A stretch of DNA of 64,000 bases from Alphaproteobacteria bacterium (lineage in GTDB: Bacteria; Pseudomonadota; Alphaproteobacteria; Reyranellales; JAQSWP01): assembly GCA_029266575.1 (NCBI GenBank), contig JAQSWP010000005.1, positions 343 through 64,342 on the forward strand, in the 5' to 3' direction. The translations under genes were made by a program, and so were the position numbers. Each line of letters begins with the position of its first letter. Positions within the stretch are counted from its first letter, which is position 1. The notes under the pieces were generated by a model. The model was given only the letters and a program-made list of their open reading frames with translations. It made no database searches and was not told where the DNA came from. Shown piece after piece: positions 1-64,000 of this stretch.

Positions 1-825
1 CGACGCCGGCAGCAGCAGGCTGAACAGCACCAGCACGGCCGGCGCCAGCCAGCCGCCCACCAGCGCGATCAGCCTCAATTTAGCGGCATGCTTGCGCGCG
101 ATGCGAAAGCCCATCTCCTTGTTGAGATAGTTCTCCTGCGTATGCGGCGCCTCGAACAGCCGCACCTTGCCCAGATGCCCCAGGCCGGTGGCGCTTTCCG
201 CCGTGCTGAACGCCGGCATCGTGTCGATGTAACGCCAGTACAGGAACTTGGTCAGCGCCGCGACCAGCAATGCCAGGCAAGACGCGAATTGCAGGGTCGT
301 CGCGACGGCAGGCGCGAAGACCAGCGCCAGCGCATTGGCCAGCAGTAGGCCGGTTGCCAATCCAAGGACCAAATAGGCCGGTACGACATAGGAATTGTAC
401 CAGGCGCGGATCGGCTTCAGCGAACGATAGATCATGCCGGTGGCGATCACCGTCACCACCGCGCAGATCGCCGACAGCAGTCCCAGCACGACCAGAACGC
501 CCCGCGCGGCGTCGAAGAAGGTGAACAGCAGCGCCAGCAATCCTGCCGGCAGATAGGTGACCACCGCCAACACGCCTTCGCGGCTGAGCCATGAGCTGCG
601 CCACTGGCTGAAGGCGCGCCACGCCCGTTCGGGCCGTCCCAGATGCAGGAAGGACGACAGCAATCCCAAGGTGAACAGAGCAAAGGCGATGCCGAAGCCA
701 ATGAAGCCGGTCCAAAAGGATGGCGTCAGCGCGCCGAACGCAACCAGCAACGCCAGCACGAACAGCAGCCCGTAGCCCGCGCCCGAAGCGACGGTGAAGA
801 TGATGACGGAAAACGCCGGATGCAT
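1..825 (-). CDS. Membrane anchor subunit (DmsC/NrfD-like) of the adjacent Mo-oxidoreductase; C-terminus lies beyond the window start
   Basis: The frame is open to position 1, so it is absent from the ORF track. My own translation from ATG (823-825, minus strand) reads MHPAFSVIIFTVASGAGYGLLFVLALLVAFGALTP...LHLGRPERAWRAFSQWRSSWLSREGVLAV..., with several long hydrophobic helices. It starts 10 nt after the stop of the FeS subunit. Confidence 0.75.
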   Translation of the reverse strand, partial: MHPAFSVIIFTVASGAGYGLLFVLALLVAFGALTPSFWTGFIGFGIAFALFTLGLLSSFLHLGRPERAWRAFSQWRSSWLSREGVLAVVTYLPAGLLALLFTFFDAARGVLVVLGLLSAICAVVTVIATGMIYRSLKPIRAWYNSYVVPAYLVLGLATGLLLANALALVFAPAVATTLQFASCLALLVAALTKFLYWRYIDTMPAFSTAESATGLGHLGKVRLFEAPHTQENYLNKEMGFRIARKHAAKLRLIALVGGWLAPAVLVLFSLLLPAS

Positions 826-835
826 CGTCTGGGTC

Positions 836-1573
836 CTAGCGCGACAGGATGCGGTCGAGCCAGCCCAGCAAGCCGTCGGCCGATTGCTCGACGACCGGCA
901 GAGCCGAGGCGCCGGTGCAGCCGGAACTGTTCTGGCGCTGGCGCGGCGGCAGATATTTGTTGGTCGGCTTGTAGCCCATCTCCGGCATCAGGTCGAAACC
1001 GCCGCGCTCGGCCACCAGCTTCGACACTTTGCTCTCCGGATCGCCCAGATCGCCGAAATGCCGCGCCGAGGCGGGACAGGTCGAGACGCAGGCCGGCACG
1101 CGATCGATCTCCTCCAGGTTTTCGTTGTAGATGCGGTCGATGCACAGCGTGCACTTCTTCATCGTGCCGCCGTCGTAGTCGTATTCGCGCGCACCATAGG
1201 GGCAGGCCCAGGAGCAGAGCTTGCAGCCGATGCAGGTTTCCGGGTTGATCAGCACGATGCCGTCTTCGGCCCGCTTGTAGCTGGCGCCGGTCGGGCAGAC
1301 GGTGACGCAGGCCGGCTCGGCGCAGTGCAGGCACGATTTGGGGAAATGCACGGTGCGGCTGGCATCGCCCTCGCCCGCCTCGAAGCTGTGGATGCGGTTG
1401 AACCACACGCCAGCGGCATCGGCGCCGTAGGGATCGAGATCGGTCAGCGGGCCCGACGTGCCGCCGGTGTTCCATTCCTTGCAGTTCACCGCGCAGGCAT
1501 GGCAGCCGACGCAGGTGTCGAGATCGATCACCAGTCCCAGTTGCTTCTGGGCAAGCGGCGGCAGGCTGGTCAT
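836..1573 (-). CDS. 4Fe-4S ferredoxin-type electron-transfer subunit (DmsB/PsrB/SoeB-like)
   Basis: 245 aa with four Cys clusters (CVGCHACAVNC, CLHCAEPACVTVC, CIGCKLCSWAC, CTLC...PACVSTC). No signal peptide. The start overlaps the stop of the catalytic subunit (1570-1573). Confidence 0.9.
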   Translation of the reverse strand: MTSLPPLAQKQLGLVIDLDTCVGCHACAVNCKEWNTGGTSGPLTDLDPYGADAAGVWFNRIHSFEAGEGDASRTVHFPKSCLHCAEPACVTVCPTGASYKRAEDGIVLINPETCIGCKLCSWACPYGAREYDYDGGTMKKCTLCIDRIYNENLEEIDRVPACVSTCPASARHFGDLGDPESKVSKLVAERGGFDLMPEMGYKPTNKYLPPRQRQNSSGCTGASALPVVEQSADGLLGWLDRILSR

Positions 1574-4314
1574 TTGACGTCTTCCTTGAGATACGGCTCG
1601 GCCATGGCCTTGCCATAGCGCAGCACTTTCTCGGGCCGTTTCATGTTGGGCGGGAGATGCAAAGTCGGCAATGCCGGCAAAGTCTGGCCGGCCGGCGCCT
1701 GCGTCTTCTCGATGCGCACCCGCAGATCGTACCAGGCGGCCTGGCCGGTGACCGGATCGCTGTTGAGATCGCCGCGATTGCCGTCCTGCTCCGGCAGGGT
1801 TTCGGAAATCAGGTGATTGAGCAGGAAGCCCAGTCGCGCTTCAGGCGCATCGGGATCGAGGTTCCAGGCGCCCGAGCGTTTGCCGATCGCGTTCCACGTC
1901 CACACGGTCCGATCGTTGACGCCTTCCATCAGCTTCACCTGGCAGGTGATCTGCCCGTGATGCGAGGTGACGTTGACCCAGTCCTCGTCGACCAGCCCCA
2001 TCGCCGTCGCCGTGGCGCGGTTCATGTGCAGGCGATTGGCGCCGTGGATCTGGCGCAGCCAGGCATTCTGCGAGCCCCAGGCGTGATACATCGCCGCCGG
2101 CCGCTGCGTGATAGCGTAGAACGGAAACTCGCTCTCCTCGATGCGCTGTTGCTCGAACGGGCGGTACCAGATCGGCAGCGGATCGAAATGATCGCGCACC
2201 CGCGCGCGCAGCGCTTCCGGCGGCTGGATGGCGCCATGGCCTTCGGCGGCGAGGCGGAATTTCTGTAGCGGCTCGACATAGAGCTGCAGAACGATCTGGT
2301 CCGGCTTGGCGATGAAGCCCATCTGCACGGCGTGATCGAGATAGGCCTTGTTGGCGTGCTTGTAGTACTGCGCGTTATGCGGCAGCTCGTATTTCCAGAA
2401 GCAGCCATTCTCTATATAGCGCTCAAGCTGGTTGGGGTTGGGCTCGCCCGTCCCCGCCTTGCTGCCATCCGTGCCACGCCAGCCCGCCAGCATGCCGATG
2501 CCCGGCGCGCGCTGGTGGTTGGCCAGATAATCGGCATAGCCGCCGGGGTGCGCGTTGCCGATCGGACGGTCGAGCAGCGAGATGCAATCCCACCGCTCGA
2601 GATACGTCGTATCGGGCAGGATCAGATCGGCATAGGCCACGGTCTCGGAGAAAAAGGCGTCCGAATAGATGATGTGCGGGATGCGGTAGCTGCCGTCCGC
2701 CTTCTTCGCCGTCAGCATCTCGGCCGTGCCGGCGCTGTTCATCGACGAATTCCACGCCATGTTCGACATGAACATAAACAGCGTGTCGATCTCGTACGGC
2801 TCGCCAGCCCAGGCGTTGCGGATCACCATGTGCATCAGCCCATGGTTGGCCATCGGCGCCTGCCACGAATAGGCGCCGTCGATGCGCCGGCCGCTGCCAT
2901 CCTGCTCGACCAGCAGATCTTCCGGACCGATTGGGAAACCCAGCGGCGGGCGCGGCAATGGCTTGCCCGGCGCGACTTCGCCGATCTTGCCGCCGGGACG
3001 CACCCCGATCGGCGCCGGCCGCGGATAGGGCGATTTGTAACGGAAAGCGCCCGGCGTATCGATGGCGCCCAACAGCATCTGCAGCACATGCAGCGCGCGG
3101 CAGGTCTGGAAACCGTTGCTGTGGGCGGAGATGCCGCGCATGGCATGGATCGCCACCGGCCGGCCGATGATGCTCTCGTGCTGCCGCCCGGCCCAGTCGG
3201 TCCAGGCGATTGGCAATTCGATCTGCTGCTCGAACGCGGCATGCGCCAGTTCCGAAGCGATGCGCCTGATCGTCTCGGCCGAGATGCCGGTAATTTCAGC
3301 CGCCTTCTCCGGCGAATGCGACGGATCGAGATAGCGCTCGACCAGCAGCCGCAGCACCGGCCGTGCCATGCGCCCATCCGCCAGCGTGAATTCGCCAGTC
3401 AGGGCCGGCGCGATGTCGGCGCGCAAGGCGGACGTCACCGACTTGCTCATTTGGTCGAAGCACTGCACCTGCCCGTCGGCATCGCGCGCGAACAGCCCGT
3501 GATCGGCGCTGCCCGGCGCATGGATGGTCAGCCACGGCGCGTTGGTGTAGCGCACCAGGAAATCCAGATCGATTTTCTGCGCCTTCAGCAATTCATGGAT
3601 GATCGCCAGGATCAGCGCGCCGTCGGTGCCGGGCCGCACGCCCAGCCATTCGTCGGCGATGGCGGCATAGGCCGTCTTCACCGGATTGACCGCGACGTAC
3701 TTGGCGCCGCGCTCCTTGAGTTTGGCCAGCCCAGCCTTGATCGGATTGCTGTCGTGATCCTCGGCGACGCCGAACATCATGAAATAGCGCGTCTGGTCCC
3801 AATCGGGCTCGCCGAATTCCCAGAAACTGCCGCCGATCGAGTAGAGCCCGGCCGACGCCATGTTGACCGAACAGAAGCCGCCATGGGCGGCATAGTTGGG
3901 CGTGCCAAATTGCTGCGCCCACCAGCCGGTCAGCGCCTGGCTCTGGTCGCGGCCAGTGAAGAAGGCCAGCTTGCGCGGATCCTCGTTGCGGGTCTTGTCT
4001 AGCCACTGCGTGGCCAGGCCCATCGCCTCGTCCCACTCGATTTCCTTGAATTCGCCCGCGCCGCGCTCGCCTACCCGCAGCAGCGGCTTGCTGAGCCGCG
4101 CCGGCGAATAGTGGTTCATGATGCCGGCCGAGCCCTTGCCGCACAGCACGCCCTTGTTTACCGGATGGGCCCTGTTGCCCTCGATGTAGCGGATCGCCCC
4201 GTCCTTCAGATGCACTTTGATGCCGCAGCGGCAGGCGCACATGTAGCAGGTCGTGGTCTTGACCTCGTCGGAGACCGGCGGCGAGAGATTTTCGATCGGG
4301 GCCTGTAGTTTCAT
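1570..4314 (-). CDS. Molybdopterin (bis-MGD) oxidoreductase catalytic subunit, no Tat signal (SoeA-like candidate)
   Basis: 914 aa from ATG 4314 (MKLQAPIENLSPPVSDEVKTTTCYMCACRCG...VLCGKG, an N-terminal FeS-cluster motif), preceded by AGGAA. The 42 extra upstream codons in the ORF track are not hydrophobic and run into the intergenic gap. Confidence 0.85.
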   Translation of the reverse strand: MKLQAPIENLSPPVSDEVKTTTCYMCACRCGIKVHLKDGAIRYIEGNRAHPVNKGVLCGKGSAGIMNHYSPARLSKPLLRVGERGAGEFKEIEWDEAMGLATQWLDKTRNEDPRKLAFFTGRDQSQALTGWWAQQFGTPNYAAHGGFCSVNMASAGLYSIGGSFWEFGEPDWDQTRYFMMFGVAEDHDSNPIKAGLAKLKERGAKYVAVNPVKTAYAAIADEWLGVRPGTDGALILAIIHELLKAQKIDLDFLVRYTNAPWLTIHAPGSADHGLFARDADGQVQCFDQMSKSVTSALRADIAPALTGEFTLADGRMARPVLRLLVERYLDPSHSPEKAAEITGISAETIRRIASELAHAAFEQQIELPIAWTDWAGRQHESIIGRPVAIHAMRGISAHSNGFQTCRALHVLQMLLGAIDTPGAFRYKSPYPRPAPIGVRPGGKIGEVAPGKPLPRPPLGFPIGPEDLLVEQDGSGRRIDGAYSWQAPMANHGLMHMVIRNAWAGEPYEIDTLFMFMSNMAWNSSMNSAGTAEMLTAKKADGSYRIPHIIYSDAFFSETVAYADLILPDTTYLERWDCISLLDRPIGNAHPGGYADYLANHQRAPGIGMLAGWRGTDGSKAGTGEPNPNQLERYIENGCFWKYELPHNAQYYKHANKAYLDHAVQMGFIAKPDQIVLQLYVEPLQKFRLAAEGHGAIQPPEALRARVRDHFDPLPIWYRPFEQQRIEESEFPFYAITQRPAAMYHAWGSQNAWLRQIHGANRLHMNRATATAMGLVDEDWVNVTSHHGQITCQVKLMEGVNDRTVWTWNAIGKRSGAWNLDPDAPEARLGFLLNHLISETLPEQDGNRGDLNSDPVTGQAAWYDLRVRIEKTQAPAGQTLPALPTLHLPPNMKRPEKVLRYGKAMAEPYLKEDVK

Positions 4315-4351
4315 GATTCCTGTTTCCCCGATCCTAACACCGATTTCCCAC

Positions 4352-5743
4352 TCATGGTCGCCACCAGTCGAGCGCCGCCAGATAGAGGCACAGCACTCCA
4401 AAGGCGGCAACGGTAAATGGCCCGTTCCAGACGCGGCCAATCTTCTCAGGCGTCTCGCCGGTCAAGCCGCCGACCAGCACCACCGGCGTGCCGTAAGGCG
4501 AGGAAGCGATCGACAAGGCCGATCCGCCGAGCAGCGCCGTCGCCAGCAGCACCGAGGGCAGCCCGTCGGCCGGCATGTGATGCAGCGAACTGCCGATCAA
4601 AGTCAGCATCACCAGCGAATTGACGCCAAGCTGCCCGACGGCAGCGATAATGAAGGCGAGCGCGATGGCCAGCCCCAGCCAGGGCAGATCGAAACGCACG
4701 ATCAGGTTCTCGATCGCATCCTCCGGCACCAGTGCGGCCAGCACCGAGCCGATATAGGCGGCGTTGCTGAGGATCAGCGTTTCGGAGCGTGACGACGCGA
4801 ACTCGCCCATCGGCCAGCGCGCGACCCGCCGGCTTACCATCGCCGGCATCAGCCGCGGCCCCAGATGGCGGAACTGCACGCCGATCCACAGCATGGCGAA
4901 GACCGGCATCATCAGCATGATGGAATCGACCGTCGTCAGGTTCAGCGCTTTGCTGGCGCCCACCACCAGCACCATGATGCCCAGTAGCACGGCCAGCATC
5001 GGCAGCACCGACTCCGCAAAGCCATGCCGCGCCACGGGCATCTGCACGGAGACGCCCTGCGGGGTGCGCCACTGCGCTCGGTCCATCACCCATCCCAGCG
5101 CCAGGAACAGCAGCGAGAACGTCGCTCCCGCCGGCGCCAGCGCACCCCAGGTCAGGCCCGGGATCAGCGCCAGGGTCAGCGCAATGAGGATGGATAGCGG
5201 CGACCATCCCACCATGGTGCATTGCCCGCGCATCACCGCCAGCATCATACGCTGCTCGCGGATCTTGTACCGGCGCATGTCGCCGCCGGCGCTGGCCAGG
5301 GTGTTGGAGCGCTTGACCATGGTGCCGAGCAGGTTGACCACGCCGTAGTTCAGGATGATGGCGAAGAGATGCGCTGCTGCGGTCAGCGCCGCATAGCGCC
5401 GGCCCGGCGGCTGGGCGATGACGTAGTTGCCGCAACGCCTGACGGCGGCAGACGTGCGCGCCGCATCGCGCAGCATGTTGAGCGCCAGCAGGAAGGTGGA
5501 GAAATAAGCCGCCAGCAGAATTGCTTTGGCGACGATCGGCCACGGCTCCGGCTTCACCACCAGCACCAGCAGGCTCAGCACCAGCGCCGCGCCGGTGAAA
5601 TAGAAATCGCGCCGGTTGGCGACCAGCATGGCGACGGCGACGAACAGCAGGTAGGCGGCGCCGATCAGTAAGCGAAAGCCGATCCAGTCGCTGAACAGCA
5701 TCATCAAGGTCGTCAGCACGATCACCGTCAGCAGGACAGCCAT
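4352..5743 (-). CDS. Polytopic integral membrane protein of unknown function (paralogue of 5776-7209)
   Basis: Only the last 463 codons of the 921-aa ORF (from MAVLLTVIVLTTLMMLFSDW...) look like a real protein. It is helix-rich and hydrophobic and shares a PPGRRY-containing block with its neighbour. The upstream part of that ORF is an alternative frame of the neighbouring gene. Confidence 0.7.
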   Translation of the reverse strand: MAVLLTVIVLTTLMMLFSDWIGFRLLIGAAYLLFVAVAMLVANRRDFYFTGAALVLSLLVLVVKPEPWPIVAKAILLAAYFSTFLLALNMLRDAARTSAAVRRCGNYVIAQPPGRRYAALTAAAHLFAIILNYGVVNLLGTMVKRSNTLASAGGDMRRYKIREQRMMLAVMRGQCTMVGWSPLSILIALTLALIPGLTWGALAPAGATFSLLFLALGWVMDRAQWRTPQGVSVQMPVARHGFAESVLPMLAVLLGIMVLVVGASKALNLTTVDSIMLMMPVFAMLWIGVQFRHLGPRLMPAMVSRRVARWPMGEFASSRSETLILSNAAYIGSVLAALVPEDAIENLIVRFDLPWLGLAIALAFIIAAVGQLGVNSLVMLTLIGSSLHHMPADGLPSVLLATALLGGSALSIASSPYGTPVVLVGGLTGETPEKIGRVWNGPFTVAAFGVLCLYLAALDWWRP

Positions 5744-5775
5744 CGCACGACGATGAAGCGACAGCCCGCGAGCGG

Positions 5776-7209
5776 TCACAGCGCGCCGCCCTGCATCATG
5801 TGGAAGCCGACGATGACAACGGTCGAGATCACGATGCAGCCGAAGGCATAGAAGCCGTTGTCGCGCCACGCCATGCTCCAGTTCGACTGACCCAGCATGT
5901 TGGCGGCATAAAGCGTCAGGTTGGAGAGCGGCGACAGCACGCCGCCGATGCCCCAGCTCGCCAGCATCAGGAGCGCCATGGTTTGCTGCGACAAGCCGAT
6001 GGCGGCCGGCGGCAAGGTATGGCCGATGATGACGATCATGATCACCGAATGCAGGCCGAGAATCGAGGTGGCGGCGATCACGAACATCAGGAAGGGAATC
6101 CACAGCACGCCGGAGACGCCGATCTTCGACGCCGCCGCCACCAGCAGCTGGCCGTCGACGGCGCTGGACACGCCCTGGCCGAAAATATTGGCGGCGATGA
6201 ACAGCACCGACAGCCCGCGCAAGCCGCCGACATTGTCGACCAGGCTGGAACCGTACTCGCTCCAGCTCACGCGCGGCACGCCCGGCGTTCTGGTCGCCGC
6301 CAGAATCAGGAACCAGCCGAGCGAAAACACCGTCACGACAATGGCGATGGTGGCCGACATCGACAGATGCGCAATGGCGTCGAAAGCTGCGACCGCGCCG
6401 ACCAGGATCAGCGACAGCGCGGCAAGCTTGAGCATCGCCGCCTGCTTGCCCTCGATCACCACCGGCACGCGCGCCTCTTCGACCGTATCGCCGCGCTTGC
6501 CGAAGCGGTCGCAGACGGCGCCGAAGACGATCAGCAACATGCCGAGCACAATGCCCGGGGCGGCGATGTCGACCCAGCGCAAGGTCGGCATCAGCGACAC
6601 CACCACGGCCATGGCGAGGAAGAACGGCGACCAGGTGGAAGCGGCAACGAAACCGCGCGACAGCGCCAGCGCCATCCGCTTGCGCAATTCGCCCGCGGCG
6701 CTTGAGGCAACGAAACTCGCCAGCAGCGCGAAGCCGGCGAAATTGGTGATGGCGGAAAGGAAATGGCTGGCCAGGCTGAGCCAGAGATAGCGCCGGCCGG
6801 GCGGCAGATTGGTGACGATGATGCGCACCACCTGCATCGACGGGCTGCGGATCGCGGGATATTGCAGCAGGGTCACCGAGGCGAACAGCAGGATGAACAT
6901 CAACGTGCCGCGGCCGCCTTGCCACAGCGCGCTTGCCACCTTGTCTCTCATCGCCGCGAGCGCGATGCCGGCTGCGATCAGCGCCAGCCCCATGATCCAT
7001 TGCGAGCGCAGCACCTTGCGCGGCTCGGACACGATATAGAGCAGGAGAAAACCGACGGCAAAGCGATCCAGCCCGATGCCGGGAAACAGTCCCTCGCCCA
7101 CCGCCAGCACGCAGCATGCCAGGCAGGCCAGGGCGCCGACACGCGCGGCCAGCCGGCGGGATTTCGCTGTCCCGATGTCCTCCGTTGCCGTCTGCACCGC
7201 CTGGCTCAC
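5776..7209 (-). CDS. Polytopic integral membrane protein of unknown function (paralogue of 4352-5743)
   Basis: 477 aa with many hydrophobic segments. The GTG start lies 2 nt after the stop of the upstream ligase. Contains the block IVTNLPPGRRYLWLSLASHFLSAITNFAG. Confidence 0.75.
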   Translation of the reverse strand: MSQAVQTATEDIGTAKSRRLAARVGALACLACCVLAVGEGLFPGIGLDRFAVGFLLLYIVSEPRKVLRSQWIMGLALIAAGIALAAMRDKVASALWQGGRGTLMFILLFASVTLLQYPAIRSPSMQVVRIIVTNLPPGRRYLWLSLASHFLSAITNFAGFALLASFVASSAAGELRKRMALALSRGFVAASTWSPFFLAMAVVVSLMPTLRWVDIAAPGIVLGMLLIVFGAVCDRFGKRGDTVEEARVPVVIEGKQAAMLKLAALSLILVGAVAAFDAIAHLSMSATIAIVVTVFSLGWFLILAATRTPGVPRVSWSEYGSSLVDNVGGLRGLSVLFIAANIFGQGVSSAVDGQLLVAAASKIGVSGVLWIPFLMFVIAATSILGLHSVIMIVIIGHTLPPAAIGLSQQTMALLMLASWGIGGVLSPLSNLTLYAANMLGQSNWSMAWRDNGFYAFGCIVISTVVIVGFHMMQGGAL

Positions 7210-7211
7210 GA

Positions 7212-8870
7212 TCAGGCGCTTCTGGCGGAAGCTGATGGCGCGCCGAACAGGGACAGCGCCTGCTCCTTGAGTTTGAATTTCTGGATTTTGTCGGTGCCGG
7301 CGGTGCGCGGGAATTCGTCGATCAGCACGATATCGGCCGGCAGCTTGTAGGACGACAGTTTCTCGCGCAGGAATGCCAGTAGCTCGGGGCCCAGGAGCGA
7401 CGCGCCCGGCTTCACCGTGACAAAGCCGACGCCGATCTCGCCGTGCCGGTCATGCGGGATCGGCACCACTGCCGCTCCGCTGACCGCTGGGTGCTGCAGC
7501 ATCACGCTCTCGACTTCCGGTGTCGAAACGTTGAAGCCGTTATGCTTGTAGCCGTCCTTCAGCCGATGCAGGAATTTCAGCGAACCATCGGCGTTGAGGA
7601 TGCCGGCATCGCCCGAGCGCAGCCAGCCACCCGACGTAATGGTCTCCGCCGTCTCCAGCGGCTTGTCGAAATAGCCCGCCATGACGCCATAGCCGCCGAT
7701 CCAGATCTCGCCGATCTCGCCCACCGGCATGTCCAGCAGGGTCTCTGGATCGACCACGCGCACGGTGCAGCCGGGCAACGGCTTACCATGCGACTTCAAT
7801 CGCTCTTCCATCGGCTCGTCCAGCCAGCCCCGCGTCACGACGCCAGTGGTTTCGGTCATGCCGTAACCCGATCCGGCGCCTTCCAGACCCAGCCGGTCCG
7901 CCGCCTTGCGCATGACGGCCGCATCGTTGCTGAGAATGCTGCCCAGCCGCAGGCGGGCGAAATCGGGCTTGGAGAAATCGGGATGGGCAATGATGCCGTC
8001 GATCATCACCGGCAGCATGTGCATGGCGGTGCAGGCTTCGCGCTTGACCAGCGCGATGCAACGCCCGGCATCGAAGCGCTCTTCCAGTACCACGCCGCAG
8101 CCATGGGTCCAGAACATCAATATGCCGCTGAGACAGCCCAGCACGCCAAACAGCGGCACGCAGAGAAACAGCCGGTCCTGTTCGCTCAGATAATAACGCA
8201 CGCCGCCATCGAATGCCTTGCGCCAGATGCAATGCGTCAGCATCGCGCCCTTGGGCAACGCCGTGGTGCCCGACGAGTAGACGATCAATGCGGGCCGATC
8301 AGGATTGGCTTCCAGCATCGCGTCGGCCTGCGCGATACGCGCGGGATTCGACCAGTCGGAAACGCCGGCAATCGGCCTGGCTTGCGGGTCGAGAGCGATC
8401 AGATGCCGCAGATCGGGCAACGCCGCGAGTTGCAGCTGGCCCGCCTGCTGTTGTTTCAGTTCGGGACAAGCCTGCGCCAGTTCACCGGGAAAATCGCGAA
8501 ACGCGCCATCGCCGGCGATGATCAGCACGCGGCTGCGCGACTGGGCGATCTGGTAGAGGAATTCGTCGCGCTTCAGGCGCGTGTTGAGGAACACCGCGAT
8601 GAAGCCGCTCTGCGCCGCCGCCATCCAGTACCAGATGAACTCCGGCCGGTTGGGCAGCCACAGCGCCACCGTATCGCCCGGCCGCAGCTCCAACCCCGCC
8701 AGCCGGCGGGCGGCGGCATCGACCTCGCCCTTCACGTCGGCGAAGCTGTAGCGTCGATCTTCGAATACCAGCGCCGTGCGATCGCCATAGGATGCGGCGA
8801 GATGCCCGACCGCCTGGCCATAAGTCAGGCCGAGATAGGGATTGGGCCTCTCCTGCCGCGGCTGGAACAT
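7212..8870 (-). CDS. AMP-forming acyl-CoA ligase (class I adenylate-forming), family member 1
   Basis: Carries the motifs YSSGTTALPKGAMLTH, GYGMTE and GD.G...DG. ATG 8870 shares one base with the upstream stop (TGATG). The ORF-track start at 8873 is a TTG. Confidence 0.9.
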   Translation of the reverse strand: MFQPRQERPNPYLGLTYGQAVGHLAASYGDRTALVFEDRRYSFADVKGEVDAAARRLAGLELRPGDTVALWLPNRPEFIWYWMAAAQSGFIAVFLNTRLKRDEFLYQIAQSRSRVLIIAGDGAFRDFPGELAQACPELKQQQAGQLQLAALPDLRHLIALDPQARPIAGVSDWSNPARIAQADAMLEANPDRPALIVYSSGTTALPKGAMLTHCIWRKAFDGGVRYYLSEQDRLFLCVPLFGVLGCLSGILMFWTHGCGVVLEERFDAGRCIALVKREACTAMHMLPVMIDGIIAHPDFSKPDFARLRLGSILSNDAAVMRKAADRLGLEGAGSGYGMTETTGVVTRGWLDEPMEERLKSHGKPLPGCTVRVVDPETLLDMPVGEIGEIWIGGYGVMAGYFDKPLETAETITSGGWLRSGDAGILNADGSLKFLHRLKDGYKHNGFNVSTPEVESVMLQHPAVSGAAVVPIPHDRHGEIGVGFVTVKPGASLLGPELLAFLREKLSSYKLPADIVLIDEFPRTAGTDKIQKFKLKEQALSLFGAPSASARSA

Positions 8871-10501
8871 CAACGCGACCCCGTCCGCTTCAGTGCCACG
8901 CCCAAAGTTTCGGAGGCCAGCTCGCGCAACTTGAACTTCTGCACCTTGTCGGTGCCCGAGGTCAGCGGGAAACTTTCGACGAAAATGACGTGGCTCGGCA
9001 CTTTGAACGAGGCCAGATTCTGACGCGCAAACTCGATCAGCTCCGATTGCATCGGCCGCGCGCCGGGCTTGGGGATGACGAAGGCCACGCCCATGTCGCC
9101 CAGTTCCGGATGCGGCAGCCCGACCAGCGAAGCGTTGGCCACCATCGGATGCTTACGCAGCAAGGTCTCGATCTCGGCGGGCGAGACGTTGAAGCCTTTG
9201 GTTTTGTAGCCGTCACCAAGCCGGCCCTCGAACACCAGCCGCCCGTCGGGGCGCAGATAGCCCTGGTCGCCGGTATGGAACCAGCCCTCGCCATCGACGG
9301 CCTTGGCCGTTTCGACCGGCTTGTTGTAGTAGCCCTTCATGATGCAGTAGGAGCGCGCCCAGATCTCGCCGCTCTCGCCCACCGGCACGTCTTCGCCGGT
9401 CTGCTGGTCGATGATCCTGATTTCGACGTCGGGCAACGGCTTGCCCTGGTTGTCGATGCGCTCCTCCAGCGGCTCGTCCCAGCGGTTGCGGGTCAGCACC
9501 GTGGTGCTTTCCGTCAGGCCATAGCCGGTCATCATGCCGGGGATTGCCAAATCCCTCGCCACTTTCATCAGCACGTCGTGATCGGCGCTCAACACCATGG
9601 CGATGCGCATGGAGGACAGGTCGTAATCCTTGCGTTTGGGATGCTCCAGCAATGCGGTGATCATTGGCGGCAGCAAATGCGTCACGGAGCAGCGTTCGTT
9701 CTGCCAGTCCTTCATTGCCTGCTCGGCATCGAAGCGGTCGGCGATCACCACGCCGCCGCCCCTGATCCATACCGGATAGACGCCGTTCATGCTGGCCATC
9801 GAACCGAACATCGGGATGGCGAGATAGAACTTGTCCCTTTCCGTCATGTCGACCGGCGTGCCGATATCCCACGCCTTGCGCCAGACGCAATGGGTGATCA
9901 TGGCGCCTTTGGGCAGCGCGGTGGTGCCGGAGCTGTAGGAAATCAGCGCCGGCTGGTCGGGATCGGTGGCGTAAGGCGGCACCGGCAGATCCCGCGTCAG
10001 CCCGTCCGACCAGTCGGTGACGCCCGGCAGTTTGGCGCGGTCGTAAGAATCGATGGCGATGACGTGCTGCATCATCGGCAGCGCCGCAATCTGCAATTTG
10101 CCCGGCTGCATCAACTCGGGGCACAATTCCGCCAGGTCGCCCAGGAAATCGCGGAAGGCGGCATCGCCCGGCACGATGACGACGCGGCTGTCGGACTGGC
10201 GCAATTGATAGGCGAACTCCTCCAGCCGCAGGCGGGTGTTGAGGATCACCGGCACCAGCCCCATCTGCGCCGCGCCCAGCAAATACCAGAGATATTCCGG
10301 CCGGTTCGGCAGCCAGATCGAGATCGTGCTCCCCGGTTCCAGACCTAAAGTCGCCAGCCGCCCGGAAGCGCGGTCGACCAGCTTCTTGACGTCGGAAAAA
10401 TTCCAGCGCTGGTCGCGATAGACCAGCGCCTCGTTGGTCGGGAACGTCCTGGCCATGTAGTCGATAGCCTGGGCATAGGTCTTGCCGGCGAACTGATTCA
10501 C
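8870..10501 (-). CDS. AMP-forming acyl-CoA ligase, family member 2
   Basis: 543 aa with YSSGTTALPKGAMITH and GYGLTE. GTG start 10501 overlaps the upstream stop by 4 nt. Confidence 0.9.
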   Translation of the reverse strand: MNQFAGKTYAQAIDYMARTFPTNEALVYRDQRWNFSDVKKLVDRASGRLATLGLEPGSTISIWLPNRPEYLWYLLGAAQMGLVPVILNTRLRLEEFAYQLRQSDSRVVIVPGDAAFRDFLGDLAELCPELMQPGKLQIAALPMMQHVIAIDSYDRAKLPGVTDWSDGLTRDLPVPPYATDPDQPALISYSSGTTALPKGAMITHCVWRKAWDIGTPVDMTERDKFYLAIPMFGSMASMNGVYPVWIRGGGVVIADRFDAEQAMKDWQNERCSVTHLLPPMITALLEHPKRKDYDLSSMRIAMVLSADHDVLMKVARDLAIPGMMTGYGLTESTTVLTRNRWDEPLEERIDNQGKPLPDVEIRIIDQQTGEDVPVGESGEIWARSYCIMKGYYNKPVETAKAVDGEGWFHTGDQGYLRPDGRLVFEGRLGDGYKTKGFNVSPAEIETLLRKHPMVANASLVGLPHPELGDMGVAFVIPKPGARPMQSELIEFARQNLASFKVPSHVIFVESFPLTSGTDKVQKFKLRELASETLGVALKRTGSR

Positions 10502-12120
10502 GACGCGACCTTCTCCCGCGCCAGAACCTGCAGCGCCAGTTCCCGCAGCTTGAATTTCTGAATCTTGCCGGTGCCCGCCGTCACCGGGAATTCCTCGACG
10601 AAGAACACGTGCGCCGGCACCTTGAAGGAGGCGAGTTTCGCCTTGGCGAATTCGATGATCTCCTGCTCGCTGGCCTTGATGCCCTGTTTGCGAATGACGA
10701 ACGCAGCGCCAACGGCGCCGAAGCGGGCATGCGGCAGGTCGGTGACGCTCACCGCCGCGATCGCCGGATGCCTGGCCAGGCTGGCCTCGACCTCCGCCGT
10801 CGCGACATTGAAGCCGTTATGCTTGTAGCCATCCTTGACCCGGCGCAGGAACTTGATGGTGCCGTCGGCGCGATGGATGCCGAGATCGCCGGTCTTGAAC
10901 CAGTCACCGTCGGCGAAAGCGCGCCTGGTCTCTTCCGGCTTGTTGTAATAGCCCAGCATGACGTTATAGCCGCGTACCTGGATCTCGCCTTCCTCGCCAC
11001 GCTGCAGCACGGCATTGCTATCGGGATCGGCCACCCGCACTTCAATATCCGGCAGCACCTTGCCGTGGGCGTTGATGCGATCTTCCAGCGGCTCGTGCCA
11101 GTAGCTGCGCGTCGCCGCCGACGACGTCTCGGTCATGCCATAGGAGGTGAAAACCTCTTTCATGCCCAGCTCGTTGGCCGCCTTGCGAAACACCACCGGG
11201 TCGATGGTCAGCACGATGCCGGTGCGCAGGCGCGACAGATCGTAGGACTTGAAATCCGCATGCTCCAGCATCTTGTCGATCATCAGCGGCAGCACATACA
11301 CGGCCGTGCACTGGCGATCCTGCAGGATCTGCAGCGTTTCCGTGGCATCGAAACGATCGTCGAGGATAACGCTGGAGCCGCGCGACCAGAAGGTCAGCAC
11401 GCCATTGATGCTGCTCAGGATGCCGAACATCGGCACGCAGAGATAAAGCCGGTCCTGCGCCGTCTGATTGAAGCGCTCGCCGTGATCCCAGGCCTTGCGG
11501 AAGACGCTGTGATTGAGCATGGCGCCCTTGGGCAGCGCCGTGGTGCCGGACGAATAGGCGATCAGCGATGCCGCCAGCGGATCGGTCGCCAGAGGCGCCG
11601 GCGGCAGATCGCCCATCGGCTTCGACCAGTCGGTAACGCCTTTGTATTTGGGATCAAACGCATCCAGCGCCACGACAGAGCGCAGCTTGGGCAACGCCGC
11701 GCAATCGAGCGCGCCCGGCTTGCCGTTGAGCAGCTCCGGACACACACCGGCGAGATCACCGAGGAAGTCTCGGTAGTCGGTGCCGCCCGGCACGATCACC
11801 GCTGTGCTGTCGGACTGGTCGATCTGGTAGGTGAATTCTTCCGGCTGCAGGCGGGTGTTCAGCGTCACCGCCACCGCGCCGATCTGTCCCGCCCCCAGCC
11901 AGTACCAGAGAAACTCCGGCCGGTTGGGCAGCCACACCGCCACCTTGTCGCCTTCGCGAATGCCGATGCTGTAGAGCCGCGCCGCGGCGCGTTCGATCTC
12001 GGTCCTGACGTCGATGAAGCTCCAGTCGCGGCCCTTGAACGACAGCGCGAGGCGCTCGCCGTGCTGTCTGGCCAGCAGCGCGATCGATTGGCCGGTGGTC
12101 AGACCCTTGAACGGATTCAT
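10498..12120 (-). CDS. AMP-forming acyl-CoA ligase, family member 3
   Basis: 540 aa with YSSGTTALPKGAMLNH and SYGMTE. ATG 12120 overlaps the hydrolase stop (ATGA). Confidence 0.9.
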   Translation of the reverse strand: MNPFKGLTTGQSIALLARQHGERLALSFKGRDWSFIDVRTEIERAAARLYSIGIREGDKVAVWLPNRPEFLWYWLGAGQIGAVAVTLNTRLQPEEFTYQIDQSDSTAVIVPGGTDYRDFLGDLAGVCPELLNGKPGALDCAALPKLRSVVALDAFDPKYKGVTDWSKPMGDLPPAPLATDPLAASLIAYSSGTTALPKGAMLNHSVFRKAWDHGERFNQTAQDRLYLCVPMFGILSSINGVLTFWSRGSSVILDDRFDATETLQILQDRQCTAVYVLPLMIDKMLEHADFKSYDLSRLRTGIVLTIDPVVFRKAANELGMKEVFTSYGMTETSSAATRSYWHEPLEDRINAHGKVLPDIEVRVADPDSNAVLQRGEEGEIQVRGYNVMLGYYNKPEETRRAFADGDWFKTGDLGIHRADGTIKFLRRVKDGYKHNGFNVATAEVEASLARHPAIAAVSVTDLPHARFGAVGAAFVIRKQGIKASEQEIIEFAKAKLASFKVPAHVFFVEEFPVTAGTGKIQKFKLRELALQVLAREKVAS

Positions 12121-12992
12121 GCGCGGCCCTCGAGCGCCTGCAGGAGGGCCGCGTTCACCGCTTCCGGCTCCTCATACATCACCCAGTGGCCGGCGCCTTC
12201 GATCAGGCAGGTTTCCAGCCTGGGAAAACGTTCTTTCATCCGCTGCAGGCAGGTCCTGACATCGGGGTTCATGTAGCAATCGTGTTCGCCGAACAGCATG
12301 ATCGCCTTGTGCGCGATCTGGTCCAGCGCATCGAACATGGTGGTCGAGGTCGAGATCGGCATGCCCAGCAGGGACCGCTTCTGCGCCAGAAGCTTGCGCT
12401 GCACGTCGATCGCCTGGTCGTCGATCTTGCCGCGGTCATGGATCATCGACAGCGCCAAATTCTCGCGCACGATGGCGCGCACCTGATCCAGGCTCATGCT
12501 GCGGCTGAGCTTCTGCAGCTCATGCGTCTTGTTCGCCCACATCTCGCCCATGCCGGACGCGCCCAGCACCACCACCGCGCCGGCTTTATTGCCGAGCAGC
12601 GCGGTAGCATGAGCGGCGATGGAGGAACCCAGCGAGAATGCCGCCAGCAGGACTTCCTGCGGACCGGAATCGAGCTGCTTCACCGCTTGCGCGAAATAAT
12701 GCGCCAGCGCCGGCGCCGTGTGCGGCTGCGGCGCAGCGGGCGAATCGCCCAGGCCCGGCAGGTCGGCGGCGAAGACGCGGTGGTTCGCGGCAAGCCCGTC
12801 GATGTTGCGCAGCCAGTGCTTCCAGGAGCCGAAGCCGCCATGCAGCAGGAAGATCGCGGACCCTTGCGCGCCCCATTGCCGCCAGGCGATGTAGTTCTCG
12901 CCGCACGGTGTGCGGTGTAGCCGCGCGGTGCGCTCGAGCCGGTCTTCCAGCGCGTGGATCTGCGGCGCAGCCTGTTGCTGCTCAGCGAGCAT
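12117..12992 (-). CDS. Alpha/beta-fold hydrolase
   Basis: Only the last 291 codons of the 409-aa ORF look protein-like (MLAEQQQAAPQIHALE...). They carry FLLHGGFGSW, the nucleophile elbow AFSLGS and a C-terminal GAGHWVMYEEPE. The start overlaps the end of the rhodanese gene by 11 nt. Confidence 0.8.
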   Translation of the reverse strand: MLAEQQQAAPQIHALEDRLERTARLHRTPCGENYIAWRQWGAQGSAIFLLHGGFGSWKHWLRNIDGLAANHRVFAADLPGLGDSPAAPQPHTAPALAHYFAQAVKQLDSGPQEVLLAAFSLGSSIAAHATALLGNKAGAVVVLGASGMGEMWANKTHELQKLSRSMSLDQVRAIVRENLALSMIHDRGKIDDQAIDVQRKLLAQKRSLLGMPISTSTTMFDALDQIAHKAIMLFGEHDCYMNPDVRTCLQRMKERFPRLETCLIEGAGHWVMYEEPEAVNAALLQALEGRA

Positions 12993-14574
12993 GATCCGCG
13001 TGCTTCTCGTATTTGTGGCCGAGCTTAATCTCCCAGTCGAGATAGCGCAGCATGCCCTCGCGGCCCTGCTCGTAAGGCGGCAGCCAGAAATCGGGACCAC
13101 CGAAAGTTTCCGTCGGCTTGCCCTTCTCCAGCGCCAAACCGGCATCGCGCCAGGCCTTGGTGCCGCCTTCCAGCACCTTGACGTTCTTGTAGCCCAGATC
13201 GTGCAAGGTGGCGGCGGCGAACACCGACTGCCCCTCTTCCGACGCCGTGACGATGATCGGATCGGCGGGCGAGGCCACGTCCTTGATGATGTTCTCCAGC
13301 CAGCCGCGCGGGCGCCACTTGGCGCCGGGCAAATGGCCGGCGGCATATTGCAGGCTGGCGCCGACGTCGAGCACCAGATGCTTGCCTGCCTTCACGAGCT
13401 GGTCGATCTCGGCCGGCTTCAGCTTGGTGACTTTCTTCGCCGCCTCGTCGATGCCCAGCGGCTTGGGATGCTTGCGGCCCGCCACCAGCTTCTCGCCGGC
13501 TGCCGTCCAGGCATCGACGCCGCCTTTGAGCACGAATACCTTCTCCATGCCCATGCGACGATACCAGTAGCCGGTCATCATGGCGCGGGCTTCGTTCTGG
13601 TCGATCAGCACCACGGTGGCGTCGCGCACCAGCACGAAATCGTCGGTGCGCTGCACCGCCTGGCCGCCCGGCAGCGAGATCGTGCCGTCGATATGGCCGG
13701 CCTGGTAGGATTTCAACGGGCGGACGTCGAAGACATAGATGTTCTGTGTCTTGCTGGCCGGGATCAGCTTCTTGAGTTCGGCCTGGTCGATATGGCGGAC
13801 GCCGAATTCCTTGCCCAGCCTGGCCGCTTCGGCCTCGGCCTTGGCGATGCTGTCCTTGCTTGGCTCGCCGACCGGCCTGGCCTCGCCCTTTTCCAGCTTG
13901 CCATCTTCCAGCAGCCAGCCGGACGTGCCGTTCTCCAGCGCGAAAACGTTCTTGAAGCCCAGCCGGTGCAGGCTGGAGGTGCCGATGATGCTGCGGGTGC
14001 GGCCGGCGCAATTGACCACGATGGTCGAGTAGTCCTTCGCCAGATCGGCCGCCTTCAGTGCGATGTCGAAGCTCGGGCAGCTCACCGCTCCCGGCAGATG
14101 GCCGCCGAGGAATTCCTCCGGCGTACGCACGTCGCAGGTGACGACCTTGGGATCCTTGGCCATCTTGGCGTATTCGGTGACGGTGATCGAGGGCACATGC
14201 TCGACGACATGGATCATCTCGCCGAAATCCTTCGACGGCACGTTGGTGCCGGTCATGATCTCGCCGCCCGCTTCCTTCTCCCACGCCGGCAGGCCGCCCT
14301 TGATCTCCTGGGCGTTGGCGTAACCGATGGCATGCAGGGTCTTCAGCGCCAGCTCGGCGCGATTGTCCTGGCCGCCGCCATAGATGAAGACGCGCGTCTG
14401 CTTGTCCGGCACCAGTTCGGCCATGCGGAATTCGATCAGCCGGCGCGGCAGGGTCGAGGCGCCGAAGATATGGCCGTCGACCGTCTCGCCCTTCTCGCGC
14501 ACGTCGAACAGCGCCCAGTCGCGCGCTTTCGCGTCATAGAGTTTCTTGAAATCCTTGGCGCTGATAGTGCTCAT
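12982..14574 (-). CDS. Multi-domain rhodanese-like sulfurtransferase (four rhodanese repeats, one catalytic Cys)
   Basis: 530 aa with four repeats of the rhodanese pattern (..FDVR....GH(I/L)PGA....). Only repeat 2 carries an active-site loop (VVNCAGRTRSI). Confidence 0.85.
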   Translation of the reverse strand: MSTISAKDFKKLYDAKARDWALFDVREKGETVDGHIFGASTLPRRLIEFRMAELVPDKQTRVFIYGGGQDNRAELALKTLHAIGYANAQEIKGGLPAWEKEAGGEIMTGTNVPSKDFGEMIHVVEHVPSITVTEYAKMAKDPKVVTCDVRTPEEFLGGHLPGAVSCPSFDIALKAADLAKDYSTIVVNCAGRTRSIIGTSSLHRLGFKNVFALENGTSGWLLEDGKLEKGEARPVGEPSKDSIAKAEAEAARLGKEFGVRHIDQAELKKLIPASKTQNIYVFDVRPLKSYQAGHIDGTISLPGGQAVQRTDDFVLVRDATVVLIDQNEARAMMTGYWYRRMGMEKVFVLKGGVDAWTAAGEKLVAGRKHPKPLGIDEAAKKVTKLKPAEIDQLVKAGKHLVLDVGASLQYAAGHLPGAKWRPRGWLENIIKDVASPADPIIVTASEEGQSVFAAATLHDLGYKNVKVLEGGTKAWRDAGLALEKGKPTETFGGPDFWLPPYEQGREGMLRYLDWEIKLGHKYEKHADHAR

Positions 14575-14628
14575 GACTGCCTCGCGGAAAATGTCGGAAA
14601 GGGAGAAGAACGCGCCGATGGCCAGCGC

Positions 14629-15789
14629 CTAGTTCTTCTTCCGCTGATCGTTCTTCCGGCCGAGGATTTCGGCCGCGATCATGTTCTTGTGGATCTGCAC
14701 CGTGCCGCCATAGATCGAGCCGCCGCGCACTTCGGTGTAGCGCTGCACCATCGGGTAATCCTTGGTGTAGCCGTTGGCGCCCAGGATCTGCAGCGCATCG
14801 TCGCAGATCTCCTTGGCCGCATTGGCCGTGTAGACCTTGGCGATCGAGGTCTCGAGCCGGTCCGGCAGGCCGGTGTCGCCCGCCCCGGCGGCCGCGCGAT
14901 AGGTCAGGAGCTTGGCGGCATCGAGCTTGATGCGCATGTCGGCCAGCATCCATTGCAGGCCCTGGAAATCGGCGATCTCGCGGCCGAACTGTTTGCGCTC
15001 CTTGGCATAGGCAAGCGCATATTCGTAAGCCGCCTGCGCCGAGCCCAGCATGCGCGAGATGCTGCCCAGCCGCTCGCCGTTATAGATGCTGATCAGTTTG
15101 CCGAAGGCGTTCTCGCGGATCAGGATGTTCTCGACCGGCACCTTGCACTCGTCGAAATAGAGTTCGAACAGCAATTCGTCGGCCATGTTGATGGTGCCGT
15201 TGGAGCGGGTGAAGCCCGGCGCATCGTGCGGCACGATGACGGCGCCGATATCCTTGGCCGAGCCGGTGTCGGCCAGCCGGCAATAGAGCACGGTGTAGTC
15301 GTTGGCGTTGACGGCGCTGACGAACTGCTTGTGGCCCTTGATGACGACGTGGTCGCCGACGATGCGCCCCTTGGTCTTCATCTCGGTGGCGGCGGAACCT
15401 GCTTCCGGCTCGGTGATGCCGATGGAAATGCCGATCTCGCCGGCGGTGGAGCGCTTGACCAGCTCCTTCTGCTTCTCGTTGCCCAGCTTGGCGATGGCGC
15501 CGACCGCGCCGGTCGAGGAGCGATGCGCGATGCTGCCGATCGCCGAATCGCAGGCCTGCAGGGTCTGGGTCAGCAGCAAGGTGTCGAGCAGCGGCAGGCC
15601 CGAGCCGCCCAGCTCGACCGGCATGTTGACGCCCAGCAGCCCGTAATGCGCCATTTCCTTGCGCAGCTTCCTGGTGCCATCGGCCGAATGCACGTCGTTG
15701 TTGTCGATGAACGGCTTCAGCTTGCGCGCATAGACTTCCCTGGCTGACTCGATCAGTTGCTGCTGGCGTTCATTGATGGCGAAATCCAT
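14629..15789 (-). CDS. Acyl-CoA dehydrogenase
   Basis: 386 aa with ACAD-fold signatures (GITEPEAGSA, KQFVS, GANGYTKDYPMVQRYTEVRGGSIYGGT). A Glu sits at the isovaleryl-CoA-dehydrogenase-like position (YNGERLGS). First gene of the long minus-strand operon. Confidence 0.85.
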   Translation of the reverse strand: MDFAINERQQQLIESAREVYARKLKPFIDNNDVHSADGTRKLRKEMAHYGLLGVNMPVELGGSGLPLLDTLLLTQTLQACDSAIGSIAHRSSTGAVGAIAKLGNEKQKELVKRSTAGEIGISIGITEPEAGSAATEMKTKGRIVGDHVVIKGHKQFVSAVNANDYTVLYCRLADTGSAKDIGAVIVPHDAPGFTRSNGTINMADELLFELYFDECKVPVENILIRENAFGKLISIYNGERLGSISRMLGSAQAAYEYALAYAKERKQFGREIADFQGLQWMLADMRIKLDAAKLLTYRAAAGAGDTGLPDRLETSIAKVYTANAAKEICDDALQILGANGYTKDYPMVQRYTEVRGGSIYGGTVQIHKNMIAAEILGRKNDQRKKN

Positions 15790-15851
15790 CGTCCCTACCC
15801 CTTTTCAGCCATGGATTTGGGGCCGACAACAGCCCGTTCCGCTAGCTTCTT

Positions 15852-15860
15852 GATACAAAT
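15852..15860. promoter_or_regulatory. GATACAAAT half-site of the recurrent TTGTATC/GATACAA motif, upstream of the ACAD operon
   Basis: Read directly in the 484-nt divergent intergenic region. Next to it is the palindrome ACAATTGT (15865-15872). Confidence 0.3.
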
Positions 15861-16152
15861 TAAGACAATTGTTGCCGCCGAAAAGGAAACAATCAAGTTC
15901 ATTCGCCCTTCCCTAACCGCATGGCCCCAAGGCAGAAAAACGATGCAGAACTGGACGCTTATGCAGCTTTTAGCGATCGCACCCGCTTGTCGCGACAGAA
16001 ACAGCGTTTCGGCTCGTCGACTGGTTCGAAGCTTCCGCCTGAGCAAAGCTTCTGCGGCTTGTGTGTTGATTAAATTTGATTTTTTTTAATAAGGCTGGCA
16101 ACAAGTCAGGCCGCGAACAAGCCGCATACTGAAATTGCATCAATTTTGGTAG

Positions 16153-16168
16153 ATTGTATCTATAACAT
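16153..16168. promoter_or_regulatory. ATTGTATCTATAACAT, an imperfect copy of the recurrent operator-like motif upstream of the carboxyltransferase gene
   Basis: Read directly; lies about 105 nt upstream of ATG 16274. Confidence 0.35.
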
Positions 16169-16273
16169 TGCGTGACGATACGGCTTTGCGCTTTAATGCG
16201 CTGCGACAGGGATGAAACGGCCGGCTGCAGTGCGAGACTGCGGCAGACGGCGAAACGGGGTTTGAGAGCGACG

Positions 16274-17818
16274 ATGGACAAGGCACTGCTGCAAGAACTG
16301 GACGAGAAGCGCAAAAAGGGACGCGCTCCCGGTCACGTCAACACCAAGAAAAACGCCCAGTCGCTGCATCCCGACAAGCTGTCGGCGCGCGAGCGCATCA
16401 ATCTGCTGCTCGATCCCGGCTCGTTCGAGGAACTCGGCGTACTGGCGCGCAGCCAGAACAAGGACCTCTACGACCGCTCGCCGGCCGACGGGCTGATCGC
16501 GGGCTGCGGCAAGATCGACGGCCGCGTCGTCTATGTTAGTTCCGACGATTCGACGGTTCTGGCCGGCACGCGCGGGCGGGTCGGCGAGCTCAAGACCCAG
16601 CGCCTGCGCGAGATGGCGGAGAAGCACAACAAGCCTTACATCGCGCTGATGGAAGCCGGCGCCGGCCGCTTCCAGGAAATCAACGGCGCCACTGCCGCCG
16701 GCGTCGGCAACCGCTTCCGCGAGCATTTCCGCCTCTCGGGCCGCGTGCCAATGGTCGCCGCCTTCATGGGCGCCTGTTTCGGCGGCCCCTCCTTCACCGG
16801 CCAGCAATCCGATTTCATCACCATCGTCGACGGCACCGGCTTCATGGGCATGTCGGGCCCGCCGGTGGTCAAGGTCGGCATCGGCATCGACGTGACGCGC
16901 GAGGAAATCGGCTCGGGCCAGCTGAGCGCCGCCGTCACCGGCCAGGCCGACCATCTGGGCAGCAACGAGAAGGAATCGCTGCTGGCGATCCGCACCTTCC
17001 TGTCCTATTTCCCGTCGAGCTGCTTCGATCTGCCGCCAGTGCACGAGCCCAGGCCGGCGCCGTGCGATACGCCGGAAGGCAAGGAGAAGATCAACGCGCT
17101 GGTGTCGGAGAACCACCGCCGCGGCTACAACATGGAGCAGCTGGTCCGCATGCTGGTCGATGGCGGCGAGCTGTTCGTCTATCGTCCGCTCTATGGCCGC
17201 AACCTTTTGACCACGTTGTGCCGCATCAACGGCCGCTCGGTCGGCATCGTCGCCAACAACCCGATGCACCTGGCCGGCGCGCTCAACCACGAGGCGGCGA
17301 TCAAGGCGCGCAAATTCATCGATCTGTGCGACGCCTACCACATCCCGATGGTTTTCCTGTGCGACTGCCCGGGCTTCCTGGTCGGGCCCGACATGGAAAA
17401 GAACCGCATGGTGAGCCTGGCCTCGCGCATGCTGAATTCGGTGATCGCCACCACCGTGCCGAAAGTCACGGTCGTCATCCGCAAGGCGATCGGCCTGGCC
17501 TATATCGCCATGGGCGGCAAGACCATGAACCCCGACGTCATCGTCGGCTGGCCGACCTCGTTCTTCGACGCCATGGGCCCGGCGGCCGGCGTCGAGCTGG
17601 TGCATGGGCGCAAGATCAAGGAAGCGGCCGATCCCGAAGCGCTGCGCGCGGAGCTGATGCAGAAGGTGCTGGAGGAGGGCAACGGCTATCTCGCCGCCGA
17701 ACGCGCCTTGCTCGACGACATCATCAGCCCGTGCGAGACGCGCAATCTCATCATCAGCGTGCTGGAGCGCCATCCCCAGCCACGCCAGCCGGGCTTCAAG
17801 CATCGCATCGATCCCTGA
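16274..17818 (+). CDS. Acyl-CoA carboxylase beta-type carboxyltransferase (divergent)
   Basis: Start moved to ATG 16274 (MDKALLQELDEKRKKG). Shows two-domain carboxyltransferase signatures: LSARERINLLLDPGSFEE, GRVVYVSSDDSTVLAGT, GAGRFQE, CDCPGFLVGP. Confidence 0.8.
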   Translation: MDKALLQELDEKRKKGRAPGHVNTKKNAQSLHPDKLSARERINLLLDPGSFEELGVLARSQNKDLYDRSPADGLIAGCGKIDGRVVYVSSDDSTVLAGTRGRVGELKTQRLREMAEKHNKPYIALMEAGAGRFQEINGATAAGVGNRFREHFRLSGRVPMVAAFMGACFGGPSFTGQQSDFITIVDGTGFMGMSGPPVVKVGIGIDVTREEIGSGQLSAAVTGQADHLGSNEKESLLAIRTFLSYFPSSCFDLPPVHEPRPAPCDTPEGKEKINALVSENHRRGYNMEQLVRMLVDGGELFVYRPLYGRNLLTTLCRINGRSVGIVANNPMHLAGALNHEAAIKARKFIDLCDAYHIPMVFLCDCPGFLVGPDMEKNRMVSLASRMLNSVIATTVPKVTVVIRKAIGLAYIAMGGKTMNPDVIVGWPTSFFDAMGPAAGVELVHGRKIKEAADPEALRAELMQKVLEEGNGYLAAERALLDDIISPCETRNLIISVLERHPQPRQPGFKHRIDP

Positions 17819-17856
17819 TCGCTTTTCCGCGTCGATTTCGTTTTAGCGGAGGAAGC

Positions 17857-19428
17857 ATGCCGATTTGGGATCGCAGCACCGACATCATCGTGGTCGGCTT
17901 TGGCGCCGCCGGCGCCGTGGCCGCCATCGAGGCCGCCGATTGCGGCGCGCAAGTTCTGGTGCTGGAGAAAATGCCCGATCCGGGCGGGCTCTCCGCTGTT
18001 TCGGCCGGTGGCGCCCGCGTCTGCAACGACGTCGAGGAATGCTACAAATACCTGCTTGCCACTTCGGGCGGGCGCACGCCGGACAGCATCATGCGCGGCC
18101 TGGCCGAAGGCATGTTCCAGATTCCGGCCTATCTGCAGAAACTGGCCGATGCCGTCGGCGCCAAAATGAAAGTCACGCCGGCCTTGGGCAACTATCCCTT
18201 CCCCGGCTATGAATCGCTGGCCTATTGCCAGATCGATTCGGTGCCGGCGCTCGAAGGCCTCACCTCCTATCGCGCCATCCGCGGCATCAAGGAGGGCACC
18301 AAGCTGTTCAAGGTGCTGGAAGACAATGTCGCCGCGCGCAACGTGCCGGTGCTCTACAACGCCACCGCCGATCGGCTCATCCGGGATGACAAGGGCGAGA
18401 TCGTCGGTATCACCGCGACGATCGATGGCAAGAGCCAGCGCATCCAGGCGCGCAAGGCGGTGATCCTGGCCTGTGGCGGCTACGAGCACAGCGAGGAAAT
18501 GAAGCGCCAGTATTTCCAGGCGCAGCCGGTGCTGACCGGCTCCTTCGTCGGCAACACCGGCGACGGCATCCGCATGGCGCAGGCGGTCGGCGCTGATCTC
18601 TGGCACATGTGGCACTACCACGGGCCTTACGGCATGAAGCACAGCGATCCGGACTATCCGCTGGCCTTCTACATGAAGGCGGTGCCGATGTGGACGCCGG
18701 GCCGCATGGATCAGGTGTCCGATCTCGGCGTCACCGACGCGCATGGCAAGCCGGTGTCGCAAAAATCGCTGGCGCGCATGGCCTGGATCCTGCTCGACAA
18801 GACCGGCCGGCGTTTCATGGACGAATACCCGCCCTATCCCGGCGATACCGGCATCCGCCCCTTCGACGCTTACGATTCCAAGACGCAAGGGTTTCCGCGC
18901 ATCCCCGCCTTCATCGTGTTCGACGAGGAGGGCCGCAAGATGTATCCGATCGGCCGCGCCATCTCCAACAGCCGTGACTTCCATTACCAGTGGAGCCCGG
19001 ACAATCTCAAGGAGGTCGAGCTCGGCATCCTGCATCGCGCCGATTCGATCGCCGATCTCGCCAGGGCGATGGGCATTCCGGCCGCGGCGCTGCAGAAGAC
19101 CATCGATTCCTGGAACGCCAATTGCGCTGCCGGCAGCGATCCCGAGTTCGGCCGCCAGCCCGACAGCATGGCGCCGATCAAAACCGCGCCGTTCTACTAC
19201 GGCCATATCTATCCGGTGGTCATCAACACCCAGGGTGGCCCGGTGCATAACATCCACCAGCAGGTGCTGACGCCGTTCGGCGAGGCCATTCCCCGGCTCT
19301 ACGCGGCGGGCGAGCTGGGCAGCAAATTCGGCCATCTCTACATGGGGGGCGGCAATCTCGCCGAATGCTTCGTCGGCGGCTGGACCGCCGCGCGCCATGC
19401 CGCCGCGCTCAAGCCGCTGGATGCCTGA
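17857..19428 (+). CDS. FAD-dependent oxidoreductase (fumarate-reductase/KstD-type flavoprotein)
   Basis: ATG 17857 lies 6 nt after GGAGGA. The N-terminus DIIVVGFGAAGAVAAIEAA is a Rossmann motif, and the C-terminal LYAAGELGS motif is present. The first 265 codons of the 788-aa ORF are an alternative frame of the previous gene. Confidence 0.85.
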   Translation: MPIWDRSTDIIVVGFGAAGAVAAIEAADCGAQVLVLEKMPDPGGLSAVSAGGARVCNDVEECYKYLLATSGGRTPDSIMRGLAEGMFQIPAYLQKLADAVGAKMKVTPALGNYPFPGYESLAYCQIDSVPALEGLTSYRAIRGIKEGTKLFKVLEDNVAARNVPVLYNATADRLIRDDKGEIVGITATIDGKSQRIQARKAVILACGGYEHSEEMKRQYFQAQPVLTGSFVGNTGDGIRMAQAVGADLWHMWHYHGPYGMKHSDPDYPLAFYMKAVPMWTPGRMDQVSDLGVTDAHGKPVSQKSLARMAWILLDKTGRRFMDEYPPYPGDTGIRPFDAYDSKTQGFPRIPAFIVFDEEGRKMYPIGRAISNSRDFHYQWSPDNLKEVELGILHRADSIADLARAMGIPAAALQKTIDSWNANCAAGSDPEFGRQPDSMAPIKTAPFYYGHIYPVVINTQGGPVHNIHQQVLTPFGEAIPRLYAAGELGSKFGHLYMGGGNLAECFVGGWTAARHAAALKPLDA

Positions 19429-19470
19429 TTGGAGCCTGGCGGCGGCCGGGGTAAGCTTGCTCCGAGTCCG

Positions 19471-20202
19471 ATGACAGGTATTGCCGTGTTTGCTCCCGTC
19501 AAGGCCCGACGCATCTTCGAAGAGGTGGTCGGCCAGATCCGCGAACAGATCGTCACGGGCCAGCTCAAGCCGGGCGACAAGCTGCCGCCCGAGCGCGACC
19601 TGGCCGAGCAGTTCGACGTTTCCCGCACCGCGGTGCGCGAGGCGCTGCGGGTGCTGGAGATCGCCGGCACCATCCAGCTGCGCAAGGGCGTGCGCGGCGG
19701 CGCCTTCGTCGCCATAGCCGATCCCAGCGTCATCGCCGACTCGCTGCAGGACATGCTGCATCTGGGCCGCATCACCGCCGCCCAGCTCACCGAATCGCGC
19801 ATCTGGATCGAGACCATGATTACGCGCATCGTGTGCGAGACTGGCACCGAAGAGGATTTCGCCGCCCTCGAGGCCAATGTCGATCTGGTCGAGCGGCTGA
19901 TGGCCGAGGGCCGCGACCGCGAGCGGGTCGAGGCCAATATCGAATTCCACAACGTGCTGGCGCGGGCCACCCGCAATCCGGTGCTGATCCTCAACATCGC
20001 CATGCTGATGGACATCATGCGCTATTTCGCCAGCCGCGTGCCGATCGGCTATGGCGAGGTGATCCTGGACTCGCGCCGCCGCCTGCTGCGCCACATGCGG
20101 GCGCGCAATGCCGATGCTGCGGTGGCGGAAATGGAATCGCTGCTCCACACCATCTCGGAGCGCTACGAGAAACTGACACCCATCATCAAGGACGCGAGCT
20201 AG
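19471..20202 (+). CDS. GntR-family transcriptional regulator (FadR/FCD type)
   Basis: Winged-helix block PPERDLAEQFDVSRTAVREALRVLE followed by an FCD-like helical C-terminal domain. The start is uncertain; GTG 19486 aligns better with the paralogue at 21041-21793. Confidence 0.85.
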   Translation: MTGIAVFAPVKARRIFEEVVGQIREQIVTGQLKPGDKLPPERDLAEQFDVSRTAVREALRVLEIAGTIQLRKGVRGGAFVAIADPSVIADSLQDMLHLGRITAAQLTESRIWIETMITRIVCETGTEEDFAALEANVDLVERLMAEGRDRERVEANIEFHNVLARATRNPVLILNIAMLMDIMRYFASRVPIGYGEVILDSRRRLLRHMRARNADAAVAEMESLLHTISERYEKLTPIIKDAS

Positions 20203-20229
20203 TACAAATCACGGTGTGTCTCCTACACC

Positions 20230-20251
20230 TCGCCCCGCTTTAGCGGGGCGA
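20230..20251. terminator. Hairpin between convergent genes (TCGCCCCGC-TTTA-GCGGGGCGA)
   Basis: A 9-bp GC-rich stem with a 4-nt loop, read directly. On the plus strand it is followed by AGTGTTTAT. It sits between the GntR stop (20202) and the SDR stop (20270). Confidence 0.5.
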
Positions 20252-20269
20252 AGTGTTTATACGCGAGGT

Positions 20270-21031
20270 TCAACCGCCGTCGACTTCGATCACCGTGCCG
20301 GTCGTGAAGCCGGCGCGGTCGGAGACCGCGAACAGCACCGCATCCGACACTTCCTGCGCGCTGCCCAGCCGTCCAAGATAGTTCGAGCCGGCGATCGCCT
20401 TGTCCGAGCCCGCCGGGTCGAGCTTGTTGCGCTCGTTGGTCGACTGGCGGATGGCGGCGAGCCGCGGCGAATCGATGACGCCGGGCGAGACCGCCACGAA
20501 ACGCACGCCGTCCTTGCCATAGGTCATGGCCAGGCCCTTGGTCAGCAGGTTGAGCGCGGCATTGGCGCTGCAGCCGGGCAGATGCACGTCGCGCGGCGCC
20601 CGCCCGCCCTTGCCGGTGACGTTCACCACCACGCCCTTCTCCTGCTTGATCATGTGCGGCAGGGCGGCGCGCGTAGTGCGCATGTAGCCGATCTGCTTGG
20701 TCTGCAGCACCTTGAGCCAGACATCGTCGTCCAGGTTCAGGAAATCGCCGAACAGCGACAGCGAGGTGGTGTTGACCAGAATGTCGATGCGCCCGGTCTG
20801 CGCCACGATGGCGGCAGCGGCAGCATCGACCGATTTACGCTCGGTGATGTCGACCGGCAACGGTTTTAGCGCCGTGCCGGCGGCCATGTCCTTGAGCTTC
20901 TTCTCATCGCGCGAGGAAACGAACACCGTGGCGCCCGAAGCCGCCAGATCGGCGCTGATCTGCTTTCCCAAGGTGCCGCCCGCGCCAACGACCCAAGCCG
21001 TGCGGCCTTTCAATTCGTTCTGCATGTCCAC
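20270..21031 (-). CDS. SDR-fold protein with atypical active site
   Basis: 253 aa with the Rossmann motif GAGGTLG. Where classical SDRs have YSASK it reads GCSANAALNLLTK (apparent Tyr to Cys and Lys to Asn). Confidence 0.8.
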   Translation of the reverse strand: MDMQNELKGRTAWVVGAGGTLGKQISADLAASGATVFVSSRDEKKLKDMAAGTALKPLPVDITERKSVDAAAAAIVAQTGRIDILVNTTSLSLFGDFLNLDDDVWLKVLQTKQIGYMRTTRAALPHMIKQEKGVVVNVTGKGGRAPRDVHLPGCSANAALNLLTKGLAMTYGKDGVRFVAVSPGVIDSPRLAAIRQSTNERNKLDPAGSDKAIAGSNYLGRLGSAQEVSDAVLFAVSDRAGFTTGTVIEVDGG

Positions 21032-21040
21032 TCCCGTTGA

Positions 21041-21793
21041 TTAGCGTGCGGCGAGCAGGCGGCCAAAGGCCGTCTCGCCGTTCTGCGCCTGCTGTTCGGC
21101 CAGTTTGTGATAGCGCTCCTGCAGACGCTGCAGCCGCTCGTGCATTGCGATGACGGCCCCCTCTTCGTCGCGCGCCCGCAGCAGCGCCACCATCTTGCGC
21201 CGCCATTCGATGTGGTAGGGATCGACATCAGGTGCGGCGTGCTTGGCGAACTGCATGGTGAGATCCATCAGCAGGCGCATGTTCAGGATCAGCACCGGGT
21301 TCTTGGTCGCCCGCGCCAGGATGTTGTGGAACTCGATATTGACCGCGACCTTCTCGGCCAGCCGTCCCTGGCGCAGCAATTCGACGCCAAGATCGATGTT
21401 GGTTTCGAGTTCGGCGAAATCCTCCCCCGTCGCCCGCTGGCAGGCGACCTTGGTGACGATGGTCTCGATCCACAGCCGCGCCTGGGTTAGATGCTCGATG
21501 GTGATCTGGCCCAGATGCAGCATGTCGCGCATGGAATCGGCGATCAGGCGGGCGTCGACCTCGCGCACGAAGGCACCGCCCTTGGCGCCGGTCTGCAACT
21601 CGATGAAGCCCGCCACTTCCAGGGTGCGCAGCGCCTCGCGAATGGCGTTGCGGCTGGCCTGGAACTGCTTGGCCAACTCGCGTTCGGACGGCAGCTTGTC
21701 GCCGGGCTTGAGCTGCCCGTTGCGCATCTGCTCGCGAAACTGGTCGATGACCTCTTCGAAGACGCGACGGGTGCGGATCGGGGTGAAACTCAT
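21041..21793 (-). CDS. GntR-family transcriptional regulator (FadR/FCD type)
   Basis: 250 aa with PSERELAKQFQASRNAIREALRTLE. Paralogue of 19471-20202. Confidence 0.9.
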   Translation of the reverse strand: MSFTPIRTRRVFEEVIDQFREQMRNGQLKPGDKLPSERELAKQFQASRNAIREALRTLEVAGFIELQTGAKGGAFVREVDARLIADSMRDMLHLGQITIEHLTQARLWIETIVTKVACQRATGEDFAELETNIDLGVELLRQGRLAEKVAVNIEFHNILARATKNPVLILNMRLLMDLTMQFAKHAAPDVDPYHIEWRRKMVALLRARDEEGAVIAMHERLQRLQERYHKLAEQQAQNGETAFGRLLAAR

Positions 21794-21827
21794 GGTCTGA
21801 TCTTATACCCCGATCCGCGCCGTTGCT

Positions 21828-22997
21828 TTAGCGTTGCAGCGTCGAATCGAATTCGCCGCCCATCTGCGACTGGCCGACGATCTGCGCCGTCTTGTCGTGG
21901 CCGGCATGCAGGATATGGGTCTGCAGGTCGCGGATCATGCGGCCGAGCGGGAATTCCTCGAACAGAGCCGTCGAGCCGGCGCCCTCGGTGATGGCGCGCG
22001 CCAGGTTGAGCGCGGTGTGGGCGGCGGTGTATTTGGCGCTCATCGACAGCAGCTCGGCCTCGACCACCGACTTGGTCTTCCAGGCGCGGATGGCGTCGTG
22101 GAACAGCGACTGGGCGGCGTTGAGCTGGATCTTCATCTCGCCGGTGCGCAGCAGGATGATGGGATCCTTGCCCTTGCCTTTCTTGACGGCGTAGTCGCGG
22201 AACCACTCGAACATGCCTTCGGCGGTGCCGAGATAGTTGGCGGTGAAGCCAAGATGGTACTTGCCTTGCCAGCGCTGGCGCGGATAGGCGCCGGGCTCGC
22301 CCAGCACATGCTCTTTCGGCACGTGCACGTTGTCGAGATGGACCACCGGGCTTGCCGCGCCGCGCATGCCGAGCGGCCGGTACCAGTCGTTGTCGATCCG
22401 CACGCCCTGCTGCTTGGTTTCGATGATCGTCATCAGATGGTTGTTCTGATAATCGTTCACGCCTTCGACCGAGGCGAAGATGATGGCGAAATCCATGGTC
22501 GGGCCGTTGGTGGCGTAGTTCTTCACGCCATTGACGATGTAGCCGCCCTTGCCGTCCGGCTTGGCCGTCGTGCTCATGATGTACATGTGCTTGCGCGAGG
22601 GCTCGGAGCCAACGAAGGACGCCAGGAACGGCCGCTTCAGGCCCGGCTTGACGAACTTCTCCTTCTGGTAGTCGCTGCCGATGGCATCGATGATCCAGGC
22701 GGTGTGGTTGTTGACCTGCAGGCAATGGGCGGTCGAGGAGCAGCCGCGCGCGGTGACGCGAATGGCCTGCAGATAGGTGGCGGGATCGTCGCTATCGAGA
22801 TTGGAACCCATGCCGCCGGTCTGCTTGGTCACGGCGCAGGTCAGCCAGCCGCCGGCGAACAGATCGTCGATGTTCTTGGTCGGCATGTCGCAGGTGGGAT
22901 CGTATTCCGGCGCGCGCGCGCGAAACGTGGTGACGGCCTGTTCGGCCAGCGCCTGGACCTTGTCGCTGCGCAGCGAGACTTCCGGATCGATAAACAT
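21828..22997 (-). CDS. ACAD-fold protein lacking the canonical catalytic Glu (possible flavin monooxygenase or desulfinase-type enzyme)
   Basis: Start at ATG 22997 (MFIDPEVSLRSDK), preceded by AGAGGAAG. 389 aa with KNYATNG and the C-terminal region LQTHILHAGHDKTAQIVG in place of the ..YEGT..IQ.. motif. Confidence 0.8.
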   Translation of the reverse strand: MFIDPEVSLRSDKVQALAEQAVTTFRARAPEYDPTCDMPTKNIDDLFAGGWLTCAVTKQTGGMGSNLDSDDPATYLQAIRVTARGCSSTAHCLQVNNHTAWIIDAIGSDYQKEKFVKPGLKRPFLASFVGSEPSRKHMYIMSTTAKPDGKGGYIVNGVKNYATNGPTMDFAIIFASVEGVNDYQNNHLMTIIETKQQGVRIDNDWYRPLGMRGAASPVVHLDNVHVPKEHVLGEPGAYPRQRWQGKYHLGFTANYLGTAEGMFEWFRDYAVKKGKGKDPIILLRTGEMKIQLNAAQSLFHDAIRAWKTKSVVEAELLSMSAKYTAAHTALNLARAITEGAGSTALFEEFPLGRMIRDLQTHILHAGHDKTAQIVGQSQMGGEFDSTLQR

Positions 22998-23014
22998 GGG
23001 CTTCCTCTTTTCTG

Positions 23015-24688
23015 TTAAACGGTGGCGGCCACGGGCCGCGTGTCCTGGTCTTGCGAAAGCTTGCGTTTCGCCTGTTCCTTCAATTCGAGCTTCTTGATCT
23101 TGCCGGTGCTGGTGAACGGGAATTCGTCGACCAGCTCGATGAAGCGCGGCACCTTGTAGCCGGCAATATGCTGCTTGCAGCGGGCGATGATCGCCTCGCC
23201 ATTGGGTTTCTCGCCGTCCTTGGGCTGGACAAAGGCGTAGGCCACCTCGCCCAGCCGCGCATCGGGCACGCCCACCACCACCGCCTGCTTGACGCCTTCG
23301 CAGGTGAGCAGGAATTCCTCGATCTCCTGGGTGGCGACGTTGAAGCCGCCCGGCTTGATCATCTCCTTCACCCGGCCGCGGAACACGACATAGCCGTCCG
23401 CCGTCAGCTCGCCGAGATCGCCGGTGCACAGCCGGCCCTTGGCGTCGAATGCTTTGGCGTTCTCCTCCGGCCGGTTGTAGTAGCCCTGCATCACGGTGTA
23501 GCCCGAGATGCGCATCTCGCCGGTGCGGCCCGCCGGCAATTCCTCGCCGCTGTCGACGTCGACGATATGCACGCCGACGCCGGGCATCGGCTTGCCGTTG
23601 GTGCGCAGCTTCAATTCCAGCGGCTCGTGCCAGAAGGAGCGGCTGATCGAGTTCGAGGTCTCGGACATGCCGTAGACATTGGTGAAATGCCTGGCGCCAA
23701 GCTGTTCGACGATGAAGCGGAAGGAATCGCTGGAGAGCGGACCGCCGGTGCCGGTGCGCAAGGTCGACAGATCGTGCGAGGCACGGTCCTTGTACTCGCG
23801 CAGATCGTGCACGATGGCGTCGACGAAGAAGGTAAAGGTGATCTTCTCCTGCTCGACCAGGCGGCAGAAAGTCTGCGGATCGAAACGGTCGGCCAGCACC
23901 ATGGCGCAGCCGCAGATCAGGGTCGACAGCGTGTAAGACGTGCCGGTGGCGGAAAACAGCGGTACGGCGGCCAGATAGCGGTCGGCCGGCGTCATGTCGA
24001 AGCGCTCGATGGTGTTGCGGTTGTTCTGCAACAGCGCGCCGTGGCGCACCATGGCGCCCTTGGGGAACGAGGTGGTGCCCGAGGTATAGAGGATTTGCGC
24101 CACGTCGTTGGGTTTGACGCCGGCGCGGAAGGCCTCGAGCTGGTGCTGCGCGTCGGAAGAATTCCGGCCGAGTTCTTCGATATCGGTGAAGCGCAACATC
24201 GAGTCCGGAACATCGGCGCCGCGACCGATCACGCCGCGCAGCTTGGGCAATTCGGGCACGGCCCAGTGGCCCTGCTTCTGCTCGCGGAAGGCCGGTGCAA
24301 TGCGGCCGAGAATGTCGAAGTAGCTGACGCCGGCAGCACCCTCGTCGACGATCAGGAACTTGCTATCGGACTGCTTCAGGATGTAGCCGACGTCGTTGTC
24401 GCGGAAGCGGGTGTTGATCGGCACCAGCACGGCGCCGAGATAGGGAATTGCCCAGCGCGCGATGACCCAGTCGATGCAGTCGGGCATCCACAGGCAAACG
24501 TGATCCCCCGGCTGCACGCCCAGCGCCACCAGCCCGCGGGCGAAGTCGCGCACGCGTTGCGCCATCTGCGCATAGTTCAGCCGCGCCGTGCCATGCACCA
24601 GCGCTTCGCGCACGCTGTGCGTCTTCGCCGCCCACTCGATCGCGTCGGCGAAGGTCTGCTGGCTCCAAATGGGCTCGCGCTGGACCAT
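23015..24688 (-). CDS. AMP-forming acyl-CoA ligase (more distant family)
   Basis: Start at ATG 24688 (MVQREPIWSQQTF), 2 nt after the upstream SDR stop. 557 aa with YTSGTTSFPKGAMVRH and VYGMSE. Confidence 0.9.
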   Translation of the reverse strand: MVQREPIWSQQTFADAIEWAAKTHSVREALVHGTARLNYAQMAQRVRDFARGLVALGVQPGDHVCLWMPDCIDWVIARWAIPYLGAVLVPINTRFRDNDVGYILKQSDSKFLIVDEGAAGVSYFDILGRIAPAFREQKQGHWAVPELPKLRGVIGRGADVPDSMLRFTDIEELGRNSSDAQHQLEAFRAGVKPNDVAQILYTSGTTSFPKGAMVRHGALLQNNRNTIERFDMTPADRYLAAVPLFSATGTSYTLSTLICGCAMVLADRFDPQTFCRLVEQEKITFTFFVDAIVHDLREYKDRASHDLSTLRTGTGGPLSSDSFRFIVEQLGARHFTNVYGMSETSNSISRSFWHEPLELKLRTNGKPMPGVGVHIVDVDSGEELPAGRTGEMRISGYTVMQGYYNRPEENAKAFDAKGRLCTGDLGELTADGYVVFRGRVKEMIKPGGFNVATQEIEEFLLTCEGVKQAVVVGVPDARLGEVAYAFVQPKDGEKPNGEAIIARCKQHIAGYKVPRFIELVDEFPFTSTGKIKKLELKEQAKRKLSQDQDTRPVAATV

Positions 24689-24690
24689 GC

Positions 24691-25461
24691 CTAGCGTCTC
24701 GTCTCCGGCCCGCCGCGGACATAGATGATCTGGCCCGAAACGTAGGAGGCTTCCTCGCTGCACAAAAAGCAGATGACGTTGGAGATATCGCGCGGCACGC
24801 CGACGCGACCGATCGGAATGGCCTTGGCGCGGGCGGCCTTGTATTCCTCGGGGTCCTGGCCCAGCCGGCGCGCGGTCTTGCGCGTCATCTCGGTGTCGAC
24901 GAAGCCTGGCGCCACGCAATTGACGTTGATGTTGAAGGGCCCCAGCTCGATCGACAGCGTACGCGTCATGCCCTGGATGGCGGCCTTGGCGGCGGAGTAG
25001 TTGAACTGGCCGCGATTGCCCAGCGCCGCGGTCGAGGACAGGCTGACGATCTTGCCGAAGCGCTGCTGCACCATGAATTTCTGGGCGTATTTGGTGCAGA
25101 GGAAATTGCCCTTCAGATGCACCGCCATGACCTGGTCCCAGTCTTCCTCGGTCATCTTGTGCAAGAGGTTGTCGCGGGTAATGCCGGCATTGTTGACCAG
25201 CATGTGGATGCCGCCGAAGCGCTGCGCGGCTTCGTTCATCGCCGCTTCGGTCGCTGGACCATCGGTGATATCGACCACCGCACCCCAGGCCTCGATACCG
25301 TTCCTGGCCGCGATCTCCTTGGCGGTGTCGGCCACCGCCTTGTCGAGATCCAACAGCACCACCTTGGCGCCGCCTTCGGCGAACAGGGCCGCCACATCAG
25401 CGCCGATGCCGCGCGCGGCTCCCGTAACCACGGCGACCCGGCCTTCAAATTTTTTGGTCAT
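24691..25461 (-). CDS. Classical SDR (FabG-like 3-oxoacyl reductase type)
   Basis: Start at ATG 25461 (MTKKFEGRVAVVTGAARGIG). Carries NNAG and the YSAAK catalytic motif. Confidence 0.9.
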   Translation of the reverse strand: MTKKFEGRVAVVTGAARGIGADVAALFAEGGAKVVLLDLDKAVADTAKEIAARNGIEAWGAVVDITDGPATEAAMNEAAQRFGGIHMLVNNAGITRDNLLHKMTEEDWDQVMAVHLKGNFLCTKYAQKFMVQQRFGKIVSLSSTAALGNRGQFNYSAAKAAIQGMTRTLSIELGPFNINVNCVAPGFVDTEMTRKTARRLGQDPEEYKAARAKAIPIGRVGVPRDISNVICFLCSEEASYVSGQIIYVRGGPETRR

Positions 25462-25543
25462 CAGCGTATTCCCAACCCTTGATCGTTGCGGGGCGCTTGG
25501 CCTCACTGGGTGCAATTCTCGGAGAGACTAAAGCACCAGCTGT

Positions 25544-25558
25544 AATGGTTCAACCATT
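25544..25558. promoter_or_regulatory. Perfect palindrome AATGGTT-C-AACCATT (GntR/FadR-type operator candidate)
   Basis: Read directly; lies about 85 nt upstream of the SDR-ligase-ACAD-like-GntR operon start (25461). Confidence 0.45.
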
Positions 25559-25680
25559 GAGCCCACGCCTTTTTTGAAGCGGAGAAATGCAGTTTTTCGT
25601 GGGACCGACGATTGACAGGCGGTTTGTCAGCCCCGGGGACAGGCTCAAAGTTTATAAAAGTAACCACAACAATAATTCTA

Positions 25681-25708
25681 TATTGTATCGGTATGAATTG
25701 ATACAATA
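25681..25708. promoter_or_regulatory. Inverted repeat TATTGTATC-N10-GATACAATA (recurrent operator-like motif)
   Basis: Perfect 9-bp arms, read directly; about 30 nt upstream of the biotin-carrier gene. Confidence 0.5.
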
Positions 25709-25735
25709 AGCCAACAGCAAGCTTGGAGGTATGGC

Positions 25736-25951
25736 GTGTCAGTGATGGTGAAGTCGGAGATCACCGGCAAGATCTGGAAGGTCGAGGCCACGGTGGGGCA
25801 GTCGGTGAGCCAGGACGATCAGCTGGTGGTGATCGAATCGATGAAAATGGAAATTCCCGTGCTGGCGCCGGCCAACGGCGTGGTGCGCGAGATCAGGGTC
25901 GCCGAGGGCGAAGACGTCAAGGAAGGCCAGGTCGTCGCCGTCATCGGCTGA
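25736..25951 (+). CDS. Stand-alone biotin carboxyl carrier (biotinyl/lipoyl attachment domain) protein
   Basis: 71 aa with the biotinylation motif ESMKMEI. The GTG start lies 6 nt after GGAGG. Confidence 0.8.
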   Translation: MSVMVKSEITGKIWKVEATVGQSVSQDDQLVVIESMKMEIPVLAPANGVVREIRVAEGEDVKEGQVVAVIG

Positions 25952-25965
25952 GCGGCGGAATTTCC

Positions 25966-26000
25966 CGACAAAAGAAAACGGCGGCCGGGGGGCCGCCGTT
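25966..26000. terminator. Bidirectional rho-independent terminator (AACGGCGGCC-GGGG-GGCCGCCGTT)
   Basis: A 10-bp stem. The minus-strand reading is followed by TTTCTTTTG. It lies between the convergent biotin-carrier gene and the ABC permease gene. Confidence 0.65.
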
Positions 26001-26023
26001 CCAGTTTCGAGAGTTCACACTCC

Positions 26024-26860
26024 CTATCGCTGCGTCTTCTTCCAGCGCAGCAGATATTTCTCCAGCGCCACGATCATGCCGTTGAGGAACGTGGAGATGA
26101 TGACCAGCAGCACCAGAGCCGCGAAGGCTCCCGCCGTGTCGAACTGTCCGGTCGAATTGGTCAGCAGGAAGCCGATGCCGCGGTTGGACGCCATCATTTC
26201 GCCCACCACCGCTCCGATCAGCGCATAGGGCACCGACACGCGCAGGCCGACGAAGATCACCGTCATTGCCGATGGCAGCACCACGCGCCACAGCACCTGC
26301 AGAGTTCCCGCCCCCATCAGGCGGACGATGTCGACCAGCTCGCGGCTGACGTCGCGCACGCCGGCGTAGGTGTTGTAGAACACCAGGAAGAACACGATGG
26401 TCGCGGTCAGGATGATCTTGGTCTCGATGCCGATGCCGAACCACAGGATGAAGAGCGGCGCCAGCGCCACCTTGGGCAGGCTGTAGATGGCGATGATGAA
26501 CGGGTCGAGCAGGTCGGCCACTTTCTCGAACCAGCCGAAGATGAAGCCGACGATGCCGCCCACCGCGGTGCCGATGACGAAGCCCAGGAAGGCTTCGAGA
26601 ATGGTGATCGGCACATGTTGCACCAGCTGGCCGCCCACCGCCCATTCGTACAGGCGCTGGAAGATCATCGACGGCTGGCTGGTGAAGAAGGAATCGATCA
26701 GCTTGTAGCGCACGCCGGCTTCCCACAGCGCCAGCAGCACGGCGAACAGCGCCAGCCGGATGGCGATCAGCCTGATGCGGACGGCAACCGGATTGATCTT
26801 GTGCTCGAGCAGCACATCGTCCTTCTTGACGGTGCTCAGCGGGATGGAGCGGTCGGACAT
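26024..26860 (-). CDS. ABC transporter permease, NitT/TauT (SsuC/TauC-like) family
   Basis: 278 aa membrane protein with SLPKVALAPLFILWFGIGIETK, typical of this permease family. Confidence 0.85.
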   Translation of the reverse strand: MSDRSIPLSTVKKDDVLLEHKINPVAVRIRLIAIRLALFAVLLALWEAGVRYKLIDSFFTSQPSMIFQRLYEWAVGGQLVQHVPITILEAFLGFVIGTAVGGIVGFIFGWFEKVADLLDPFIIAIYSLPKVALAPLFILWFGIGIETKIILTATIVFFLVFYNTYAGVRDVSRELVDIVRLMGAGTLQVLWRVVLPSAMTVIFVGLRVSVPYALIGAVVGEMMASNRGIGFLLTNSTGQFDTAGAFAALVLLVIISTFLNGMIVALEKYLLRWKKTQR

Positions 26861-26870
26861 GCTTGGTCTC

Positions 26871-27644
26871 CTAGGCCGCTTCGCTCTTGCGGATGTCGTC
26901 GCGCAGCAATTCCCAGACGCGATGGTAGATCTCGATGAATTCCGGGGTGGTCTGCAGCAGGAAGGGATCGCGCGGGCGCGGCAGGTCGATGTCGATGATG
27001 GCCTTCACCGTTCCCGGCCGCGCCGACAGCACCACCACCTGGTCCGACAGGGTGATGGCCTCGGTCAGATCGTGGGTGATGAAGAGAATGGTCTTCTTCT
27101 CCAGCTCCCAGACGCGCAACAGCTCCTCGTGCATCATGCCCTTGACGTGCGCGTCGAGCGCGCTGAACGGCTCGTCCATCATTACCAGTTCCGGCGAATA
27201 GATCAGCGTGCGCGCCAGCGACGCACGCTTGCGCATGCCGCCCGACAGCTCCATCGGGTAGTGCTTGGCGAAATCCGTCAGCCCCATCAGATTGAGGTAG
27301 TAGTCCGCCAGCTCTTTCTGCTTTTGCCGCGGCATGCGGCGGATGCGCAGCGCGATGACGATGTTGTCGTACACCGTCGACCATTCCAGCAAGTTGTCGC
27401 GCTGGGTGATGTAGCCCAGCTGGGTATTGATGTCGGTGACTTGCTTGCCCTTGTAGAGCACCTCGCCCGCGGTCGGCATGCTGAGGCCGGCCGACAGGTT
27501 CAAAAGCGTGGACTTGCCGCAGCCGCTGGGCCCGACGACGGAGACGAACCGGCCCTCGTCGATCTTGAAGCTGACATTGCGCAGCGCCACGACTTCGGCG
27601 TCGCGCTTGTAGAATTTCTTGGTGACGCCCCGGTATTCGAGCAT
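26871..27644 (-). CDS. ABC transporter ATP-binding protein, NitT/TauT family
   Basis: Start at ATG 27644 (MLEYRGVTKKFY). Has Walker A GPSGCGKST, the signature LSGGMRKR and Walker B MMDEP. The upstream 193 codons of the ORF are spurious. Confidence 0.9.
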   Translation of the reverse strand: MLEYRGVTKKFYKRDAEVVALRNVSFKIDEGRFVSVVGPSGCGKSTLLNLSAGLSMPTAGEVLYKGKQVTDINTQLGYITQRDNLLEWSTVYDNIVIALRIRRMPRQKQKELADYYLNLMGLTDFAKHYPMELSGGMRKRASLARTLIYSPELVMMDEPFSALDAHVKGMMHEELLRVWELEKKTILFITHDLTEAITLSDQVVVLSARPGTVKAIIDIDLPRPRDPFLLQTTPEFIEIYHRVWELLRDDIRKSEAA

Positions 27645-27664
27645 TTGAGCCCTCCCTGTCGGCG

Positions 27665-28834
27665 CTATTGCTGCTCCGTCGAATCGAAATTCATGCCCAG
27701 CGCCGACTTGCCGATCGACTGCGCCGTATTGTGCAGATTGGCATGCGTCGAATGCACGTGGATGTCGCGCATCATGCGGTTGAGCGGGAACGTCTCCAGC
27801 AAAGCCGTCGAGCCAACGATGCGGATGGTCTCGTTGATCATCCATTCGGCGGTCGAAATCGAATAGAGCTTGGCCATCAGCGAATATTCTTCCGCTTCCT
27901 TGATGCGCTTGGCCTGCCACAAGGCGGCGGCGTGATAGACCATGTTGCGCGCGGCGGCGACCCGCATCTTCATCTCGCCGATGGCGCGCTGGCTGTGCGG
28001 ATTGCCCGCCGTGCCGCGCTTGGGCAGATAGTCGATGGCGAAATCGAGCAGGCCTTGCGCGGCGCCGAGGTGGCTGGCGGAAAAGCCCAGATGCCAGCGC
28101 GCGCCGAGCTTGCTCTTGGGATAGAAGCCCGGTCCCTGCAGGATATCCTCGTGCGGCACGAACAGATCCTGCAGAATCAGCTTGGGGCTGACGCAGGCGC
28201 GCATGCCGGTCGGCCGCCACCATTCGGCGTCGACGGTAAAGCCCTTGGCGTCCTTCGGAATCAGCACCATCAGGAAGCCTTCGGCCGGCGCCATGTCAGG
28301 CAGGCTGACGGTAACGACGTTCCACGCGCCTTCGGAGGCATTGGTGCCGTATTGCTTGATGCCGTTGAGCACGAAGCCGTTGTTGCGCGGCGTCGCTTCG
28401 GAAACCATGTTGTACTGGCCGCGCGCGGTGCGGCCGGGCTCGCCGCCGGTCCAGGACAGGATGCCGCCATGGTCGAACAGCGGCGCGAACCAGCGGTCCT
28501 GCTGCTCCTTGCTGGCATGCGCGCTCAGCAGCTGGCTGGTATGGGCATGCACCTGGAAGCAGTGCGCCGCCGACATGTCGGCGCGCGCCAGCTCTTCCAC
28601 CACCAGCAGGAAACCCAGCGGCTCCTCGAGGTTGACCATGCCGGTCTCGTCGCCGCCCAGCCGCTTAGGCGCGGAGATGGTCAGCAGCCCGATATCCTTC
28701 AGCGCCGACAGCGTCTCCACCGGCATGGAATAGTCGCGATCGTGCTGCGCAGCGTGCTTGGCGGTGACGCCGGTGGCGACTTCGCGCGCCTTGCCTTTGA
28801 TGGCGTCGAGCCGCGGTCCGAGATCGATCTGCAT
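27665..28834 (-). CDS. ACAD-fold protein lacking the canonical catalytic Glu (paralogue of 21828-22997)
   Basis: Start at ATG 28834 (MQIDLGPRLDAIKGK) after GGGAG. 389 aa with KQYGTNA and the C-terminal IHVHSTHANLHNTAQSIG. Confidence 0.8.
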   Translation of the reverse strand: MQIDLGPRLDAIKGKAREVATGVTAKHAAQHDRDYSMPVETLSALKDIGLLTISAPKRLGGDETGMVNLEEPLGFLLVVEELARADMSAAHCFQVHAHTSQLLSAHASKEQQDRWFAPLFDHGGILSWTGGEPGRTARGQYNMVSEATPRNNGFVLNGIKQYGTNASEGAWNVVTVSLPDMAPAEGFLMVLIPKDAKGFTVDAEWWRPTGMRACVSPKLILQDLFVPHEDILQGPGFYPKSKLGARWHLGFSASHLGAAQGLLDFAIDYLPKRGTAGNPHSQRAIGEMKMRVAAARNMVYHAAALWQAKRIKEAEEYSLMAKLYSISTAEWMINETIRIVGSTALLETFPLNRMMRDIHVHSTHANLHNTAQSIGKSALGMNFDSTEQQ

Positions 28835-28847
28835 ATCGCCTACTCCC

Positions 28848-30476
28848 TTAAGCCGATTGCGCCAGGCCGCTCTCGGCCAGGCGTTGCAGCGCCATATCGC
28901 GCAATTTGAATTTCTGGATTTTTTCGGTGCCGCCGGTGACCGGGAAGGCATCGACGATGAAGACATGCGCCGGCAGCTTGAACGAGGCCAGACGCGGCGC
29001 CAGGAAAGCGCTCACCGAGTCCGGATCGAGCTTCGCGTTGGGCTTGGGGATGACGAAGGCAACGCCGATCTCGCCATGACGCCGGTCGGGCACGCCGACC
29101 ACGGCGATCTGCGCGATATCGGGATGGTCGGCCGCGACGCGCTCCACTTCCGGCGTCGAGACGTTGAAGCCCTTGTGCTTGTAGCCGTCCTTGACCCGCC
29201 GCAGGAATTTCACCGACCCGTCGACATTGAGGATGCCCAGATCGCCCGAACGCAGCCAGCCGTCGTCGGTAATGCTCTTCCGTGTCTCTTCCGGCTTGTT
29301 GTAGTAGCCGGGCATGATCGAATAGCCGCCGATCCAGATCTCGCCTTCGGCGCCGCGCGGCAGATCCTGGCCGGTGTCGGGATCGACGACCCGGATGGGA
29401 CAATCGGGCAGCGGCTGGCCTTGCGAGGCGAAGCGGGTCTCCAGCGGATCGTCCCAACGGCAGCGCGTCACCAGCCCGGTCGACTCCGTCAACCCATAAC
29501 CCGTCACCACGCCCGCCACGCCAAGTTCCCCGGCGGCACGGCGCAGGATGACGGGATCGGAGCTCAACACCACGCCGGTGCGCAGCTTCAGCTTGGCTTG
29601 CGGGAATTGCGGATGGGCGATCAGCGCGTCGATCATCGCCGGCAGCAGATGGATCGCCGTGCAGCGTTCCTCTTGCAGCGCCTTCATGCAGGCATCGACG
29701 TCGAAGCGCTCGTCGAGCACGATGCGCGCGCCATGGCTCCAGAACGACAGCACGCCATTGAGCGAGCCCAGCACGCCAAACAGCGGCACGCAGAGATAAA
29801 GGCAATCAGCCGGCGTCAGCCCGATCAGCGCGCCGCCGTCATAGGCCTTGCGCCAGATGCACGACGTCAGCATGGCGCCCTTGGGCAGCGCCGTGGTGCC
29901 CGACGAATAGCAGATCAGCGCCGGCGCATCGGCGTCGGCGGCCGGCGGCGGCACCGGCAGAGCCGCCTGCATCGACCAGTCGAGCACGCCCGGCAATTGC
30001 TTCGGCGGCTTGTCGCAACAGACCACAGCCTGCAGCTTGGGAAACGTCGCGCTGTTCAAGCGGCCGACGGAACGGGTTGCCAGTTCCGGACAGGCTTCGA
30101 CCAGCTCGCCGAGGAAATCGCGGAACGCCGGGCGGCCGGGCACGACCACCACAGCGGCATCCGACTGGGCGATCTGGTAGATGAATTCGTCGCGCCGCAG
30201 GCGGGTGTTGAGGAACACCGCCACCAGCCCCGACTTGGCGGCGCCGAACCAGTACCACATGAATTCCGGCCGGTTCGGCATCCACAGCGCCACCTTGTCG
30301 CCGGGTTTCAGCCCCAGCGCCTTCAGCCGCGCCGCCGCCCGGTCAGATTCGCGCCTGATGTCGGCGAAGCTGTAGCGCCTGCCCTCGAACAGCAGCGCCT
30401 CGCGCGCGCCGAAGCGTTCGGCCAGATGGTCGATCGCCTCGACGTAGGTCTTGCCGGTATACGGATTGACCGCCAT
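28848..30476 (-). CDS. AMP-forming acyl-CoA ligase, family member 4
   Basis: Start at ATG 30476 (MAVNPYTGKTYVEAI). Has YSSGTTALPKGAMLTS and GYGLTE, and shares WMPNRPEFMWYWFGAA..LNTRL with the tandem ligases. Confidence 0.9.
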   Translation of the reverse strand: MAVNPYTGKTYVEAIDHLAERFGAREALLFEGRRYSFADIRRESDRAAARLKALGLKPGDKVALWMPNRPEFMWYWFGAAKSGLVAVFLNTRLRRDEFIYQIAQSDAAVVVVPGRPAFRDFLGELVEACPELATRSVGRLNSATFPKLQAVVCCDKPPKQLPGVLDWSMQAALPVPPPAADADAPALICYSSGTTALPKGAMLTSCIWRKAYDGGALIGLTPADCLYLCVPLFGVLGSLNGVLSFWSHGARIVLDERFDVDACMKALQEERCTAIHLLPAMIDALIAHPQFPQAKLKLRTGVVLSSDPVILRRAAGELGVAGVVTGYGLTESTGLVTRCRWDDPLETRFASQGQPLPDCPIRVVDPDTGQDLPRGAEGEIWIGGYSIMPGYYNKPEETRKSITDDGWLRSGDLGILNVDGSVKFLRRVKDGYKHKGFNVSTPEVERVAADHPDIAQIAVVGVPDRRHGEIGVAFVIPKPNAKLDPDSVSAFLAPRLASFKLPAHVFIVDAFPVTGGTEKIQKFKLRDMALQRLAESGLAQSA

Positions 30477-30492
30477 ATCCCAGCGTAGCGCG

Positions 30493-31527
30493 CTATTTCT
30501 TGCCGGCAAGCGCATCGCGGACGAACTGGTTGGAGACCGATGCTTCGAAGTCGAACTCGCCCTTGGCGTAGGCCGTGCCGCCGAACGCCAGCAGCTCGCG
30601 GTATTTCTTCAGGCCTTCGATCGGCGTTTCCGCGCCAGCCGGCGAGGCGGATTTCATCGCCTTGATGCCAAGCTCGTAGAGTTCGGAATCCATCGCCGCC
30701 AGGTGTTTGCGGGCGGCCTTGCCGGCGGCCAGGATGTCGGCCTGAATCAGCTTGTCGGCGGCATCGATGGCGCGGGCGAAGGCAGCCAGTTGCTTGCTTT
30801 TCTCCGTCAGCGCTTTTTCCGTCACCGCCATGGCGGTGAACACCATGCCGCGCGTCTCGGGGACTTCGCCGCCGATCATGTCGAGCAGGATGGCGCCATA
30901 GCCGTCCGCCACCGCCTTCTCCGGCACCGGCGGTGAGAAGGCGCTGGCGTCGATCGAGCCGCGGCGCATGGCGGCCAGCGTGTTGGCCGAATCGCCGATC
31001 GGCACGATTTCGGCGGCCTTGTCGACATCGACGCCGCCGACATATTTGGCGAACAGGAAGCGCATCATGGTGTGCTGGCCGCCATTGAAGGAGATGACGC
31101 CGATCTTCTTGCCCTTCAGCAGCGCCATCTTCTGCTCGACGGTGGACTTATCGGTGAGGCCGGCCTGCTGCATCAACTCCTTGCGCACGAAGATGGTCGA
31201 GGTGTACTCGGTGTTCATCGGCACCAGGAACTTGACCGGCTGGTTGGCGGCGCGCGCGGCGAACACCGCATTGCCGCCGACGCCGGCGACATCGGCATCG
31301 CCATTGAGGATGGCGGTCACGACGACCGTGCCGTCCTTGACGTTGACGATCTCGACCTCGAGATTTTCCTTGGCGAACAGTCCGGCGCCATCGGCGACGT
31401 ACAGCGGCAGCCAGGCGAAGGAAGTGCTGCTCAGCACCACTTTCAGCTTGTCGGCGGCTTGCGCGACACCGGATGCCAGCAAAGCGATGGCGATTGCAGC
31501 GCCCGCCATGATTTTCCTATTGCCCAT
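30493..31527 (-). CDS. ABC substrate-binding protein, NMT1/SsuA/TauA-like
   Basis: 344 aa with a signal peptide (MGNRKIMAGAAIAIALLASGVAQA). GGAGGG lies upstream. Confidence 0.85.
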   Translation of the reverse strand: MGNRKIMAGAAIAIALLASGVAQAADKLKVVLSSTSFAWLPLYVADGAGLFAKENLEVEIVNVKDGTVVVTAILNGDADVAGVGGNAVFAARAANQPVKFLVPMNTEYTSTIFVRKELMQQAGLTDKSTVEQKMALLKGKKIGVISFNGGQHTMMRFLFAKYVGGVDVDKAAEIVPIGDSANTLAAMRRGSIDASAFSPPVPEKAVADGYGAILLDMIGGEVPETRGMVFTAMAVTEKALTEKSKQLAAFARAIDAADKLIQADILAAGKAARKHLAAMDSELYELGIKAMKSASPAGAETPIEGLKKYRELLAFGGTAYAKGEFDFEASVSNQFVRDALAGKK

Positions 31528-31580
31528 GGATTCCCTCCGCGTGATGGCCGCTGTTTGCCGCGGCCCGTTCGCCGTTCGAG

Positions 31581-32618
31581 TTATTGCTTTTTCGCCAGTG
31601 CCTGTTCGACGAAGTCGTTGACCGTGATCTTGCTGACATCGAGCGTGTCGAACTTGTAGCCGGCACTGATCAGCAGGTCCTTGAAGGTCTGCAGGCCTTT
31701 GACCGAAGTGGTGGCGGTTTTGGGCAGCGCCGGCGCCATCGCCTTGACGCCGCGCGAATAGAGTTCCGATTCCATGGCGCCCATCATCACCTTGGCGGCC
31801 TTGCCGGCGGCGACCAGGTCCTTGTCCGCAAGCTTGTTGGCCTTCTCGATGGCGCGCAGGAAAGCGGCCACCATCGGACCGTCTTTCTTCAGCTTCTCCT
31901 CGCTCACCACCAGCACGACATAGATCGAGCCCTTGATGGCGGGCACGTCGCCACCGATGAAATCGATCAGGACTTCGCCGATATCGTCGGCTTCCGCTTT
32001 TTCCGGCACCGGCGGCGAGAACGCCGAGACGTCGATGATGCCTCGCTTCATGCCGGCCAGCGTGGGAGCGCTGTCGCCGATCGGCACCACTTCCGACAGC
32101 TTGTCGACATCGGCGCCGTCGAGATATTGCTTGAACAGGAAGCGGTACATCAGATGCGGCCCGGCGCCGATCGCGGTCGTGGCCAGCTTCTTGCCGACCA
32201 GGAACTTGACCTTGTCCTTAAGCGGCGAGGCGCGGGTGATGCCGGCTTCCTTCATCAGCCCTTTGCGCACGAAGATGGTCGAGGTGTACTCGGTTACCAT
32301 CGGCGTCAGGATCTTGATCGGCTGGCCTTTGTCGATGGCGTTGAAGGCGGTCTGCACACCCAGCCCGCCCAGATCGACCGAGCCGTTGAGCATGGCGGCG
32401 GCCGGGGTCGAATTGGCCGGCACGTTGACGACCTCGACGTTCAAGCCTTCTTCCTTGAAGAAACCGCCGCCAATGGCGACGTAAAGCGGGAACCAGGCGA
32501 AGCTGGTGCTGCCGATCGCAACCTTGACGTTACGTTCCTGCGCCGGTGCCAGCCCGGCCCACAGAACCGCAACGGCCATTGTTGCCGCCACGAAAAGTGA
32601 CAATTTCCCAGTTTTCAT
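31581..32618 (-). CDS. ABC substrate-binding protein, NMT1/SsuA/TauA-like (paralogue)
   Basis: Start at ATG 32618 (MKTGKLSLFVAATMAVAVLWAGLAPAQE) after AAGGAGGG. Collinear with 30493-31527. Confidence 0.85.
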   Translation of the reverse strand: MKTGKLSLFVAATMAVAVLWAGLAPAQERNVKVAIGSTSFAWFPLYVAIGGGFFKEEGLNVEVVNVPANSTPAAAMLNGSVDLGGLGVQTAFNAIDKGQPIKILTPMVTEYTSTIFVRKGLMKEAGITRASPLKDKVKFLVGKKLATTAIGAGPHLMYRFLFKQYLDGADVDKLSEVVPIGDSAPTLAGMKRGIIDVSAFSPPVPEKAEADDIGEVLIDFIGGDVPAIKGSIYVVLVVSEEKLKKDGPMVAAFLRAIEKANKLADKDLVAAGKAAKVMMGAMESELYSRGVKAMAPALPKTATTSVKGLQTFKDLLISAGYKFDTLDVSKITVNDFVEQALAKKQ

Positions 32619-32736
32619 GCCCGTTTCCCTCCTTGCTGGCGCATTGTCCCTGCGCCGTTGCAACCGTTCTTCCACACGCAATACTGGCGGTGGGGGCCTA
32701 AGCCCTATGGAATCTTTGGGAAACCTGGGCTAAAAT

Positions 32737-32816
32737 TGTTCCAATGGTTTCCGGTGCAATGATCCTAGAGATCGATACAATACACTGTCAATGTCCTAGT
32801 TGGAGAATGTTCCAAT
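32737..32816. promoter_or_regulatory. Two direct repeats TGTTCCAAT (32737-32745, 32808-32816) flanking a TCGATACAAT site (32772-32781)
   Basis: Read directly in the divergent region between the binding-protein operon and the MocR gene. Confidence 0.35.
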
Positions 32817-32848
32817 TCCCAGGAATGTTATGAGGAACAGGGGCGCAA

Positions 32849-34231
32849 ATGTGGATTCCTGATATCACCAAGCTCGACGGCCCGCGCTATCTGGCCGTGG
32901 CGACCGCCATCGCGAAAGCGATCGATGGCGGCGAGCTGCCGCCGGGGGCGCAATTGCCGCCGCAGCGCGATCTGGCGATCAAGCTTGGCGTCACCGTCGG
33001 CACCATCAGCCGCGCCTACACCGTCGCCAAGAAGCGCAAGCTGGTGAGCGGCGAGGTTGGCCGCGGCACTTTCGTCAGCGGCTCGCGCGACGAGACCAAT
33101 GCGGCCAATGTCATTCCGCAGATGGACAGCCGCACCGTCGATCTCGCCTGCTATGCGACGCCAGTGGCCGATCTTTCCGACATGATTGCCAAAGGTCTGT
33201 CCGATCTGGCCGATCGTTCCGATCTGCTGCCACTGCATCGCTATCCGCCGGCGGCCGGCTTCGTCAGCCATCGCGCCGCGGGCGCAGCCTGGATCGCGCG
33301 CACCGGCATGGAGGTGTCGCCCGACCACATCCTGATCTGCAATGGCGCGCAGCAGGGCCTGTCGCTGGCGCTCAACACCTTGCTCGGGCCGGGCGACCGG
33401 CTGCTGACCGAAACCGTGACCTATTCCGGCGTCAAGGCGCTGGCCTCGATCAACGGCATCGAGCTGCACGGTGTGGCGATGGACGAGCACGGCATGATCC
33501 CCGATGCTTTGGATCGCGCCGCCAGCGACACCGAAGCGCGCGTGGTTTACATGCAGCCGACGGTGCATAACCCGACCACGGCGGTGATGCCGGAAGAGCG
33601 ACGGCGCAAGATCGCCGATCTCATCGCCAAGCACGACCTCACCTTGATCGAGGACGATGCCGCCTGCAGCGCGCTGGCCGAGCGGCCGCTGCCGATTTCG
33701 GCGCTGATCCCCGATCGCAGCTGCTACATCACCGGTGTGTCCAAAGCCCTGAGCCCGGCGCTGCGCGTCGGCTTCGTGGCGGCCGCACCGGAGATCATGT
33801 CGCATCTGCAGAACGTGTTTCACGCCAACGTGCTGGGCGCCTCGCCGTTGATGGCCGAACTGGTGTCGCAGATGATCTCGAGCGGGGCGGCGCAGGATAT
33901 CTGCCGCCGCAACATCGAGGAAAGCGGCCGCCTGAACCGTGTGGCCCAGCGCATCCTGAATGGGCACGACGTGCAGTCGCACCCGGCCTGCTTCTATCTG
34001 TGGCTGAAGCTACCCAGGCAGTGGAGCGCGGAGGAATTCGCCGCCGCCGCCCGCAGCGAAGGCGTCTCCGTCGTGCCGGCCGACAATTTCCTGGCCAATC
34101 GGGAAATGCCGGTGCATGCGGTGCGCGTGTCGCTGAACCCGTCCTTCAATCCGGACGTATTGCTGAAAGGCCTCGACGTGCTGAACCGGCTCCTGGCCGG
34201 TGGCCCGCGCCTGCGCCAGACCGTGATCTAA
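32849..34231 (+). CDS. MocR-type regulator (GntR HTH fused to a PLP aminotransferase-like domain)
   Basis: 460 aa. The N-terminal HTH reads PPQRDLAIKLGVTVGTISRAY, and the class-I aminotransferase-like domain carries GVSKALSPALRVG. Confidence 0.9.
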   Translation: MWIPDITKLDGPRYLAVATAIAKAIDGGELPPGAQLPPQRDLAIKLGVTVGTISRAYTVAKKRKLVSGEVGRGTFVSGSRDETNAANVIPQMDSRTVDLACYATPVADLSDMIAKGLSDLADRSDLLPLHRYPPAAGFVSHRAAGAAWIARTGMEVSPDHILICNGAQQGLSLALNTLLGPGDRLLTETVTYSGVKALASINGIELHGVAMDEHGMIPDALDRAASDTEARVVYMQPTVHNPTTAVMPEERRRKIADLIAKHDLTLIEDDAACSALAERPLPISALIPDRSCYITGVSKALSPALRVGFVAAAPEIMSHLQNVFHANVLGASPLMAELVSQMISSGAAQDICRRNIEESGRLNRVAQRILNGHDVQSHPACFYLWLKLPRQWSAEEFAAAARSEGVSVVPADNFLANREMPVHAVRVSLNPSFNPDVLLKGLDVLNRLLAGGPRLRQTVI

Positions 34232-34251
34232 ACGGGGGACCAATCCCCCGT
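34232..34251. terminator. Hairpin ACGGGGGA-CCAA-TCCCCCGT between convergent genes
   Basis: An 8-bp stem, read directly, with weak T-tracts on both sides. Confidence 0.35.
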
Positions 34252-34252
34252 C

Positions 34253-35170
34253 TCAGACCGGATCCCACCTGAAGACTTCGCCCGAGCGCTGCAAGGGCGT
34301 GAACCAGGAGCGCAGCGCCGGCATGGCGTGATCGGCGATGCTGGAAGCCGTCCAGCCTTCGCTGCGATGGACCGAGCGGATCGGCCGGTTGTGGTTGAAA
34401 ACGAAAATCTCGTTCTGGCGCACGGCGAAGATCTGGCCCGACACCTCCTTCGAGGCGTCGCTGGCCAGATACACCGCCACCGGCGCGATCTTGTCCGGCG
34501 TCATCGCCATGATCTTGGCCCGCCGCGCCTTCTGCTGTTCGGTCTCGACCGGCACGGTGCCGGTCAGCCGGCTCCAGGCCGAGGGCGAGATGCAGTTGGA
34601 GCGGATGCCGAAGCGCTGCATGTCGAGCGCGATGCCCTTGGACAGGCCGACGATGCCGAGCTTGGCCGCGATGTAATTGGCCTGGCCGTTCTGGCCGATC
34701 AGCGCCGAATTCGACGTCATGTGGATGAAGCTGCCGCCATTCTGCTCGCGGAAATGCGGGGCCGCGGCGCGCGCGACGTTGAACGAGCCTTTTAGATGCA
34801 CGCCGACGACCGCATCCCAGTCCGCCTCTTCCATCTTGTGGAAAATGGCGTCGCGCAGGATGCCGGCATTGTTGACCACGCAATCGATGCGGCCGAAATT
34901 GTCGATGGCGGCCTTCACCATGCGGTGCGCGCCGTCCCAGCTCGCCACCGAATCGCCGTTGGACACCGCCTCGCCGCCGGCCTCCTTGATCGCGTTCACC
35001 GCTTCGGCTGCCGGGCTGGCATCGGCGCCTTCGCCGCGATCAGTGGCGCCGAGGTCGTTGATCACGACTTTCGCGCCGCTTTTGGCCATGGCGATGGCGA
35101 TGTCGCGGCCGATGCCGCGGCCGGCGCCGGTGACCAATACGACTTTGCCGTCAAGAAGCTTCTCAGACAC
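34253..35170 (-). CDS. SDR with C-terminal extension (hydroxyacyl-CoA dehydrogenase type)
   Basis: 305 aa. The GTG start follows GGAGGAGG. Has TGAGRGIG, NNAG and YIAAK. Confidence 0.85.
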   Translation of the reverse strand: MSEKLLDGKVVLVTGAGRGIGRDIAIAMAKSGAKVVINDLGATDRGEGADASPAAEAVNAIKEAGGEAVSNGDSVASWDGAHRMVKAAIDNFGRIDCVVNNAGILRDAIFHKMEEADWDAVVGVHLKGSFNVARAAAPHFREQNGGSFIHMTSNSALIGQNGQANYIAAKLGIVGLSKGIALDMQRFGIRSNCISPSAWSRLTGTVPVETEQQKARRAKIMAMTPDKIAPVAVYLASDASKEVSGQIFAVRQNEIFVFNHNRPIRSVHRSEGWTASSIADHAMPALRSWFTPLQRSGEVFRWDPV

Positions 35171-35234
35171 GTAGTCCTCCTCCGCTTGCCGGCGCAGGAC
35201 GCCGGCATACTCAAACGATCGGGTGCGGCGCTGC

Positions 35235-36113
35235 TTAAGCGCGCTTGGTGAATTTGGGATCGAGCTTGTCGCGCAACGTGTCGCCTAAGAGATTGACGGC
35301 GAGCACGGTGAGCATGATGGCCAGCCCCGGGAAGGTCACCGTCCACCACGCCAGTTCGACGTATTGCCTTCCGTCGGCGACCATGATGCCCCAGGTCGGG
35401 GTCGGCGGCGGCACGCCCACGCCCAGGAACGACAAGGTCGATTCCAGCAGGATGGCGGCGGCGACTTCGAGCGTCGCCAGCACGATCATGGTGTTCACCA
35501 GATTGGGGAAGATGTGCAGGCGCAGGATGCGCAGCGGGCTGCAGCCGATGGCGTAGGCCGCCTGCACGTAGTCGCGCTCGCGGATCGACAGCGCCTCGCC
35601 GCGCGCCATGCGCGCGAATTGCGCCCAGTAGAGCAGCGAGATGATGAGGATGACGTTGATCAGGCTGGGCCCCACGGTCGCCGCCACCGCCAGGGCGATC
35701 AGCACGCCGGGCAAGGTCAGCGACAGGTCGGTCAGGCGCATGATGACGTCGTCGACCTTGCCGCCGACCATGGCGGAGATGATGCCCAGCAGCACGCCGA
35801 TGAACATGGCGACCACGACCGACACCACGCCGACCAAGAGCGAAATGCGCCCGCCATAGAGCATGCGGCTCAGCACGTCGCGGCCGAGCTGGTCGGTGCC
35901 CATGAGATGCTCCCAGCTCGGGCCGCTGATCATGTTGGCGAGATCCTGCCGGTTGGGATCGTAAGGCGCCACGAAATCGGCGAACACCGCCGCGAAGGTA
36001 ACCAGCAGCAGGAACAGGAACGGCACCGAGCGCAGCAGGAAGGACAGGCCAGAAAGGCGCTGGCGCAGCGAGCGGCGCGGCGGGGCGACGGCGATGGGGG
36101 CTTGGATGGTCAT
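35235..36113 (-). CDS. ABC permease, DppC/OppC-like
   Basis: Start at ATG 36113 (MTIQAPIAVAPPRRSL), overlapping the upstream stop (ATGA). 292 aa. Confidence 0.9.
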   Translation of the reverse strand: MTIQAPIAVAPPRRSLRQRLSGLSFLLRSVPFLFLLLVTFAAVFADFVAPYDPNRQDLANMISGPSWEHLMGTDQLGRDVLSRMLYGGRISLLVGVVSVVVAMFIGVLLGIISAMVGGKVDDVIMRLTDLSLTLPGVLIALAVAATVGPSLINVILIISLLYWAQFARMARGEALSIRERDYVQAAYAIGCSPLRILRLHIFPNLVNTMIVLATLEVAAAILLESTLSFLGVGVPPPTPTWGIMVADGRQYVELAWWTVTFPGLAIMLTVLAVNLLGDTLRDKLDPKFTKRA

Positions 36114-37036
36114 CGTTTGATATAGGAAATGCGTGGATCGAGCAGAACGTAGAGCATGTCGACCACGAAATTGACGACGAGGAAGATCACGCCCATGAAC
36201 AGCACGGAGGCCTGCACCAGCGGAAAGTCGCGGCCGTAGACGGCGTCGATGGCGATCTTGCCGACGCCGGGCCAGGCGAACACCGTCTCGGTCACCACCG
36301 CGCCGCGCAGGATGGTGGCGGCCTGCAGGGCGGTGATGGTGAGGATGGGAATGGCGCCGTTCTTCAGCGCATGCACCATGATGACGCGCCATTCCGGCAC
36401 GCCCTTGGCGCGCGCGGTGCGCACGTAATCGGCTTCCAGCGCATCGAGCATGGCCGAACGCGTCACCCGCATGATGGCGGCAGCCACGAACAGCCCCAGC
36501 GTGACTGTGGGCAGGATGATGTGCTCGTCGAGCCCGTAGCCGGAGGTCGGCAGCAGCCCGAACCACAGCGAGAAGAACAGGATCAGCAAAATGCCGAACC
36601 AGAATGTCGGCATGCTCTGGCCCAGCAGCGCCACGATCTTGCCGGCGCTATCGAACCAGGTATCGCGCTTCACCGCCGAATAGATGCCGACCGGCAGGGC
36701 CAGCGCCAGGCCGAGCAACATCGAGGCCAGCGACAGCCACAGCGTGGCGGGAAAACGCTCGATCAGCATTTCGGCCGCCGAGCGGTCCCATTTGATCGAG
36801 CGGCCGAAATCGCCCTGCAGCGCATTGGTGACGAAATACCAGTACTGCACGATCAGCGGCTTATCGAGGCCGAGCGAGGCGCGGATGCGCTCGATGTCCT
36901 CGGCCGAGGCTTCCATTGGCGCCATCAAATTGACGGGATCGCCCGACAGGCGTGACAGGCCGAAGACGATGACGCTGAGCAGCAGCATCGTCAGCAATGC
37001 CTGCATCAGCCTTCCGATGACAAAACGAGTCGACAA
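36110..37036 (-). CDS. ABC permease, DppB/OppB-like
   Basis: 308 aa. The TTG start follows GGAGAA. A typical family-5 system permease. Confidence 0.9.
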   Translation of the reverse strand: MSTRFVIGRLMQALLTMLLLSVIVFGLSRLSGDPVNLMAPMEASAEDIERIRASLGLDKPLIVQYWYFVTNALQGDFGRSIKWDRSAAEMLIERFPATLWLSLASMLLGLALALPVGIYSAVKRDTWFDSAGKIVALLGQSMPTFWFGILLILFFSLWFGLLPTSGYGLDEHIILPTVTLGLFVAAAIMRVTRSAMLDALEADYVRTARAKGVPEWRVIMVHALKNGAIPILTITALQAATILRGAVVTETVFAWPGVGKIAIDAVYGRDFPLVQASVLFMGVIFLVVNFVVDMLYVLLDPRISYIKR

Positions 37037-37054
37037 GGGACTGTTCTCCGCCGC

Positions 37055-38614
37055 CTATTTCAAACGCAATTTGGACATGCTCGTATGATAGCCGCTACCC
37101 AGCGCCGGCTGCCACTCCTTGATTCGCTTCTTGGTCATCGCAAACGGGGTGTGGCACCACAGCAGCGGCACGTTCTCGACGTTCTCCGATTCAAGCTTGG
37201 CGAAGCCCTGCAATATCTTCTCCCGCTCGTCGAGATTGGCGGTCCGGATCTGGGTCTTGAAGATGCGGTCGTACTCGGGAACCTGCACGCTGCGCGCCGT
37301 CCATCCCGACCACGACACGAAGTAGGAATTTATCACTTCGCCGCCGTCGTCCGGGATCGAGATCGGCGTGTAGAAGATGGCGGTGGGCTTGTTGCCCCGC
37401 ATCATGGCGAGCCAGGCGCTGTTGTCGACGCTGACGCGCTCGACGGTGAAGCCCACCGCTTCGAGATTGCCGGCGACCGCTTCCAGCACCTGGGGCGCGT
37501 TGGGAACGGCGGCGAAGGACTGCGTGTGCAGGGTGAAAGTCACCTTGGTGCCCGGCTTGACGCCGGCTTCCTTCAGCAGCGCCTTGGCCTTGGCAGGATC
37601 GTAGGCGATCTGCGGCAGGCCATCGAGATAGCCGAAAGTGCCGGGCGTGAACATGCTGGTCGCCGGCTCGCACACGCCACCCTGGATCTTCTCGGCAATG
37701 GCCTTGCGGTTGATCGCATGGCCGACCGCCAGCCGCACCCGCTTGTCGGCGGCCTGGGGAAACAGGTCCTTGTTGAACATGATGCCGGACGTGCCGCTGT
37801 AGCGCGAGGTGACGATGCCCACGTCGGCATTGCCGCGGCTCTTCTCCAGCAGCGGCCCGGTCAGGCCGGCGACGATATCCGCCTCGCCGCGCTCGAGCAT
37901 CGCGTAGCGGGTGAACGGCTCCTTCACCAGAATCTGGGTCACGGTCTTGATGGTGGGAGCGCCGCCCCAATAGTTCGGACTGGCTTCGTATTTGGTCCAT
38001 TCGCCGGACTTGATCCCGGCCAGGGTGAACGGGCCGGTGCCGATCGGCTTGTCCTGGAAGCCCTGCTTGCCGACCTTCTCGTAATAGGCCTTGGGCGCGA
38101 TCGGCGTCAGCGCGTAGCGCGCCGTGGTGAAGAACGCGGGGAACGGCTGCTTCAGCACGAAGCGCGCGGTGTGCGGGTCGACGACGTCCACCCGCTCCAG
38201 CGATTCGACGAAGCCGGCGCGATAGGCATGCCCGCTGTCGGGCTGCATCAGCCGCTCGAACGTGAACTTGACGTCCTCGGCGGTGAAGGGATCGCCATTG
38301 TGGAATTTCACGCCCTTGCGCAGCTTGAAGTCGATCTGCTTGCCGTCGGGGCTGATGACCCAGCTCTCGGCCAGGGCCGGATACTTGCCGTCCTTGCCGA
38401 GATTGATCAGCCCATCGAACAGGAAGTCGAAATCCATATGCGGCGTGGCGCCGACCATCGCCGTCGGATCGAACAGCTGGCTGAGCTGCGGCAACGCCAT
38501 GGTCACCTCGCCTTTGGGCTCGGCCTGCGCCGGCAGTCCGAAGCAAAGGGCAAGCGCCGAAGCGGCGATCAGCATCGGCAGGCGCGTGCGGCGTGAAAGA
38601 GCGTCGGTCATCAT
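37055..38614 (-). CDS. Family-5 (peptide/opine/nickel-type) ABC substrate-binding protein, copy 1
   Basis: 519 aa with a signal peptide and the block DGKQIDFKLRKGVKFHNGDPFTAEDVKFTFERL. Confidence 0.9.
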   Translation of the reverse strand: MMTDALSRRTRLPMLIAASALALCFGLPAQAEPKGEVTMALPQLSQLFDPTAMVGATPHMDFDFLFDGLINLGKDGKYPALAESWVISPDGKQIDFKLRKGVKFHNGDPFTAEDVKFTFERLMQPDSGHAYRAGFVESLERVDVVDPHTARFVLKQPFPAFFTTARYALTPIAPKAYYEKVGKQGFQDKPIGTGPFTLAGIKSGEWTKYEASPNYWGGAPTIKTVTQILVKEPFTRYAMLERGEADIVAGLTGPLLEKSRGNADVGIVTSRYSGTSGIMFNKDLFPQAADKRVRLAVGHAINRKAIAEKIQGGVCEPATSMFTPGTFGYLDGLPQIAYDPAKAKALLKEAGVKPGTKVTFTLHTQSFAAVPNAPQVLEAVAGNLEAVGFTVERVSVDNSAWLAMMRGNKPTAIFYTPISIPDDGGEVINSYFVSWSGWTARSVQVPEYDRIFKTQIRTANLDEREKILQGFAKLESENVENVPLLWCHTPFAMTKKRIKEWQPALGSGYHTSMSKLRLK

Positions 38615-38643
38615 TTCGTCCCCGCGGAATCCTTCAGTTAATG

Positions 38644-38676
38644 GAAAAGGACAGCGGGCTTTGCGACCCGCTGTCC
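38644..38676 (-). terminator. Rho-independent terminator or attenuator after binding-protein copy 2
   Basis: GGACAGCGGG-N8-CCCGCTGTCC, followed on the minus strand by TTTTCCATT. Confidence 0.65.
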
Positions 38677-38692
38677 TCGCCGGTCGACCCGT

Positions 38693-40258
38693 CTAGTCGT
38701 TGAGCTCCAGATTGCTCAGCGACAGGTAATAGCCGCTGCCCATCGCCGGCTGCCACGACTTCACCCGCTTGCCGATGGCGTAGGGCGTCGAGCACCACAG
38801 GAAGGGCACCATCTCGAGGTTTTCCTGTTCCATCTTCACGAACTTTTGCAGCAGCTTCTTGCGGCCTTCGGGATCGGCCAGCTGCTGCTGTTGCTTGAAC
38901 AGGGCATCGTATTCCGGCCGCTGCACGGAGTGCGGCGTCCAGGCCGAGTTCAGCGCGAACCAGGTGTTGATCAGCTCGCCGCCGTCGTCGGGGGTGCCCG
39001 ACGGCGCGTAGAAGATGCCGTAGGCCTTGTGGCCGCGCATCATCGACATCCAGGCGTCGGTATCGACGCTCTTGCGCTCGATCGTCAGGCCGACCGCCTC
39101 GAGATTGCCGGCGACGGCCTCCAGCACCTGCGGCGCGCCCGGCAGGGCCGCGAACGCCTGCGTGTGGTAGACGAACGGCACTTTGGTGTCCGGCTTGACG
39201 CCCGCTTCCTTCAGCAGCGCCTTGGCCTTGGCGGGATCGTAGGGGATCAGCGGTACGCCCTCGAGATAGCCGAAGGTGCCCGGCGAGATGATGCTGGTGG
39301 CGGGCTCGCAGACGCCGCCCAGGATATTCTCCGAGATCGCCTTGCGGTTGATGGCATGCGCCACCGCCAGCCGCACGCGGCGGTCTTCGGCCTGCGGGAA
39401 TTCCTTCTTGTTGAAGAGAATGCCCGAAGTGCCGGTATAGGGCGACATGATGACCCGCAGATCCTTATTGGTCCGCACCTTCTCCAGCAGCGCGCCGGTG
39501 AGGCCGCTGGCGATATCGGCTTCGCCCTTCTCGATCATGGCGTAGCGGGTGAACGGCTCGGCGACCAGTCGCTCGGTGACGAACTGGACCTTCGGCACGC
39601 GGCCCCAATAGCCGGTGTTGGCTTCGAACTTGCTCCATTCGCCGGCCTTCTTGTCGACCAGCTTGAACGGGCCGGTGCCGACCGGCTTTTCCTTGAACGC
39701 CTTGGCGCCGACCTGCTCGTAGTATTTCTTCGGCACGATATGGGCCAGCGCGTAGCGGGCCGTCGTGAAGAAGGCGGGCCAGGGATTCTTGAGGATGAAG
39801 CGGGCGGTATGGGGATCGACCACATCGACCCGTTCGATCGAATCCTGGAAGCCGCGGCGATAGGAGTGCGTGCTGTCGGGCGCCAGGATGCGCTCGAAGG
39901 TGAACTTCACGTCCTCGGCGCTGAAATCGTCGCCGTTGTGGAATTTCACGTTCTTGCGCAGCTTGAAGTCGATCTGCTTGCCGTCGGGGCTGATGACCCA
40001 GCTTTCGGCCAGGCCCGGCACCTTGCCCTTTTCGTTGAGATTGAGCAGGCCGTCGAAGACCAGCTCGGCCATCATGTAGTCGGCGGTCGAGATCGTCGCA
40101 GTCGGATCGCCGTTCTGGCTCAGCACCGACGTCGCCACCAGAACGCTGCCCTTGGGCTGCGCCTGCGCCGGCAAGGTCGTCGCGGCCAGCGCCAGGCCAA
40201 GCCCGGCAAGGGCGAGAAGCGCCGCACGCGGGCGCGCGTTCATCTGCTCGAATTTCAT
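38693..40258 (-). CDS. Family-5 ABC substrate-binding protein, copy 2
   Basis: Start at ATG 40258 (MKFEQMNARPRAALLALAGLGLALA) after GGAGGAA. 521 aa. Confidence 0.9.
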   Translation of the reverse strand: MKFEQMNARPRAALLALAGLGLALAATTLPAQAQPKGSVLVATSVLSQNGDPTATISTADYMMAELVFDGLLNLNEKGKVPGLAESWVISPDGKQIDFKLRKNVKFHNGDDFSAEDVKFTFERILAPDSTHSYRRGFQDSIERVDVVDPHTARFILKNPWPAFFTTARYALAHIVPKKYYEQVGAKAFKEKPVGTGPFKLVDKKAGEWSKFEANTGYWGRVPKVQFVTERLVAEPFTRYAMIEKGEADIASGLTGALLEKVRTNKDLRVIMSPYTGTSGILFNKKEFPQAEDRRVRLAVAHAINRKAISENILGGVCEPATSIISPGTFGYLEGVPLIPYDPAKAKALLKEAGVKPDTKVPFVYHTQAFAALPGAPQVLEAVAGNLEAVGLTIERKSVDTDAWMSMMRGHKAYGIFYAPSGTPDDGGELINTWFALNSAWTPHSVQRPEYDALFKQQQQLADPEGRKKLLQKFVKMEQENLEMVPFLWCSTPYAIGKRVKSWQPAMGSGYYLSLSNLELND

Positions 40259-40293
40259 GATCGTTCCTCCAGTGGCCCTTGTTACGCGGCCGT

Positions 40294-41850
40294 CTATTGA
40301 TTGAGTTCGATGGTGGCGAGCGAGAGGTAGTTGCCGCTGCCCAGAGCCGGCTTCCAGTCTTTCACCCGCTTGCTGTTGACCGCGTAAGGCGTGGCGCACC
40401 AGAACAGCGGCACCATCTCGAAATTCTCCGATTCCAGCTTGGCGAATTTCTGCAGCAGCTTCTTGCGCGCCTCGAGATCGGCGGTGACCTGCTGCTGCTT
40501 GTAGATGGCATCGTATTCCGGCACGGCGATGCTGCGCGTGGTCCAGCCGGCATTGGCGGTGAAATAGGAGTTAAGCAATTCGCCGGCGTCGTCGGGCGTG
40601 CCGACCGGCGTGTAGTAGATGCCGGGCGCCTTGTTGGTGCGCATCATCGAGAGCCAGGCATCGGTATCGAAACTCTTGCGTTCGACCACGAGGCCGGCGG
40701 CTTCGAGATTGCCGGCGATGGCTTCCAGCACCTGGGGCGCGCCGGGCAACGCGGCGAAGGACTGGGTATGATAGACGAACGGCACCTTGGTGCCGGGCTG
40801 GACGCCCGCTTCCTTCAACAGCGCCTTGGCTTTGTTGAGATCGTAGGAAACCTGCGGCAGGCCTTCCAGGAAGCCGAACGTGCCCGGCGTCAGCATCGAG
40901 CTGGCCGGCTCGCACACCCCGCCGGTGATGTTCTTGGCGATGGCCTCGCGGTTGATGGCATGCGCCACCGCCAGCCGCACGCGCTTGTCGGCGAACTGCG
41001 GCAAATCGGTCTTGTTGAACAGCAGGCCCGAGGTGCCGCTATAGGGCGACAGGATCACCTTGAGATCCTTATTGCTGCGCACTTTCTCGAGCAGCGCGCC
41101 GGAGATGCCGGCGGCGATATCGGCCTCGCCCTTCTCCAACATGGCGTAGCGGGTGAACGGCTCGGCCACGAGGCGCTGGGTGACGAATTGCGTCTTGGCC
41201 TTGGCGCCCCAGTAATCGGTGTTGGCCTCGAACTTGGTCCATTCGCCGGCCTTCATGTCGGCGAGCTTCAGCGCGCCGGTGCCGACCGGCTTTTCCTTGA
41301 ACGCCTTGGCGCCAACCTGCTCGTAGTATTTCTTCGGCACGATGTGGGTCAGCGCAAAGCGCGCGGTGGTGAAGAAGGCCGGCCACGGCTGCTTCAGCAC
41401 GAAGCGCACGGTGTGCGGCTCGACGACTTCGATCCGGTCGATCGGATCGATGAAGCCACGGCGATAGGAATGGGTGCTGTCCGGGCCGATGATGCGCTCG
41501 AAAGTGAACTTCACGTCCTCGGCGGTGAACGGATCGCCGTTGTGGAATTTGACGTTCTTGCGCAGCTTGAAATCGATCTGCTTGCCGTCGGGGCTGATCA
41601 CCCAGCTTTCAGCCAAAGCGGCAACCTTGCCCTTTTCGGTCAGGTTCAGCAGCCCGTCGTACAGCGCCTCGTGAATCATGTAGTCGGCGGTCGAGACGGT
41701 GGCGGTCGGATCGGTGTTCTGGCTCAGTGCCGGCACCGCGACGACGGCGCTGCCCTTGGGCTGCGCATACGCTGGTATGGCGACAACCAGGCCTGCGGCC
41801 ATTGCGACAGCGCCCATCAATGGGCAAAAAGCGGCCTTGAGATTGACCAT
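40294..41850 (-). CDS. Family-5 ABC substrate-binding protein, copy 3
   Basis: Start probably at ATG 41850 (MVNLKAAFCPLMGAVAMAAGLVVAIPAYA). 518 aa. Confidence 0.85.
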   Translation of the reverse strand: MVNLKAAFCPLMGAVAMAAGLVVAIPAYAQPKGSAVVAVPALSQNTDPTATVSTADYMIHEALYDGLLNLTEKGKVAALAESWVISPDGKQIDFKLRKNVKFHNGDPFTAEDVKFTFERIIGPDSTHSYRRGFIDPIDRIEVVEPHTVRFVLKQPWPAFFTTARFALTHIVPKKYYEQVGAKAFKEKPVGTGALKLADMKAGEWTKFEANTDYWGAKAKTQFVTQRLVAEPFTRYAMLEKGEADIAAGISGALLEKVRSNKDLKVILSPYSGTSGLLFNKTDLPQFADKRVRLAVAHAINREAIAKNITGGVCEPASSMLTPGTFGFLEGLPQVSYDLNKAKALLKEAGVQPGTKVPFVYHTQSFAALPGAPQVLEAIAGNLEAAGLVVERKSFDTDAWLSMMRTNKAPGIYYTPVGTPDDAGELLNSYFTANAGWTTRSIAVPEYDAIYKQQQVTADLEARKKLLQKFAKLESENFEMVPLFWCATPYAVNSKRVKDWKPALGSGNYLSLATIELNQ

Positions 41851-41905
41851 TTTGGACGGTTCCCTTCCCACGCAGGCCGATTCATTGCCGGCCTTGATTA
41901 ACATC

Positions 41906-41930
41906 ATGTACCAGTTATTTTTCGGTACAT
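41906..41930. promoter_or_regulatory. Palindrome ATGTACC-N11-GGTACAT in the divergent promoter region
   Basis: Read directly. It overlaps a possible sigma70-like pair, TTGATT (41894-41899) and TATTTT (41916-41921), with a 16-nt spacer. Confidence 0.3.
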
Positions 41931-41938
41931 TAAAAAAA

Positions 41939-41969
41939 ATTGTATCCTAACCCTGCTATCAATTGTATC
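41939..41969. promoter_or_regulatory. Two direct copies of ATTGTATC (41939-41946, 41962-41969)
   Basis: Read directly; start-to-start spacing is 23 bp. They lie between binding-protein copy 3 and the ABC ATPase genes. Confidence 0.45.
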
Positions 41970-42054
41970 ACTCTGTCAACCAAGAACAGCGGGTGGATTA
42001 CGGCGGTATGCGCCGTTCCGATCGTCGCGGATAATGTCGGGCAGGAAAGACGGG

Positions 42055-43119
42055 ATGGACACAATCGTGCAGCAAAACCTTGCTTCCGGCGGTATCGCCG
42101 CAACCGCCAGCGAAGACCCAATCCTCCAGGTCAAGAACCTGACAACGGTGTTCCAGACGCGCTCCGGTGCGGTGCCGGCGGTCAATGACGTCTCCTTCCA
42201 TCTGCACCGCGGCGAAACGCTGGGCCTGGTGGGCGAATCGGGCTGCGGCAAGAGCGTCACTTCGCTCTCCATCCTGCGCCTGATCCCCGCCCGCGCCGGT
42301 AAGGTCGAGGAAGGCTCCGTGCTCTATGGCGGGCGCGATCTGATGCAGCTGGACGACGAGGAAATGCGCCGGATCCGCGGCGGCGAGATCGCCATGGTGT
42401 TCCAGGAGCCGATGACGGCGCTCAACCCGGTGCTGACCATCGGCCAGCAGATCATCGAAACCATCCTGCTGCATGAAAACATGAATCGCGAGCAGGCGCG
42501 CGAGCGCGCCATCGAGATGCTGAAGGTGGTGCATATCCCCGAAGCCGAACGGCAGATCGACAATTACCCGCACCAGCTCTCCGGCGGCATGCGCCAGCGC
42601 GCCATGATCGCCATGGCGCTGTCGTGCAATCCCAAGGTCCTGATCGCCGACGAGCCGACCACCGCGCTCGACGTCACCATCCAGGCGCAGATCCTGGAGC
42701 TGATGCAGGAGCTGCAGGCCAAGTTCGGCACCTCGATCATCATGATCACGCATGATCTGGGGGTCATCGCCGAGACCGCGCACCGCGTCGCCGTGATGTA
42801 TGCCGGGCGCAAGGTCGAGGAAGCGCAGGTCGAAGACCTGTTCGAGGACGCCATCCATCCCTACACGCAGGGCCTGCTGCAGGCCATTCCGGGCATGGAT
42901 AGCGAGGTCGAGCCCAGCGGCCAGCGGCGGAGGCTTTACGCCATCGAAGGCACGGTGCCGGCGCTGGCCGATCTGCCGCCCGGCTGCGCCTTCGCGCCGC
43001 GCTGCCCGCTCGCCACCGAGATCTGCCGCGAGAAAGTGCCGCCGCTGGTGGAGAAGAAGCCGCGCCATTGGGCGGCATGCTGGAACAGCCCGCGGCCTTA
43101 TGCCGCCGGCCAAGCGTAA
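42055..43119 (+). CDS. ABC ATP-binding protein, DppD/OppD-like
   Basis: Has GESGCGKS and LSGGMRQR. I prefer ATG 42055 (AGGAAAG 6 nt upstream); the ORF-track start is 42034. Confidence 0.9.
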
Positions 43120-43128
43120 GAGTTGCCC

Positions 43129-44145
43129 ATGTCGATCGCATCGCAAGCGGCGCAAGCCGTCCCCGTCCCGGCCGCCATGCCCCAGCCGATCCTGAAGGTC
43201 GAGGGCTTGAAAAAATATTTCCGTGTGCGCAAGGGATTGCTGGCGCGCAATTCGCAGTACGTGCAGGCGGTCGACGGCGTCTCCTTCCACATCGATCCCG
43301 GCGAGACCCTGAGCCTGGTGGGCGAATCGGGCTGCGGCAAATCCACCATCGGCCGGATGATCATGAAGCTGATCGAGCCGACCGCAGGGGCGATCTACAT
43401 CAACGGCCGCGACATCGCGCCGCTGTCGCGGCGCGGGATGCAGCCCTATCGCCGCGAGATGCAGATCATCTTCCAAGACCCGTTCTCATCGCTCAATCCA
43501 CGCATGACGGCGGGCGACATCGTGGGCGAGCCGCTGCTGGTGCATGGCATCGCCGACGACGGCGAACGCCAGAAGCGGGTAGTCGAGCTGTTCCGCAAGG
43601 TCGGACTGCGTCCCGATCAAATGCCGCGCTACCCGCATGAATTCTCCGGCGGCCAGCGCCAGCGCATCGGCATCGCCCGTGCCTTGGCGCTGGGGCCGAA
43701 GCTCATCATCGGCGACGAGCCGGTGTCGGCGCTGGACGTCTCGGTGCAGGCGCAGGTCATCAACCTGATGACCGATCTGCAGCAGGAATTCGGCCTGTCC
43801 TATCTCTTCATCGCCCATGACCTGTCGGTGGTGAAGCACATCTCGCACCGCATCGCGGTGATGTATCTGGGCAAGATCGTCGAGCTGGCCGAATGCGGCG
43901 AGCTGTTCCGCAACCCCCTGCATCCCTATACCGAAGCGTTGCTGTCGGCGGTGCCGATCGCCAATCCGCGCAAGACGCGCAAGAAGCGCATCATCCTGAA
44001 GGGCGACGTGCCGAGCCCGATCGACCCGCCGCCGGGTTGCCGCTTCAACACGCGCTGTCCGCTGGCGATCGACCGCTGCAAGGTCGAGGTGCCGGAATTC
44101 CGCGAGGTCGCACCCAAGCACTGGGTGGCCTGCCACCTGCGCTGA
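43129..44145 (+). CDS. ABC ATP-binding protein, DppF/OppF-like
   Basis: Has GESGCGKST and [11 protein letters not shown] 43129; the ORF-track TTG is at 43123. Confidence 0.9.
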
Positions 44146-44156
44146 CGGTAGCTGTC

Positions 44157-45773
44157 ATGAACCCGTTCATGGGCCTGACTTATGGCCAATCGATCGTTCT
44201 GCTCGGCGAGCTTTACGGCGAACGCAACGCGCTGACCTTCGGCGCCCGGCATTGGGATTTCCGCCAGATCAAGAGCGAGATCGACCGCGCCGCCGCGCGG
44301 CTGGCTTCGCTGGGCGTGCAGCGTGAGGACAAGATCGCGATCTGGATGCCGAACCGTCCCGAGGCGATCTGGTACTGGATGGGCGCGGCGCAAATGGGTT
44401 GCGTGGCGGTGTTCCTCAACACCCGCCTGACGCAGGACGAGATCGCCTATCAGGTGATGCAATCGGATGCCCGCGTGCTGCTGCTGCAGGGCTTCGACGG
44501 CTATCGCGATTATCTGAAGGACATTGCCGCGCTCTGCCCCGAACTGGCGCAGGGCAAGCCGGGCGAATGGCGCAACGCCGCCTTCCCCGAACTGCGTCAT
44601 GTCGCGAGCTTCGACAAGCCCGATGCCGCGATCGAAGGCGCGCTCGACTGGTCGCAGCCTGCGCCCGCGCTGCCGATCCCGGCTCAGGAAACCGATCCCG
44701 ATGCGGCGGCGCTGATCGTCTACAGCTCCGGCACCACGGCGCTGCCCAAGGGCGTGGTGCTGACGCACAGCGTCTGGCGCAAGGCCTGGGATCACGGGCC
44801 GCGCTTCAAACAGACGGTCGATGACCGACTGTGGCTGTGCATGCCGCTGTTCGGCATCCTGGCCAACGTCAATGGCGTGCTGACCTTCTGGACGCGCGGC
44901 TCGTCGATCGTGCTGGAGCAGCGCTTCGAGGCGCAGACCGCGCTGCAGAAGCTGCAGGACGAGCGCTGCACCACCGCCTATCTGATGCCGGTGATGATGG
45001 AGAAGATGCTGGCGCGGCCCGATTTCAAATCCTACGATCTCTCGCGCCTGCGCACCGGCACCATCGTCTCCAACGATCCCGAGGTGATGGCGCGCGCGAT
45101 CAGAGAATTGGGCATGACGGATCTCTATGCCACTTACGGCATGAGCGAGACCTCCTCCGTCATCGTGCGCGGGCTGGCCGACGATCCGCTGGAACTGAAG
45201 CTCAACAGCCATGGCACGCCGATGCCCGACATCGAGGTGCGCGTCGCCGATCCCGACACCAACCAGCCGCTGCCAACGGGCCAGCAGGGCGAGATCCAGG
45301 CGCGCGGCTATTCGGTGATGAAAGGCTATTACAAGAAGCCCGCCGAGACCGCCGCCGCTTTCACCCCAGATGGCTGGCTCAAGACCGGCGATGCCGGCTT
45401 CCTGCGCGAGGACGGCAACCTGAAATTCATCTCGCGCCTGAAGGATGGCTACAAGTACAACGGCTTCAACGTCTCGACCCTGGAAGTCGAGGCCGCCTTG
45501 CGCCGCCATAGCGCGATCGCCCATGCCGCGGTGGTCGGCATTCCCGATCCGACGGCGGGCGAGATCGGCATCGCGTTTGTCGTCGCACGCGAGGGGCACA
45601 GCATCGACACGCAGGACGTGGCCGAGTTCGTCAAGCCGATCCTGGCGCAGTACAAGCGCCCGCAACGCATCGTGGTGCTGGACGAGCTGCCGATTACCGC
45701 CGGCACCGGCAAGGTGCAGACGCGCCAGCTCAAGGAGATGGGCCGCACGCTGACGCAGCGCGCGACCGCCTGA
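44157..45773 (+). CDS. AMP-forming acyl-CoA ligase, family member 5
   Basis: Start at ATG 44157 (MNPFMGLTYGQSIVLL). Has YSSGTTALPKGVVLTH and TYGMSE. The first 88 codons of the ORF are an alternative frame of the ATPase gene. Confidence 0.9.
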   Translation: MNPFMGLTYGQSIVLLGELYGERNALTFGARHWDFRQIKSEIDRAAARLASLGVQREDKIAIWMPNRPEAIWYWMGAAQMGCVAVFLNTRLTQDEIAYQVMQSDARVLLLQGFDGYRDYLKDIAALCPELAQGKPGEWRNAAFPELRHVASFDKPDAAIEGALDWSQPAPALPIPAQETDPDAAALIVYSSGTTALPKGVVLTHSVWRKAWDHGPRFKQTVDDRLWLCMPLFGILANVNGVLTFWTRGSSIVLEQRFEAQTALQKLQDERCTTAYLMPVMMEKMLARPDFKSYDLSRLRTGTIVSNDPEVMARAIRELGMTDLYATYGMSETSSVIVRGLADDPLELKLNSHGTPMPDIEVRVADPDTNQPLPTGQQGEIQARGYSVMKGYYKKPAETAAAFTPDGWLKTGDAGFLREDGNLKFISRLKDGYKYNGFNVSTLEVEAALRRHSAIAHAAVVGIPDPTAGEIGIAFVVAREGHSIDTQDVAEFVKPILAQYKRPQRIVVLDELPITAGTGKVQTRQLKEMGRTLTQRATA

Positions 45774-45785
45774 AACGGTCCGGCT

Positions 45786-47308
45786 TCAGTTCGCGAGCTT
45801 CACCGACTTCAAATTGAGATTGTAGCCGCTGCCCAGCGCCGGCTTCCATTCCTTGACGCGCGCGCCGGCGACGAACGCGGTGTGGCACCAGAACAGAGGA
45901 ATGGTTTCCCTGTTGGTTTCCTCCAGCCGGGCGAATTCCTGCAGCAGTTTTTCGCGCTGCTTGAGATCGATCGATTTGAGCTGTTCGTTGAAGATCTCGT
46001 CGTAGCGGGGCTGGTTGATATGCCCGCCCGACCACATGGTGCTGCTGATGTACCAGGTGCCGAGCGTCTCGCCGCCGTCATCGGGAATGGAAGACGGGCC
46101 GTAGAACACTGCCGGCTGCTTGCGTCCGCGCATCATCTGCAGCCAGGCATTGCTGTCGTAGGATTCGCGGGTCACCTTGAAGCCGACCGCCTCCAGATTG
46201 CCGGCAATGGCCTCCAGCACCTGCGGCGCATTCGACAGCGAGGGGAACGAATCGGTCTGCAGCGTATAGGTGATCTCGTAGCCCGGCTTGATCCCCGCCT
46301 CCGCCAGCAGTTTCCTGGCCTTGGCCGGATCGTATGGCAATTGCGGCAGGCCCGGCAGGAAACCGAAGGTGCCGGGGGTGAGAATGGACGTCGCCGGCTC
46401 GCAAACGCCTTTCAGCAGCTTGCCGGCGATCTCCGAAATTTCACCTTGTTGAAGTACATGCCGCTGGTGCCCGAGTAGCGCGACAGGAAAACACGCAGCT
46501 TCTTGTTGTCGGAGACCTTGTCGAGCAGCGCACCGCTGAGCCCGGTGGCGATATCGACCTCGCCCTTCTCCACCATGGCATAGAGGGTGAAAGGCTCTTT
46601 CACCACCCGCTGCATGATGCTTTTCACATCAGGAGCGCCGCCCCAGTAGCCGGGATTGGCTTCAAAACGGTTCCATTCGCCGGCCTTCATCTCGACCAGC
46701 CTGAACGGCCCGGTGCCGATCGGATTTTCCTGGAACCCCCTGGCGCCGACCTTCTCGTAGTAGGCCCTGGGCACGATGGGCTGCACGCCATAGCGGATCG
46801 AAGCGAAGAAACCGGGCCAGGGCTGTTTCAGCACCAGCCGCACCTTGTGCGGATCGACGATCTCGACGCGGTCCAGCGAATCGACGAAGGCCTTGCGGTA
46901 GGAATGGGTGTTGGTCGGTTCGAGAATCTTCTCGTAGGTAAATTTCACGTCCTCGGCGGTGAACGGATCGCCATTGTGGAACTTCACGTTCTGGCGCAGC
47001 TCGAAATCGATCTGCTTGCCGTCCGGGCTGATCTTCCAGCTGGTCGCCAGCGCCGCATACTTGCCGTCGGGTCCGAGGTTGAGCAGTCCGTCGAAGACAA
47101 GATCGCCGGTGAGATTGTTGGCGGTCGAGACCAAAATGGTGGGATCGTTGTGCTGGTTGAGCAGCGGACTGGCAACCACGATTTCGCTTTTGGGTTGCGC
47201 CAGCGCCGCGCTCGACAGCAGGGCTGCGCCCAGCACAGCGGCGGCTGCCTTGGGCCAGGCGCAGCGACGATGCGGGGCTGAGACGGTTGCGGGCTTAAAG
47301 ATTGCCAT
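45786..47308 (-). pseudogene. Decayed family-5 substrate-binding protein gene (frameshifting internal deletion)
   Basis: The N-terminal ORF 46412-47308 ends ...SGTSGMYFNKVKFRRSPASC*. The remainder continues in another frame (EIAGKLLKGVCEPATS...PYDPAKARK..., ORF 45786-46340). Relative to paralogues, about 18 codons plus 1 nt are missing near 46433-46436. Confidence 0.8.
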
Positions 47309-47355
47309 GACCTTGCCTCCCGGATTTTTTGTTATTCACCTCGATCTATCAAAGT

Positions 47356-47384
47356 GGCCTGAACGCCGGTGGAGCGTTCAGGCC
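47356..47384 (-). terminator. Hairpin GGCCTGAACGC-N7-GCGTTCAGGCC downstream of binding-protein copy 4
   Basis: An 11-bp perfect stem, read directly, with a weak T-tract (ACTTTGATAG) on the minus strand. Confidence 0.45.
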
Positions 47385-47410
47385 TTCGCGTTATCGGCGA
47401 ACTGGCTGCG

Positions 47411-48961
47411 CTATTTCGCCAGTTCCATGGTGTTGAAGTTGTAGTGGTAGGCGCTGATCACCGCCGGGTGCCACGACTTGATGCGCGGACTGACCGCATA
47501 GGTCGTGTTGCACCAGAACAGCGGCAGCGCGGTGCGCTTCTCGTCTTCCAGCTTGGCCCAATCCTGCAGCGTCTTCTCGCGCTTCTTCATGTCGGTCATG
47601 CCGAGCTGGGCCTTGAACACGGTGTCGTATTCGGGCTCGTTGATGTAGCCCGACGACCACACGGCGGTGGAGCTGAACCAGCCCTCCAGCGTCTCGCCGC
47701 CGTCATCCGGCATCGAGGACGGGCCGTAGAACACCGACGGCTGCTTGCCTGCCCGCCAGGCCGCCAGATAGGCCGCCGAGTCGTAGGGCTCGCGCGTGAC
47801 CTTGAAGCCGACCGCCTCGAGATTGCCGGCGATGGCTTCCAGCACCTGCGGCGCGGAAGGCAGCGAGCCGAAGGATTCGGTGTGCAGGCTGAAGGTGATT
47901 TCCTTGCCCGGCTTGATGCCGGCTTCCGCCAGCAGCGCTTTCGCCTTGGCCGGATCGTACGGGATCGGCTTCAGGTCCGGGTTGTGGCCGAACGTGCCCG
48001 GCGTGAAGATGCTGGACGCCGGCTGGCAGATGCCGCTCAGCACGTTCTTGGCGATGGCCTCGCGGTTCATGGCATAGCCGACGGCCAGACGGACGCGCTT
48101 GTCCTTGGCTTCCGGGAATTTCGGCGTGTTGAAGTAGATGCCGCTGGTGCCGCTGTACTTGGATTCGAAGATCTTGATCTGCTTGTTGGACTTGACCTTT
48201 TCCAACAGCGCGCCGGTCAGGCCGAACACGACATCGGCTTCGCCCTTCTCCAGCATGGCGTAGAGCGTGAACGGCTCCTTCACCAGCCTCTGGGTGACGA
48301 ACTTCACCTGCGAAACCTGGCCCCAGTAATCCGTATTGGCCTCGAACTTCGACCACTCGCCGGCCTTGCTGTCGACCAGCTTGAACGGGCCGGTGCCGAC
48401 CGGCTTCTCGACGAAACCCTTGGCGCCCACCTTCTCGTAATAGTTCTTCGGCACGATCGGCTGGATGCCGTAGCGGGCAGAGGAGAAGAAGCTCGGCCAC
48501 GGCTGGGTCAGGTTGAAGCGCACCTTGTGCGGATCGAGCACCTCGATGCTCTTGATCTGCTGCACGAAGGCCTTGCGGTAGGAATGGGTGTTGCCGTCCT
48601 TCAACAGCAGCTCGTAGGAGAACTTGACGTCCTCGGCGGTGAACGGATCGCCGTTGTGGAATTTCACGCCCTTGCGCAGCTCGAAATCGATCTGCTTGCC
48701 GTCTTCGCTGACCTTCCAGCTCGTGGCCAAAGCCGGAACCTTGCCCTTGTCGTTGAGGTTCAGCAGCCCGTCATAGAGCATGGTGAAGGCGGTATGGTCG
48801 GTGACGGCCACCATGATCGACGGATCGAATTGCTGGCGCAGGATGGCGCCGGCAATGACGACCTCGCCCTGCGGCGCGGCATTGGCCGGTAGCGCCAGCG
48901 GCAATGTCAGGGCGAATGAAAGGCATCCTGCGGCAAGGCCGCGCTTGGCATACGAGATCAT
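47411..48961 (-). CDS. Family-5 ABC substrate-binding protein, copy 4
   Basis: 516 aa with a signal peptide; GGAGGAAACC lies upstream. Confidence 0.9.
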   Translation of the reverse strand: MISYAKRGLAAGCLSFALTLPLALPANAAPQGEVVIAGAILRQQFDPSIMVAVTDHTAFTMLYDGLLNLNDKGKVPALATSWKVSEDGKQIDFELRKGVKFHNGDPFTAEDVKFSYELLLKDGNTHSYRKAFVQQIKSIEVLDPHKVRFNLTQPWPSFFSSARYGIQPIVPKNYYEKVGAKGFVEKPVGTGPFKLVDSKAGEWSKFEANTDYWGQVSQVKFVTQRLVKEPFTLYAMLEKGEADVVFGLTGALLEKVKSNKQIKIFESKYSGTSGIYFNTPKFPEAKDKRVRLAVGYAMNREAIAKNVLSGICQPASSIFTPGTFGHNPDLKPIPYDPAKAKALLAEAGIKPGKEITFSLHTESFGSLPSAPQVLEAIAGNLEAVGFKVTREPYDSAAYLAAWRAGKQPSVFYGPSSMPDDGGETLEGWFSSTAVWSSGYINEPEYDTVFKAQLGMTDMKKREKTLQDWAKLEDEKRTALPLFWCNTTYAVSPRIKSWHPAVISAYHYNFNTMELAK

Positions 48962-49021
48962 GGTTTCCTCCGATCGTGCTTTTAAGTTTGTTGTCCTGCC
49001 GATCCTTGCGGTCGGCGGGAA

Positions 49022-49060
49022 AGAAAAAGGCCCGGATGTCGTGTGCGGGACATCCGGGCC
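49022..49060 (-). terminator. Rho-independent terminator after binding-protein copy 5
   Basis: GGCCCGGATGTC-N8-GACATCCGGGCC (12-bp stem), followed on the minus strand by TTTTTCTTTCC. Confidence 0.75.
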
Positions 49061-49093
49061 TTCGAAAAAGCGCCCGTTTGACGAGCGTTTTTG

Positions 49094-50533
49094 CTATTTC
49101 GCCAGTTCCATCGTGTTGAAGTTGTAATGATAGGCGCTGATCACCGCCGGCGCCCAAGACTTCACGCGCGGGCCTGCGGCATAGGTGGTGTTGCACCAGA
49201 ACAGCGGCACGGCCGTGCGTTTTTCGTCTTCCAGCTTGGCCCAGTCCTGCAGCATCTTCTCGCGCTTCTTCAGGTCGGTGGTGCCCAGCTGCGCCTTGAA
49301 CACGGTGTCGTATTCCGGCTCGTTGATGTGGCCCGAGGACCACACGGCAGTTGAGCTGTACCACCCTTCCAGGGTTTCGCCGCCGTCATCGGGCATCGAG
49401 GACGGACCGTACCAGAGCCCCGTCTGCTTCTTGCCGCGCATCATGGCAAGGAACGAAGCCGTATCGTGCTGCTCGCGGTTGACCTTAAAGCCGACCGCCG
49501 CGAGATTGCCGGCGATCGCCTCCGTCACCTGCGGCGCGCTGGGCAGCGAGCCGAAGGATTCGGTGTGCAGTGCCCAGGTGATCTCGGTGCCCGGCTTAAT
49601 GCCGGCTTCCGCCAGCAGCGCCTTGGCCTTGGCCGGATCGTAGGGGATGGGTTTCAGGTCGGGATTGTGGCCAAAGGTTCCGGGCGTGAAGATGCTCGTG
49701 GCCGGCTGACAGACGCCGCTCAGAACGTTCTTGGCGATCGCTTCGCGATTGATGGCATAGGCCACCGCCATACGCACCCGCTTGTCCTTGGCTTCGGGGA
49801 ACTTCGTGGTGTTGAAGTAGATGCCGCTGGTGCCGCTATACTTCGATTCGAAGATCTTCAGCTCTTTGTTGGTTTTCACCCGGTCAAGCAGCGCGCCAGT
49901 CAAGCCGAATACAACGTCGGCCTCGCCCTTCTCGAGCATGGCGTAGAGAGTGAACGGCTCCTTGATCAGCTTCTGGGTGACGAACTTGACGTTCGACACC
50001 TTGCCCCAATACTCGGCATTGGCCTCGAACCTGCTCCATTCGCCAGCTTTCGTTTCGACCAGCTTGTATGGACCGGTGCCGATCGGCTTTTCCTGGAAAC
50101 CCCTGGAGCCAACGCTCTCGTAGTAATTCTTCGGCACGATGGGCTGGATGCCATAGCGCGAAGAGGAAAACTTCAGCAGCAGGTCGTAGCTGTACTTCAC
50201 GTCCTCGGCAGTGAACGGATCGCCGTTATGGAACTTCACGTTCTTGCGCAAAGCGAAGTCCATCTGCAGACCGTCGGCGCTGATGGTCCAGCTCTCGGCA
50301 AGTGCCGGCACCTTGCCCTTGTCGGTGAGGTTGAGCAGACCGTCGTAGAGCATGTTGAAAGCGGTATGATCGGTGACGGCGACCATGATCGTGGGGTCGA
50401 ATTGCTGGCGCAGGAGCGCGCCTGCGACCACCACCTCGCCCTGCGGCGCGGCAGTGGCCGGCAGCGCCAGCGGCACTGCCAGAGCGAGTGACATGCAGCC
50501 TGCCATCAGGCCGCGCTTGAAATGCGAAATCAT
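49094..50533 (-). CDS. Family-5 ABC substrate-binding protein, copy 5, carrying a 37-codon in-frame deletion
   Basis: Start at ATG 50533 (MISHFKRGLMAGC) after GGGAGGAAG. 479 aa against 516 aa for its near-identical neighbour. The deletion junction is at LLLK|FSSSRYG (about 50170/50171). Confidence 0.85.
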   Translation of the reverse strand: MISHFKRGLMAGCMSLALAVPLALPATAAPQGEVVVAGALLRQQFDPTIMVAVTDHTAFNMLYDGLLNLTDKGKVPALAESWTISADGLQMDFALRKNVKFHNGDPFTAEDVKYSYDLLLKFSSSRYGIQPIVPKNYYESVGSRGFQEKPIGTGPYKLVETKAGEWSRFEANAEYWGKVSNVKFVTQKLIKEPFTLYAMLEKGEADVVFGLTGALLDRVKTNKELKIFESKYSGTSGIYFNTTKFPEAKDKRVRMAVAYAINREAIAKNVLSGVCQPATSIFTPGTFGHNPDLKPIPYDPAKAKALLAEAGIKPGTEITWALHTESFGSLPSAPQVTEAIAGNLAAVGFKVNREQHDTASFLAMMRGKKQTGLWYGPSSMPDDGGETLEGWYSSTAVWSSGHINEPEYDTVFKAQLGTTDLKKREKMLQDWAKLEDEKRTAVPLFWCNTTYAAGPRVKSWAPAVISAYHYNFNTMELAK

Positions 50534-50573
50534 GAATCTTCCTCCCGTCGGGCTTTCAATTTTGCGATGTCGA

Positions 50574-51398
50574 TCAACGCTGCGGCTTGGCTCCGGCAAT
50601 CTGCACCCGCCGCATGCGGCGCAGTTCCTTGTAGTCGTCGAGCGCGTAATGCTGGGTACAGCGATTGTCCCAGATCGCCAGCGAATTGGCGCGCCAGCGG
50701 AAGCGCACCTGGAATTCCGGCTTCTTGATGTGATCGTACAGCATGTTGAGCACGTTCTGGCTCTCGGTGTCGCTGACGCCCTTCAGCCGCACGGTGTAGT
50801 TGGAATTGACGAACAGCGCCTTGCGCCCGGTCACCGGGTGGCGGATCACCACCGGATGCTCGACCGGCGGCGGCACTTCCATCGCTTCATTGCGCAGGAT
50901 GCCCTGGCCGCCATAGCGGCGGCGGACGTTGGAATTGTCGTGCAGCGCCGTCAGCCCGTCGATATAGGCCTTGGTGCTGTCGGCCAGCGCCTCGTAGGCG
51001 GCATACATGGAGCACCAGATCGTATCGCCGCCGACTTTGGGCGCGACTTCGCAATAGAGCAGCGAGCCCATCGGCGGCTCTTCGTAATCGGTGTTATCGG
51101 TGTGCCAGACGGAGCCCACCGCCACCTTGGTGCCGTCATTCTCCAGCAGCGACATAGAATCGTACTTGTCGCCGTACATCTTCAATTTCTTGGAATAAAG
51201 CGGCGTGCCGAAACGCTGCGCCAACCGCATGTGCTGGTCGGGGTCCATGGTCTGGTCGCGCAGGAAGATGACCTGATGCGCCATCAACGCATCGTGGAGA
51301 ATGCGGAAGGCGTCCTCGCCTTCCTGCCGGCCGAGATCGATGCCGTGAATCTCGGCGCCGATGGCGGGCGCAATCTTCTCCACGTTTGCCTGCATCAC
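50574..51398 (-). CDS. TauD/TfdA-family Fe(II)/2-oxoglutarate dioxygenase (TauD-like)
   Basis: 274 aa. Has WHTDNTD (the HxD ligands), VEHPVVIRHPVTGRKALFVN and PEFQVRFRWRANSLAIWDNRCTQHYA, which closely parallel E. coli TauD blocks as I recall them. The start is GTG 51398 or ATG 51395. Confidence 0.85.
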   Translation of the reverse strand: MMQANVEKIAPAIGAEIHGIDLGRQEGEDAFRILHDALMAHQVIFLRDQTMDPDQHMRLAQRFGTPLYSKKLKMYGDKYDSMSLLENDGTKVAVGSVWHTDNTDYEEPPMGSLLYCEVAPKVGGDTIWCSMYAAYEALADSTKAYIDGLTALHDNSNVRRRYGGQGILRNEAMEVPPPVEHPVVIRHPVTGRKALFVNSNYTVRLKGVSDTESQNVLNMLYDHIKKPEFQVRFRWRANSLAIWDNRCTQHYALDDYKELRRMRRVQIAGAKPQR

Positions 51399-51432
51399 GA
51401 AGCGTCCACCCTACTTTCGTATGTTGACCTTG

Positions 51433-51447
51433 AAAGGTTCAACCTTT
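51433..51447. promoter_or_regulatory. Perfect palindrome AAAGGTT-C-AACCTTT (same GGTTCAACC core as 25544-25558)
   Basis: Read directly; 35-50 nt upstream of the TauD-like gene start. Confidence 0.4.
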
Positions 51448-51620
51448 TGGCCATTGGAGAGCGAATTGAGCCTGATTTCCAGTACAATTTTCAAAAATTG
51501 GATCAATTTTTGATCCGGTGCATTTTACGCCGCAACCTTGGAAGCCACCAGAAAGGCTCGCGGAAAACTCATATTTTTCGCTCTTTTCCGCCGCCCGTTA
51601 CTGTCTTGCCTTTGACACAC

Positions 51621-51657
51621 ATTGTCACATTTATTGACTCCTTTAGAGGGTGACAAT
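51621..51657. promoter_or_regulatory. Inverted repeat ATTGTCAC-N21-GTGACAAT
   Basis: Perfect 8-bp arms, read directly, upstream of the small ORF. It is a variant of the ATTGTATC motif. Confidence 0.35.
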
Positions 51658-51709
51658 CAATATCCCCAGGCAGATACTGGTCTTCGACATTTCACAGGAG
51701 CGGCGTGTT

Positions 51710-51832
51710 GTGACGACGATGTTCAAACAGGCGTTGGCATATTTTCGTAAAACCTGGACGCAGTTGCGTAATCCCTACCGGCCGGAACGCCATTACATGC
51801 GCGGCTCGCAGCAGGCGCGCTCCGGCAAGTAA
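51710..51832 (+). CDS. Small basic hypothetical protein (about 40 aa)
   Basis: GTG 51710 lies 9 nt after AGGAG; the alternative ATG 51719 gives MFKQALAYFRKTWTQLRNPYRPERHYMRGSQQARSGK. A hairpin terminator follows. Its coding status is unproven. Confidence 0.4.
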   Translation: MTTMFKQALAYFRKTWTQLRNPYRPERHYMRGSQQARSGK

Positions 51833-51867
51833 CGCCGCCCACCTGAATTCCCGGCGCCGGCAGTTTT

Positions 51868-51900
51868 GCGGCGGACCTGTTGGTCCGCCGCTTGTCGTTT
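51868..51900 (+). terminator. Hairpin GCGGCGGACC-TGTT-GGTCCGCCGC followed by TTGTCGTTT
   Basis: A 10-bp stem, read directly, 36 nt after the small-ORF stop. Confidence 0.55.
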
Positions 51901-51907
51901 GCGCGCC

Positions 51908-53461
51908 CTACTTCTTCACCAGTTCGATCGATTCCAGTTTCAGATGATAGGGGCTGCCAACGGCCGGCTTGAGATCCTTCAGCCGCGGCCCAACGGCAAA
52001 GGATTCGCCGCACCAGAACAGCGGCACCGATCGCTTGCGTTCGTCCTCGAGCTTGGCGAAACGCTGCAGGATCTGTTGACGCGACTTCGTGTCGGTGGCG
52101 GCAAGCTGGTCCTGGAAGATCTTGTCGTAGTCGGGATCGGCGATATTGCCGCTCGACCACACCGCCTTGCTGTTGTACCAGCCCGACAGCAGCTCGCCGC
52201 CATCGTCGGGCATCGCCGAGGTGCCGTAGAACACCGCCGGCTGCTTGCCGCCGCGCATCATCTGCATCCACGCCGCCATGTCGTAAGGCTCGCGCGTGAC
52301 CTTGAAGCCGACGGCTTCGAGATAACCCGCGATCGCTTCCAGCACCTGCGGCGCGTTGGGCAGCGAAGCCGATTCGGTATGCAGCGAGTAGGTAAGCTCC
52401 TTGCCCGGCGCCACGCCCGCTTCCTTCAGCAGCGCCTTGGCCTTGGCGGGATCGTAGGGGATCGGCTTGAACCCCGGCAGGTAGCCGAATGTGGCCGGCG
52501 TGAAGATGCCGGGCGACGGTTCGCACACGCCCTTCAACACGGTCTGCGCGATGGTCTTGAGGTCGATGGCATGGCCGATAGCCGTGCGCACCTTGATGTC
52601 CTTGGCCTCGGGGAACTTCGCCACGTTAAAGTACAGCGCGCTGGTGCCGCTGTACTTGGCTGAGAAGATGCGCACGTTCTTGTCGGTGCGGATCTTGTCG
52701 AGCAGCGGCCCGGTCAGGCCGGCGATGATGTCGGCCTCGCCTTTCTGCAGCATGGCGTAGCGGGTGAACGGCTCCTTCACCAGCTGCTGTTTGACGTATT
52801 TGACCTTGGGCGCCTTATTCCAGTACTCGGCATTCGATTCGTACTTGGTCCATTCGCCGGCCTGCAGGCTGTGCAGCTTGAAGGGGCCGGTGCCGACCGG
52901 CTTTTCATGGAAACCCTTGGCGCCGACCTTCTCGTAATAGGCCTTGGGCACGATCGGCTGCAGCCCGTAGCGCGAGGCGGTGAAGAAGCCCAGCCATGGC
53001 GTCTTCAGCACCAGGCGCACCTGGTGCTGGCCGGTGACTTCGATACGCTCGATCGAATCGACGAAGCCCTTGCGGTAGGAATGCGTGTTGCCTTCCTTCA
53101 GCATCGTGTCGTAGGTGAATTTCACGTCCTCGGCGGTGAAGGCATCGCCGTTATGGAACTTCACGTTCTGGCGCAGCTCGAAATCAATCTGCTTGCCGTC
53201 CGGCGACACTTTCCAACTGGTGGCCAGCGCCGGATATTTGCCGTCGGGGCCGTTGTTCAGCAGGCCGTCGAACAGCAGGTCGTTCACCAGGTAGTCGGTG
53301 GTGGCGATGATCTGGGTGGGATCGAAATGCTGGCGCAGTACCGGCGCCACCACCAGCACCTCGCCCTCCGGCGCCGCCGTGGCCGGCAACGGGCTCAGCA
53401 AGGCGGCGCATAGCGCCAGGCCGGCCAACCGGGACAGTGAATTCAGCAGACGCGAGCTCAT
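51908..53461 (-). CDS. Family-5 ABC substrate-binding protein, copy 6
   Basis: 517 aa with a signal peptide (..ALLSPLPATAAPEGE). GGAGGTGGAAAC lies upstream. Confidence 0.9.
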   Translation of the reverse strand: MSSRLLNSLSRLAGLALCAALLSPLPATAAPEGEVLVVAPVLRQHFDPTQIIATTDYLVNDLLFDGLLNNGPDGKYPALATSWKVSPDGKQIDFELRQNVKFHNGDAFTAEDVKFTYDTMLKEGNTHSYRKGFVDSIERIEVTGQHQVRLVLKTPWLGFFTASRYGLQPIVPKAYYEKVGAKGFHEKPVGTGPFKLHSLQAGEWTKYESNAEYWNKAPKVKYVKQQLVKEPFTRYAMLQKGEADIIAGLTGPLLDKIRTDKNVRIFSAKYSGTSALYFNVAKFPEAKDIKVRTAIGHAIDLKTIAQTVLKGVCEPSPGIFTPATFGYLPGFKPIPYDPAKAKALLKEAGVAPGKELTYSLHTESASLPNAPQVLEAIAGYLEAVGFKVTREPYDMAAWMQMMRGGKQPAVFYGTSAMPDDGGELLSGWYNSKAVWSSGNIADPDYDKIFQDQLAATDTKSRQQILQRFAKLEDERKRSVPLFWCGESFAVGPRLKDLKPAVGSPYHLKLESIELVKK

Positions 53462-53473
53462 GTTTCCACCTCC

Positions 53474-53538
53474 TATCGATACATTTTCTTTAACGCTAAC
53501 CGATAAATCGGTTCATAGTAAGTCAATTGTATCGATAT
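53474..53538. promoter_or_regulatory. Inverted pair TATCGATACA (53474-53483) and TGTATCGATA (53529-53538)
   Basis: Perfect 10-bp reverse complements 45 bp apart, read directly, in the promoter region of binding-protein copy 6. Confidence 0.5.
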
Positions 53539-53567
53539 GAATGGCAACAAGTCGGCCGATGCCTCCC

Positions 53568-55151
53568 TTACCCTTGCAAAAGCTGGCGCAGATTGGGTTT
53601 CAGCACCTTACCGGTGGCGTTGCGCGGCAAAGCGTCGATGAAGCGGATATCGACCGGGATCTTGTAGGGCGCCAGCTGCTGGCGGCAATGCAGCTTGATC
53701 TCCTCCGCATCGGGCGCCGTGGCATCGGACTTCACCACCAGGAAGGCGCAGACTTTCTCGCCCATGATGGGATCGGGGCCGCCGACCACGGCGACTTCGC
53801 TCAAAGCCGGATGGCTCGACAACACCTGCTCGACCTCGTTGGAATAGACGTTCTCGCCGCCGCGAATGATCATGTCCTTCTTGCGGTCGACCAGGAACAC
53901 GAAGCCGTCCTCGTCCATGTAGCCGAGATCGCCGGTGTGCAGCCAGCCGTGCTTCAGCGTCTCGGCGCTGGCCTTGGCATTGTTGAGATATTCGCGCATG
54001 ACGCTGGGGCTGTTCCCCACCAGCTCGCCGACTTCATGGGGCGGCAGCAGATCGTCGTTGCCATCGACGATCGCCACCTTGGTGGCAGGAATGGCGATGC
54101 CGACCGACCCGATCTTCAGCAGCGCCAGTTCGCCCGGCAGGGTGACCAGCGTGCCGCAGGATTCGGTCTGGCCCATGCCGTGAACGAGCGCGGCGTTGGG
54201 GAACAGCGCCTGCACCTCGCCCAGCTTGTCCATCGGCATGGGCGCGGCGCCGAACTGCACCACCTTGACGTTGGGGAAGGTGACGCCAAGTTCGCGGGCC
54301 CTCCTGGCCATGATCAGCAGGATGGACGGCACACCGAAGAACGAGGTGATGGCTTCGCTGTCCAGCTGGCGCAGCACCTCGTCGACCTTGAAGCTGGTGA
54401 TGATCAAGGTGCCGCCACGATAGAGCACCGGAAAGAACAGCGTGTGCGAAGCGATGTGGAACATCGGCGTCACCGCCATGGCGACCGGCGGGCCGAAGGT
54501 CCAGCCCCAGGCCTGGGAGGCCTGCAGGCAGCCGGCGATCAGGCTGCGATGGGTGTGGACCACGCCCTTGGGCGCCCCGGTGGTGCCGGACGTGTAATAG
54601 ACGGCAGCGGCGCTGTCGGGCGCATCGGCGATCGGCACGCTGTTGCCCTGCGCTGCGCCAGACGGCAGCGTCGCCGGCAGTTTCGGGATCGCCGTTCCCA
54701 CCAGCACGGTGTCAACCAGAGGGGCATAGGGCTGGTCGAAGATCATCAATTGCGCACCGGAATCGCGCAGGATATAGACGATTTCGCGCTCGACCAGCTT
54801 GTTGTTGATCGGCACGGCGATGGCGCCAAGCTGGAGTGCCGCGAAGAACCAGATGGCATAGCGTACCGAGTTGTCCATCAGCATGGCGACCGGCGTTGCC
54901 GGGCCGATGCCAAGCTGCTGCAACGTCGCGGCAGCGCTGTCAACATGGGCGAAAAGCTGGGTGTAGGTCAGGCGCGTCTCGCCGTCGGACAGGGCCGGCT
55001 GACTGGCGACAGCCGCGGTTGCCTGGCGCAGGAACCGCGTGTAGCTCGTGCCGGGCGCGAGCGCGACCAGCGTCGCCTCGATCTCGCGCGCGATTTCGGC
55101 GCGTTTGGCGATCTCGCGATCGCGCAACAGGCGCACCTGTCCGGCTGACAT
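53568..55151 (-). CDS. AMP-forming acyl-CoA ligase (distinct, fatty-acid-CoA-ligase-like)
   Basis: 527 aa from ATG 55151 (the ORF-track TTG is at 55154). Has YTSGTTGAPKGVVHTH and GMGQTE. Confidence 0.9.
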   Translation of the reverse strand: MSAGQVRLLRDREIAKRAEIAREIEATLVALAPGTSYTRFLRQATAAVASQPALSDGETRLTYTQLFAHVDSAAATLQQLGIGPATPVAMLMDNSVRYAIWFFAALQLGAIAVPINNKLVEREIVYILRDSGAQLMIFDQPYAPLVDTVLVGTAIPKLPATLPSGAAQGNSVPIADAPDSAAAVYYTSGTTGAPKGVVHTHRSLIAGCLQASQAWGWTFGPPVAMAVTPMFHIASHTLFFPVLYRGGTLIITSFKVDEVLRQLDSEAITSFFGVPSILLIMARRARELGVTFPNVKVVQFGAAPMPMDKLGEVQALFPNAALVHGMGQTESCGTLVTLPGELALLKIGSVGIAIPATKVAIVDGNDDLLPPHEVGELVGNSPSVMREYLNNAKASAETLKHGWLHTGDLGYMDEDGFVFLVDRKKDMIIRGGENVYSNEVEQVLSSHPALSEVAVVGGPDPIMGEKVCAFLVVKSDATAPDAEEIKLHCRQQLAPYKIPVDIRFIDALPRNATGKVLKPNLRQLLQG

Positions 55152-55188
55152 CAACTCACCTCATAACGAAACAAGGAGCGAAACGACC

Positions 55189-55851
55189 GTGGCCAATCCG
55201 CTGATCTACGCGCCGCAAGGCAATATGGGCCCTGAGCATATCGACGAGCATCGCAACTGGTACATGTCGCGACATGCGCCGACGCTCATGGGCGTCGGAT
55301 TCTACTCGGCGCGCATGTTCGACGGCGTCGGCACGCGCTGGTGCAATATGTACGAGATCCCCGATCTCGATATCCTGAGCACGCCGCAATACAAGGCGAT
55401 CAAGACCAACGACACTTTCCGCGACAAGAACATTTCGCGCTTTTCCAACCTCAACGTCACCATCTACACCCAGGAGCGCATCCTCGACGCCAAAGGCGCC
55501 GGGCTCGATCGCGCGCCCGGGATGTTTGGGCCAGCCATCAGTTTCGTGCGCTTCGATTGGAACGGCAACAGCGGCGAGCTGCAGGGATGGCTGCGCGATT
55601 CCCTTTGGCGCAGCGCCGCCGATGCCGCGCCGGTCCGCAGCGTGCGGCTGCTCGAGCGCACCGGCGAGCATCCCGAGCTCAAGACCAGCTACCCGCATTT
55701 CGCCGCCGCGGTCGAATGGCAGAACAAGGGCATGCCCGACAGCCTCGCCGTCGAGCGGAGCGCTAAGGGCCTCGGTGCGGCGGCCAGCAACGTCTCCACC
55801 GAAAGCTTCAGCAAGCGCTTCGGCCTGGTGCGCGAGGGCGTATTCGACTAG
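55189..55851 (+). CDS. Tandem ferredoxin-like (dimeric alpha/beta-barrel, DUF4286/EthD-like) protein
   Basis: GTG 55189 lies 10 nt after AAGGAG. 220 aa. The N-terminal half parallels the 103-aa protein at 60590-60901 (NWY..H.P......GF.SAR). The second half repeats the same pattern. Confidence 0.65.
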   Translation: MANPLIYAPQGNMGPEHIDEHRNWYMSRHAPTLMGVGFYSARMFDGVGTRWCNMYEIPDLDILSTPQYKAIKTNDTFRDKNISRFSNLNVTIYTQERILDAKGAGLDRAPGMFGPAISFVRFDWNGNSGELQGWLRDSLWRSAADAAPVRSVRLLERTGEHPELKTSYPHFAAAVEWQNKGMPDSLAVERSAKGLGAAASNVSTESFSKRFGLVREGVFD

Positions 55852-55874
55852 GCCGGAGGCGTTTGGCGCCGGCA

Positions 55875-57080
55875 TCAGCGCTGCAGGGTCGAATCGAATT
55901 CTTCGCCCAGCGCCGCCTGGCCGATGATCTGCGCCGTGCGGTCGTGGCCGGCGTGCTGGATATGGGTCTGCACGTTGGCGATGGCGCGGCCGAGCGGAAA
56001 CTCCTCGAACAGCGCCGTCGAGCCGGCGTGCTGCGTCACCATCTGGCAGACTTCCATTGCCACCTTGGCGGTCGTGTACTTGGCGCCCATCGACAGCAAT
56101 TCCGCTTCCACCACCGAGGCGGTCTTCCACGAGCGGATGGCGTCGTGGAAGGTTGACGCCGCGTTCTGCAGGGCAATCTTCGCCTCGCCCGCGCGCAGCA
56201 GCACGATGGGATCCTTGGCCTTGCCCTTCTTCACGATGTAGTCGCGGAACCAGTCGAACACGCCTTCGGCCACGCCGAGATAATTGGCCGAGAAGCCCAG
56301 ATGGTATTTGCCTTGCCAGCGCTGGCGCGGATAGTCGCCGGGCTTGCCCAACACGTTCTTCTTTGGAATCTCCACGTTCTTCAAGGTGATTAGCGGGCTC
56401 ATCGCCGCGCGCATGCCGGCCGGCCGGTACCAATCGGTGTCGATCTCCATGCCCTCCTGGCCCGGCTCGACCAGCACCATGAGATGGTTATCGGTATAGT
56501 GCTCGACGCCTTCCAGCGAGGTGAAGATGACGCCGCCCACCATCATCGGCGCGTTGGTGGCGTAGTTCTTGATGCCGTCGACGACGTAGCCGCCATCGGG
56601 CTGCGGCCTGGCTTTGGTCGTCATGACGTACATGTTGCGCCGGTTGGGCTCGCTGCCGACGCCGGTCACCAGCAGCGTCTTGTCGAACTGCGGCTTGAGG
56701 AAGCGTTCCTTCTGGTCCTCGGTGCCGATGCTCTCGATCATCCAGTTGGTGTGGTTGTTGAGCTGCAGGCAATGCGCCGTCGAACCGCAGCCGCGCGCAG
56801 TGACCCGGATGGCCTGCAGATAGGTGGCCGGATCGTCGGTCTCCAGATTGGTGCCCTTGCCGCCCAGTTCCTTGGACAGCGATGCCGTCAGCCAGCCGCG
56901 CGCCGTCAGCTCCTTGAGGTTTTCCTCGGGCATCAGGCAATTGGTTTCGTAGTGCTGCGAGCGGGCGCGGAATTTGGTGATAGCGAGCTGCGCCAGCTCC
57001 TTGATCTCGGGCGCGTTCAGCGCCTCAACCGGGTCGATAAAATTTTCCCGCCGCGCCTGCGGCTTGGTTACTGAATTCAC
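55875..57080 (-). CDS. ACAD-fold protein lacking the canonical catalytic Glu (third paralogue)
   Basis: 401 aa. The GTG start follows GGAGGAAA. Has KNYATNAP and the C-terminal VQTHIQHAGHDRTAQIIG. Confidence 0.8.
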   Translation of the reverse strand: MNSVTKPQARRENFIDPVEALNAPEIKELAQLAITKFRARSQHYETNCLMPEENLKELTARGWLTASLSKELGGKGTNLETDDPATYLQAIRVTARGCGSTAHCLQLNNHTNWMIESIGTEDQKERFLKPQFDKTLLVTGVGSEPNRRNMYVMTTKARPQPDGGYVVDGIKNYATNAPMMVGGVIFTSLEGVEHYTDNHLMVLVEPGQEGMEIDTDWYRPAGMRAAMSPLITLKNVEIPKKNVLGKPGDYPRQRWQGKYHLGFSANYLGVAEGVFDWFRDYIVKKGKAKDPIVLLRAGEAKIALQNAASTFHDAIRSWKTASVVEAELLSMGAKYTTAKVAMEVCQMVTQHAGSTALFEEFPLGRAIANVQTHIQHAGHDRTAQIIGQAALGEEFDSTLQR

Positions 57081-57104
57081 GATTGTTTCCTCCGGTTGAT
57101 TTTT

Positions 57105-58484
57105 TCAGGCAGCCTGGCGCGCAATGCCGGCAAAGAACTGGCGCATGTCGGGCACGCCTTCGATGGCGAGGACGCGATCGACCAGGCGCCGGGCGCGGTC
57201 GGCTTCCAGCGGATCGACGCCCAGCGAGGTGCAGGCGTCGAATTTCTCCTCGACCTCCTGCGCCGACAGCGGCGTCTCCGGCGTACCCGGCAGATGCCTG
57301 ATGTGCTCGCGGAACACGCGGCCGTCATTGGTGGCGATCTCGACCGTGACCGGCGACAGCTTGGTGTTGAGGCTGCGGTCGACCACCATCTCGATGCGCT
57401 CGATCATCGGCCTGACGGCGGGATCGAACACGGCCGGCGGCTGGATATCCTCGATTTTCAGGTGCCCGCGCAGCAGCACCGACGCCACCGAATAATAGAG
57501 ATTGAACTGGGCATCGACCTGCGGATCGTCGCCCGGCGCGAAAGGCTGGCCGGTGATCTTCTCGATGAAGGGCGTCACGGTCAGCCTGGCATGCTTGATG
57601 TCGGCAGGCTTCAACCCGTTGCCGTGCACGATGCGGCTGGCGCCTTCGATGGCGCAATGATTGCCGGCGCAGCTGGGATATTTCTTCAGGCTGATCTCGG
57701 CATTGGCGTAGGTCTTGCCCAGCCCGTCGAGCACGGCGTTGACGTCGCCCTTGCCGTAAAGCTTCCACACGCCCGCCTCGCCTTCGAGGAAAGCGGCCGG
57801 GCCGTTGATGCCGGCCTGCGCCAGCAATGCCGCCTGCACGCCGGTCTGGGCGGCGAAGGCGGTCTGCATGCGCTTGGTGAAGCTGCGCTCGGCGATCGGC
57901 TGGCGGGTGCCGGCGGCATTGGAGAAAGCGATGCCCATGGCGTTGCGGATGCCGCGCGCATCCAGCTTCAGCAGCTTGGCGCAAACGGCAGCGGCGGCGA
58001 TGCAGCCATAGACCGACGAGGCGAACCAGCCCGCCGGATTTTCGCGATGCGACAGGCCGAGACGGCAGGCGAGATCGTTGCCCAAGGTCACGGCGCAGAG
58101 AAATTCCTCGCCGGTGACGCTTTCCCGTTCCGCCATCGCCAGTGCCGCCGGCAGGATCACCGCATCGCAATGCATTACCGAGGCTTCGTGCAGGCAGTCG
58201 TAATCCAGCGCCGCGGCATAGGTGCCGTTGACCAGGGCGGCGGCGCCGGCCGGCACGCGTTCGCCATAGGCGAACAGGGTCGCATCGCGCGCGCCGCCTT
58301 CGCGCACCGCCAGATCGTGCAACGGTTTGGAGCCCGGCAGGTCGGTGGCGGCCCAGGCGACGGCGATGGTGTCCAGCATCACCTGCTTGGCGGCGCGGAT
58401 CGCGGTTTCGGGAATGTCCTGCAAACTGGTGCGGGCGATATGGGCGGCCAGAACGTCGCCAACCGTGTCTTTTTCCGAATCCAT
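57105..58484 (-). CDS. MmgE/PrpD-family protein (2-methylcitrate-dehydratase fold)
   Basis: Start at ATG 58484 (MDSEKDTVGDVLAAHIARTSLQDIP) after GGAGGGATC. 459 aa with a typical PrpD-family N-terminal pattern. Confidence 0.8.
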   Translation of the reverse strand: MDSEKDTVGDVLAAHIARTSLQDIPETAIRAAKQVMLDTIAVAWAATDLPGSKPLHDLAVREGGARDATLFAYGERVPAGAAALVNGTYAAALDYDCLHEASVMHCDAVILPAALAMAERESVTGEEFLCAVTLGNDLACRLGLSHRENPAGWFASSVYGCIAAAAVCAKLLKLDARGIRNAMGIAFSNAAGTRQPIAERSFTKRMQTAFAAQTGVQAALLAQAGINGPAAFLEGEAGVWKLYGKGDVNAVLDGLGKTYANAEISLKKYPSCAGNHCAIEGASRIVHGNGLKPADIKHARLTVTPFIEKITGQPFAPGDDPQVDAQFNLYYSVASVLLRGHLKIEDIQPPAVFDPAVRPMIERIEMVVDRSLNTKLSPVTVEIATNDGRVFREHIRHLPGTPETPLSAQEVEEKFDACTSLGVDPLEADRARRLVDRVLAIEGVPDMRQFFAGIARQAA

Positions 58485-58522
58485 GATCCCTCCATGCCGG
58501 ACGCTGCATACGTCTCTTGCGT

Positions 58523-58534
58523 GATATCGATACA
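58523..58534. promoter_or_regulatory. GATATCGATACA copy of the recurrent operator-like motif
   Basis: Read directly in the divergent region between the PrpD-like gene and the second TauD-like gene. Confidence 0.4.
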
Positions 58535-58620
58535 TTACCGTAGCAATTTTCCGCCGCTTGGGAAGAATTTGTGTAACATTCAGATCAAATTGCACCTATG
58601 CGTTTTGGAGAGGAATGGCC

Positions 58621-59490
58621 ATGAGCCTGCGCGCAGTCTCGAATGAAATTGAAAGCCCCATCACGGTGCGGAAGCTGGCTCTGGCGCTGGGTGGGGAGAT
58701 CAGCGGCGTCGATCTCGGCGCGCCGATGAGCGATGCGACGTTCGAGGCGATCCATGCGGCGCTGATGGAATACCAGGTGATCTTTTTTCGCGACCAGCAG
58801 ATGACCATGGAACAGCAGCTGGCGCTGGCCACCCGGTTCGGCCCGCCGACCTACTCCAAGAAGCTGCCGAAATACGACGGCCACGATTATACGTCGCTGA
58901 TCCAGACCGATGGCAGCACCATCAATGTCGGCGGCAAATGGCACAGCGACAACACCGATTTCACCACGCCGCCGATGGGCGCCGTGCTTTATGCCGAGCA
59001 GGTGCCGAGCTTCGGCGGCGATACGCTGTTCGCCAGCATGTATGCCGCCTATGACGCGCTGTCGGCCGGCATGCGCGCCTATCTCGACGGGCTCTATGCG
59101 CTGCACGACAATTCCGACGTGGTGCGCCGTTTCGCCGGCACCGCCTATCTCAACAAGGAAGCGGCCGAAGTGCCGCCACCGGCCAAGCATCCGGTGGTGC
59201 GGGTGCATCCGGTGACCGGGCGCAAGGCGCTGTACGTCAATTCCAGCTACACCCGCTCGATCGTCGGCGTGCCCGATACCGAGAGCAAGCACATCCTGGC
59301 GATGCTGTTGGAGCATGTGCAGTTGCCGGAATTCCAGGTCCGTTTCCAGTGGCAGCCCGGCAGCGTCACGATCTGGGACAACCGCTGCACCCAGCATTAC
59401 GCGCCCAACGACTATCGCGAGCCGCGCCGCATGCGCCGTGTGCAGATCGATGGCGACGTGCCGCGCGGGCCGCAACCGGCTCAGGCCTGA
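58621..59490 (+). CDS. TauD/TfdA-family Fe(II)/2-oxoglutarate dioxygenase (second TauD-like paralogue)
   Basis: ATG 58621 lies 7 nt after GGAGAGG. Has WHSDNTD, AKHPVVRVHPVTGRKALYVN and PEFQVRFQWQPGSVTIWDNRCTQHYA. Confidence 0.85.
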   Translation: MSLRAVSNEIESPITVRKLALALGGEISGVDLGAPMSDATFEAIHAALMEYQVIFFRDQQMTMEQQLALATRFGPPTYSKKLPKYDGHDYTSLIQTDGSTINVGGKWHSDNTDFTTPPMGAVLYAEQVPSFGGDTLFASMYAAYDALSAGMRAYLDGLYALHDNSDVVRRFAGTAYLNKEAAEVPPPAKHPVVRVHPVTGRKALYVNSSYTRSIVGVPDTESKHILAMLLEHVQLPEFQVRFQWQPGSVTIWDNRCTQHYAPNDYREPRRMRRVQIDGDVPRGPQPAQA

Positions 59491-60575
59491 CGCGATTTCC
59501 TGACCGGCGCGATCTGCGCGAAGGTGCATTGATGCGGCGCCTTGTCGGGCCGCCAGCGCATTAGCCTGGTGCCGTGGCGGAAGCGGCTGGCCGTGACCTG
59601 ATCGAACTTCACCTCGACCACCAGCTTCGGCTTGAGCGGCTGCCACTGGCTGCTGCGCTCGGTGCTCCAGCGGCTGGGACCACCCGGCGCATTGCCGGTG
59701 AAGCCGGGGCCGCCGCGCAATTTCTCCAATTTCTTCGTCAGCGCCGGCCGCCCGGCGTCGGAAATGGTTGCGGTGAAGCCGACATGGTCGAGCTTGCCTT
59801 GGGAATTGTAGAGACCCAGCAGCAGCGAGCCGACCAGCTTGCCGTCGCTCTCGTAGCGAAAGCCGCCCACCACGCAATCGGCGGTGCGGATGCGCTTGAC
59901 CTTCGCCATCGCCCGCTCGCCGGGCTGGTAGGGATCGTCGAGGCGCTTGGCCACCACGCCGTCGGTGGCGCCGCCGCTTTCGCCCAGCCAGCGCATCGCC
60001 TTGGCACGGGTGAGCGCCACGGGCGAAAGAATGAGTTTGCGGCGGATGGCAGCCGTCTTCATGAACTTCGCCAGGGCAGCGCGGCGCTCGCGTAACGGCC
60101 GGTCGAGCAGCACCACGCCGCCAGTGTCAGCCAGCATGTCGAAGGCGATCAAATGCGCTGGCGTTTCGGCTGAGAGCTTCTTGATGCGGCTTTCCGCCGG
60201 GTGCAGGCGCATCTGCAGCGCATCGAAGGATGGCGCGCCTTCCAGCTCGATCACCAGCTCGCCGTCGATCACGAATTGCCGCGCCTTCAGGCCGCGCAGC
60301 ATGGCGACGATTTCGGGGAAATAGCGGCCGAGCGGCTTGCCGGATTTGGAGCGCAGCTCGACCTCATCGCCGCGCTTGAAGGCAAGGCAGCGGAAGCCGT
60401 CCCATTTCGGCTCGTATTGCCAGGGCCCGCCCTCCTTTGGCAGTTCGGCCAGAAGCTTCGCTTCCATGGGCGGCGTATCGAGCGGCAGGGCGAATTTGAG
60501 GCTGGGCTTCGGCACATGGCCATAACGGCCAGCGTGGAATTCGGTGCCAATGGGCTTAGCATCCAACATCCTCAA
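59481..60575 (-). CDS. ligC: ATP-dependent DNA ligase, LigC type (adenylation plus OB domains only)
   Basis: Has the motif I lysine EPKWDGFR, plus FDML, DGVVAK and the C-terminal FRHGTRLMRWRPDK. Collinear with mycobacterial LigC as I recall it. The start is uncertain (TTG 60575, ATG 60569 or an internal codon). Confidence 0.8.
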   Translation of the reverse strand: MRMLDAKPIGTEFHAGRYGHVPKPSLKFALPLDTPPMEAKLLAELPKEGGPWQYEPKWDGFRCLAFKRGDEVELRSKSGKPLGRYFPEIVAMLRGLKARQFVIDGELVIELEGAPSFDALQMRLHPAESRIKKLSAETPAHLIAFDMLADTGGVVLLDRPLRERRAALAKFMKTAAIRRKLILSPVALTRAKAMRWLGESGGATDGVVAKRLDDPYQPGERAMAKVKRIRTADCVVGGFRYESDGKLVGSLLLGLYNSQGKLDHVGFTATISDAGRPALTKKLEKLRGGPGFTGNAPGGPSRWSTERSSQWQPLKPKLVVEVKFDQVTASRFRHGTRLMRWRPDKAPHQCTFAQIAPVRKSRQA

Positions 60576-60589
60576 ACCCGGAGCCGCCC

Positions 60590-60901
60590 ATGCCCCTGCC
60601 CCGTCATTTGCTGGTTGTCGAAGTCGACGTCGAGCCTGCGGTCGAAGACGCCTGGAACCGCTGGTACAACGAGGTGCATGTGCCCGAGATCGTCGCCTGT
60701 CCCGGCTTCCGTTCCGCCGCGCGCTATGTCAGCGAGACCGCCGAAGGCCGGCATTATGTTGCGGTGTACGACATCGAAGGACCACAGGCGCTCGACAGCG
60801 CAGAATTCGCTGCCCGGCGCGGTTGGGCGGAATTCCGTGACCGGCTGAAATACAAGACGCGCGTCTATCGGCAGATCATGGCGATGGAAAGCTCGGCCTA
60901 G
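60590..60901 (+). CDS. Small ferredoxin-like (DUF4286/EthD-like) protein
   Basis: 103 aa. The ATG follows CGGAG. Reads LLVVEVDVEP..WNRWYNEVHVPEIV.CPGFRSAARY. Confidence 0.65.
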   Translation: MPLPRHLLVVEVDVEPAVEDAWNRWYNEVHVPEIVACPGFRSAARYVSETAEGRHYVAVYDIEGPQALDSAEFAARRGWAEFRDRLKYKTRVYRQIMAMESSA

Positions 60902-61824
60902 CCGCGCCGCGCCGTCAACGTCGCCAGCAGGATGCCGCCCAGGATCAGCACGAAGCCTACGGCATGGAACGGCCGCAGATGCTCGTCAAGGAAGACCATC
61001 GACAGCACGGCGACGATGGGCGGCGTCAGGTAGTTGAAGAAGCCCGCGACTCTGGCGCCAACCGACTTGACCGAGAGATACCACAGCAGGGTCGAGCCCA
61101 GGCTGACGGCAACGGCCAGGTAAAAGAGCATCGCCCAGTCCCAGCCATGACGCGGCATCGCGGTGCCGATGGCCGGCATCAGAAGATACATCAACGTGAC
61201 GATTGGCATGCCGACGACCACCAGCGCCAGTTGCAAGGTCAGCGGCGGCAATTGCATGGGATGGCGCTGCAGCAGCACGGAGTACAGCGCCCAGATGAGC
61301 ACGGCCGCGGCCTGGATGACGTCGCCGATGTTGAAGCCCAGCGACAGCACCGCCAGCGGATCGCCGCGGGTGACGATCAGCGCTGCGCCGATCAGGCCCA
61401 AGGTCACGCCGGCGACGACTCTCGGCGTCATCCTGGCGCCGATCAGCAGGCGGGAGAGCAGCAGGATGCAGATCGGCGTGGTCGAGTTGATCAGGGCGAC
61501 GTTGATGGCGGTGGTGTAGTTCAGCGCCACATACAGCATGGTGTTGAACAAGCCGACGCCGAGGATGCCCAGGATCAGCAGCAGCTTCCAGTGCCGGCGG
61601 ATCACGGCGCGATGGCGCCAGGCCGGCAGCAACGTGAACGGCAGCAGCAGGAGCAGCGCCAGGCCCCAGCGCCAGACCGAGAGCGCGAAAGGCGACCAGT
61701 CGCCGGCGATGTAGCGGCCGATAACGACGTTGGAACCCCACAGCAGCATGACCGTGATCAGCATGCCGTAGGCGGCAAACGGCGATTGTCCGGCTTCGGT
61801 AGCCGTGGATGAGGGAACGGCCAT
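60898..61824 (-). CDS. DMT-superfamily (EamA-like) transporter
   Basis: 308 aa with about 10 hydrophobic helices in a duplicated EamA-type organisation. Confidence 0.85.
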   Translation of the reverse strand: MAVPSSTATEAGQSPFAAYGMLITVMLLWGSNVVIGRYIAGDWSPFALSVWRWGLALLLLLPFTLLPAWRHRAVIRRHWKLLLILGILGVGLFNTMLYVALNYTTAINVALINSTTPICILLLSRLLIGARMTPRVVAGVTLGLIGAALIVTRGDPLAVLSLGFNIGDVIQAAAVLIWALYSVLLQRHPMQLPPLTLQLALVVVGMPIVTLMYLLMPAIGTAMPRHGWDWAMLFYLAVAVSLGSTLLWYLSVKSVGARVAGFFNYLTPPIVAVLSMVFLDEHLRPFHAVGFVLILGGILLATLTARRG

Positions 61825-61827
61825 CTC

Positions 61828-62667
61828 TCAGCAAACGCTGGCGTAGCGTTCGCGGCAGACCCGCAGCACTTCGTCAGGGTCGCGCTGCCACCAATCCTGG
61901 GCCGAGAAGATCTCGACCTCGACTGTGCCGTTGTAGCCCGCCGCCTCGACCTGGCGGCGGATGCCGGCAATGTCGATGATGCCGTCGCCCATCATGCCGC
62001 GATCGAGCAGCAGATCGCGCGTCGGCACCAGCCAGTCGCAGACGTGGAAGGCGTAGAGCCAGTTGTTCTTGCCGGCCCGGGCGATCTCGACCGCGAGCTC
62101 CGGATCCCACCAGACGTGATAGACGTCGACCGCAACGCCAATGCCGGCGCCTAGCGCCTGGCATAGATCGTTGGCCTGTTTCAGCGTGTTGACGCAGGCG
62201 CGGTCGGCGGCGTACATCGGATGCAGCGGCTCGATGGCGAGTTTCATGCCTTGCGCACGGGAATAGTCGAGCAGCGAGGCGATGCCGTCCCTCACCTGCT
62301 GGCGCGCATCGGCGATGTCCTTGGAGCCGGCAGCAAGCCCGCCGACCACCAGCACCAGGCATTCGGCGTTCAACGCCAGCGCCTCATCCACGGCACGGCG
62401 ATTGTCGTCCAGCGCAGCCTGCCGGCCTGCCTTGTCGGGCGCCGTGAACATGCCGCCACGGCAATAGCCAGAAATGCGCAGATCGTGCTTCTTCACCAGC
62501 TCGGCAGCCGTCTTCAGCCCGCATTGCGCCACCTGATCGCGCCAAGGCGCAACCGCGCGGATCTCCTGCCTGGCGCAGCCTTCGATGATCTGCGGCAGGC
62601 TCCATTGCTGGCGCACCGTGGCTGTGTTGATCGACAGCAGCTCCGGACGGCGCGACAGATCGCGCAT
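61828..62667 (-). CDS. Sugar-phosphate isomerase/epimerase-like TIM-barrel protein
   Basis: 279 aa with a xylose-isomerase-like TIM-barrel pattern. The start shares one base with the upstream stop. Confidence 0.75.
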   Translation of the reverse strand: MRDLSRRPELLSINTATVRQQWSLPQIIEGCARQEIRAVAPWRDQVAQCGLKTAAELVKKHDLRISGYCRGGMFTAPDKAGRQAALDDNRRAVDEALALNAECLVLVVGGLAAGSKDIADARQQVRDGIASLLDYSRAQGMKLAIEPLHPMYAADRACVNTLKQANDLCQALGAGIGVAVDVYHVWWDPELAVEIARAGKNNWLYAFHVCDWLVPTRDLLLDRGMMGDGIIDIAGIRRQVEAAGYNGTVEVEIFSAQDWWQRDPDEVLRVCRERYASVC

Positions 62668-63827
62668 CAGTTTTCCAGCCCATGCAGCGCCAGAACGCGC
62701 CGCATGCGGGCAGTGGCGTCGTCGGGATCGCGCAGCAGGCCGGCGGCATCGGCGAGCCGGAACAGCTCAGCCAGATGCACCAGCGAGCGCGTGCTCTGCT
62801 GGCCGTTGACCATGATGAAATGATCCTGCAGCCCGTTGAGATAGGCCATGAACACGACGCCCGTCTTGTAGAAGCGGGTCGGCGCCTTGAAGATGTGGCG
62901 CGACAGCGGCACGGTGGGCCCGAGTATGTCGTGGAAGGTTTTCTCGTCACCCTTGGCCAGCGAGCCAAGCGCGGCCGAGGCGGCGGGTGCGATGGCGTCG
63001 AATATGCCAAGCAGCGCGTCGGAATGGCCTTCGTTGTCGCCGGCGATCAGCTCGGCGTAATTGAAATCGTCACCTGTGTACATGCGCACGCCAGCCTTCA
63101 GGCGGCGGCGCATGGCGATTTCCTTGTCCTTGTCGAGCAGCGATATCTTCACGCCGTCGACCTTGTCGGCATGCGAATTGATGACGTCGAGGCAGACATC
63201 CATCGCCTTCCAATGGTCGCGATGGCCCCAATAGCCTTCCAGCGCCGGATCGAACATCTCGCCCAGCCAGTGGATGATGACGGGCTCGCTGACCTGACGC
63301 AGGATGCGGTCGTAGACTCGCACGTAATCGTCGGGCGATTGGGCGCAAGCCGCGAGCGCGCGCGAGGCCATCAGGATGATGCGCCCGCCCGCGCCTTCGA
63401 CGGCGGTGCATTGCTCTTCATAGGCGCGGATAACCTCGTCGACGGTCAGCGACGCCGATGGCGTCAGATGATCGGTGCCGGCGCCGCTGGCCACCGTGCC
63501 GCCCTCTTTCTTCGACAGCGCCACGCTGCGCTTGATGAGGTCGAGGCTGTTGTTCCAATCCAGGCCCATGCCGCGCTGGGCGGTGTCCATCGCCTCGGCG
63601 ACGCCAAAGCCCAGCGACCAGAGGTACTGGCGGAATTGTAATGTCTTTTCCCAATCGATGGCCGGCGTCAGCCAAGGATCGTTGTCGGCCAATGGATCGG
63701 CCACGACGTGAGCGGCGGCGTAGGCGACACGGTTGAATTTTCCCTCGTGCCTGGCGAAGTGGCGCGGCGCGCTGGTGGTGAAACTCTCCAGGCTGCCGTC
63801 GGCTTTGGGCAGGCGGATGGTCGGCAT
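62667..63827 (-). CDS. Conserved hypothetical protein (DUF993-like)
   Basis: A clean 386-aa ORF. The family call comes from my recollection of the typical Gfo/Idh/MocA - DUF993 - TIM-barrel gene trio and has not been searched. Confidence 0.6.
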   Translation of the reverse strand: MPTIRLPKADGSLESFTTSAPRHFARHEGKFNRVAYAAAHVVADPLADNDPWLTPAIDWEKTLQFRQYLWSLGFGVAEAMDTAQRGMGLDWNNSLDLIKRSVALSKKEGGTVASGAGTDHLTPSASLTVDEVIRAYEEQCTAVEGAGGRIILMASRALAACAQSPDDYVRVYDRILRQVSEPVIIHWLGEMFDPALEGYWGHRDHWKAMDVCLDVINSHADKVDGVKISLLDKDKEIAMRRRLKAGVRMYTGDDFNYAELIAGDNEGHSDALLGIFDAIAPAASAALGSLAKGDEKTFHDILGPTVPLSRHIFKAPTRFYKTGVVFMAYLNGLQDHFIMVNGQQSTRSLVHLAELFRLADAAGLLRDPDDATARMRRVLALHGLEN

Positions 63828-63828
63828 C

Positions 63829-64000
63829 TCAGGCCTCCAGCGCCGGCACGTCGAGCCAGCGGCGTTCTTTCCAGCTTTGCAGCGCCAGCTCGGCGAGCTG
63901 CACGCCCTTGGCGCCCTCGAACAGGTCCCATTTGAACGGCGCGTTGTCGTATAGATGCCGGATGAACATCTCCCACTCGGTCTTGAAGCCGTTGTCGTAG
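63829..64000 (-). CDS. Gfo/Idh/MocA-type oxidoreductase, C-terminal end only (5' part beyond the window)
   Basis: Own translation of the open frame: YDNGFKTEWEMFIRHLYDNAPFKWDLFEGAKGVQLAELALQSWKERRWLDVPALEA*. The stop is 1 nt before the next gene's start. Confidence 0.55.
   Translation of the reverse strand, partial: YDNGFKTEWEMFIRHLYDNAPFKWDLFEGAKGVQLAELALQSWKERRWLDVPALEA

Follow-up and report, generated by a model that had tools for sequence, protein, structure and literature searches.

What does an operon that joins CoA-activating enzymes, a four-domain rhodanese and a molybdenum oxidoreductase do? The question is raised by eleven tightly packed minus-strand genes in a 64-kb stretch of alphaproteobacterial DNA (64,000 nucleotides, hereafter the window), which the sequence-only reading had taken for a candidate undescribed organosulfur-acid pathway. 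The explanation we favour, at about even odds, is an operon that degrades or detoxifies one or more carboxylic acids bearing sulfur, with cytoplasmic sulfite oxidation as its end. The features of the operon are as follows.

14629..15789, minus strand: ACAD1, FAD acyl-CoA dehydrogenase of probable IVD type with catalytic Glu239 (Pfam, all three ACAD domains)
14602..14642, minus strand: G+C-rich stem-loop over the stop codon of ACAD1 and the 54-nt gap behind it (terminator-like scan)
12982..14574, minus strand: four-domain rhodanese, 1yt8 (Pseudomonas aeruginosa) type (Pfam Rhodanese, four matches)
12117..12992, minus strand: alpha/beta-fold serine hydrolase (Pfam Abhydrolase_1/6)
10498..12120, minus strand: Lig1, AMP-forming acyl-CoA ligase (Pfam AMP-binding and AMP-binding_C)
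8870..10501, minus strand: Lig2, paralogous AMP-forming acyl-CoA ligase (Pfam, NCBIfam and paralogue identity)
7212..8870, minus strand: Lig3, paralogous AMP-forming acyl-CoA ligase (its ATG, at 8870, shares 1 nt with the stop of Lig2)
5776..7209, minus strand: Mem1, predicted anion transporter with an Ion-Transporter-superfamily (elevator) fold (AF2 model and Foldseek)
4352..5779, minus strand: Mem2, distant Mem1 paralogue (GTG start overlapping the Mem1 stop)
1570..4314, minus strand: SoeA-like Mo-bisPGD catalytic subunit without a Tat signal (Pfam Molybdop_Fe4S4, Molybdopterin and Molydop_binding)
836..1573, minus strand: SoeB-like iron-sulfur subunit with DmsB-type 4Fe-4S dicluster domains (Pfam Fer4_11 and other Fer4 families)
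1..825, minus strand: SoeC-like quinone-interacting membrane anchor (Pfam PF04976 DmsC), incomplete at the window edge, with 275 of about 316 codons inside

None of the eleven genes contains an internal stop, and the recomputed coordinates agree with the earlier description of eleven consecutive minus-strand genes separated by at most 54 nt, intergenic distances running from −11 to +54 nt. The gene labels first assigned agree with Pfam, and the paralogy proposed for the ligases (47-51% pairwise identity) and for the membrane proteins (32% over 176 aa) was borne out. All five start/stop overlaps reported earlier (12982-12992, 12117-12120, 10498-10501, 8870 and 1570-1573) are correct, but a sixth, at 5776-5779, had been missed; six junctions that overlap or abut point to translational coupling. 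The earlier remark that no internal terminator hairpin was noticed needs qualifying, since a G+C-rich stem-loop does exist at 14602-14642 and recurs at the same position, with a different sequence, in three other genomes (L007, L009 and L010). It has no clean U-tract, and its folding-energy z-scores are not significant relative to shuffled controls. It is a candidate partial terminator, processing site or stabiliser.

Six further species-level MAGs from Alphaproteobacteria (Reyranellaceae and relatives) have the identical gene set in the identical order; thus, the arrangement is not due to chance. Across these six genomes, orthologues are 82-90% identical for Lig1, 70-85% for the membrane protein relative to its window copy and 66-88% for Mem2; SoeB orthologues reach 83-95%. 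One of these genomes (L018, which lies on the contig of L010) carries an extra membrane-protein copy with 53% identity. Two of the six have an expanded operon of 13 genes, which includes an SfnB/DszC-like ACAD-fold gene; the window orthologue of that gene is 61% identical and has as neighbours two genes for SsuA/NMT1-type binding proteins and one for a sixth paralogue of the ligases. All carriers of the full operon are uncultured MAGs of soil and water alphaproteobacteria.

As had been proposed, the molybdenum enzyme is, judged from its sequence, a Tat-less SoeABC-type sulfite:quinone oxidoreductase. Its alpha subunit lacks a twin-arginine motif, begins at the start used by its homologues (MKLQAPIENL...) and carries a Cys-X2-Cys-X3-Cys-X27-Cys motif. 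At 64-68% identity it falls with proteins that JGI names SoeA. The beta subunit is of the four-cluster kind and DmsB-like in NCBIfam, below the cutoff. The anchor is of the DmsC/NrfD type, and its homologues of 316-319 aa are the last operon gene in L007, L009 and L010. In all seven genomes soeABC starts 31-80 nt after the transporter genes, with the order kept; in another genome, a 73% identical SoeA stands alone, which indicates that soeABC is a recruited module. Compared with every homologue, SoeA of this MAG has an in-frame deletion of 45 codons (junction 2539-2556), and its PF00384 match ends at profile position 321 of 353. Loss of this conserved 45-residue segment may have inactivated SoeA in this MAG.

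The sequence-only reading had pointed out that ACAD-fold enzymes include a desulfinase and sulfur-compound monooxygenases; neither role is supported for the acyl-CoA dehydrogenase of the operon. The desulfinase role belongs to a rival explanation, a variant of the 3-mercaptopropionate, DTDP or TDP pathway, in which a ligase would activate 3-sulfinopropionate, ACAD1 would desulfinate it and SoeABC would oxidise the sulfite. The best PDB match of ACAD1 is indeed 3-sulfinopropionyl-CoA desulfinase (5af7, E 1e-59), its best NCBIfam model is NF042439, and close homologues are labelled acdA or desulfinase in the source record and UniRef. Nonetheless, the score against NF042439 is 274.7 with a cutoff of 600, and in the alignment to 5af7, desulfinase R84, Q246 and G366 correspond to S86, E239 and G361. 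Arg84 is reportedly essential for desulfination by AcdDPN7; among ACAD1 homologues, the equivalent position is Ser, Gly or Ala. Among 120 homologues, E239 is invariant and H89 and R90 are fully or almost fully conserved, whereas the desulfinase is without a catalytic Glu (PMC9293079). A role for SoeABC in removing the sulfite of that pathway has been suggested (PMC6370202), but the scanned ORFs include no Mdo-type cupin, Act or SucCD. We therefore regard this pathway variant as highly improbable. The retained catalytic Glu239 and the lack of an Arg84 equivalent argue strongly against ACAD1 as a desulfinase, and a DszC/SfnB-type monooxygenase was likewise rejected. Because the catalytic Glu is kept and Arg84 is absent, ACAD1 is probably a true IVD-type dehydrogenase, and its invariant His89-Arg90 may hold an anionic substrate group.

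ACAD1 also belongs to a wider core, made up of the ACAD, rhodanese, ligase, carboxyltransferase and flavoprotein, that recurs in the cultured Roseovarius indicus and Thalassospiraceae LMO-JJ14. The last two of these components are encoded in a divergent unit next to the operon.

15790..16273, no strand: divergent control region with AT-rich operator-like boxes at 16152-16171, 16065-16081, 15868-15897 and 15847-15859 (four-genome alignment)
16274..17818, plus strand: carboxyltransferase of the acyl-CoA carboxylase/decarboxylase 12S type, divergent (Pfam Carboxyl_trans)
17857..19428, plus strand: FAD_binding_2 flavoprotein, KstD, fumarate-reductase or TcuA-like (domain and family matches)
19429..20202, plus strand: GntR/FCD-family regulator (Pfam GntR and FCD)

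In the four-genome alignment, the control region shows blocks of invariant columns within an otherwise diverged spacer; no sigma-70 consensus match was found in it. The regulator gene, which occupies the same position in L001, is a candidate for control of both divergent units. The carboxyltransferase is MmdA-like, below the cutoff; its orthologues at loci L023 and L025 lie next to ACAD1 and are 59-66% identical, and the flavoprotein orthologues there are 59-67% identical.

In the two cultured strains the ACAD1-rhodanese pair is kept at 68-71% ACAD identity, and the core sits with a MaoC hydratase and, in LMO-JJ14, also a thiolase. No soeABC or Mem gene occurs within 9-10 kb of the core in either strain, and TRAP or Opp-type ABC uptake systems stand in place of Mem. 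Thus, the core is far more widespread than the full operon, occurring elsewhere without adjacent soeABC, and sulfite need not be a product of the core pathway. These observations speak for a sulfur-independent CoA pathway acting on a branched, alicyclic or dicarboxylic acid (Liu/Atu-like or beta-oxidation-like), with the rhodanese and soeABC as general housekeeping genes for sulfite or sulfane, co-located by chance in this lineage. Such a pathway would suit an IVD-type dehydrogenase, the carboxyltransferase, BCCP, biotin carboxylase, ECH, MaoC hydratase, thiolase/DUF35 and SDR genes around the core in L023 and L025, and the KstD, HsaD, FadD3 and HsaA-type matches typical of alicyclic degradation; by analogy, the combination of carboxyltransferase, BCCP, enoyl-CoA hydratase and IVD-type ACAD resembles the sulfur-free leucine/acyclic-terpene logic for beta-branched acids. 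However, the rhodanese always adjoins this ACAD type, distant genomes included, and shares its transcription unit in all genomes examined except Pandoraea; the conserved placement of soeABC close behind the transporters argues the same way. TauD, SsuA-like and SfnB-like genes are also enriched in the window, which has two TauD genes, two SsuA/NMT1-like binding proteins and three SfnB/DszC-like ACAD-fold genes, and at the diverged locus L021, where a Mem homologue, TauD, an SfnB-like ACAD-fold gene and the four-domain rhodanese occur together. We consider the sulfur-independent pathway unlikely.

The rhodanese aligns end to end with 1yt8 (E 1e-81). This P. aeruginosa 'thiosulfate sulfurtransferase', PA2603, has the same length and four tandem domains, aligned over residues 16-522, and an identical active-site loop in domain 2; its second Cys, at the domain-4 loop, is Ala in the operon protein. 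We take PA2603 to neighbour the 3-mercaptopropionate dioxygenase PA2602. In the operon protein, an active-site Cys is found only in domain 2 (VNCAGRTRSIIGT), and domains 1, 3 and 4 are without Cys; four domains are thus present as first described, but only one is predicted to be capable of sulfur transfer. The hydrolase, in which FSLGS, GEHD and GHW motifs are visible by eye, matches the MCP hydrolases HsaD and BphD best in the PDB, weakly (E 1e-10), and a 40% identical orthologue lies beside the rhodanese in L025; it is a candidate thioesterase, esterase or C-C hydrolase. All NCBIfam matches of the ligases, including every one of Lig1, are below cutoff and give no clue to substrate.

Rhodanese and SoeABC are the usual pairing in cytoplasmic sulfur oxidation, Dsr or sHdr routes normally feed SoeABC, and adenylation followed by rhodanese-persulfide attack is established thiocarboxylate chemistry in MoeB/ThiF systems. 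The operon might accordingly encode a cytoplasmic inorganic-sulfur/thiocarboxylate module analogous to Dsr/sHdr routes: the rhodanese would take sulfane sulfur from thiosulfate or a persulfide, acyl-adenylates made by the adenylating enzymes would accept it to give a thioacid or acyl-persulfide carrier, and the sulfur would be oxidised to sulfite and, by SoeABC, on to sulfate. The characterised activity of SoeABC is that of a sulfite:quinone oxidoreductase (PMC8076601), and the rhodanese scores against MoeB/MoeZ-linked rhodanese models in NCBIfam. We still hold such a module to be very unlikely: the ligases are ANL-type CoA ligases and not E1-like, the scanned window ORFs include no gene for a carrier protein, DsrE/TusA, Hdr or Dsr and no enzyme that would take sulfane to sulfite, a four-electron oxidation, and the presence of the ACAD, hydrolase and carboxyltransferase, with beta-oxidation partners in relatives, suggests carbon catabolism.

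The two membrane proteins, rightly called paralogous but wrongly left as unknowns, are predicted to be elevator-type anion carriers of the Ion-Transporter superfamily. Mem1 matches no Pfam or NCBIfam family, and the Mem1/Mem2 family, being without a model in either, appears undescribed. The AF2 model of Mem1 (pLDDT 86, pTM 0.85) gave 34 Foldseek PDB matches at E <= 0.001, all anion or organic-acid carriers of one fold class: VcINDY/DASS, SLC13 NaS1, TRAP DctM/SiaQM, isethionate IseQM, ArsB, AbgT-type and Pho90, among them isethionate and sulfate transporters. The predicted fold is shared at TM-scores of 0.5-0.62 and Foldseek probability 1.0; identity to the structural matches is 10-16%, and the Mem proteins differ in being tandem paralogues. 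Export of pathway sulfate or sulfite, with uptake left to ABC/TRAP systems encoded nearby, is a tentative alternative to substrate import, likened to the role of TauE, Pse or TauZ in known sulfonate pathways. In all seven genomes the Mem genes immediately precede soeA, and the fold matches include a sulfate carrier (NaS1) and an arsenite exporter (ArsB); these points, the uptake systems of the cultured strains, the abundance of SBP_bac_5 and NMT1 binding proteins in the window, and the L021 Mem homologue beside TauD, a sulfite-releasing enzyme type, are consistent with export. On the other hand, two or three conserved, diverged paralogues fit several organic substrates better than one inorganic anion, the nearest fold matches are mostly organic-acid importers, and distant family members lie in unrelated gene contexts.

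From the gene content, conservation, folds and active-site residues described above, we infer the chemical steps, substrate and transport direction of a sulfur-acid pathway as follows. Mem1 and Mem2 would move an anion across the membrane, most likely the acid substrate inward or, alternatively, sulfate/sulfite outward. Three specialised paralogous ligases would form CoA thioesters, and ACAD1 would introduce a 2,3 double bond. The sulfur group would be released as sulfite in later steps, partly encoded outside the operon and represented in relatives by the MaoC hydratase, a biotin-dependent carboxylase, the thiolase and SfnB-like flavin monooxygenases. The 64-kb window itself has no gene for a MaoC hydratase, a thiolase, a flavin reductase or a biotin carboxylase. 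No operon gene encodes a recognised C-S-cleaving or sulfur-oxygenating enzyme, and signatures of a thiol dioxygenase, Xsc, a persulfide dioxygenase or a desulfinase were not found. The single-cysteine rhodanese may handle a sulfane, thiosulfonate or persulfide intermediate, the hydrolase may cleave a thioester, ester or C-C bond, and SoeABC would convert sulfite to sulfate on the cytoplasmic face, with electrons passing to quinone. The GntR/FCD regulator probably governs both divergent units via the conserved boxes in the shared control region. Operon conservation, SoeA likeness, the sulfonate-type window genes and the constant ACAD-rhodanese pairing make sulfite, oxidised on the cytoplasmic face, a reasonable end product. 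The organosulfur interpretation is supported in part, whereas a desulfinase or monooxygenase role of the ACAD is not. Published work connects the breakdown of organosulfur acids with a rhodanese-domain protein and with sulfite removal by a molybdopterin oxidoreductase or by SoeABC (PMC5373536, PMC6370202).

Within the literature searched, no characterised pathway has this gene combination, as the sequence-only reading had stated, although its core occurs elsewhere. The SoeABC enzymes of Allochromatium vinosum and Aquifex aeolicus (annotated also in Ruegeria pomeroyi) share with the operon the A-B-C gene order, a Mo-bisPGD subunit that has an N-terminal 4Fe-4S Cys motif, no Tat signal and, in orthologues, a length of about 960 aa, a ferredoxin-like beta subunit with 4Fe-4S dicluster domains and an NrfD/DmsC-type anchor, identity being measured against JGI-labelled SoeA. 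Known soeABC genes stand alone or with dsr, shdr or sox, whereas here they lie within a CoA-dependent catabolic operon, and unlike known SoeABC, SoeA of this MAG is short of 45 conserved residues. The DTDP, TDP and 3-mercaptopropionate pathway of Advenella mimigardefordensis and Variovorax paradoxus follows the same logic, from sulfur acid to CoA thioester to sulfite, oxidised possibly by SoeABC; rhodanese-domain genes accompany related thiol dioxygenases, and AcdDPN7/AcdA (5af7) has the ACAD fold and is the solved structure closest to ACAD1. It differs in the Glu and Arg84 positions of its ACAD, in its Mdo dioxygenase, in activation by SucCD or Act CoA-transferase and not AMP-forming ligases, and in genes not organised with soeABC or Mem-type transporters. 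The Liu (leucine/isovalerate) and Atu (acyclic terpene) pathways, whose logic is to get past a beta-substituent, resemble the loci of the cultured relatives, which combine an IVD-type ACAD with carboxyltransferase, biotin carrier, biotin carboxylase (L023), enoyl-CoA hydratase, CoA ligase and SDRs. An HMG-CoA-lyase-type gene was not seen, and the carboxyltransferase scores highest against MmdA, though below the cutoff; compared with Liu/Atu, these loci add a rhodanese, SfnB-like oxygenases, a flavin reductase and, in this operon, soeABC.

The eleven consecutive minus-strand genes that a sequence-only reading had placed at positions 1 to 15789 were borne out, with zero internal stops and inter-gene gaps of -11 to +54 nt. 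The five start/stop overlaps it named are all right, and we add a sixth at 5776-5779. Its gene labels coincide with the Pfam assignments: an acyl-CoA dehydrogenase (ACAD) family protein (ACAD1, 14629-15789), a protein with four rhodanese domains (12982-14574), an alpha/beta hydrolase, three AMP-binding ligases (Lig1 to Lig3), two family-less proteins (Mem1, 5776-7209, and Mem2, 4352-5779), a molybdopterin oxidoreductase with a 4Fe-4S domain (1570-4314), a ferredoxin-like dicluster subunit, and a DmsC-type anchor whose gene runs past the left edge of the window. Because the window is 62-65% G+C, it contains many spurious opposite-strand ORFs; a third-position G+C of 0.75-0.89 singles out the minus-strand genes of the operon. 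The statement that the operon holds no internal terminator hairpin stood in part. A G+C-rich hairpin is present at 14602-14642 (-), directly after the ACAD stop in the 54-nt gap, and hairpins of other sequences occupy the same place in three other genomes (L007, L009, and L010), but its energy is no better than that of shuffled controls and a clean U-tract is absent. For these two reasons, we do not call it a terminator; the hairpin may set separate expression levels for ACAD and the ten downstream genes. No known RNA or riboswitch was matched in Rfam within 1-26000, and no σ70 promoter consensus was found within 1-16400.

The operon is conserved. A Mem1 alignment was scanned against one genome per species (185,579 species), which yielded seven loci, all in alphaproteobacterial MAGs (labeled Reyranellaceae, "Hyphomicrobiales," Rhodospirillaceae, or Alphaproteobacteria). 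Conserved synteny had been named as a check on the operon, and six of the seven loci match the window in gene content and gene order as far as their contigs extend, with identities to the window proteins ranging from 66-88% for Mem1/Mem2 up to 93-96% for ACAD. Moreover, the exact rhodanese protein was found on three metagenome contigs with unchanged neighbors. In GCA_964458605.1 and GCA_039933495.1, the operon has 13 genes: the ligases are followed by an extra ACAD-fold gene, and there is a third paralogue of the membrane proteins. The anchor gene is the end of the operon, the next gene being a convergent ligase in L007, L009, and four further loci.

Among solved structures, ACAD1 is closest to 5af7 (E 1e-59), the Advenella mimigardefordensis 3-sulfinopropionyl-CoA desulfinase, and its top NCBIfam model is the same desulfinase (NF042439), at 274.7 bits versus an equivalog cutoff of 600. 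In the AcdDPN7 structure, the relevant positions are reportedly Gln246 and Gly366, and an essential Arg84 is said to hold the sulfinate. ACAD1 has Glu239, Gly361, and Ser86 at positions 246, 366, and 84, respectively, so that only the Gly at 366 is as in the desulfinase. Glu239 is invariant in all of the best 120 ACAD1 homologues (59-97% identical), while the Arg84 position is Gly, Ala, or Ser in 118 of these 120 and Arg in none. The 3-sulfinopropionyl-CoA desulfinase is without the catalytic Glu of the dehydrogenases (PMC9293079). Given the invariant Glu239 and the absence of an Arg84 equivalent, ACAD1 is most likely a real dehydrogenase, as judged from its residues. Both a desulfinase and a DszC/MsuC/SfnB-type role had been left open to the operon ACAD by the sequence-only reading, and active-site residues and scores speak against both: the former was rejected on Glu239, the absent Arg84, and the score below the NF042439 cutoff, and the latter on 38 bits for SfnB (cutoff 431), 29 bits for DszC, and the presence of Glu239. 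Thus, despite the kinship of ACAD1 to its desulfinase, the known 3-sulfinopropionate pathway is a highly improbable explanation of the operon, since ACAD1 fails both active-site tests. No cupin/CDO or CoA-transferase domain, as expected of the Mdo thiol dioxygenase and Act/SucCD, was found in the window ORFs scanned (exhaustively only for those of at least about 230 aa). Across the best 120 homologues, His89 and Arg90 show little or no variation, and this pair could sit close to the acyl-binding pocket and bind an anionic group. The ACAD1 subfamily is large, with members in Alpha- and Betaproteobacteria. The names "acdA" in the source record and "desulfinase" in UniRef for some homologues are not supported for this group, and such automatic labels are probably wrong across the subfamily.

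Over residues 16-522, the rhodanese aligns with PDB 1yt8 (E 1e-81), a Pseudomonas aeruginosa "thiosulfate sulfurtransferase" that has four domains, and by Pfam it comprises four tandem rhodanese domains. The catalytic Cys loop, VNCAGRTRSIIGT, is found in domain 2 and is identical to that of 1yt8, while Cys is absent at the loop position of domains 1, 3, and 4. The protein therefore has one catalytic site, and its other three domains are probably structural or binding. Lig1 to Lig3 are full-length AMP-binding plus AMP-binding_C proteins of the ANL superfamily (E 1e-69 to 1e-75). They are paralogous, as had been proposed, with pairwise identities of 47-51%, and two more paralogues within the window (28848-30515 and 43893-45773) are 45-57% identical to them. 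Each of the three has its own orthologue, 71-91% identical, in other genomes; the duplication is therefore old and every copy has been retained. None of Lig1 to Lig3 reached an NCBIfam equivalog cutoff that would name a substrate family, and their best solved structures are 4-coumarate and fatty-acid ligases. The hydrolase, inspected by eye, has motifs that fit a Ser-Asp-His triad and is weakly similar to meta-cleavage-product hydrolases.

The last three genes encode, by Pfam, an A subunit (Mo-bisPGD), a B subunit (ferredoxin-like FeS), and a C subunit (NrfD/DmsC-like anchor), which is the SoeABC order, and the same trio closes the operon in L007, L009, and L010 (C subunit, 316-319 aa). The claim that the Mo subunit is Tat-less was upheld: its N terminus, MKLQAPIENLSPPVSDEVKTTTCYMCAC, is without an RR motif or a hydrophobic h-region, and twelve homologues begin alike. 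The start is the ATG at 4314, matching that of the homologues. A Tat signal in a longer N terminus (a 956-aa TTG ORF with "WRRS") was rejected; the extension is unconserved and the homologues begin at MK.QAPIENL. The FS0 4Fe-4S motif Cys-X2-Cys-X3-Cys-X27-Cys is present (CYMCACRC, 27 residues, C), with a PF04879 match. These features agree with the description of SoeABC in subunit order, lack of Tat, Cys motif, DmsB-like beta subunit, and DmsC/NrfD-type anchor (PMC8076601). The best 120 Mo-subunit homologues listed are 64-90% identical, and many are JGI-named "sulfite dehydrogenase (quinone) subunit SoeA." Psr/Phs-, Dms-, Ttr-, and Fdh-type clades match the Mo subunit over its N-terminal third only, as does its closest solved structure, the polysulfide/thiosulfate reductase PsrA. 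Assignment to the SoeA clade is a prediction from transferred annotation and architecture. An SoeA 73% identical to that of the window stands alone among unrelated genes in another MAG; therefore, the Mo-enzyme genes are an ordinary module recruited into the operon.

The catalytic domain of the SoeA-like subunit is incomplete in this MAG. A 135-bp (45-codon) in-frame deletion, with its junction at 2539-2556, removes a highly conserved segment, GPGDAIRQPVVKPDRDVRPFQDVL..LG.RLGLPG, that is present in six of six aligned homologues, leaving 914 aa compared to 958-965 aa. Of the full-length proteins in its 90% identity cluster, this one (NCBI MDF3072521.1, on a MAG contig of 65,150 bp) alone departs from the length of 958-959 aa shared by the 12 others, and the Pfam molybdopterin-domain match ends at profile position 321 of 353. 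An intact orthologous soeABC is present, for example, on CAYLYK010000001.1. The deletion may have inactivated the enzyme here; alternatively, it may reflect a variant within the population or an artifact of MAG assembly.

Mem1 and Mem2 matched no Pfam or NCBIfam family, and none of nine other sampled family members had a Pfam match. AlphaFold2 modeling of Mem1 from 26 sequences gave a confident structure (pLDDT of 86, pTM of 0.85), and all 34 of its Foldseek PDB matches with an E value of ≤0.001 are anion or acid carriers of one fold class: VcINDY and other DASS proteins, the sulfate carrier NaS1, the TRAP membrane subunits SiaQM, the isethionate carrier IseQM, ArsB, AbgT-type carriers, and Pho90. 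Beyond these 34, the match probability falls to ≤0.33. We take these carriers to be elevator-type members of the Ion-Transporter superfamily. The two proteins, which had been described as unknown, are thus family-less by sequence, but are predicted from the model to be transporters of the anion-carrier fold. Import of the acid would suit this fold; that Mem1 and Mem2 instead export sulfate or sulfite has a lower, though appreciable, probability. A word-indexed search recovered 43 Mem relatives, and a profile search of 1.84 billion representatives recovered 1,938 at an E value of ≤0.001 and 594 at ≤1e-30. With this many relatives and no Pfam or NCBIfam match, the proteins represent an undescribed transporter family of moderate size. 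A distant tandem pair of this family (504 and 474 aa) was also seen in an unrelated genome (L012/L013, 6487-9425); tandem pairs hint that the family acts as hetero-oligomers. The neighborhoods of distant homologues (L012 to L015) were uninformative on role.

Upstream of ACAD1, the following features were identified:

16274-17818, divergent from ACAD: carboxyltransferase (Pfam)
17857-19428, divergent from ACAD: FAD_binding_2 flavoprotein (Pfam)
19429-20202, divergent from ACAD: GntR/FCD regulator (Pfam)
16152-16171, 16065-16081, 15868-15897, and 15847-15859: invariant AT-rich boxes in the ACAD-carboxyltransferase spacer (four-genome comparison)

The carboxyltransferase keeps its position in L001, L007, L009, L016, L017, and L020, and the flavoprotein and regulator are also kept in L001. 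The boxes include inverted repeats, and the spacer around them has diverged among the four genomes; they are operator candidates for the GntR-type regulator. Two ORFs in the spacer, 15811-16089 (+) and 15795-16046 (-), had no Pfam match and were taken as spurious.

The remainder of the window, in which genes of the sulfur-scavenging type are enriched, contains the following:

21828-24700, 27665-30515, and 53568-57080 (-): pairs of an AMP-ligase and an SfnB/DszC-like ACAD-fold protein
25748-25948 (+): stand-alone biotin-carrier-like protein, 66 aa, with an SMKM motif
30493-32681, 50574-51398, and 58558-59490: two SsuA/NMT1-like binding proteins and two TauD-family dioxygenases
32849-34231 (+): MocR-type regulator (GntR plus aminotransferase-like), with a 46% identical orthologue in the ACAD1/rhodanese cluster of Thalassospiraceae LMO-JJ14
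34253-35170 (-): SDR, with a 71% identical orthologue in the same LMO-JJ14 cluster
37055-41907 and 46412-53461: seven SBP_bac_5 (peptide/opine-type) genes with one Opp-type permease/ATPase set
59481-60575 (-): ATP-dependent DNA ligase with LigD/LigC-like domains, between a TauD gene and an EamA transporter
62667-63827 (-): full-length DUF993 protein (E 1e-189)

Against SfnB/DszC-type models, the proteins of 21828-22997 and 27665-28966 and ACADb of the 13-gene L010 operon scored 91-108 bits, all below cutoff. Aligned with the desulfinase, 21828-22997 and ACADb have Lys or Arg at the catalytic-Glu position. These pairs suggest flavin monooxygenases acting on acyl-CoA or acyl-adenylate substrates. 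The extra ACAD-fold gene of the 13-gene operon is a 61% identical orthologue of window gene 27665-28966, which ties the side modules to the operon. The ligase/SfnB-like pairing was also seen inside the L010 operon and in Pandoraea (L024). The SsuA/NMT1-like and TauD genes mark the entire window as an organosulfur utilization island. One of the window TauD proteins is 73% identical to a TauD beside a Mem homologue in the diverged MAG locus L021. Seven binding proteins per single Opp-type transporter is an unusual multiplicity, and one of them (46412-47308) is apparently truncated, covering the first 207 domain positions only. We saw no obvious tie between the DNA ligase and the surrounding metabolism. 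The DUF993 gene adjoins a xylose-isomerase-like TIM-barrel protein and an EamA transporter, and a PrpD-like protein is also encoded within the window.

Outside this lineage, the core was found in three loci. In Roseovarius indicus (CP031598.1, 1,999,213-2,018,370) and LMO-JJ14 (CP134604.1, 1,140,866-1,162,020), an ACAD 68% and 71% identical to ACAD1, respectively, precedes a MaoC-like hydratase and a rhodanese with four domains (41% and 44% identical), and a MocR regulator and a ligase (52-53%) lie nearby. LMO-JJ14 further has the hydrolase (40%), a thiolase with a DUF35 partner, and the SDR 71% identical to 34253-35170. The presence of the MocR and SDR orthologues in that cluster indicates that the functional unit probably reaches well past the 11-gene operon. 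In both R. indicus and LMO-JJ14, a BCCP gene adjoins the carboxyltransferase gene, and its product is 44-50% identical to the 25748-25948 protein. In Pandoraea commovens, the ACAD stands in one row with transport genes of the SBP_bac_5/Opp ABC type and with genes for a ligase, an SfnB-like ACAD-fold protein, a thiolase, a flavin reductase, and two MaoC proteins. Neither soeABC nor Mem genes occur within 9-10 kb of these three loci. The diverged locus L021 combines a Mem homologue (49%) with TauD, biotin carboxylase, an SfnB-like ACAD-fold gene, SDR, MocR, and a four-domain rhodanese. When the 64-kb window was searched with the proteins of L021, L023 (R. indicus), and L024, the BCCP-like gene and two TauD genes were found, and MaoC hydratase, ECH, thiolase, flavin reductase, and biotin carboxylase were absent. 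If needed, the latter functions are encoded elsewhere in the genome.

Altogether, the data best support a CoA-dependent pathway that handles one or several carboxylic acids bearing sulfur. The case for sulfur is contextual: ACAD and rhodanese are constantly paired, soeABC has been recruited, SfnB-like, TauD, and SsuA-like genes are neighbors, and ACAD1 is kin to the desulfinases. Furthermore, published studies connect the catabolism of organosulfur acids to a protein with a rhodanese domain and to either a molybdopterin oxidoreductase or SoeABC (PMC5373536, PMC6370202). No sulfur-releasing enzyme was recognized among the operon genes. The strongest competing reading is a pathway for branched or alicyclic acids that is independent of sulfur and has sulfur housekeeping genes attached to it. 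An IVD-type ACAD together with a carboxylase and a hydratase does resemble leucine/acyclic-terpene logic; we consider this rival unlikely. In a sulfur pathway, a 3-sulfo- or 3-thio-acyl-CoA would be dehydrogenated and hydrated to an unstable alpha-hydroxy-sulfonate or hemithioacetal, from which sulfite or a thiol would be lost; by a second route, the SfnB-like enzymes would desulfonate the acyl-CoA oxygenolytically. Within the Reyranellaceae-like lineage, the pathway would have been joined to anion carriers of its own and to a sulfite dehydrogenase that faces the cytoplasm.

A bolder form of the sulfur reading, which we put forward tentatively, is that the operon and its neighboring modules encode an undescribed CoA-dependent route for a sulfur-containing acid, which might be a sulfo-carboxylate or else a thio-acid that is cyclic or beta-substituted, with new enzymology in four respects. 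An IVD-type dehydrogenase would form a sister group of the desulfinases; SfnB/DszC-like flavin monooxygenases would take as substrates the acyl-CoA thioesters that a dedicated ligase family produces; a four-domain rhodanese with a single cysteine would be integrated in the pathway; and a new carrier family would join the Ion-Transporter superfamily. If this is true, SoeABC would send the electrons of sulfite to the quinone pool and the sulfur of the substrate would also give energy. The sulfite dehydrogenase may be damaged in this MAG. To our knowledge, no complete aerobic degradation route has been described for 3-sulfopropionate, surfactant-derived sulfo-carboxylates, or thio-dicarboxylates, and we know of no identified genes for lipoate or biotin catabolism. 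The operon is a defined candidate gene set for organosulfur-acid degradation, with soeABC as a built-in marker of the sulfur end product, and it also brings an uncharacterized transporter family. Since the core occurs in the cultured, genetically accessible R. indicus, LMO-JJ14, and P. commovens, the hypothesis is directly testable.

In the literature on this gene combination, we found only proteomic papers of the Steinbuechel group, which deal with DTDP, TDP, and mercaptosuccinate. Taken singly, each family is known or, in the case of the transporter, has a known fold, and the logic that leads from acid to CoA ester, sulfite, and SoeABC has precedents in sulfoacetate metabolism and in the studies of Advenella and Variovorax. 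What is new relative to those systems is a conserved operon that physically joins these functions, an ACAD subfamily probably mislabeled as desulfinase, an undescribed transporter family, and the recurring ligase/SfnB-like pairs.

Follow-up and report, generated by a model that had tools for sequence, protein, structure and literature searches.

The region analysed here (the window: positions 1-59490, ~59 kb from an uncultured alphaproteobacterium) is a probable catabolic neighbourhood, apparently co-regulated, whose substrates would be a family of related anionic organic acids; these acids most likely carry sulfur. Its uptake systems, seven CoA ligases and unusual ACAD-like enzymes, together with a cytoplasmic sulfite oxidase, suggest an uncharacterised route for sulfur-bearing organic acids. 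The best reading is a pathway that degrades organosulfur acids in a CoA-dependent way and oxidises sulfite in the cytoplasm, for which we infer both the substrate and the C-S-cleaving enzyme; its chances of being right are about even. The evidence for sulfur is uneven across the window and is strongest at 1-15789.

The initial annotation of this DNA had proposed an island for the use of sulfonated or sulfinated carboxylic acids, and all the components that it listed were found in place. The use of such acids gains from a conserved operon of SoeABC, ligase, ACAD and rhodanese genes and from recurring modules, but none of the ACAD proteins qualifies as a desulfinase. A mobile island was not borne out: the region shows no shift in GC content, and neither tRNAs nor integrases nor matches to plasmids were found for it.

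The acadA-soeC operon

Positions 1-15789 form an operon of 11 genes on one strand:

14629-15789, minus strand: acadA, the operon's first gene, most similar to the 3SP-CoA desulfinase but with an IVD/LCAD-type catalytic Glu
12982-14574, minus strand: cytoplasmic four-domain rhodanese (four Pfam rhodanese domains)
12117-12992, minus strand: alpha/beta hydrolase, possibly a thioesterase (Pfam Abhydrolase_1/6)
7212-8873, 8870-10501 and 10498-12120, minus strand: lig1, lig2 and lig3, tandem overlapping CoA-ligase genes (Pfam AMP-binding, 233-252 bits)
5776-7209, minus strand: memY, paralogue of memX (27% identity, shared PPGRRY motif)
4352-5743, minus strand: memX, polytopic membrane protein of ion-transporter-superfamily fold, from an unannotated family
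1570-4314, minus strand: soeA-like Mo-bisPGD catalytic subunit (Pfam Molybdopterin, Molybdop_Fe4S4, Molydop_binding)
836-1573, minus strand: soeB-like iron-sulfur subunit with 4Fe-4S dicluster domains (Pfam Fer4_11 and related families)
1-825, minus strand: soeC-like membrane anchor of the DmsC/NrfD type (Pfam DmsC, 63 bits), its C-terminus cut by the window end

The genes are tightly spaced, with gaps of at most 54 bp and five overlapping junctions (4 bp at four of them, including the soeB start on the soeA stop, and 11 bp at rhd/abh). In a relative (L007), the order is identical, with protein identities of 85-97% (~85% for SoeA). A further locus (L147, GCA_964458605.1), whose SoeA is ~75% identical, reads ACAD, rhodanese, hydrolase, three ligases, acdl2-like, three mem genes and SoeABC: it holds a base-less ACAD-fold gene of the window's acdl2 type and a third mem gene, and it keeps the same divergent carboxyltransferase beside the operon. 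More distant SoeABC copies are stand-alone; the fusion of soeABC to the ligase/ACAD operon is therefore specific, not a default position.

The last three genes had been read as a SoeABC-like enzyme, in agreement with Pfam and gene order: a Mo-bisPGD subunit (A), a 4Fe-4S subunit (B) and an NrfD/DmsC-type anchor (C) make up the SoeABC layout. In the sibling contigs L149/L150, the full-length SoeC has 316 aa. The start codon of soeA at 4314 was confirmed. The N-terminus reads MKLQAPIENLSPPVSDEVKTTTCYMCACRCG..., with an N-terminal FeS Cys cluster and neither a twin-arginine signal nor an RRxFLK motif; the active site is therefore predicted to face the cytoplasm. SoeA is 64-68% identical to many proteins named 'sulfite dehydrogenase (quinone) subunit SoeA' by JGI, a name that reflects annotation transfer, while no SoeA match was returned by NCBIfam (best, PhsA, 206 vs. 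a cut-off of 694). Judged by these features, the enzyme is a putative sulfite dehydrogenase of the cytoplasm-facing type. A 45-residue in-frame deletion (GPGDAIRQPVVKPDRDVRPFQDVLIDLGVRLGLPGLTRPDGSAQF) lies near 2548-2565 of soeA; the residues are present in L149/L150 and in all homologues, and the deletion may be an assembly artefact.

The four rhodanese domains already reported were all recovered, the catalytic Cys being kept in domain 2 only (Cys189 in NCAGRTRS). The L147 orthologue of the hydrolase also matches PF00975 Thioesterase. The three ligases are 47-50% identical to one another, and none reaches an NCBIfam cut-off.

For memX, no Pfam or NCBIfam match was obtained even at E<5, nor any similarity to PDB sequences. 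Its AlphaFold model (pLDDT 91.5) matches TRAP-DctM, VcINDY, ArsB and NaS1 in Foldseek at TM 0.5-0.62, a predicted elevator-type fold like that of the IT-superfamily carriers (DASS/VcINDY/NaS1; TRAP DctM, as in SiaQM and IseQM; ArsB; AbgT). Set apart from these carriers by sequence, the family has an invariant motif of its own, Q-P-P-G-R-R-Y. Relatives are encoded at 409 genome loci. From the model, memX is a putative transporter of organic anions or sulfate.

Other units and the shared palindrome

The rest of the window consists of shorter units:

16172-17818, 17857-19428 and 19429-20202, plus strand: divergent operon of an acyl-CoA carboxyltransferase, a FAD_binding_2 flavoprotein and gntR1 (GntR/FCD)
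20270-25515, minus strand: operon sdr2 - lig4 - acdl1 - gntR2 - sdr1
21828-23009, minus strand: acdl1, base-less ACAD-fold protein by residue mapping
25736-25951, plus strand: small biotinyl-carrier-domain ORF of 71 aa (Pfam Biotin_lipoyl, 59.8 bits)
26024-32681, minus strand: operon nmt1b - nmt1a - lig5 - acdl2 - ABC ATPase - permease (Pfam NMT1/NMT1_2, BPD_transp_1, ABC_tran)
27665-28849, minus strand: acdl2, base-less ACAD-fold protein by residue mapping
32849-34231, plus strand: MocR-type (GntR-aminotransferase) regulator, divergent from the NMT1 operon (Pfam GntR and Aminotran_1_2)
34253-45773: Opp/Dpp-type ABC system, with sdr3, oppC, oppB and three family-5 binding proteins on the minus strand and oppD, oppF and lig6 on the plus strand
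45786-53461, minus strand: further family-5 binding proteins and tauD1
45786-47308, minus strand: split pseudogene of a family-5 binding protein
50574-51398, minus strand: tauD1, TauD-family dioxygenase
53568-55154, minus strand: lig7, divergent CoA ligase (26-29% identical to the other ligases)
57105-58595, minus strand: MmgE/PrpD-family gene, followed by acdl3
55875-57080, minus strand: acdl3, base-less ACAD-fold protein by residue mapping
58615-59490, plus strand: tauD2, TauD-family dioxygenase, divergent from the prpD-like gene
16154 (carboxyltransferase operon), 25683 and 25693 (sdr2-sdr1 operon), 53471 and 53527 (tauD1 unit) and 58522 (tauD2): palindrome sites

With these units, the count of AMP-binding genes comes to seven, as first described. 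Paralogous families are spread over several units: five ligases (45-57% identity, in three different units), three ACAD-likes and two TauD-likes, along with seven family-5 binding proteins and two GntR/FCD regulators. A TTGTATCGATACAA-like palindrome occurs in 6-8 promoter regions. At up to three mismatches, TTGTATCGATACAA has 6 occurrences, all intergenic, against an expectation of 0.5 in whole-window shuffles and 0.07 in intergenic-only shuffles, in agreement with the shared operator-like motifs noticed earlier; in L147, a palindrome-like match (3 mismatches) is found in the corresponding intergenic region. Because this operator and the paralogous families are shared across units, the region is taken to act as one functional neighbourhood. 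The GntR/FCD regulators, at the shared palindrome, and the MocR regulator would control expression.

The NMT1 unit has the composition of a TauABC/SsuABC importer (two NMT1 binding proteins, one permease and one ATPase); genes for a CoA ligase and an ACAD-fold protein lie in between the transporter genes. The description of this unit as TauABC-like holds at the superfamily level only, as the curated cut-offs are missed: 60-68 vs. 163.5 for SsuA_fam, 115 vs. 347 (SsuC) and 107 vs. 342 (TauC) for the permease, and 184 vs. 357 (TauB) for the ATPase. No TauA or SsuA was matched in the PDB by the NMT1 binding protein. The nearest curated family of the MocR regulator is EhuR (436 bits vs. a cut-off of 480).

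Both dioxygenases belong to the TauD family, as proposed, and conserve the Fe(II) triad His99/Asp101/His255, the 2-oxoglutarate-binding Arg266 and the anion-binding Arg270. However, Ser, Leu and Gly replace His70, Tyr73 and Asn95, the taurine contacts of TauD (structures 1GQW/1OS7). With these contacts lost and scores of 264-265 bits below the NF007104 cut-off of 313, the TauD-like label is likewise good for the superfamily only, and neither tauD1 nor tauD2 was assigned as a taurine dioxygenase.

The classical sulfonate genes xsc, pta and ssuDE and a tauE/safE-type exporter had been reported absent. Consistent with this, no match to the Pfam families of the TPP-enzyme (Xsc), PTA, luciferase-like monooxygenase, flavin reductase or TauE was found among the called genes.

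ACAD-fold proteins

Schurmann et al. 2015 reportedly found the desulfinase Acd to lack a catalytic base at both 366 and 246 (Gly and Gln). The best PDB match of acadA is this enzyme (5af7), and its best-scoring NCBIfam family is NF042439 (274.7 bits vs. a cut-off of 600). As in Acd, Gly stands at the 366-equivalent, where the canonical Glu is missing; unlike Acd, acadA has Glu instead of Gln at the 246-equivalent (YNGER), the base arrangement of IVD/LCAD or of MCAD T255E/E376G. Ser takes the place of Arg84, an active-site residue that the known desulfinase cannot do without, and an Arg stands 4 residues further on. Since a usable catalytic Glu is present, acadA is probably an ordinary dehydrogenase; with this base, Arg84 replaced by Ser and a score below the NF042439 cut-off, it was not assigned as an AcdDPN7-type desulfinase.

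In acdl1-3, the three Glu-less proteins of the initial annotation, the base is missing at both the MCAD-type and the IVD/LCAD-type position, as it is in Acd: Ala is found at the Glu376-equivalent (Acd 366) and Trp or Tyr at the T255-equivalent (Acd 246). The Arg84-equivalent is an invariant His (H96), and an invariant His/Gln/His set is kept. With this Arg84 to His change and only 53-95 bits against NF042439 (cut-off 600), acdl1-3 were not assigned to the known desulfinase despite the shared loss of the bases. Nor were they assigned to the DszC/SfnB monooxygenases, which share the ACAD fold without catalytic Glu: scores are 76-107 bits against cut-offs of 431-850, and the window has no flavin reductase or luciferase-like partner. 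The predicted fold of acdl2 is closest to acyl-CoA dehydrogenases (TM 0.88-0.92; desulfinase, 0.83), and DszC is not among its top 50 structural matches.

In other genomes, acdl2-type genes recur with ligases. L141 has two NMT1 genes, three AMP-binding genes, acdl2 and ABC genes, with a rhodanese and a MocR regulator alongside; L143, a Ramlibacter MAG, has MocR, then NMT1, two AMP-binding genes, TRAP, acdl2 and ABC genes. The MocR gene has the same position relative to the NMT1 operon in both as in the window. On the Variovorax SRS16 plasmid, the order is ACAD, AMP-binding, four-domain rhodanese, acdl2-like and SDR, with the rhodanese, a full-length orthologue (39% identity), adjoining the acdl2-like gene, and a PrpD-like gene and flavin reductases further along. 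The PrpD-like and acdl pairing is seen again in L087, L088 and L145.

Proposed route and competing explanations

In the proposed pathway, substrates would enter through the NMT1-type ABC system, through the Opp-type ABC system with its seven paralogous binding proteins and, possibly, through memX/memY as new ion-transporter-fold permeases, if these systems all import. The paralogous AMP-forming ligases would convert them into CoA thioesters, on which the ACAD-fold enzymes would act, acadA as a dehydrogenase with an IVD-type base; acdl1-3 could cleave C-S bonds without redox chemistry, in the manner of the desulfinase. Sulfite freed in the cytoplasm would be oxidised to sulfate by the membrane-bound, cytoplasm-facing SoeABC, with electrons passing to quinone. 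The single-Cys four-domain rhodanese would handle sulfane sulfur or thiosulfate, and the hydrolase may recycle CoA.

Among the closest known systems is the 3-sulfinopropionate pathway of Advenella mimigardefordensis DPN7 and Variovorax paradoxus TBEA6: CoA activation, a non-dehydrogenase ACAD-fold enzyme (the desulfinase Acd, PDB 5AF7) and cytoplasmic sulfite proposed to pass to SoeABC (PMC5373536, PMC6370202). For Variovorax, the desulfinase followed by SoeABC has been proposed (PMC6370202), and for V. paradoxus B4, sulfite detoxification by a rhodanese and a molybdopterin oxidoreductase has been suggested (PMC5373536). The window differs in several ways: seven AMP-forming ligases stand where that pathway has SucCD or a CoA transferase, a thiol dioxygenase (Mdo or Msdo) is missing, the transporters are different ones, and soeABC is physically fused to the pathway operon. 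The TauR taurine regulons of Alphaproteobacteria comprise TauABC, Tpa or TauXY, Xsc, Pta, SoeABC-like BisC/DmsC/HybA and OppABCDF (PMC5320631). Like them, the window has a MocR gene reading away from an NMT1-type ABC operon, with Opp-type transporters and a SoeABC-type enzyme nearby; in contrast, it has no xsc, pta, tpa or tauXY and no TauR box (CTGGACYTAA, R. capsulatus), and CoA ligases and ACAD-fold enzymes replace the sulfoacetaldehyde route.

It is distinctly unlikely that the region serves sulfur scavenging instead, in which sulfonates, sulfate esters or sulfones would be stripped of their sulfur to supply the cell with this element and the ligases would be unrelated neighbours. The TauD-likes, the DszC/SfnB-like ACAD-folds and the NMT1/Opp importers would then be assimilatory genes of the sulfate-starvation type; DszC and SfnB are indeed the best-scoring families for acdl1 and acdl3, and an enzyme gene within an NMT1-type ABC operon recalls ssuEADCB and tauABCD. 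The parallels extend to other genomes: L145 mimics the ssuADCB layout without a ligase (NMT1, acdl2, ATPase, permease), in L144, an acdl2-like gene has three luciferase-like genes and an Opp system as neighbours, in R. rhizogenes K84, the acdl1 homologue has a 'taurine' NMT1 binding protein on one side and a luciferase-like monooxygenase on the other, and flavin reductases are near the homologues in Natrinema as in Variovorax. Ligase-free acdl clusters with luciferase-like monooxygenases resemble two-component sulfur-scavenging oxygenases. In the window, however, the oxygenase partners are missing, as is a CysB/Cbl-type LysR, the regulators being GntR/FCD and MocR. The structural proximity of acdl2 to acyl-CoA dehydrogenases also argues against scavenging, and acdl1 and acdl2 each overlap or directly adjoin a ligase gene, an association seen again for acdl2 in L141, L143 and L147. 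Assimilation needs no dedicated sulfite oxidase, yet L147 has one in the same operon as its acdl2-type gene.

That the acids are free of sulfur (for example alicyclic, branched or aromatic carboxylic acids, or peptide-like compounds) is unlikely. On this view, promiscuous superfamilies would only simulate a sulfur theme, and the SoeABC-like enzyme and rhodanese would have some other function or take part in general sulfite housekeeping. Sulfur-specific assignments other than SoeA (annotation transfer) and the rhodanese domains all stay under the curated thresholds, every substrate-specific one falling below its cut-off. Ligases, SDRs, carboxyltransferase, FAD_binding_2 and MmgE/PrpD are generic acyl-CoA metabolism, the flavoprotein and SDRs weakly match enzymes of the cyclohexanecarboxylate pathway, and EhuR, the closest relative of the MocR protein, is an ectoine regulator. 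The soeA deletion points the same way, as do the rhodanese and mem families, mostly found in unrelated contexts (mem adjoins SoeABC in 3/80 loci). The organosulfur pathway is nevertheless favoured by the specificity of the soeABC fusion, which L147 keeps at ~75% protein identity despite the inserted acdl2 and third mem gene, and by the same unusual four-domain rhodanese lying beside acdl2-type modules in a betaproteobacterial plasmid and an unrelated metagenome scaffold.

Gene content and probable shared regulation of the neighbourhood

Genes were called from third-position GC content, and about 50 ORFs were scanned against Pfam. Every element that the initial annotation had listed for the neighbourhood (1-59490) was recovered. 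The reported lack of classical sulfonate genes was borne out as well: no called gene matches the Xsc, Pta, SsuD/E or TauE families.

Features of the window (Pfam: assigned in the Pfam scan)
1-4314, minus strand: SoeABC-like enzyme of three subunits, Mo-bisPGD, FeS and DmsC-anchor (Pfam)
12982-14574, minus strand: protein with four rhodanese domains (Pfam)
16172-17818: acyl-CoA carboxyltransferase
25736-25951, plus strand: biotinyl-carrier-domain ORF, 71 aa, ESMKME motif, alone between two operons
26024-32681: NMT1-type ABC unit (Pfam)
50574-51398 and 58615-59490: two TauD-family genes, tauD1 and tauD2 (Pfam)
57105-58595: MmgE/PrpD-family gene
Window: seven AMP-binding (CoA ligase) genes, lig1 to lig7 (Pfam)
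Window: four ACAD-fold genes (Pfam), acadA (14629-15789, minus strand), acdl1 (21828-23009), acdl2 (27665-28849) and acdl3 (55875-57080)
Window: three SDR genes, two GntR/FCD regulators (gntR1, gntR2) and one MocR regulator
Window: FAD_binding_2 flavoprotein
Window: Opp-type ABC system; its family-5 binding proteins comprise seven intact genes and a split one
59481-64000: LigD-like ATP-dependent DNA ligase, DUF4286 ORF (60590-60901), EamA transporter, xylose-isomerase-like TIM barrel, DUF993

The genes past 59490 look unconnected with the neighbourhood. The window holds no biotin carboxylase, despite the carboxyltransferase and the biotinyl-carrier ORF. The split family-5 solute-binding gene (45786-47308), with an N-terminal ORF at 46412-47308 and a C-terminal ORF at 45786-46340, is probably a frameshifted pseudogene. 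A 267-codon ORF (55048-55851, plus strand), a possible gene, is coding-like, with a third-position GC of 0.84, has no family match and overlaps lig7 in antisense, at the 5' end of lig7. Just past the left end of the window, two sibling contigs (L149, 10330-11070; L150, 7624-8988) carry one more AMP-binding (CoA ligase) gene, the eighth, convergent to soeC.

The region had been called an island, a term that found no backing. The GC content is about 64% all along the window, which contains no tRNA and no Rfam element, and neither an integrase nor a transposase occurs among the called genes scanned; a mobile island was thus dropped. So was a plasmid origin, as a megablast of 20.7 kb of the window against PLSDB returned only trivial fragments. 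MemX is 100% identical to a protein of an 'Alphaproteobacteria bacterium' MAG (locus tag K0S54_189). Proteins identical to those encoded here are found only in a few soil-type metagenome contigs, and the nearest named relatives are Reyranellaceae, Hyphomicrobiales and Rhodospirillales MAGs.

The units of the neighbourhood share gene families. Pairwise identities are 45-57% among five ligases (lig1, 2, 3, 5 and 6) from three units, namely the soe and NMT1 operons and the Opp unit, and paralogy extends to acdl1/acdl3 (62%), tauD1/tauD2 (58%), gntR1/gntR2 (53%) and the seven family-5 binding proteins (49-78%). They also share operator-like motifs, as had been proposed. The palindrome TTGTATCGATACAA occurs six times with at most three mismatches (16154, 25683, 25693, 53471, 53527 and 58522), against an expected count of 0.5 in whole-window shuffles and 0.07 in intergenic-only shuffles; two further sites, at 32767 and 55161, have four mismatches. 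Every site lies in a promoter-containing intergenic region. A palindrome-like match with three mismatches is also present between the carboxyltransferase and ACAD genes of GCA_964458605.1. This distribution suggests a common regulon over the units, with GntR/FCD proteins as the probable ligands of the palindrome. A second motif, ATTGSAWCAATTTT, a 14-mer of the form ATTG[GC]A[TA]CAATTTT, is found at three promoter-region sites (16134, 32732 and 51497), two of them separated by 20-35 bp from one of the main-palindrome sites. The pattern was derived from the same three sites, so it is not independently significant.

The MocR regulator (32849-34231, plus strand) scores 436 bits against a cut-off of 480 for EhuR, the regulator of ectoine utilisation, which is much nearer than GabR or PdxR; this hints at an amino compound as effector. 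In the intergenic region between the divergent nmt1b and mocR (32733-32820), the direct repeat TGTTCCAAT, its copies spaced by about 72 bp, possibly represents MocR boxes. TauR/MocR regulons are known to include SoeABC-like and Opp genes (PMC5320631). The Rhodobacter TauR box is absent for the MocR of the window.

The soeABC-fused operon

The first 15.8 kb are a single operon. All genes lie on the minus strand in the order acadA (15789-14629), rhodanese, alpha/beta hydrolase, lig3, lig2, lig1, memY, memX, soeA, soeB and soeC. No gap exceeds 54 bp; neighbouring genes overlap at five junctions, by 4 bp in four cases. The same order is found in a relative (L007), with proteins 85-97% identical to those of the window. 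It is also kept in GCA_964458605.1, where SoeA is 75% identical and the divergent carboxyltransferase is retained; there, lig1 is separated from the mem genes by a base-less ACAD-fold gene, with 60% identity to acdl2, and by a third paralogue of the mem type. More distantly related SoeABC loci, for example in Nisaea acidiphila, are solitary; hence, soeABC is fused to ligase and ACAD genes specifically in this group.

The putative SoeA starts at 4314 (MKLQAPIENLS...), lacks a twin-arginine motif and has an N-terminal Cys cluster. Many proteins to which JGI gives the name sulfite dehydrogenase (quinone) SoeA are 64-68% identical to it. In NCBIfam no match to SoeA was obtained, the nearest curated families, PhsA and DmsA, being far under their cut-offs. 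The soeA gene of the window carries an in-frame deletion of 135 bp, corresponding to 45 conserved residues, with the junction at about 2548-2565 and 18 nt of flanking microhomology. The missing residues are present in all homologues and in both sibling contigs, which are otherwise 99.9% identical. The gap reflects either a collapse in the assembly or a deletion allele; if real, the latter may inactivate SoeA.

ACAD-fold proteins and the unannotated putative transporters

At the position of the canonical base, Glu376 of MCAD, the 3-sulfinopropionyl-CoA desulfinase (5af7) and AcadA have Gly, and the three Acdl proteins have Ala. At the IVD/LCAD-type base site, MCAD has Thr255, 5af7 has Gln246, AcadA has Glu, Acdl2 has Trp, and Acdl1 and Acdl3 have Tyr. 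The initial annotation was therefore correct, for Acdl1-3, in describing three Glu-less ACAD-fold proteins. The desulfinase is reportedly (in Acta Cryst D, 2015) distinguished by an essential Arg84, Gln246 and Gly366. For AcadA, the best NCBIfam family is the desulfinase (275 bits vs. a cut-off of 600), as is the best PDB match. This function was rejected on the residue mapping, with Glu at the 246-equivalent and Ser at the Arg84 position. Having a base of the LCAD/IVD type, AcadA would most simply be a real dehydrogenase, judging from its residues.

In Acdl1-3, an invariant His (His96) occupies the Arg84-equivalent position, and Gln99 and His369 are invariant too. A profile search ranks true ACADs (187 bits) above DszC (138) and the desulfinase (130). 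The AlphaFold model of Acdl2 (pLDDT 95) superimposes on acyl-CoA dehydrogenases with TM-scores of 0.88-0.92 and on the desulfinase with 0.83; DszC is not among its top 50 structural matches. A literature search on PDB entries 5GJ7 and 5Z8T yielded nothing. The family is rare, with 178 clusters at E<=1e-20.

Genomic contexts of acdl genes in other genomes
L141: SDR - NMT1 - NMT1 - three AMP-binding - acdl2 - ABC ATPase - permease - NMO, followed by a rhodanese of 535 aa and by MocR
L143 (Ramlibacter): MocR and, divergently oriented, NMT1 - two AMP-binding - TRAP - acdl2 - ABC
Variovorax sp. SRS16 plasmid 4: SDR - TctC - ACAD - AMP-binding - four-domain rhodanese - acdl2-like - SDR; farther away, a PrpD-like gene and two flavin reductases
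L145: NMT1 - acdl2 - ATPase - permease; PrpD-like and SDR genes close by, no ligase
L144: Opp genes and three luciferase-like monooxygenases next to an acdl2-like gene
R. rhizogenes K84: 'taurine' binding protein - acdl1-like - luciferase-like monooxygenase - PrpD-like

Overall, the recurrent partners are NMT1 binding proteins, ligases, rhodanese, MocR and MmgE/PrpD. An MmgE/PrpD-family gene adjoins base-less ACAD-fold genes in four unrelated genomes (window, 57105-58595; L087, 14554-15903; L088, 20465-21853; L145, 588-1961). The comparison covered the L087 and L088 copies, which are 35-36% identical to that of the window. The gene of the window scores far under the 2-methylcitrate dehydratase cut-offs. 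The Variovorax rhodanese is 39% identical to that of the window over its full length and likewise has a single catalytic Cys.

The products of memX and memY (4352-7209) are paralogous polytopic membrane proteins with an invariant QPPGRRY motif, and no match was found for them in Pfam, NCBIfam or the PDB sequences. The structural model (pLDDT 91.5) predicts an elevator-type ion-transporter fold, as in TRAP-DctM, VcINDY, NaS1 and ArsB. Relatives were located at 409 loci of a species-representative genome collection, mostly in Alphaproteobacteria. SoeABC is near the mem genes in 3 of 80 genome loci, and acyl-CoA-metabolism genes (ACAD, ligase, CoA-transferase-like) in a minority, about one-quarter. 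Clustering of the neighbouring ORFs revealed no dominant partner. A role as dedicated sulfate or sulfite exporters was rejected on the scarcity of SoeABC and the lack of such a partner; import of carboxylates is predicted as slightly more likely than sulfate export.

Sulfur labels and alternative readings

The labels TauD-like and TauABC-like hold at the level of the superfamily and fail at that of cut-offs and contacts. TauD1 and TauD2 are 44-45% identical to E. coli TauD and retain the iron triad, Arg266 and the anion-binding Arg270. Their taurine contacts are changed (His70 to Ser, Tyr73 to Leu, Asn95 to Gly), and they score 264 bits vs. a cut-off of 313; they are putative 2-oxoglutarate dioxygenases for some anion. 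The binding proteins, permease and ATPase of the ABC importer belong to the NitT/TauT superfamily, under all Tau/Ssu cut-offs and with no structural-sequence match to TauA or SsuA. Their matches to 'Sao', a selenoprotein-associated transporter, scored below the cut-off and are uninformative. The rhodanese is genuine, with one catalytic domain in four. In a metagenome scan, its family appears at 51 loci in varied, mostly unrelated contexts, none with other genes of the window nearby, near-identical copies of the window aside; the family is thus not diagnostic alone and was not kept as a pathway marker. The search for ligase specificity returned neither a closely related solved structure nor a curated family.

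With moderate confidence, we read the region as a neighbourhood of co-regulated genes for the catabolism of a family of anionic, sulfur-bearing acids, with release of sulfite inside the cell. The acids would be taken up and converted to CoA esters, which would be processed by ACAD-fold enzymes; the sulfite set free in the cell would go to the cytoplasmic sulfite dehydrogenase. Two observations, the conserved co-transcription with this dehydrogenase and the recurring rhodanese, are the reason for proposing that the substrates bear sulfur and that sulfite is released in the cell. The same evidence makes it rather improbable that the acids are free of sulfur, a possibility with which the sub-cut-off scores of the TauD-like proteins and the importer are compatible. 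If the sulfur link is false, the region shows superfamily labels (TauD, TauABC, DszC-like) suggesting a theme that is unsupported at the residue level. A gene set for sulfur scavenging is slightly less probable still: in its favour, a minority of acdl contexts resemble classical two-component scavenging clusters; against it, SsuD/E is absent here. The catabolic reading has a precedent of similar logic (CoA ester, ACAD-fold enzyme, SoeABC) in the route proposed for Variovorax and Advenella, in which 3-sulfinopropionyl-CoA desulfinase is followed by SoeABC (PMC6370202, PMC5373536); the TauR/MocR regulons with SoeABC-like and Opp genes are another (PMC5320631). The enzymes described here fall outside the characterised families.

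A large share of the organic sulfur in soils and the sea consists of sulfonates and related organosulfur acids. To our knowledge, a handful of C-S-cleaving chemistries exist, of which only one, that of the Acd desulfinase, is CoA-dependent. Three elements are of most value: the conserved operon with its fused soeABC, the ACAD family that lacks a base, and the transporter family that lacks annotation. An operon tying CoA ligases and ACAD-fold enzymes to a cytoplasmic sulfite dehydrogenase would be a genomic marker for such pathways, supply enzyme candidates for desulfinations or desulfonations of a new kind and offer a candidate function for a widespread, wholly unannotated transporter family encoded in about 400 species-level genomes.

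The invariant His96/Gln99/His369 set and the missing Arg84 also prompt a tentative, somewhat doubtful proposal: the Acdl family as a second, independent class of CoA-thioester C-S-cleaving enzymes, with MemX/MemY as a new branch of elevator-type anion transporters serving the same pathway. The Acdl proteins could then be desulfinases or desulfonases acting on acids other than 3-sulfinopropionate. They could be partnered by dedicated AMP-forming ligases and the four-domain rhodanese, the sulfite passing straight to the co-transcribed SoeABC, and MemX/MemY could import sulfo- or sulfino-carboxylates or export sulfate.

Follow-up and report, generated by a model that had tools for sequence, protein, structure and literature searches.

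Gene organization of the locus

Three genes for proteins with the fold of acyl-CoA dehydrogenases (ACADs), in which the catalytic glutamate is missing, lie on the minus strand of the window, i.e. the whole 64-kb stretch of DNA analyzed in this study (Table 1). These Glu-less proteins, referred to as GL1a (copy 1), GL2 (copy 2) and GL1b (copy 3), had been located in a preceding sequence-only reading of this DNA, and all three open reading frames, each with the three Pfam domains of ACADs, were found at these places. The lengths of copies 1 and 2 agree with independent calls of 389-aa genes on metagenome contigs, and that of copy 3 agrees with 401-aa homologues (e.g. P0022). The GC3 values of the genes (0.83–0.87) are the same as those of the adjacent real genes, and the AF2 model of GL1a has a pLDDT of 89.8.

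GL1a and GL1b share 62% identical amino acids; GL2, which is 34% identical to GL1a, shows the motifs HSTHANLH and ARWHLGF. In NCBIfam scoring, no GL copy reached the cut-off of a curated family, and the GL genes are all annotated as 'acyl-CoA dehydrogenase family protein'. Judged by their sequences, the proteins represent a small uncharacterised clade, consisting of GL1 (copies 1 and 3) and GL2 (copy 2). The family comprises about 30–110 clusters at 50% identity among 1.84 billion representatives and occurs in isolates of Xanthobacter, Pandoraea, Azospirillum, Pusillimonas and Oceanibacterium.

Table 1. Genes of the window discussed in the text, in the order of their positions.
Gene	Position	Strand	Features
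Four-domain rhodanese protein	12982..14574	-	Four Pfam rhodanese stretches
ACAD4	14629..15789	-	Predicted ordinary IVD-type acyl-CoA dehydrogenase; best PDB match 5af7 (205 bits)
Acyl-CoA carboxyltransferase subunit	16172..17818	+	Carboxyl_trans
KstD/fumarate-reductase-like flavoprotein	17857..19428	+	FAD_binding_2
Second SDR	20270..21025	-	adh_short; last gene of the SDR-ligase_1-GL1a transcription unit
GntR/FCD regulator	21041..21793	-	Pfam GntR and FCD; downstream of GL1a
GL1a (copy 1)	21828..22997	-	Glu-less ACAD-fold protein, 389 aa; Pfam ACAD N, M and C domains
ligase_1	23015..24688	-	AMP-forming acyl-CoA ligase; AMP-binding and AMP-binding_C; 17 nt upstream of GL1a
SDR	24691..25461	-	adh_short; first gene of the SDR-ligase_1-GL1a operon; 2-nt gap to ligase_1
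Biotin carboxyl carrier protein	25736..25951	+	71 aa; Biotin_lipoyl; SMKM (biotinyl-Lys) motif
NitT/TauT-type permease	26024-26860	-	BPD_transp_1; downstream of GL2
NitT/TauT-type ABC ATPase	26871-27644	-	ABC_tran; downstream of GL2
GL2 (copy 2)	27665..28834	-	Glu-less ACAD-fold protein, 389 aa; separate subfamily
ligase_2	28848..30515	-	AMP-forming ligase (Pfam); 13 nt upstream of GL2
Two NMT1-type periplasmic binding proteins	30493..32681	-	NMT1/NMT1_2; head of the GL2 operon
TauD-family dioxygenase	50574..51398	-	Pfam TauD
ligase_3	53568..55154	-	AMP-forming ligase (Pfam); 720 nt downstream of GL1b
Conserved 218-aa ORF	55195..55851	+	Between GL1b and ligase_3
GL1b (copy 3)	55875..57080	-	Glu-less ACAD-fold protein, 401 aa
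MmgE/PrpD-family protein	57105..58595	-	MmgE_PrpD_N and _C; 24 nt upstream of GL1b
TauD-family dioxygenase	58558..59490	+	Divergent from PrpD-GL1b

Copies 1 and 2 directly follow a ligase gene and copy 3 a PrpD-like gene, as had been claimed; ligase_3 downstream of copy 3 had been missed. The proposed pairs of ligase and ACAD-fold gene are real, but they are not duplicates of one repeated module. The three ligases are mutually only 30–33% identical (ligase_2 33% and ligase_3 30% to ligase_1), whereas copies 1 and 3 share almost two thirds of their residues, and the pairs are thus independent assemblies. Ligase_2 is 45–57% identical to ligases 4–7. The module belongs to a larger conserved cluster with genes for an SDR, a hotdog hydratase, an ACAD4-like dehydrogenase, a rhodanese, parts of a biotin carboxylase and a KstD-like flavoprotein.

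The MmgE/PrpD-family protein had no NCBIfam match at E ≤ 1e-10, and no Pfam match was obtained for the 218-aa ORF, of which 76–83% identical copies occupy the same place in four other loci (L016, L019, L020, L021). The Cys loop of the rhodanese protein (CAGRTRS) is kept in domain 2 only. The TauD-family protein encoded at 50574..51398 scored 264 bits on the taurine dioxygenase model (cut-off 313). A PhsA-like Mo enzyme is also encoded in the window.

Loss of the catalytic base and of other dehydrogenase features

At the site of the MCAD-type base, THILHAGHDKTAQ occurs in copy 1, THIQHAGHDRTAQ in copy 3 and HSTHANLHNTAQ in copy 2; the sequence-only reading had quoted these strings correctly and had merely listed them in this order, a trivial slip. 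At the alternative IVD-type site, QGKYHLGF (copies 1 and 3) and GARWHLGF (copy 2) are present, also as quoted. When the three copies were aligned to solved ACADs, no Glu was found at either site, in agreement with the earlier claim, and no correctly placed Asp either. Glu376 of MCAD corresponds to Glu368 of rat SCAD, and Ala365 of copy 1 is aligned to this position; the IVD-type position is occupied by Tyr247 in copy 1 and by Trp in copy 2. In the family alignment of 46 members, 45 possess Glu or Asp at neither site and no acid is conserved, the single exception being a member of a 379-aa clade with Asp at the first (MCAD-type) site. Apart from this Asp and a single Arg, the MCAD-type site holds A, G, S or V, and the IVD-type site F, Y, W, I, L, M or V. 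A base of the nitroalkane oxidase type was also considered. This enzyme uses Asp402, and an Asp would be expected at the position of MCAD Glu376, where the GL proteins have Ala, Gly or Ser; this type was rejected.

Further features of ACADs are missing. HMM alignments of GL to solved ACADs all stop at profile position 358–359, immediately short of the Glu segment; with DszC, the alignment continues to about 380. The ACAD signature [ST]-E-x-x-G-[ST]-D (TEP..GSD) is lost, and SEPSRK--H is found there instead. The segment FG.P..FQ..Q..ADM of ACADs, which presumably reaches and binds the ADP part of the FAD of the neighbouring subunit, is 5 residues shorter in GL, with G-E replacing A-D. Residues contacting CoA are poorly conserved, even among ACADs.

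It could be argued that the GL proteins are true FAD-dependent acyl-CoA dehydrogenases or oxidases with an unconventional base (e.g. His248, His364 or His367/Asp368), acting on substrates with an acidified alpha-proton. GL retains the R-D motif as well as most of the scaffold of the flavin pocket, short-chain ACADs provide the best whole-length profile matches and the top TM-scores, and the gene order SDR-GL1-MaoC, with GL1 in the dehydrogenase slot, mimics a beta-oxidation triad. However, the lack of a conserved acid at both base sites, Asp368 and His367 not being conserved in GL2, the lost signature and the FAD-ADP segment, shortened as in the FMN-using DszC, make such a function quite unlikely. 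In addition, genes for a flavin reductase and RibBA are found in GL loci, and a canonical ACAD is usually encoded alongside.

Comparison to the desulfinase AcdDPN7

The 3-sulfinopropionyl-CoA desulfinase AcdDPN7 likewise has an ACAD fold without the catalytic Glu; its substrate is the CoA-activated form of an organosulfur acid. ACAD4, encoded in the same island as the GL proteins, is the closest relative of AcdDPN7 in the window. As had been stated, this fourth ACAD keeps a Glu at the IVD-like site (NGERLG), with Gly at the MCAD site; compared to AcdDPN7, Glu stands at the position of Gln246 and Ser at that of Arg84. Although it is the closest relative of the desulfinase, ACAD4 is, from its residues, classified as a dehydrogenase of the ordinary IVD type. 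ACAD4-like genes occur in 36 of 80 GL1 loci, where their products can perform dehydrogenation alongside GL.

If the GL proteins were non-redox CoA-ester lyases like AcdDPN7, their flavin would have a structural role, with sulfur or another leaving group being expelled. The common loss of Glu, the sulfur-related neighbours (rhodanese, TauD, Mo enzyme) and the desulfinase-like ACAD4 in the same island are in line with this. On the other hand, the position of Arg84, which reportedly has a catalytic role in AcdDPN7 (Schurmann et al. 2015), is Ser88 in GL1a and S, G or A across the family, and that of Gln246 is Tyr, Phe, Trp or Ile. The GL proteins scored only 53–95 bits on the desulfinase model NF042439 (cut-off 600), and the GL profile matched 5af7 with 80 bits, a lower score than with ACADs and with DszC. 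Since an association with flavin reductase and RibBA is also not expected of a non-redox enzyme, a lyase function is very unlikely.

Similarity to group D flavin monooxygenases

At the level of sequence and model comparison, fold and whole-length similarity cannot distinguish a dehydrogenase from a monooxygenase. The whole-length profile gave 132 bits with short-chain ACADs and 108 bits with DszC, and the TM-scores were 0.86–0.88 to SCAD and MCAD and 0.80–0.84 to DszC.

DszC/TdsC, the FMNH2-dependent dibenzothiophene monooxygenase, is an ACAD-fold enzyme of group D. It is the best single-sequence PDB match of GL (E 9e-23) and has the top Foldseek E-values. His91, His361 and His364 of GL align with His92, His388 and His391 of DszC; all 46 members carry His91 and His364, and 43 carry His361. 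In DszC, His391 helps in the protonation of O2 toward formation of the C4a-OOH (PMC11134501). The 5-residue deletion and the G-E pair are common to GL and DszC, whereas ACADs have A-D, and nine family-wide consensus residues are common to GL and DszC only, two to GL and ACADs only. The conserved Thr163 of GL takes the position of DszC Ser163 but is not discriminating, as ACADs also have Thr or Ser there; the role of Ser171 of C2 in a hydrogen bond to flavin N5 is described in PMC10696468. Furthermore, the pattern of the C-terminal tail is similar, and a reductase partner of GL would, as for DszC, be encoded elsewhere. Differences to DszC are the low identity (24–25%), scores of 76–108 bits on NF043015 (cut-off 850), and the lack of the 8- and 10-residue insertions, of Tyr96, of Asn129 and of the Asp after His391; moreover, the genes associated with GL are those of CoA ligases and beta-oxidation and not DszA/DszB.

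A profile of the 60 C-terminal residues of GL matched C2-HPAH (E 6e-6), HsaA twice, Rv3094c, the ACAD 4u83 and then DszC, and ACADs align only over the part preceding the His motif. The C2 sequence RDAHMTGAHAY..AQILG..MG.E.D.T resembles RDLxTHxLHAGHD.TAQIIG..LG.EFDST of GL, and His364 is the equivalent of C2 His396 and DszC His391. HsaA, the 3-HSA hydroxylase, presumably works with a PF01613 reductase; its gene adjoins KstD, a hydrolase and CoA-dependent steps, and a similar mix is seen in GL1 clusters. However, whole-length scores of C2-HPAH/HsaA with GL are only 64–68 bits, and the GL clusters examined contained neither a ring-cleavage dioxygenase nor a Rieske oxygenase.

The genes of the group D enzymes SfnB, MsuC and Dms1-3 lie among those for TauD, SsuD-like proteins and sulfonate transporters, and the enzymes share a reductase (PMC13352529). 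SfnB provides the second-best NCBIfam model for GL1 (99 bits), but the GL copies reached only 76–99 bits on TIGR04022 (cut-off 431), MsuC (6u76) gave only 75 bits with the GL family profile, and descriptions of these enzymes mention neither ligase nor beta-oxidation partners. TdaE of tropone biosynthesis, an ACAD-like dioxygenase, is a precedent for the oxygenation of a CoA ester with O2 and can, in vitro, use reduced flavin delivered by a separate reductase (PMC8283759). It differs as an internal oxygenase that dehydrogenates its own substrate first, and by active-site residues which, in a comparison by description only, are reported to be distinct from ACADs and group D (PMC8283759).

Orthologous loci and possible supply of reduced flavin

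Among 80 orthologous GL1 loci (58 with full flanks), an AMP-forming ligase is present in 47 of the 58, and for 41 genome loci ligase_1 is the best window match of the ligase within 6 kb of GL1. The immediate upstream neighbour is an SDR in 22/80 loci. Other neighbours are a rhodanese (32/80), the acyl-CoA carboxyltransferase subunit (28/80), the KstD-like FAD_binding_2 flavoprotein (27/80) and the biotin carboxyl carrier protein (27/80). Orthologues of GL1b occur in the order TauD< PrpD> GL1b> ligase>, and the arrangement with ligase_3 is conserved in L016–L021. In Pusillimonas, the GL2 family and relatives of 37–40% identity adjoin a rhodanese and a flavin reductase. Unbiased clustering of unlabelled neighbours yielded transporters, regulators, a hydratase and RibBA, and no dedicated sulfur enzyme.

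Consistent with the earlier statement, a Pfam scan of all sizeable open reading frames of the window revealed no flavin reductase, and a tblastn search of the window with three PF01613 reductases gave no match. Of the 80 orthologous loci, 28 encode a PF01613 reductase, as do 25 of the 58 with full flanks; 22 of the 28 possess no luciferase-like or GL2-like alternative partner, and complete Pfam mapping of L088 and L090 revealed no other oxygenase candidate. A RibBA paralogue occurs in 17/80 loci, and either reductase or RibBA in 38/80. The lack of a reductase in the window and its presence within 10 kb in only about a third of the orthologous loci stand on the side against a monooxygenase, as do the higher whole-length similarity to short-chain ACADs and the dehydrogenase slot of GL1 in its triad. 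Nevertheless, since orthologous loci carry a reductase, the missing gene in the window need not in itself argue against this function. The DMS-pathway monooxygenases of Acinetobacter baylyi, among them the ACAD-fold Dms1-3, all receive their electrons from one reductase, MsuE (PMC13352529).

As group D monooxygenases, the GL proteins could also have small organosulfur compounds that are not activated as their substrates, as is the case for SfnB, MsuC and Dms1-3; the ligases would then serve other steps of the island, and their adjacency would reflect a shared pathway or be incidental. Besides the score of GL1 on the SfnB model, this is suggested by distant members whose clusters lack a ligase and encode luciferase-like monooxygenases, TauD and binding proteins of the NMT1 or Opp type (L079–L086, P0171, P0183), and by the promiscuity of sulfur-scavenging group D enzymes (PMC13352529). 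It is nevertheless unlikely in view of the frequency of ligases in full loci and their position 13–17 nt upstream of two copies. Three unrelated ligase lineages were independently recruited in the window, each paired with a GL copy, which speaks for a link to the ligases, and CoA esters are the substrates of all core neighbours of GL (SDR, MaoC, ACAD, thiolase, ECH).

Proposed function

On balance, GL1a, GL1b and GL2 are probably the oxygenase components of two-component, reduced-flavin-dependent group D monooxygenases acting on ligase-activated acids, and not acyl-CoA dehydrogenases. The sequence-only reading had been right in assigning an ACAD fold without the base and in its choice of enzymes for comparison, but it had left flavin monooxygenases and the desulfinase side by side. 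The monooxygenase type is favoured because of the His residues of the DszC/C2 type, the indel shared with DszC, the C-terminal profile and the reductase or RibBA genes in orthologous clusters; the desulfinase type is disfavoured by the absence of Arg84 and Gln246 and by the low NCBIfam scores. The luciferase-like monooxygenases, TauD and NMT1 binding proteins near distant family members, and the regular ACAD encoded in many loci, are further points for a monooxygenase.

Reduced FMN or FAD would be supplied by a separate NAD(P)H:flavin reductase, encoded outside the window in this genome, and would bind to the ACAD-type pocket. O2 might then add at C4a, aided by the invariant His364 and by Thr163 near N5, and one oxygen atom would be transferred to the substrate. 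The latter is most likely a carboxylic acid in the form of its CoA thioester, because each copy is wired to its own ligase and transporter and the family occurs among enzymes of the beta-oxidation type; oxygenation would take place at a sulfur or carbon atom which ordinary beta-oxidation cannot pass. The analysis shows the fold, the loss of the base, a catalytic signature of the monooxygenase type and the associated genes; the chemistry of the flavin, the CoA ester as substrate and the link to sulfur are inferred.

The two TauD proteins, the NMT1/NitT transporters, the rhodanese and the PhsA-like Mo enzyme of the window suggest that these may be organosulfur acids. The neighbours that point to sulfur are not universal. 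In the favoured reading, the GL genes would lie within a catabolic, partly organosulfur island. We further consider, as a speculative and rather unlikely extension, that GL is a branch of monooxygenases specific for CoA thioesters, which S-oxygenates or hydroxylates the acyl-CoA, so that a sulfur-containing or blocked group leaves by beta-elimination. This would be a new aerobic, CoA-dependent route for the desulfurisation of organosulfur acids in Alpha- and Betaproteobacteria, with the rhodanese, the acyl-CoA carboxylase and the KstD-like flavoprotein processing the products.

Conclusions

The known substrates of ACAD-fold monooxygenases are free aromatic, steroid and organosulfur compounds. 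If the proposed function is correct, this class would be extended to CoA-activated acids by a clade whose genes are systematically associated with those for acyl-CoA ligases, hydratases, thiolases and a biotin carboxylase, and pathway reconstructions that count GL genes as beta-oxidation enzymes would be wrong. As isolates carry members of the family, it is experimentally tractable. The GL genes would then also indicate that soil and marine Proteobacteria possess a catabolic pathway not recognised so far, which might serve the breakdown of organosulfur acids.

Acyl-CoA dehydrogenase-like proteins without the catalytic base

The three ACAD-fold genes GL1a, GL2 and GL1b (copies 1, 2 and 3), which the sequence-only reading had described as lacking the catalytic glutamate, are present on the minus strand, and every motif quoted from them was found in the window proteins. 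Gene calls for GL1a and GL2 were identical on independent metagenome contigs. GL1a and GL1b share 62% identical amino acids and GL2 is 34–36% identical to either of them; ACAD4, the fourth ACAD of the window, shows 23–25% identity to all three. The window has a G+C content of 63.7%, and its nearest relatives are Reyranellaceae-like alphaproteobacterial MAGs (L008–L013) with the same gene order and GL1a orthologues of 88–96% protein identity.

Coordinates of features in the window
Feature	Position	Strand	Remark
PhsA/PsrA-like molybdopterin oxidoreductase (956 aa) and 4Fe-4S subunit	836-4440	minus	far under every NCBIfam cut-off
Two paralogous multi-transmembrane proteins	4385-7209	minus	without Pfam family; 26% identical to each other
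Three tandem AMP-forming ligase paralogues	7212-12120	minus	47–51% identical
Four-domain rhodanese	12982-14574	minus	active-site Cys loop (CAGRTRS) only in second domain
ACAD4	14629-15789	minus	fourth ACAD
Carboxyltransferase	16172-17818
GL1a	21828-22997	minus	ACAD-fold gene
BCCP (71 aa)	25736-25951
GL2	27665-28834	minus	ACAD-fold gene
SBP_bac_5 C-terminal part	45786-46340	minus	profile 264-365
SBP_bac_5 N-terminal part	46412-47308	minus	profile 4-207
218-aa ORF	55195-55851	plus	no Pfam match
GL1b	55875-57080	minus	ACAD-fold gene
DNA ligase, TIM-barrel and DUF993 genes	59481-60575 and 61828-63827	minus	right end

In alignments of GL to solved ACADs, both by profile and by single sequence, Glu368 of rat SCAD (the MCAD Glu376 position, first base site) lies opposite Ala365 of GL1a. 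The IVD/LCAD position (second base site), which precedes a conserved Arg, lies opposite Tyr247 of GL1a and a Trp in GL2, and in place of this Arg, GL1 and GL2 have an invariant His248. Conservation was assessed in a 53-sequence alignment including 46 family members. In these, the first site is occupied by A, G, S or V, with the exception of one Asp and one Arg in a clade of 379-aa proteins, and the second by F, Y, W, I, L, M or V. The absence of Glu from both sites was thereby upheld, and no correctly placed catalytic Glu or Asp was found in the three GL copies. ACAD4 indeed keeps a Glu at the second, IVD-like site and has a Gly at the first, which identifies it as an IVD-type dehydrogenase. 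The Glu-less ACAD-fold finding is real and the initial suspicion was well aimed.

One type of base-free enzyme that had been considered, the 3-sulfinopropionyl-CoA desulfinase AcdDPN7, does not fit the GL proteins. Arg84, the key residue for desulfination in AcdDPN7, is replaced by Ser, Gly or Ala and Gln246 by Tyr, Phe or Trp, and GL reached 53–95 bits on the desulfinase model, far below the cut-off of 600. The closest relative of AcdDPN7 in the window is ACAD4 (205 bits) and not GL, and AcdDPN7 is also the best solved relative of ACAD4. A true desulfinase function of ACAD4 is contradicted by its Glu at the Gln246 site and its Ser at the Arg84 site, which point to a regular dehydrogenase; judged from these residues, ACAD4 represents a dehydrogenase lineage sister to the desulfinases.

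The catalytic region resembles flavin monooxygenases

Whole-length sequence and fold measures were ambiguous between monooxygenase and dehydrogenase. In a single-sequence search, the ACAD-fold two-component flavin monooxygenase DszC was the top match of GL, while the family profile scored best with short-chain ACADs (132 bits), followed by DszC (108 bits) and the desulfinase (80 bits). The AF2 model of GL1a (pLDDT 89.8) gave the best Foldseek E-values in the PDB with DszC/TdsC, but the TM-scores of ACADs were equal or higher. Because of the three-branch problem, no information on grouping came from a neighbour-joining tree in which DszC was the sole monooxygenase reference; signature residues, indels and C-terminal profiles were used instead.

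Signature residues, defined by conservation in 85% or more of the GL family, were compared with DszC and six ACADs. Nine of them (H91, G152, S216, F251, G286, E287, H361, H364 and G375) are common to GL and DszC and occur in none of the six ACADs; the reverse pattern, shared with the ACADs and not with DszC, was found for only two. His91, His361 and His364 of GL lie opposite His92, His388 and His391 of DszC; within the family, His91 and His364 never vary, and 43 of 46 sequences have His361. DszC His391 is the proposed proton donor to O2 when the C4a-hydroperoxide forms (PMC11134501).

Furthermore, GL and DszC have a 5-residue deletion in common within the ACAD segment FG.P..FQ..Q..ADM. This segment touches the ADP part of the FAD of the neighbouring subunit, and its shortening would be consistent with FMN or with a flavin that is bound loosely and serves as substrate. 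Profile alignments of GL to ACADs all end at position 358–359, just ahead of the Glu segment; those to DszC reach about position 380. When the profile of the C-terminal 60 residues was compared with the PDB, C2-HPAH, the C2 oxygenase of p-hydroxyphenylacetate hydroxylase, ranked first (E 6e-6), followed by two HsaA structures, Rv3094c, the ACAD 4u83 and DszC. All five monooxygenase matches are ACAD-fold two-component flavin monooxygenases, and ACAD matches were confined to the part ahead of the His motif. The C2 histidine aligned with this motif is His396, a residue important for formation of the C4a-hydroperoxyflavin. Unlike the global measures, the catalytic region thus points unambiguously to a monooxygenase, and GL is most likely, as predicted from these residues, the oxygenase half of a two-component flavin monooxygenase.

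No flavin reductase had been seen nearby, and none was found in the whole window. This does not disqualify GL as a monooxygenase, since DszD is encoded away from dszABC and reductases may be shared. A single reductase of Acinetobacter baylyi, MsuE, serves every monooxygenase of the DMS pathway, among them the three ACAD-fold enzymes Dms1-3 (PMC13352529).

Ligases and conserved gene context

As had been described, AMP-forming ligases directly precede GL1a and GL2 and a PrpD-family gene precedes GL1b; ligase_1 ends 17 nt upstream of GL1a, ligase_2 13 nt upstream of GL2 and the PrpD-family gene 24 nt before GL1b. A third ligase (ligase_3), absent from the earlier description, lies 720 nt downstream of GL1b. 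The proposed repeated module of ligase and ACAD-fold gene needs qualification: a ligase accompanies each GL copy, but the pairs did not arise by duplication of a single module. The three ligases are only 30–33% identical to one another, whereas GL1a and GL1b are much closer, so the pairs were independently assembled, and this speaks for activation and the GL step being functionally linked. Ligase_2 belongs to a group of five paralogues in the window (45–57% identical), and 41 of the 80 loci have a ligase no more than 6 kb from GL1 whose best window match is ligase_1. Between GL1b and ligase_3 lies the 218-aa ORF on the opposite strand, with 76–83% identical copies at the same position in L016, L019, L020 and L021.

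Neighbours were counted within 10 kb of GL1 in 80 genome loci, 58 of them with full flanks. GL1 is part of a conserved gene cluster comprising an AMP-forming ligase (62 loci; 47 of the 58), an SDR (57), a MaoC hotdog hydratase (46; directly downstream of GL1 in 32), an ACAD4-like dehydrogenase (36), a four-domain rhodanese (32), a crotonase (ECH, 32), a carboxyltransferase (28), BCCP (27), biotin carboxylase (27), a MocR regulator (28), a KstD-like flavoprotein (27) and a thiolase (19). In many genomes the rhodanese adjoins the ACAD4-like gene. A PF01613 flavin reductase was present in 28 loci (25 of the 58), for example in the Pseudolabrys and Pandoraea clusters, and in 22 of these 28 no luciferase-like or GL2-like alternative partner was found. 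The loci of Pseudolabrys and Pseudodonghicola, mapped in full with Pfam, revealed no other oxygenase candidates. In addition, a RibBA paralogue (DHBP synthase/GTP cyclohydrolase II, riboflavin synthesis) lies beside GL1 in 17 loci (e.g. L007 8694-9785, L090 6313-7434), which suggests that free flavin is needed locally; reductase or RibBA occurred in 38 loci.

Clustered neighbours without a label comprised MFS, TRAP and TctC transporters, IclR regulators, a second hotdog subunit, RibBA and thiolase, and no dedicated sulfur enzyme was among them. Relatives of a 477-aa multi-transmembrane protein, one of the two that follow the tandem ligases, occur beside GL1 in 11 of the 80 loci, and it probably represents a new permease family for the substrate of the pathway.

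Several known pathways were considered and rejected. Xanthobacter tagetidis and Aquamicrobium possess the GL cluster, but thiophene-2-carboxylate was set aside as substrate, because many Xanthobacter not noted for growth on it also have the cluster and because its degradation leaves the carboxylase, SDR and thiolase without a role. ACAD, carboxylase, ECH, SDR and ligase suggested a branched-chain pathway of the Liu/Atu type, but HMG-CoA lyase was not seen in the GL loci examined. For a steroid-like analogy (HsaA/KstD/HsaD), Rieske and extradiol dioxygenases were missing from the GL clusters examined.

Content of the window

The window encodes seven full-length AMP-forming ligases, two dioxygenases of the TauD family (264 bits for the taurine dioxygenase model, against a cut-off of 313), at least seven SBP_bac_5 binding proteins, three GntR/FCD regulators, one MocR regulator and a KstD-like flavoprotein (FAD_binding_2). 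Ligase_2 and GL2 are flanked by two NMT1-type binding proteins and an ABC system of the NitT/TauT type. Biotin carboxylase, MaoC/ECH hydratase and thiolase were not found within the window; the cluster is thus rearranged or dispersed in this lineage. No NCBIfam name above cut-off was obtained for the molybdopterin oxidoreductase, the rhodanese, the carboxyltransferase, the FAD_binding_2 protein, the PrpD-like protein or the TauD copies. The two adjacent SBP_bac_5 ORFs appear to be a single binding-protein gene, interrupted by a frameshift, a stop or an error of assembly. The ATP-dependent DNA ligase, xylose-isomerase-like TIM-barrel and DUF993 genes at the right end appear unrelated to the catabolic island.

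The PhsA/PsrA-like enzyme may be a sulfite- or thiosulfate-handling enzyme of the island. In Variovorax degrading mercaptosuccinate, the handling of sulfite has been tied to a rhodanese and a molybdenum oxidoreductase (summary in PMC5373536). By this precedent, an organosulfur theme of the window is plausible but not proven.

Distribution of the family and putative function

GL homologues, all annotated as 'acyl-CoA dehydrogenase family protein', come from Alpha- and Betaproteobacteria, among them Xanthobacter, Azospirillum, Oceanibacterium, Roseovarius, Paracoccus, Pandoraea, Pusillimonas, Variovorax and Herbaspirillum. Isolates with the cluster include Xanthobacter flavus, X. tagetidis, Pandoraea commovens, Azospirillum agricola and Oceanibacterium hippocampi. 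The 379-aa relatives of GL2 (33–37% identity) from Binatia and deltaproteobacterial MAGs have the same C-terminal motif. The genes of more distant relatives have luciferase-like monooxygenases, TauD and binding proteins of the NMT1 or Opp type as neighbours, but no ligase. The family is small: among 1.84 billion 50%-identity representatives, the last-60-residue profile matched only 113 proteins, many of them fragments, at E≤1e-3, and 31 when the threshold was E≤1e-10. No curated NCBIfam model was reached (best scores AcrC 134, DszC 108 and SfnB 99 bits; cut-offs 430–850). No description of the GL cluster was found in literature searches on these gene combinations, on thiodipropionate/dithiodipropionate catabolism (Variovorax, Advenella), on thiophene-2-carboxylate degraders, on sulfo-, mercapto- and methylthio-acyl-CoA or on PDB 5GJ7/5Z8T.

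TdaE provides a precedent for an ACAD-fold enzyme that oxygenates CoA esters, although it is an internal dioxygenase with different conserved residues (PMC8283759). GL would act on acids activated by the adjacent ligases, within a pathway resembling beta-oxidation.
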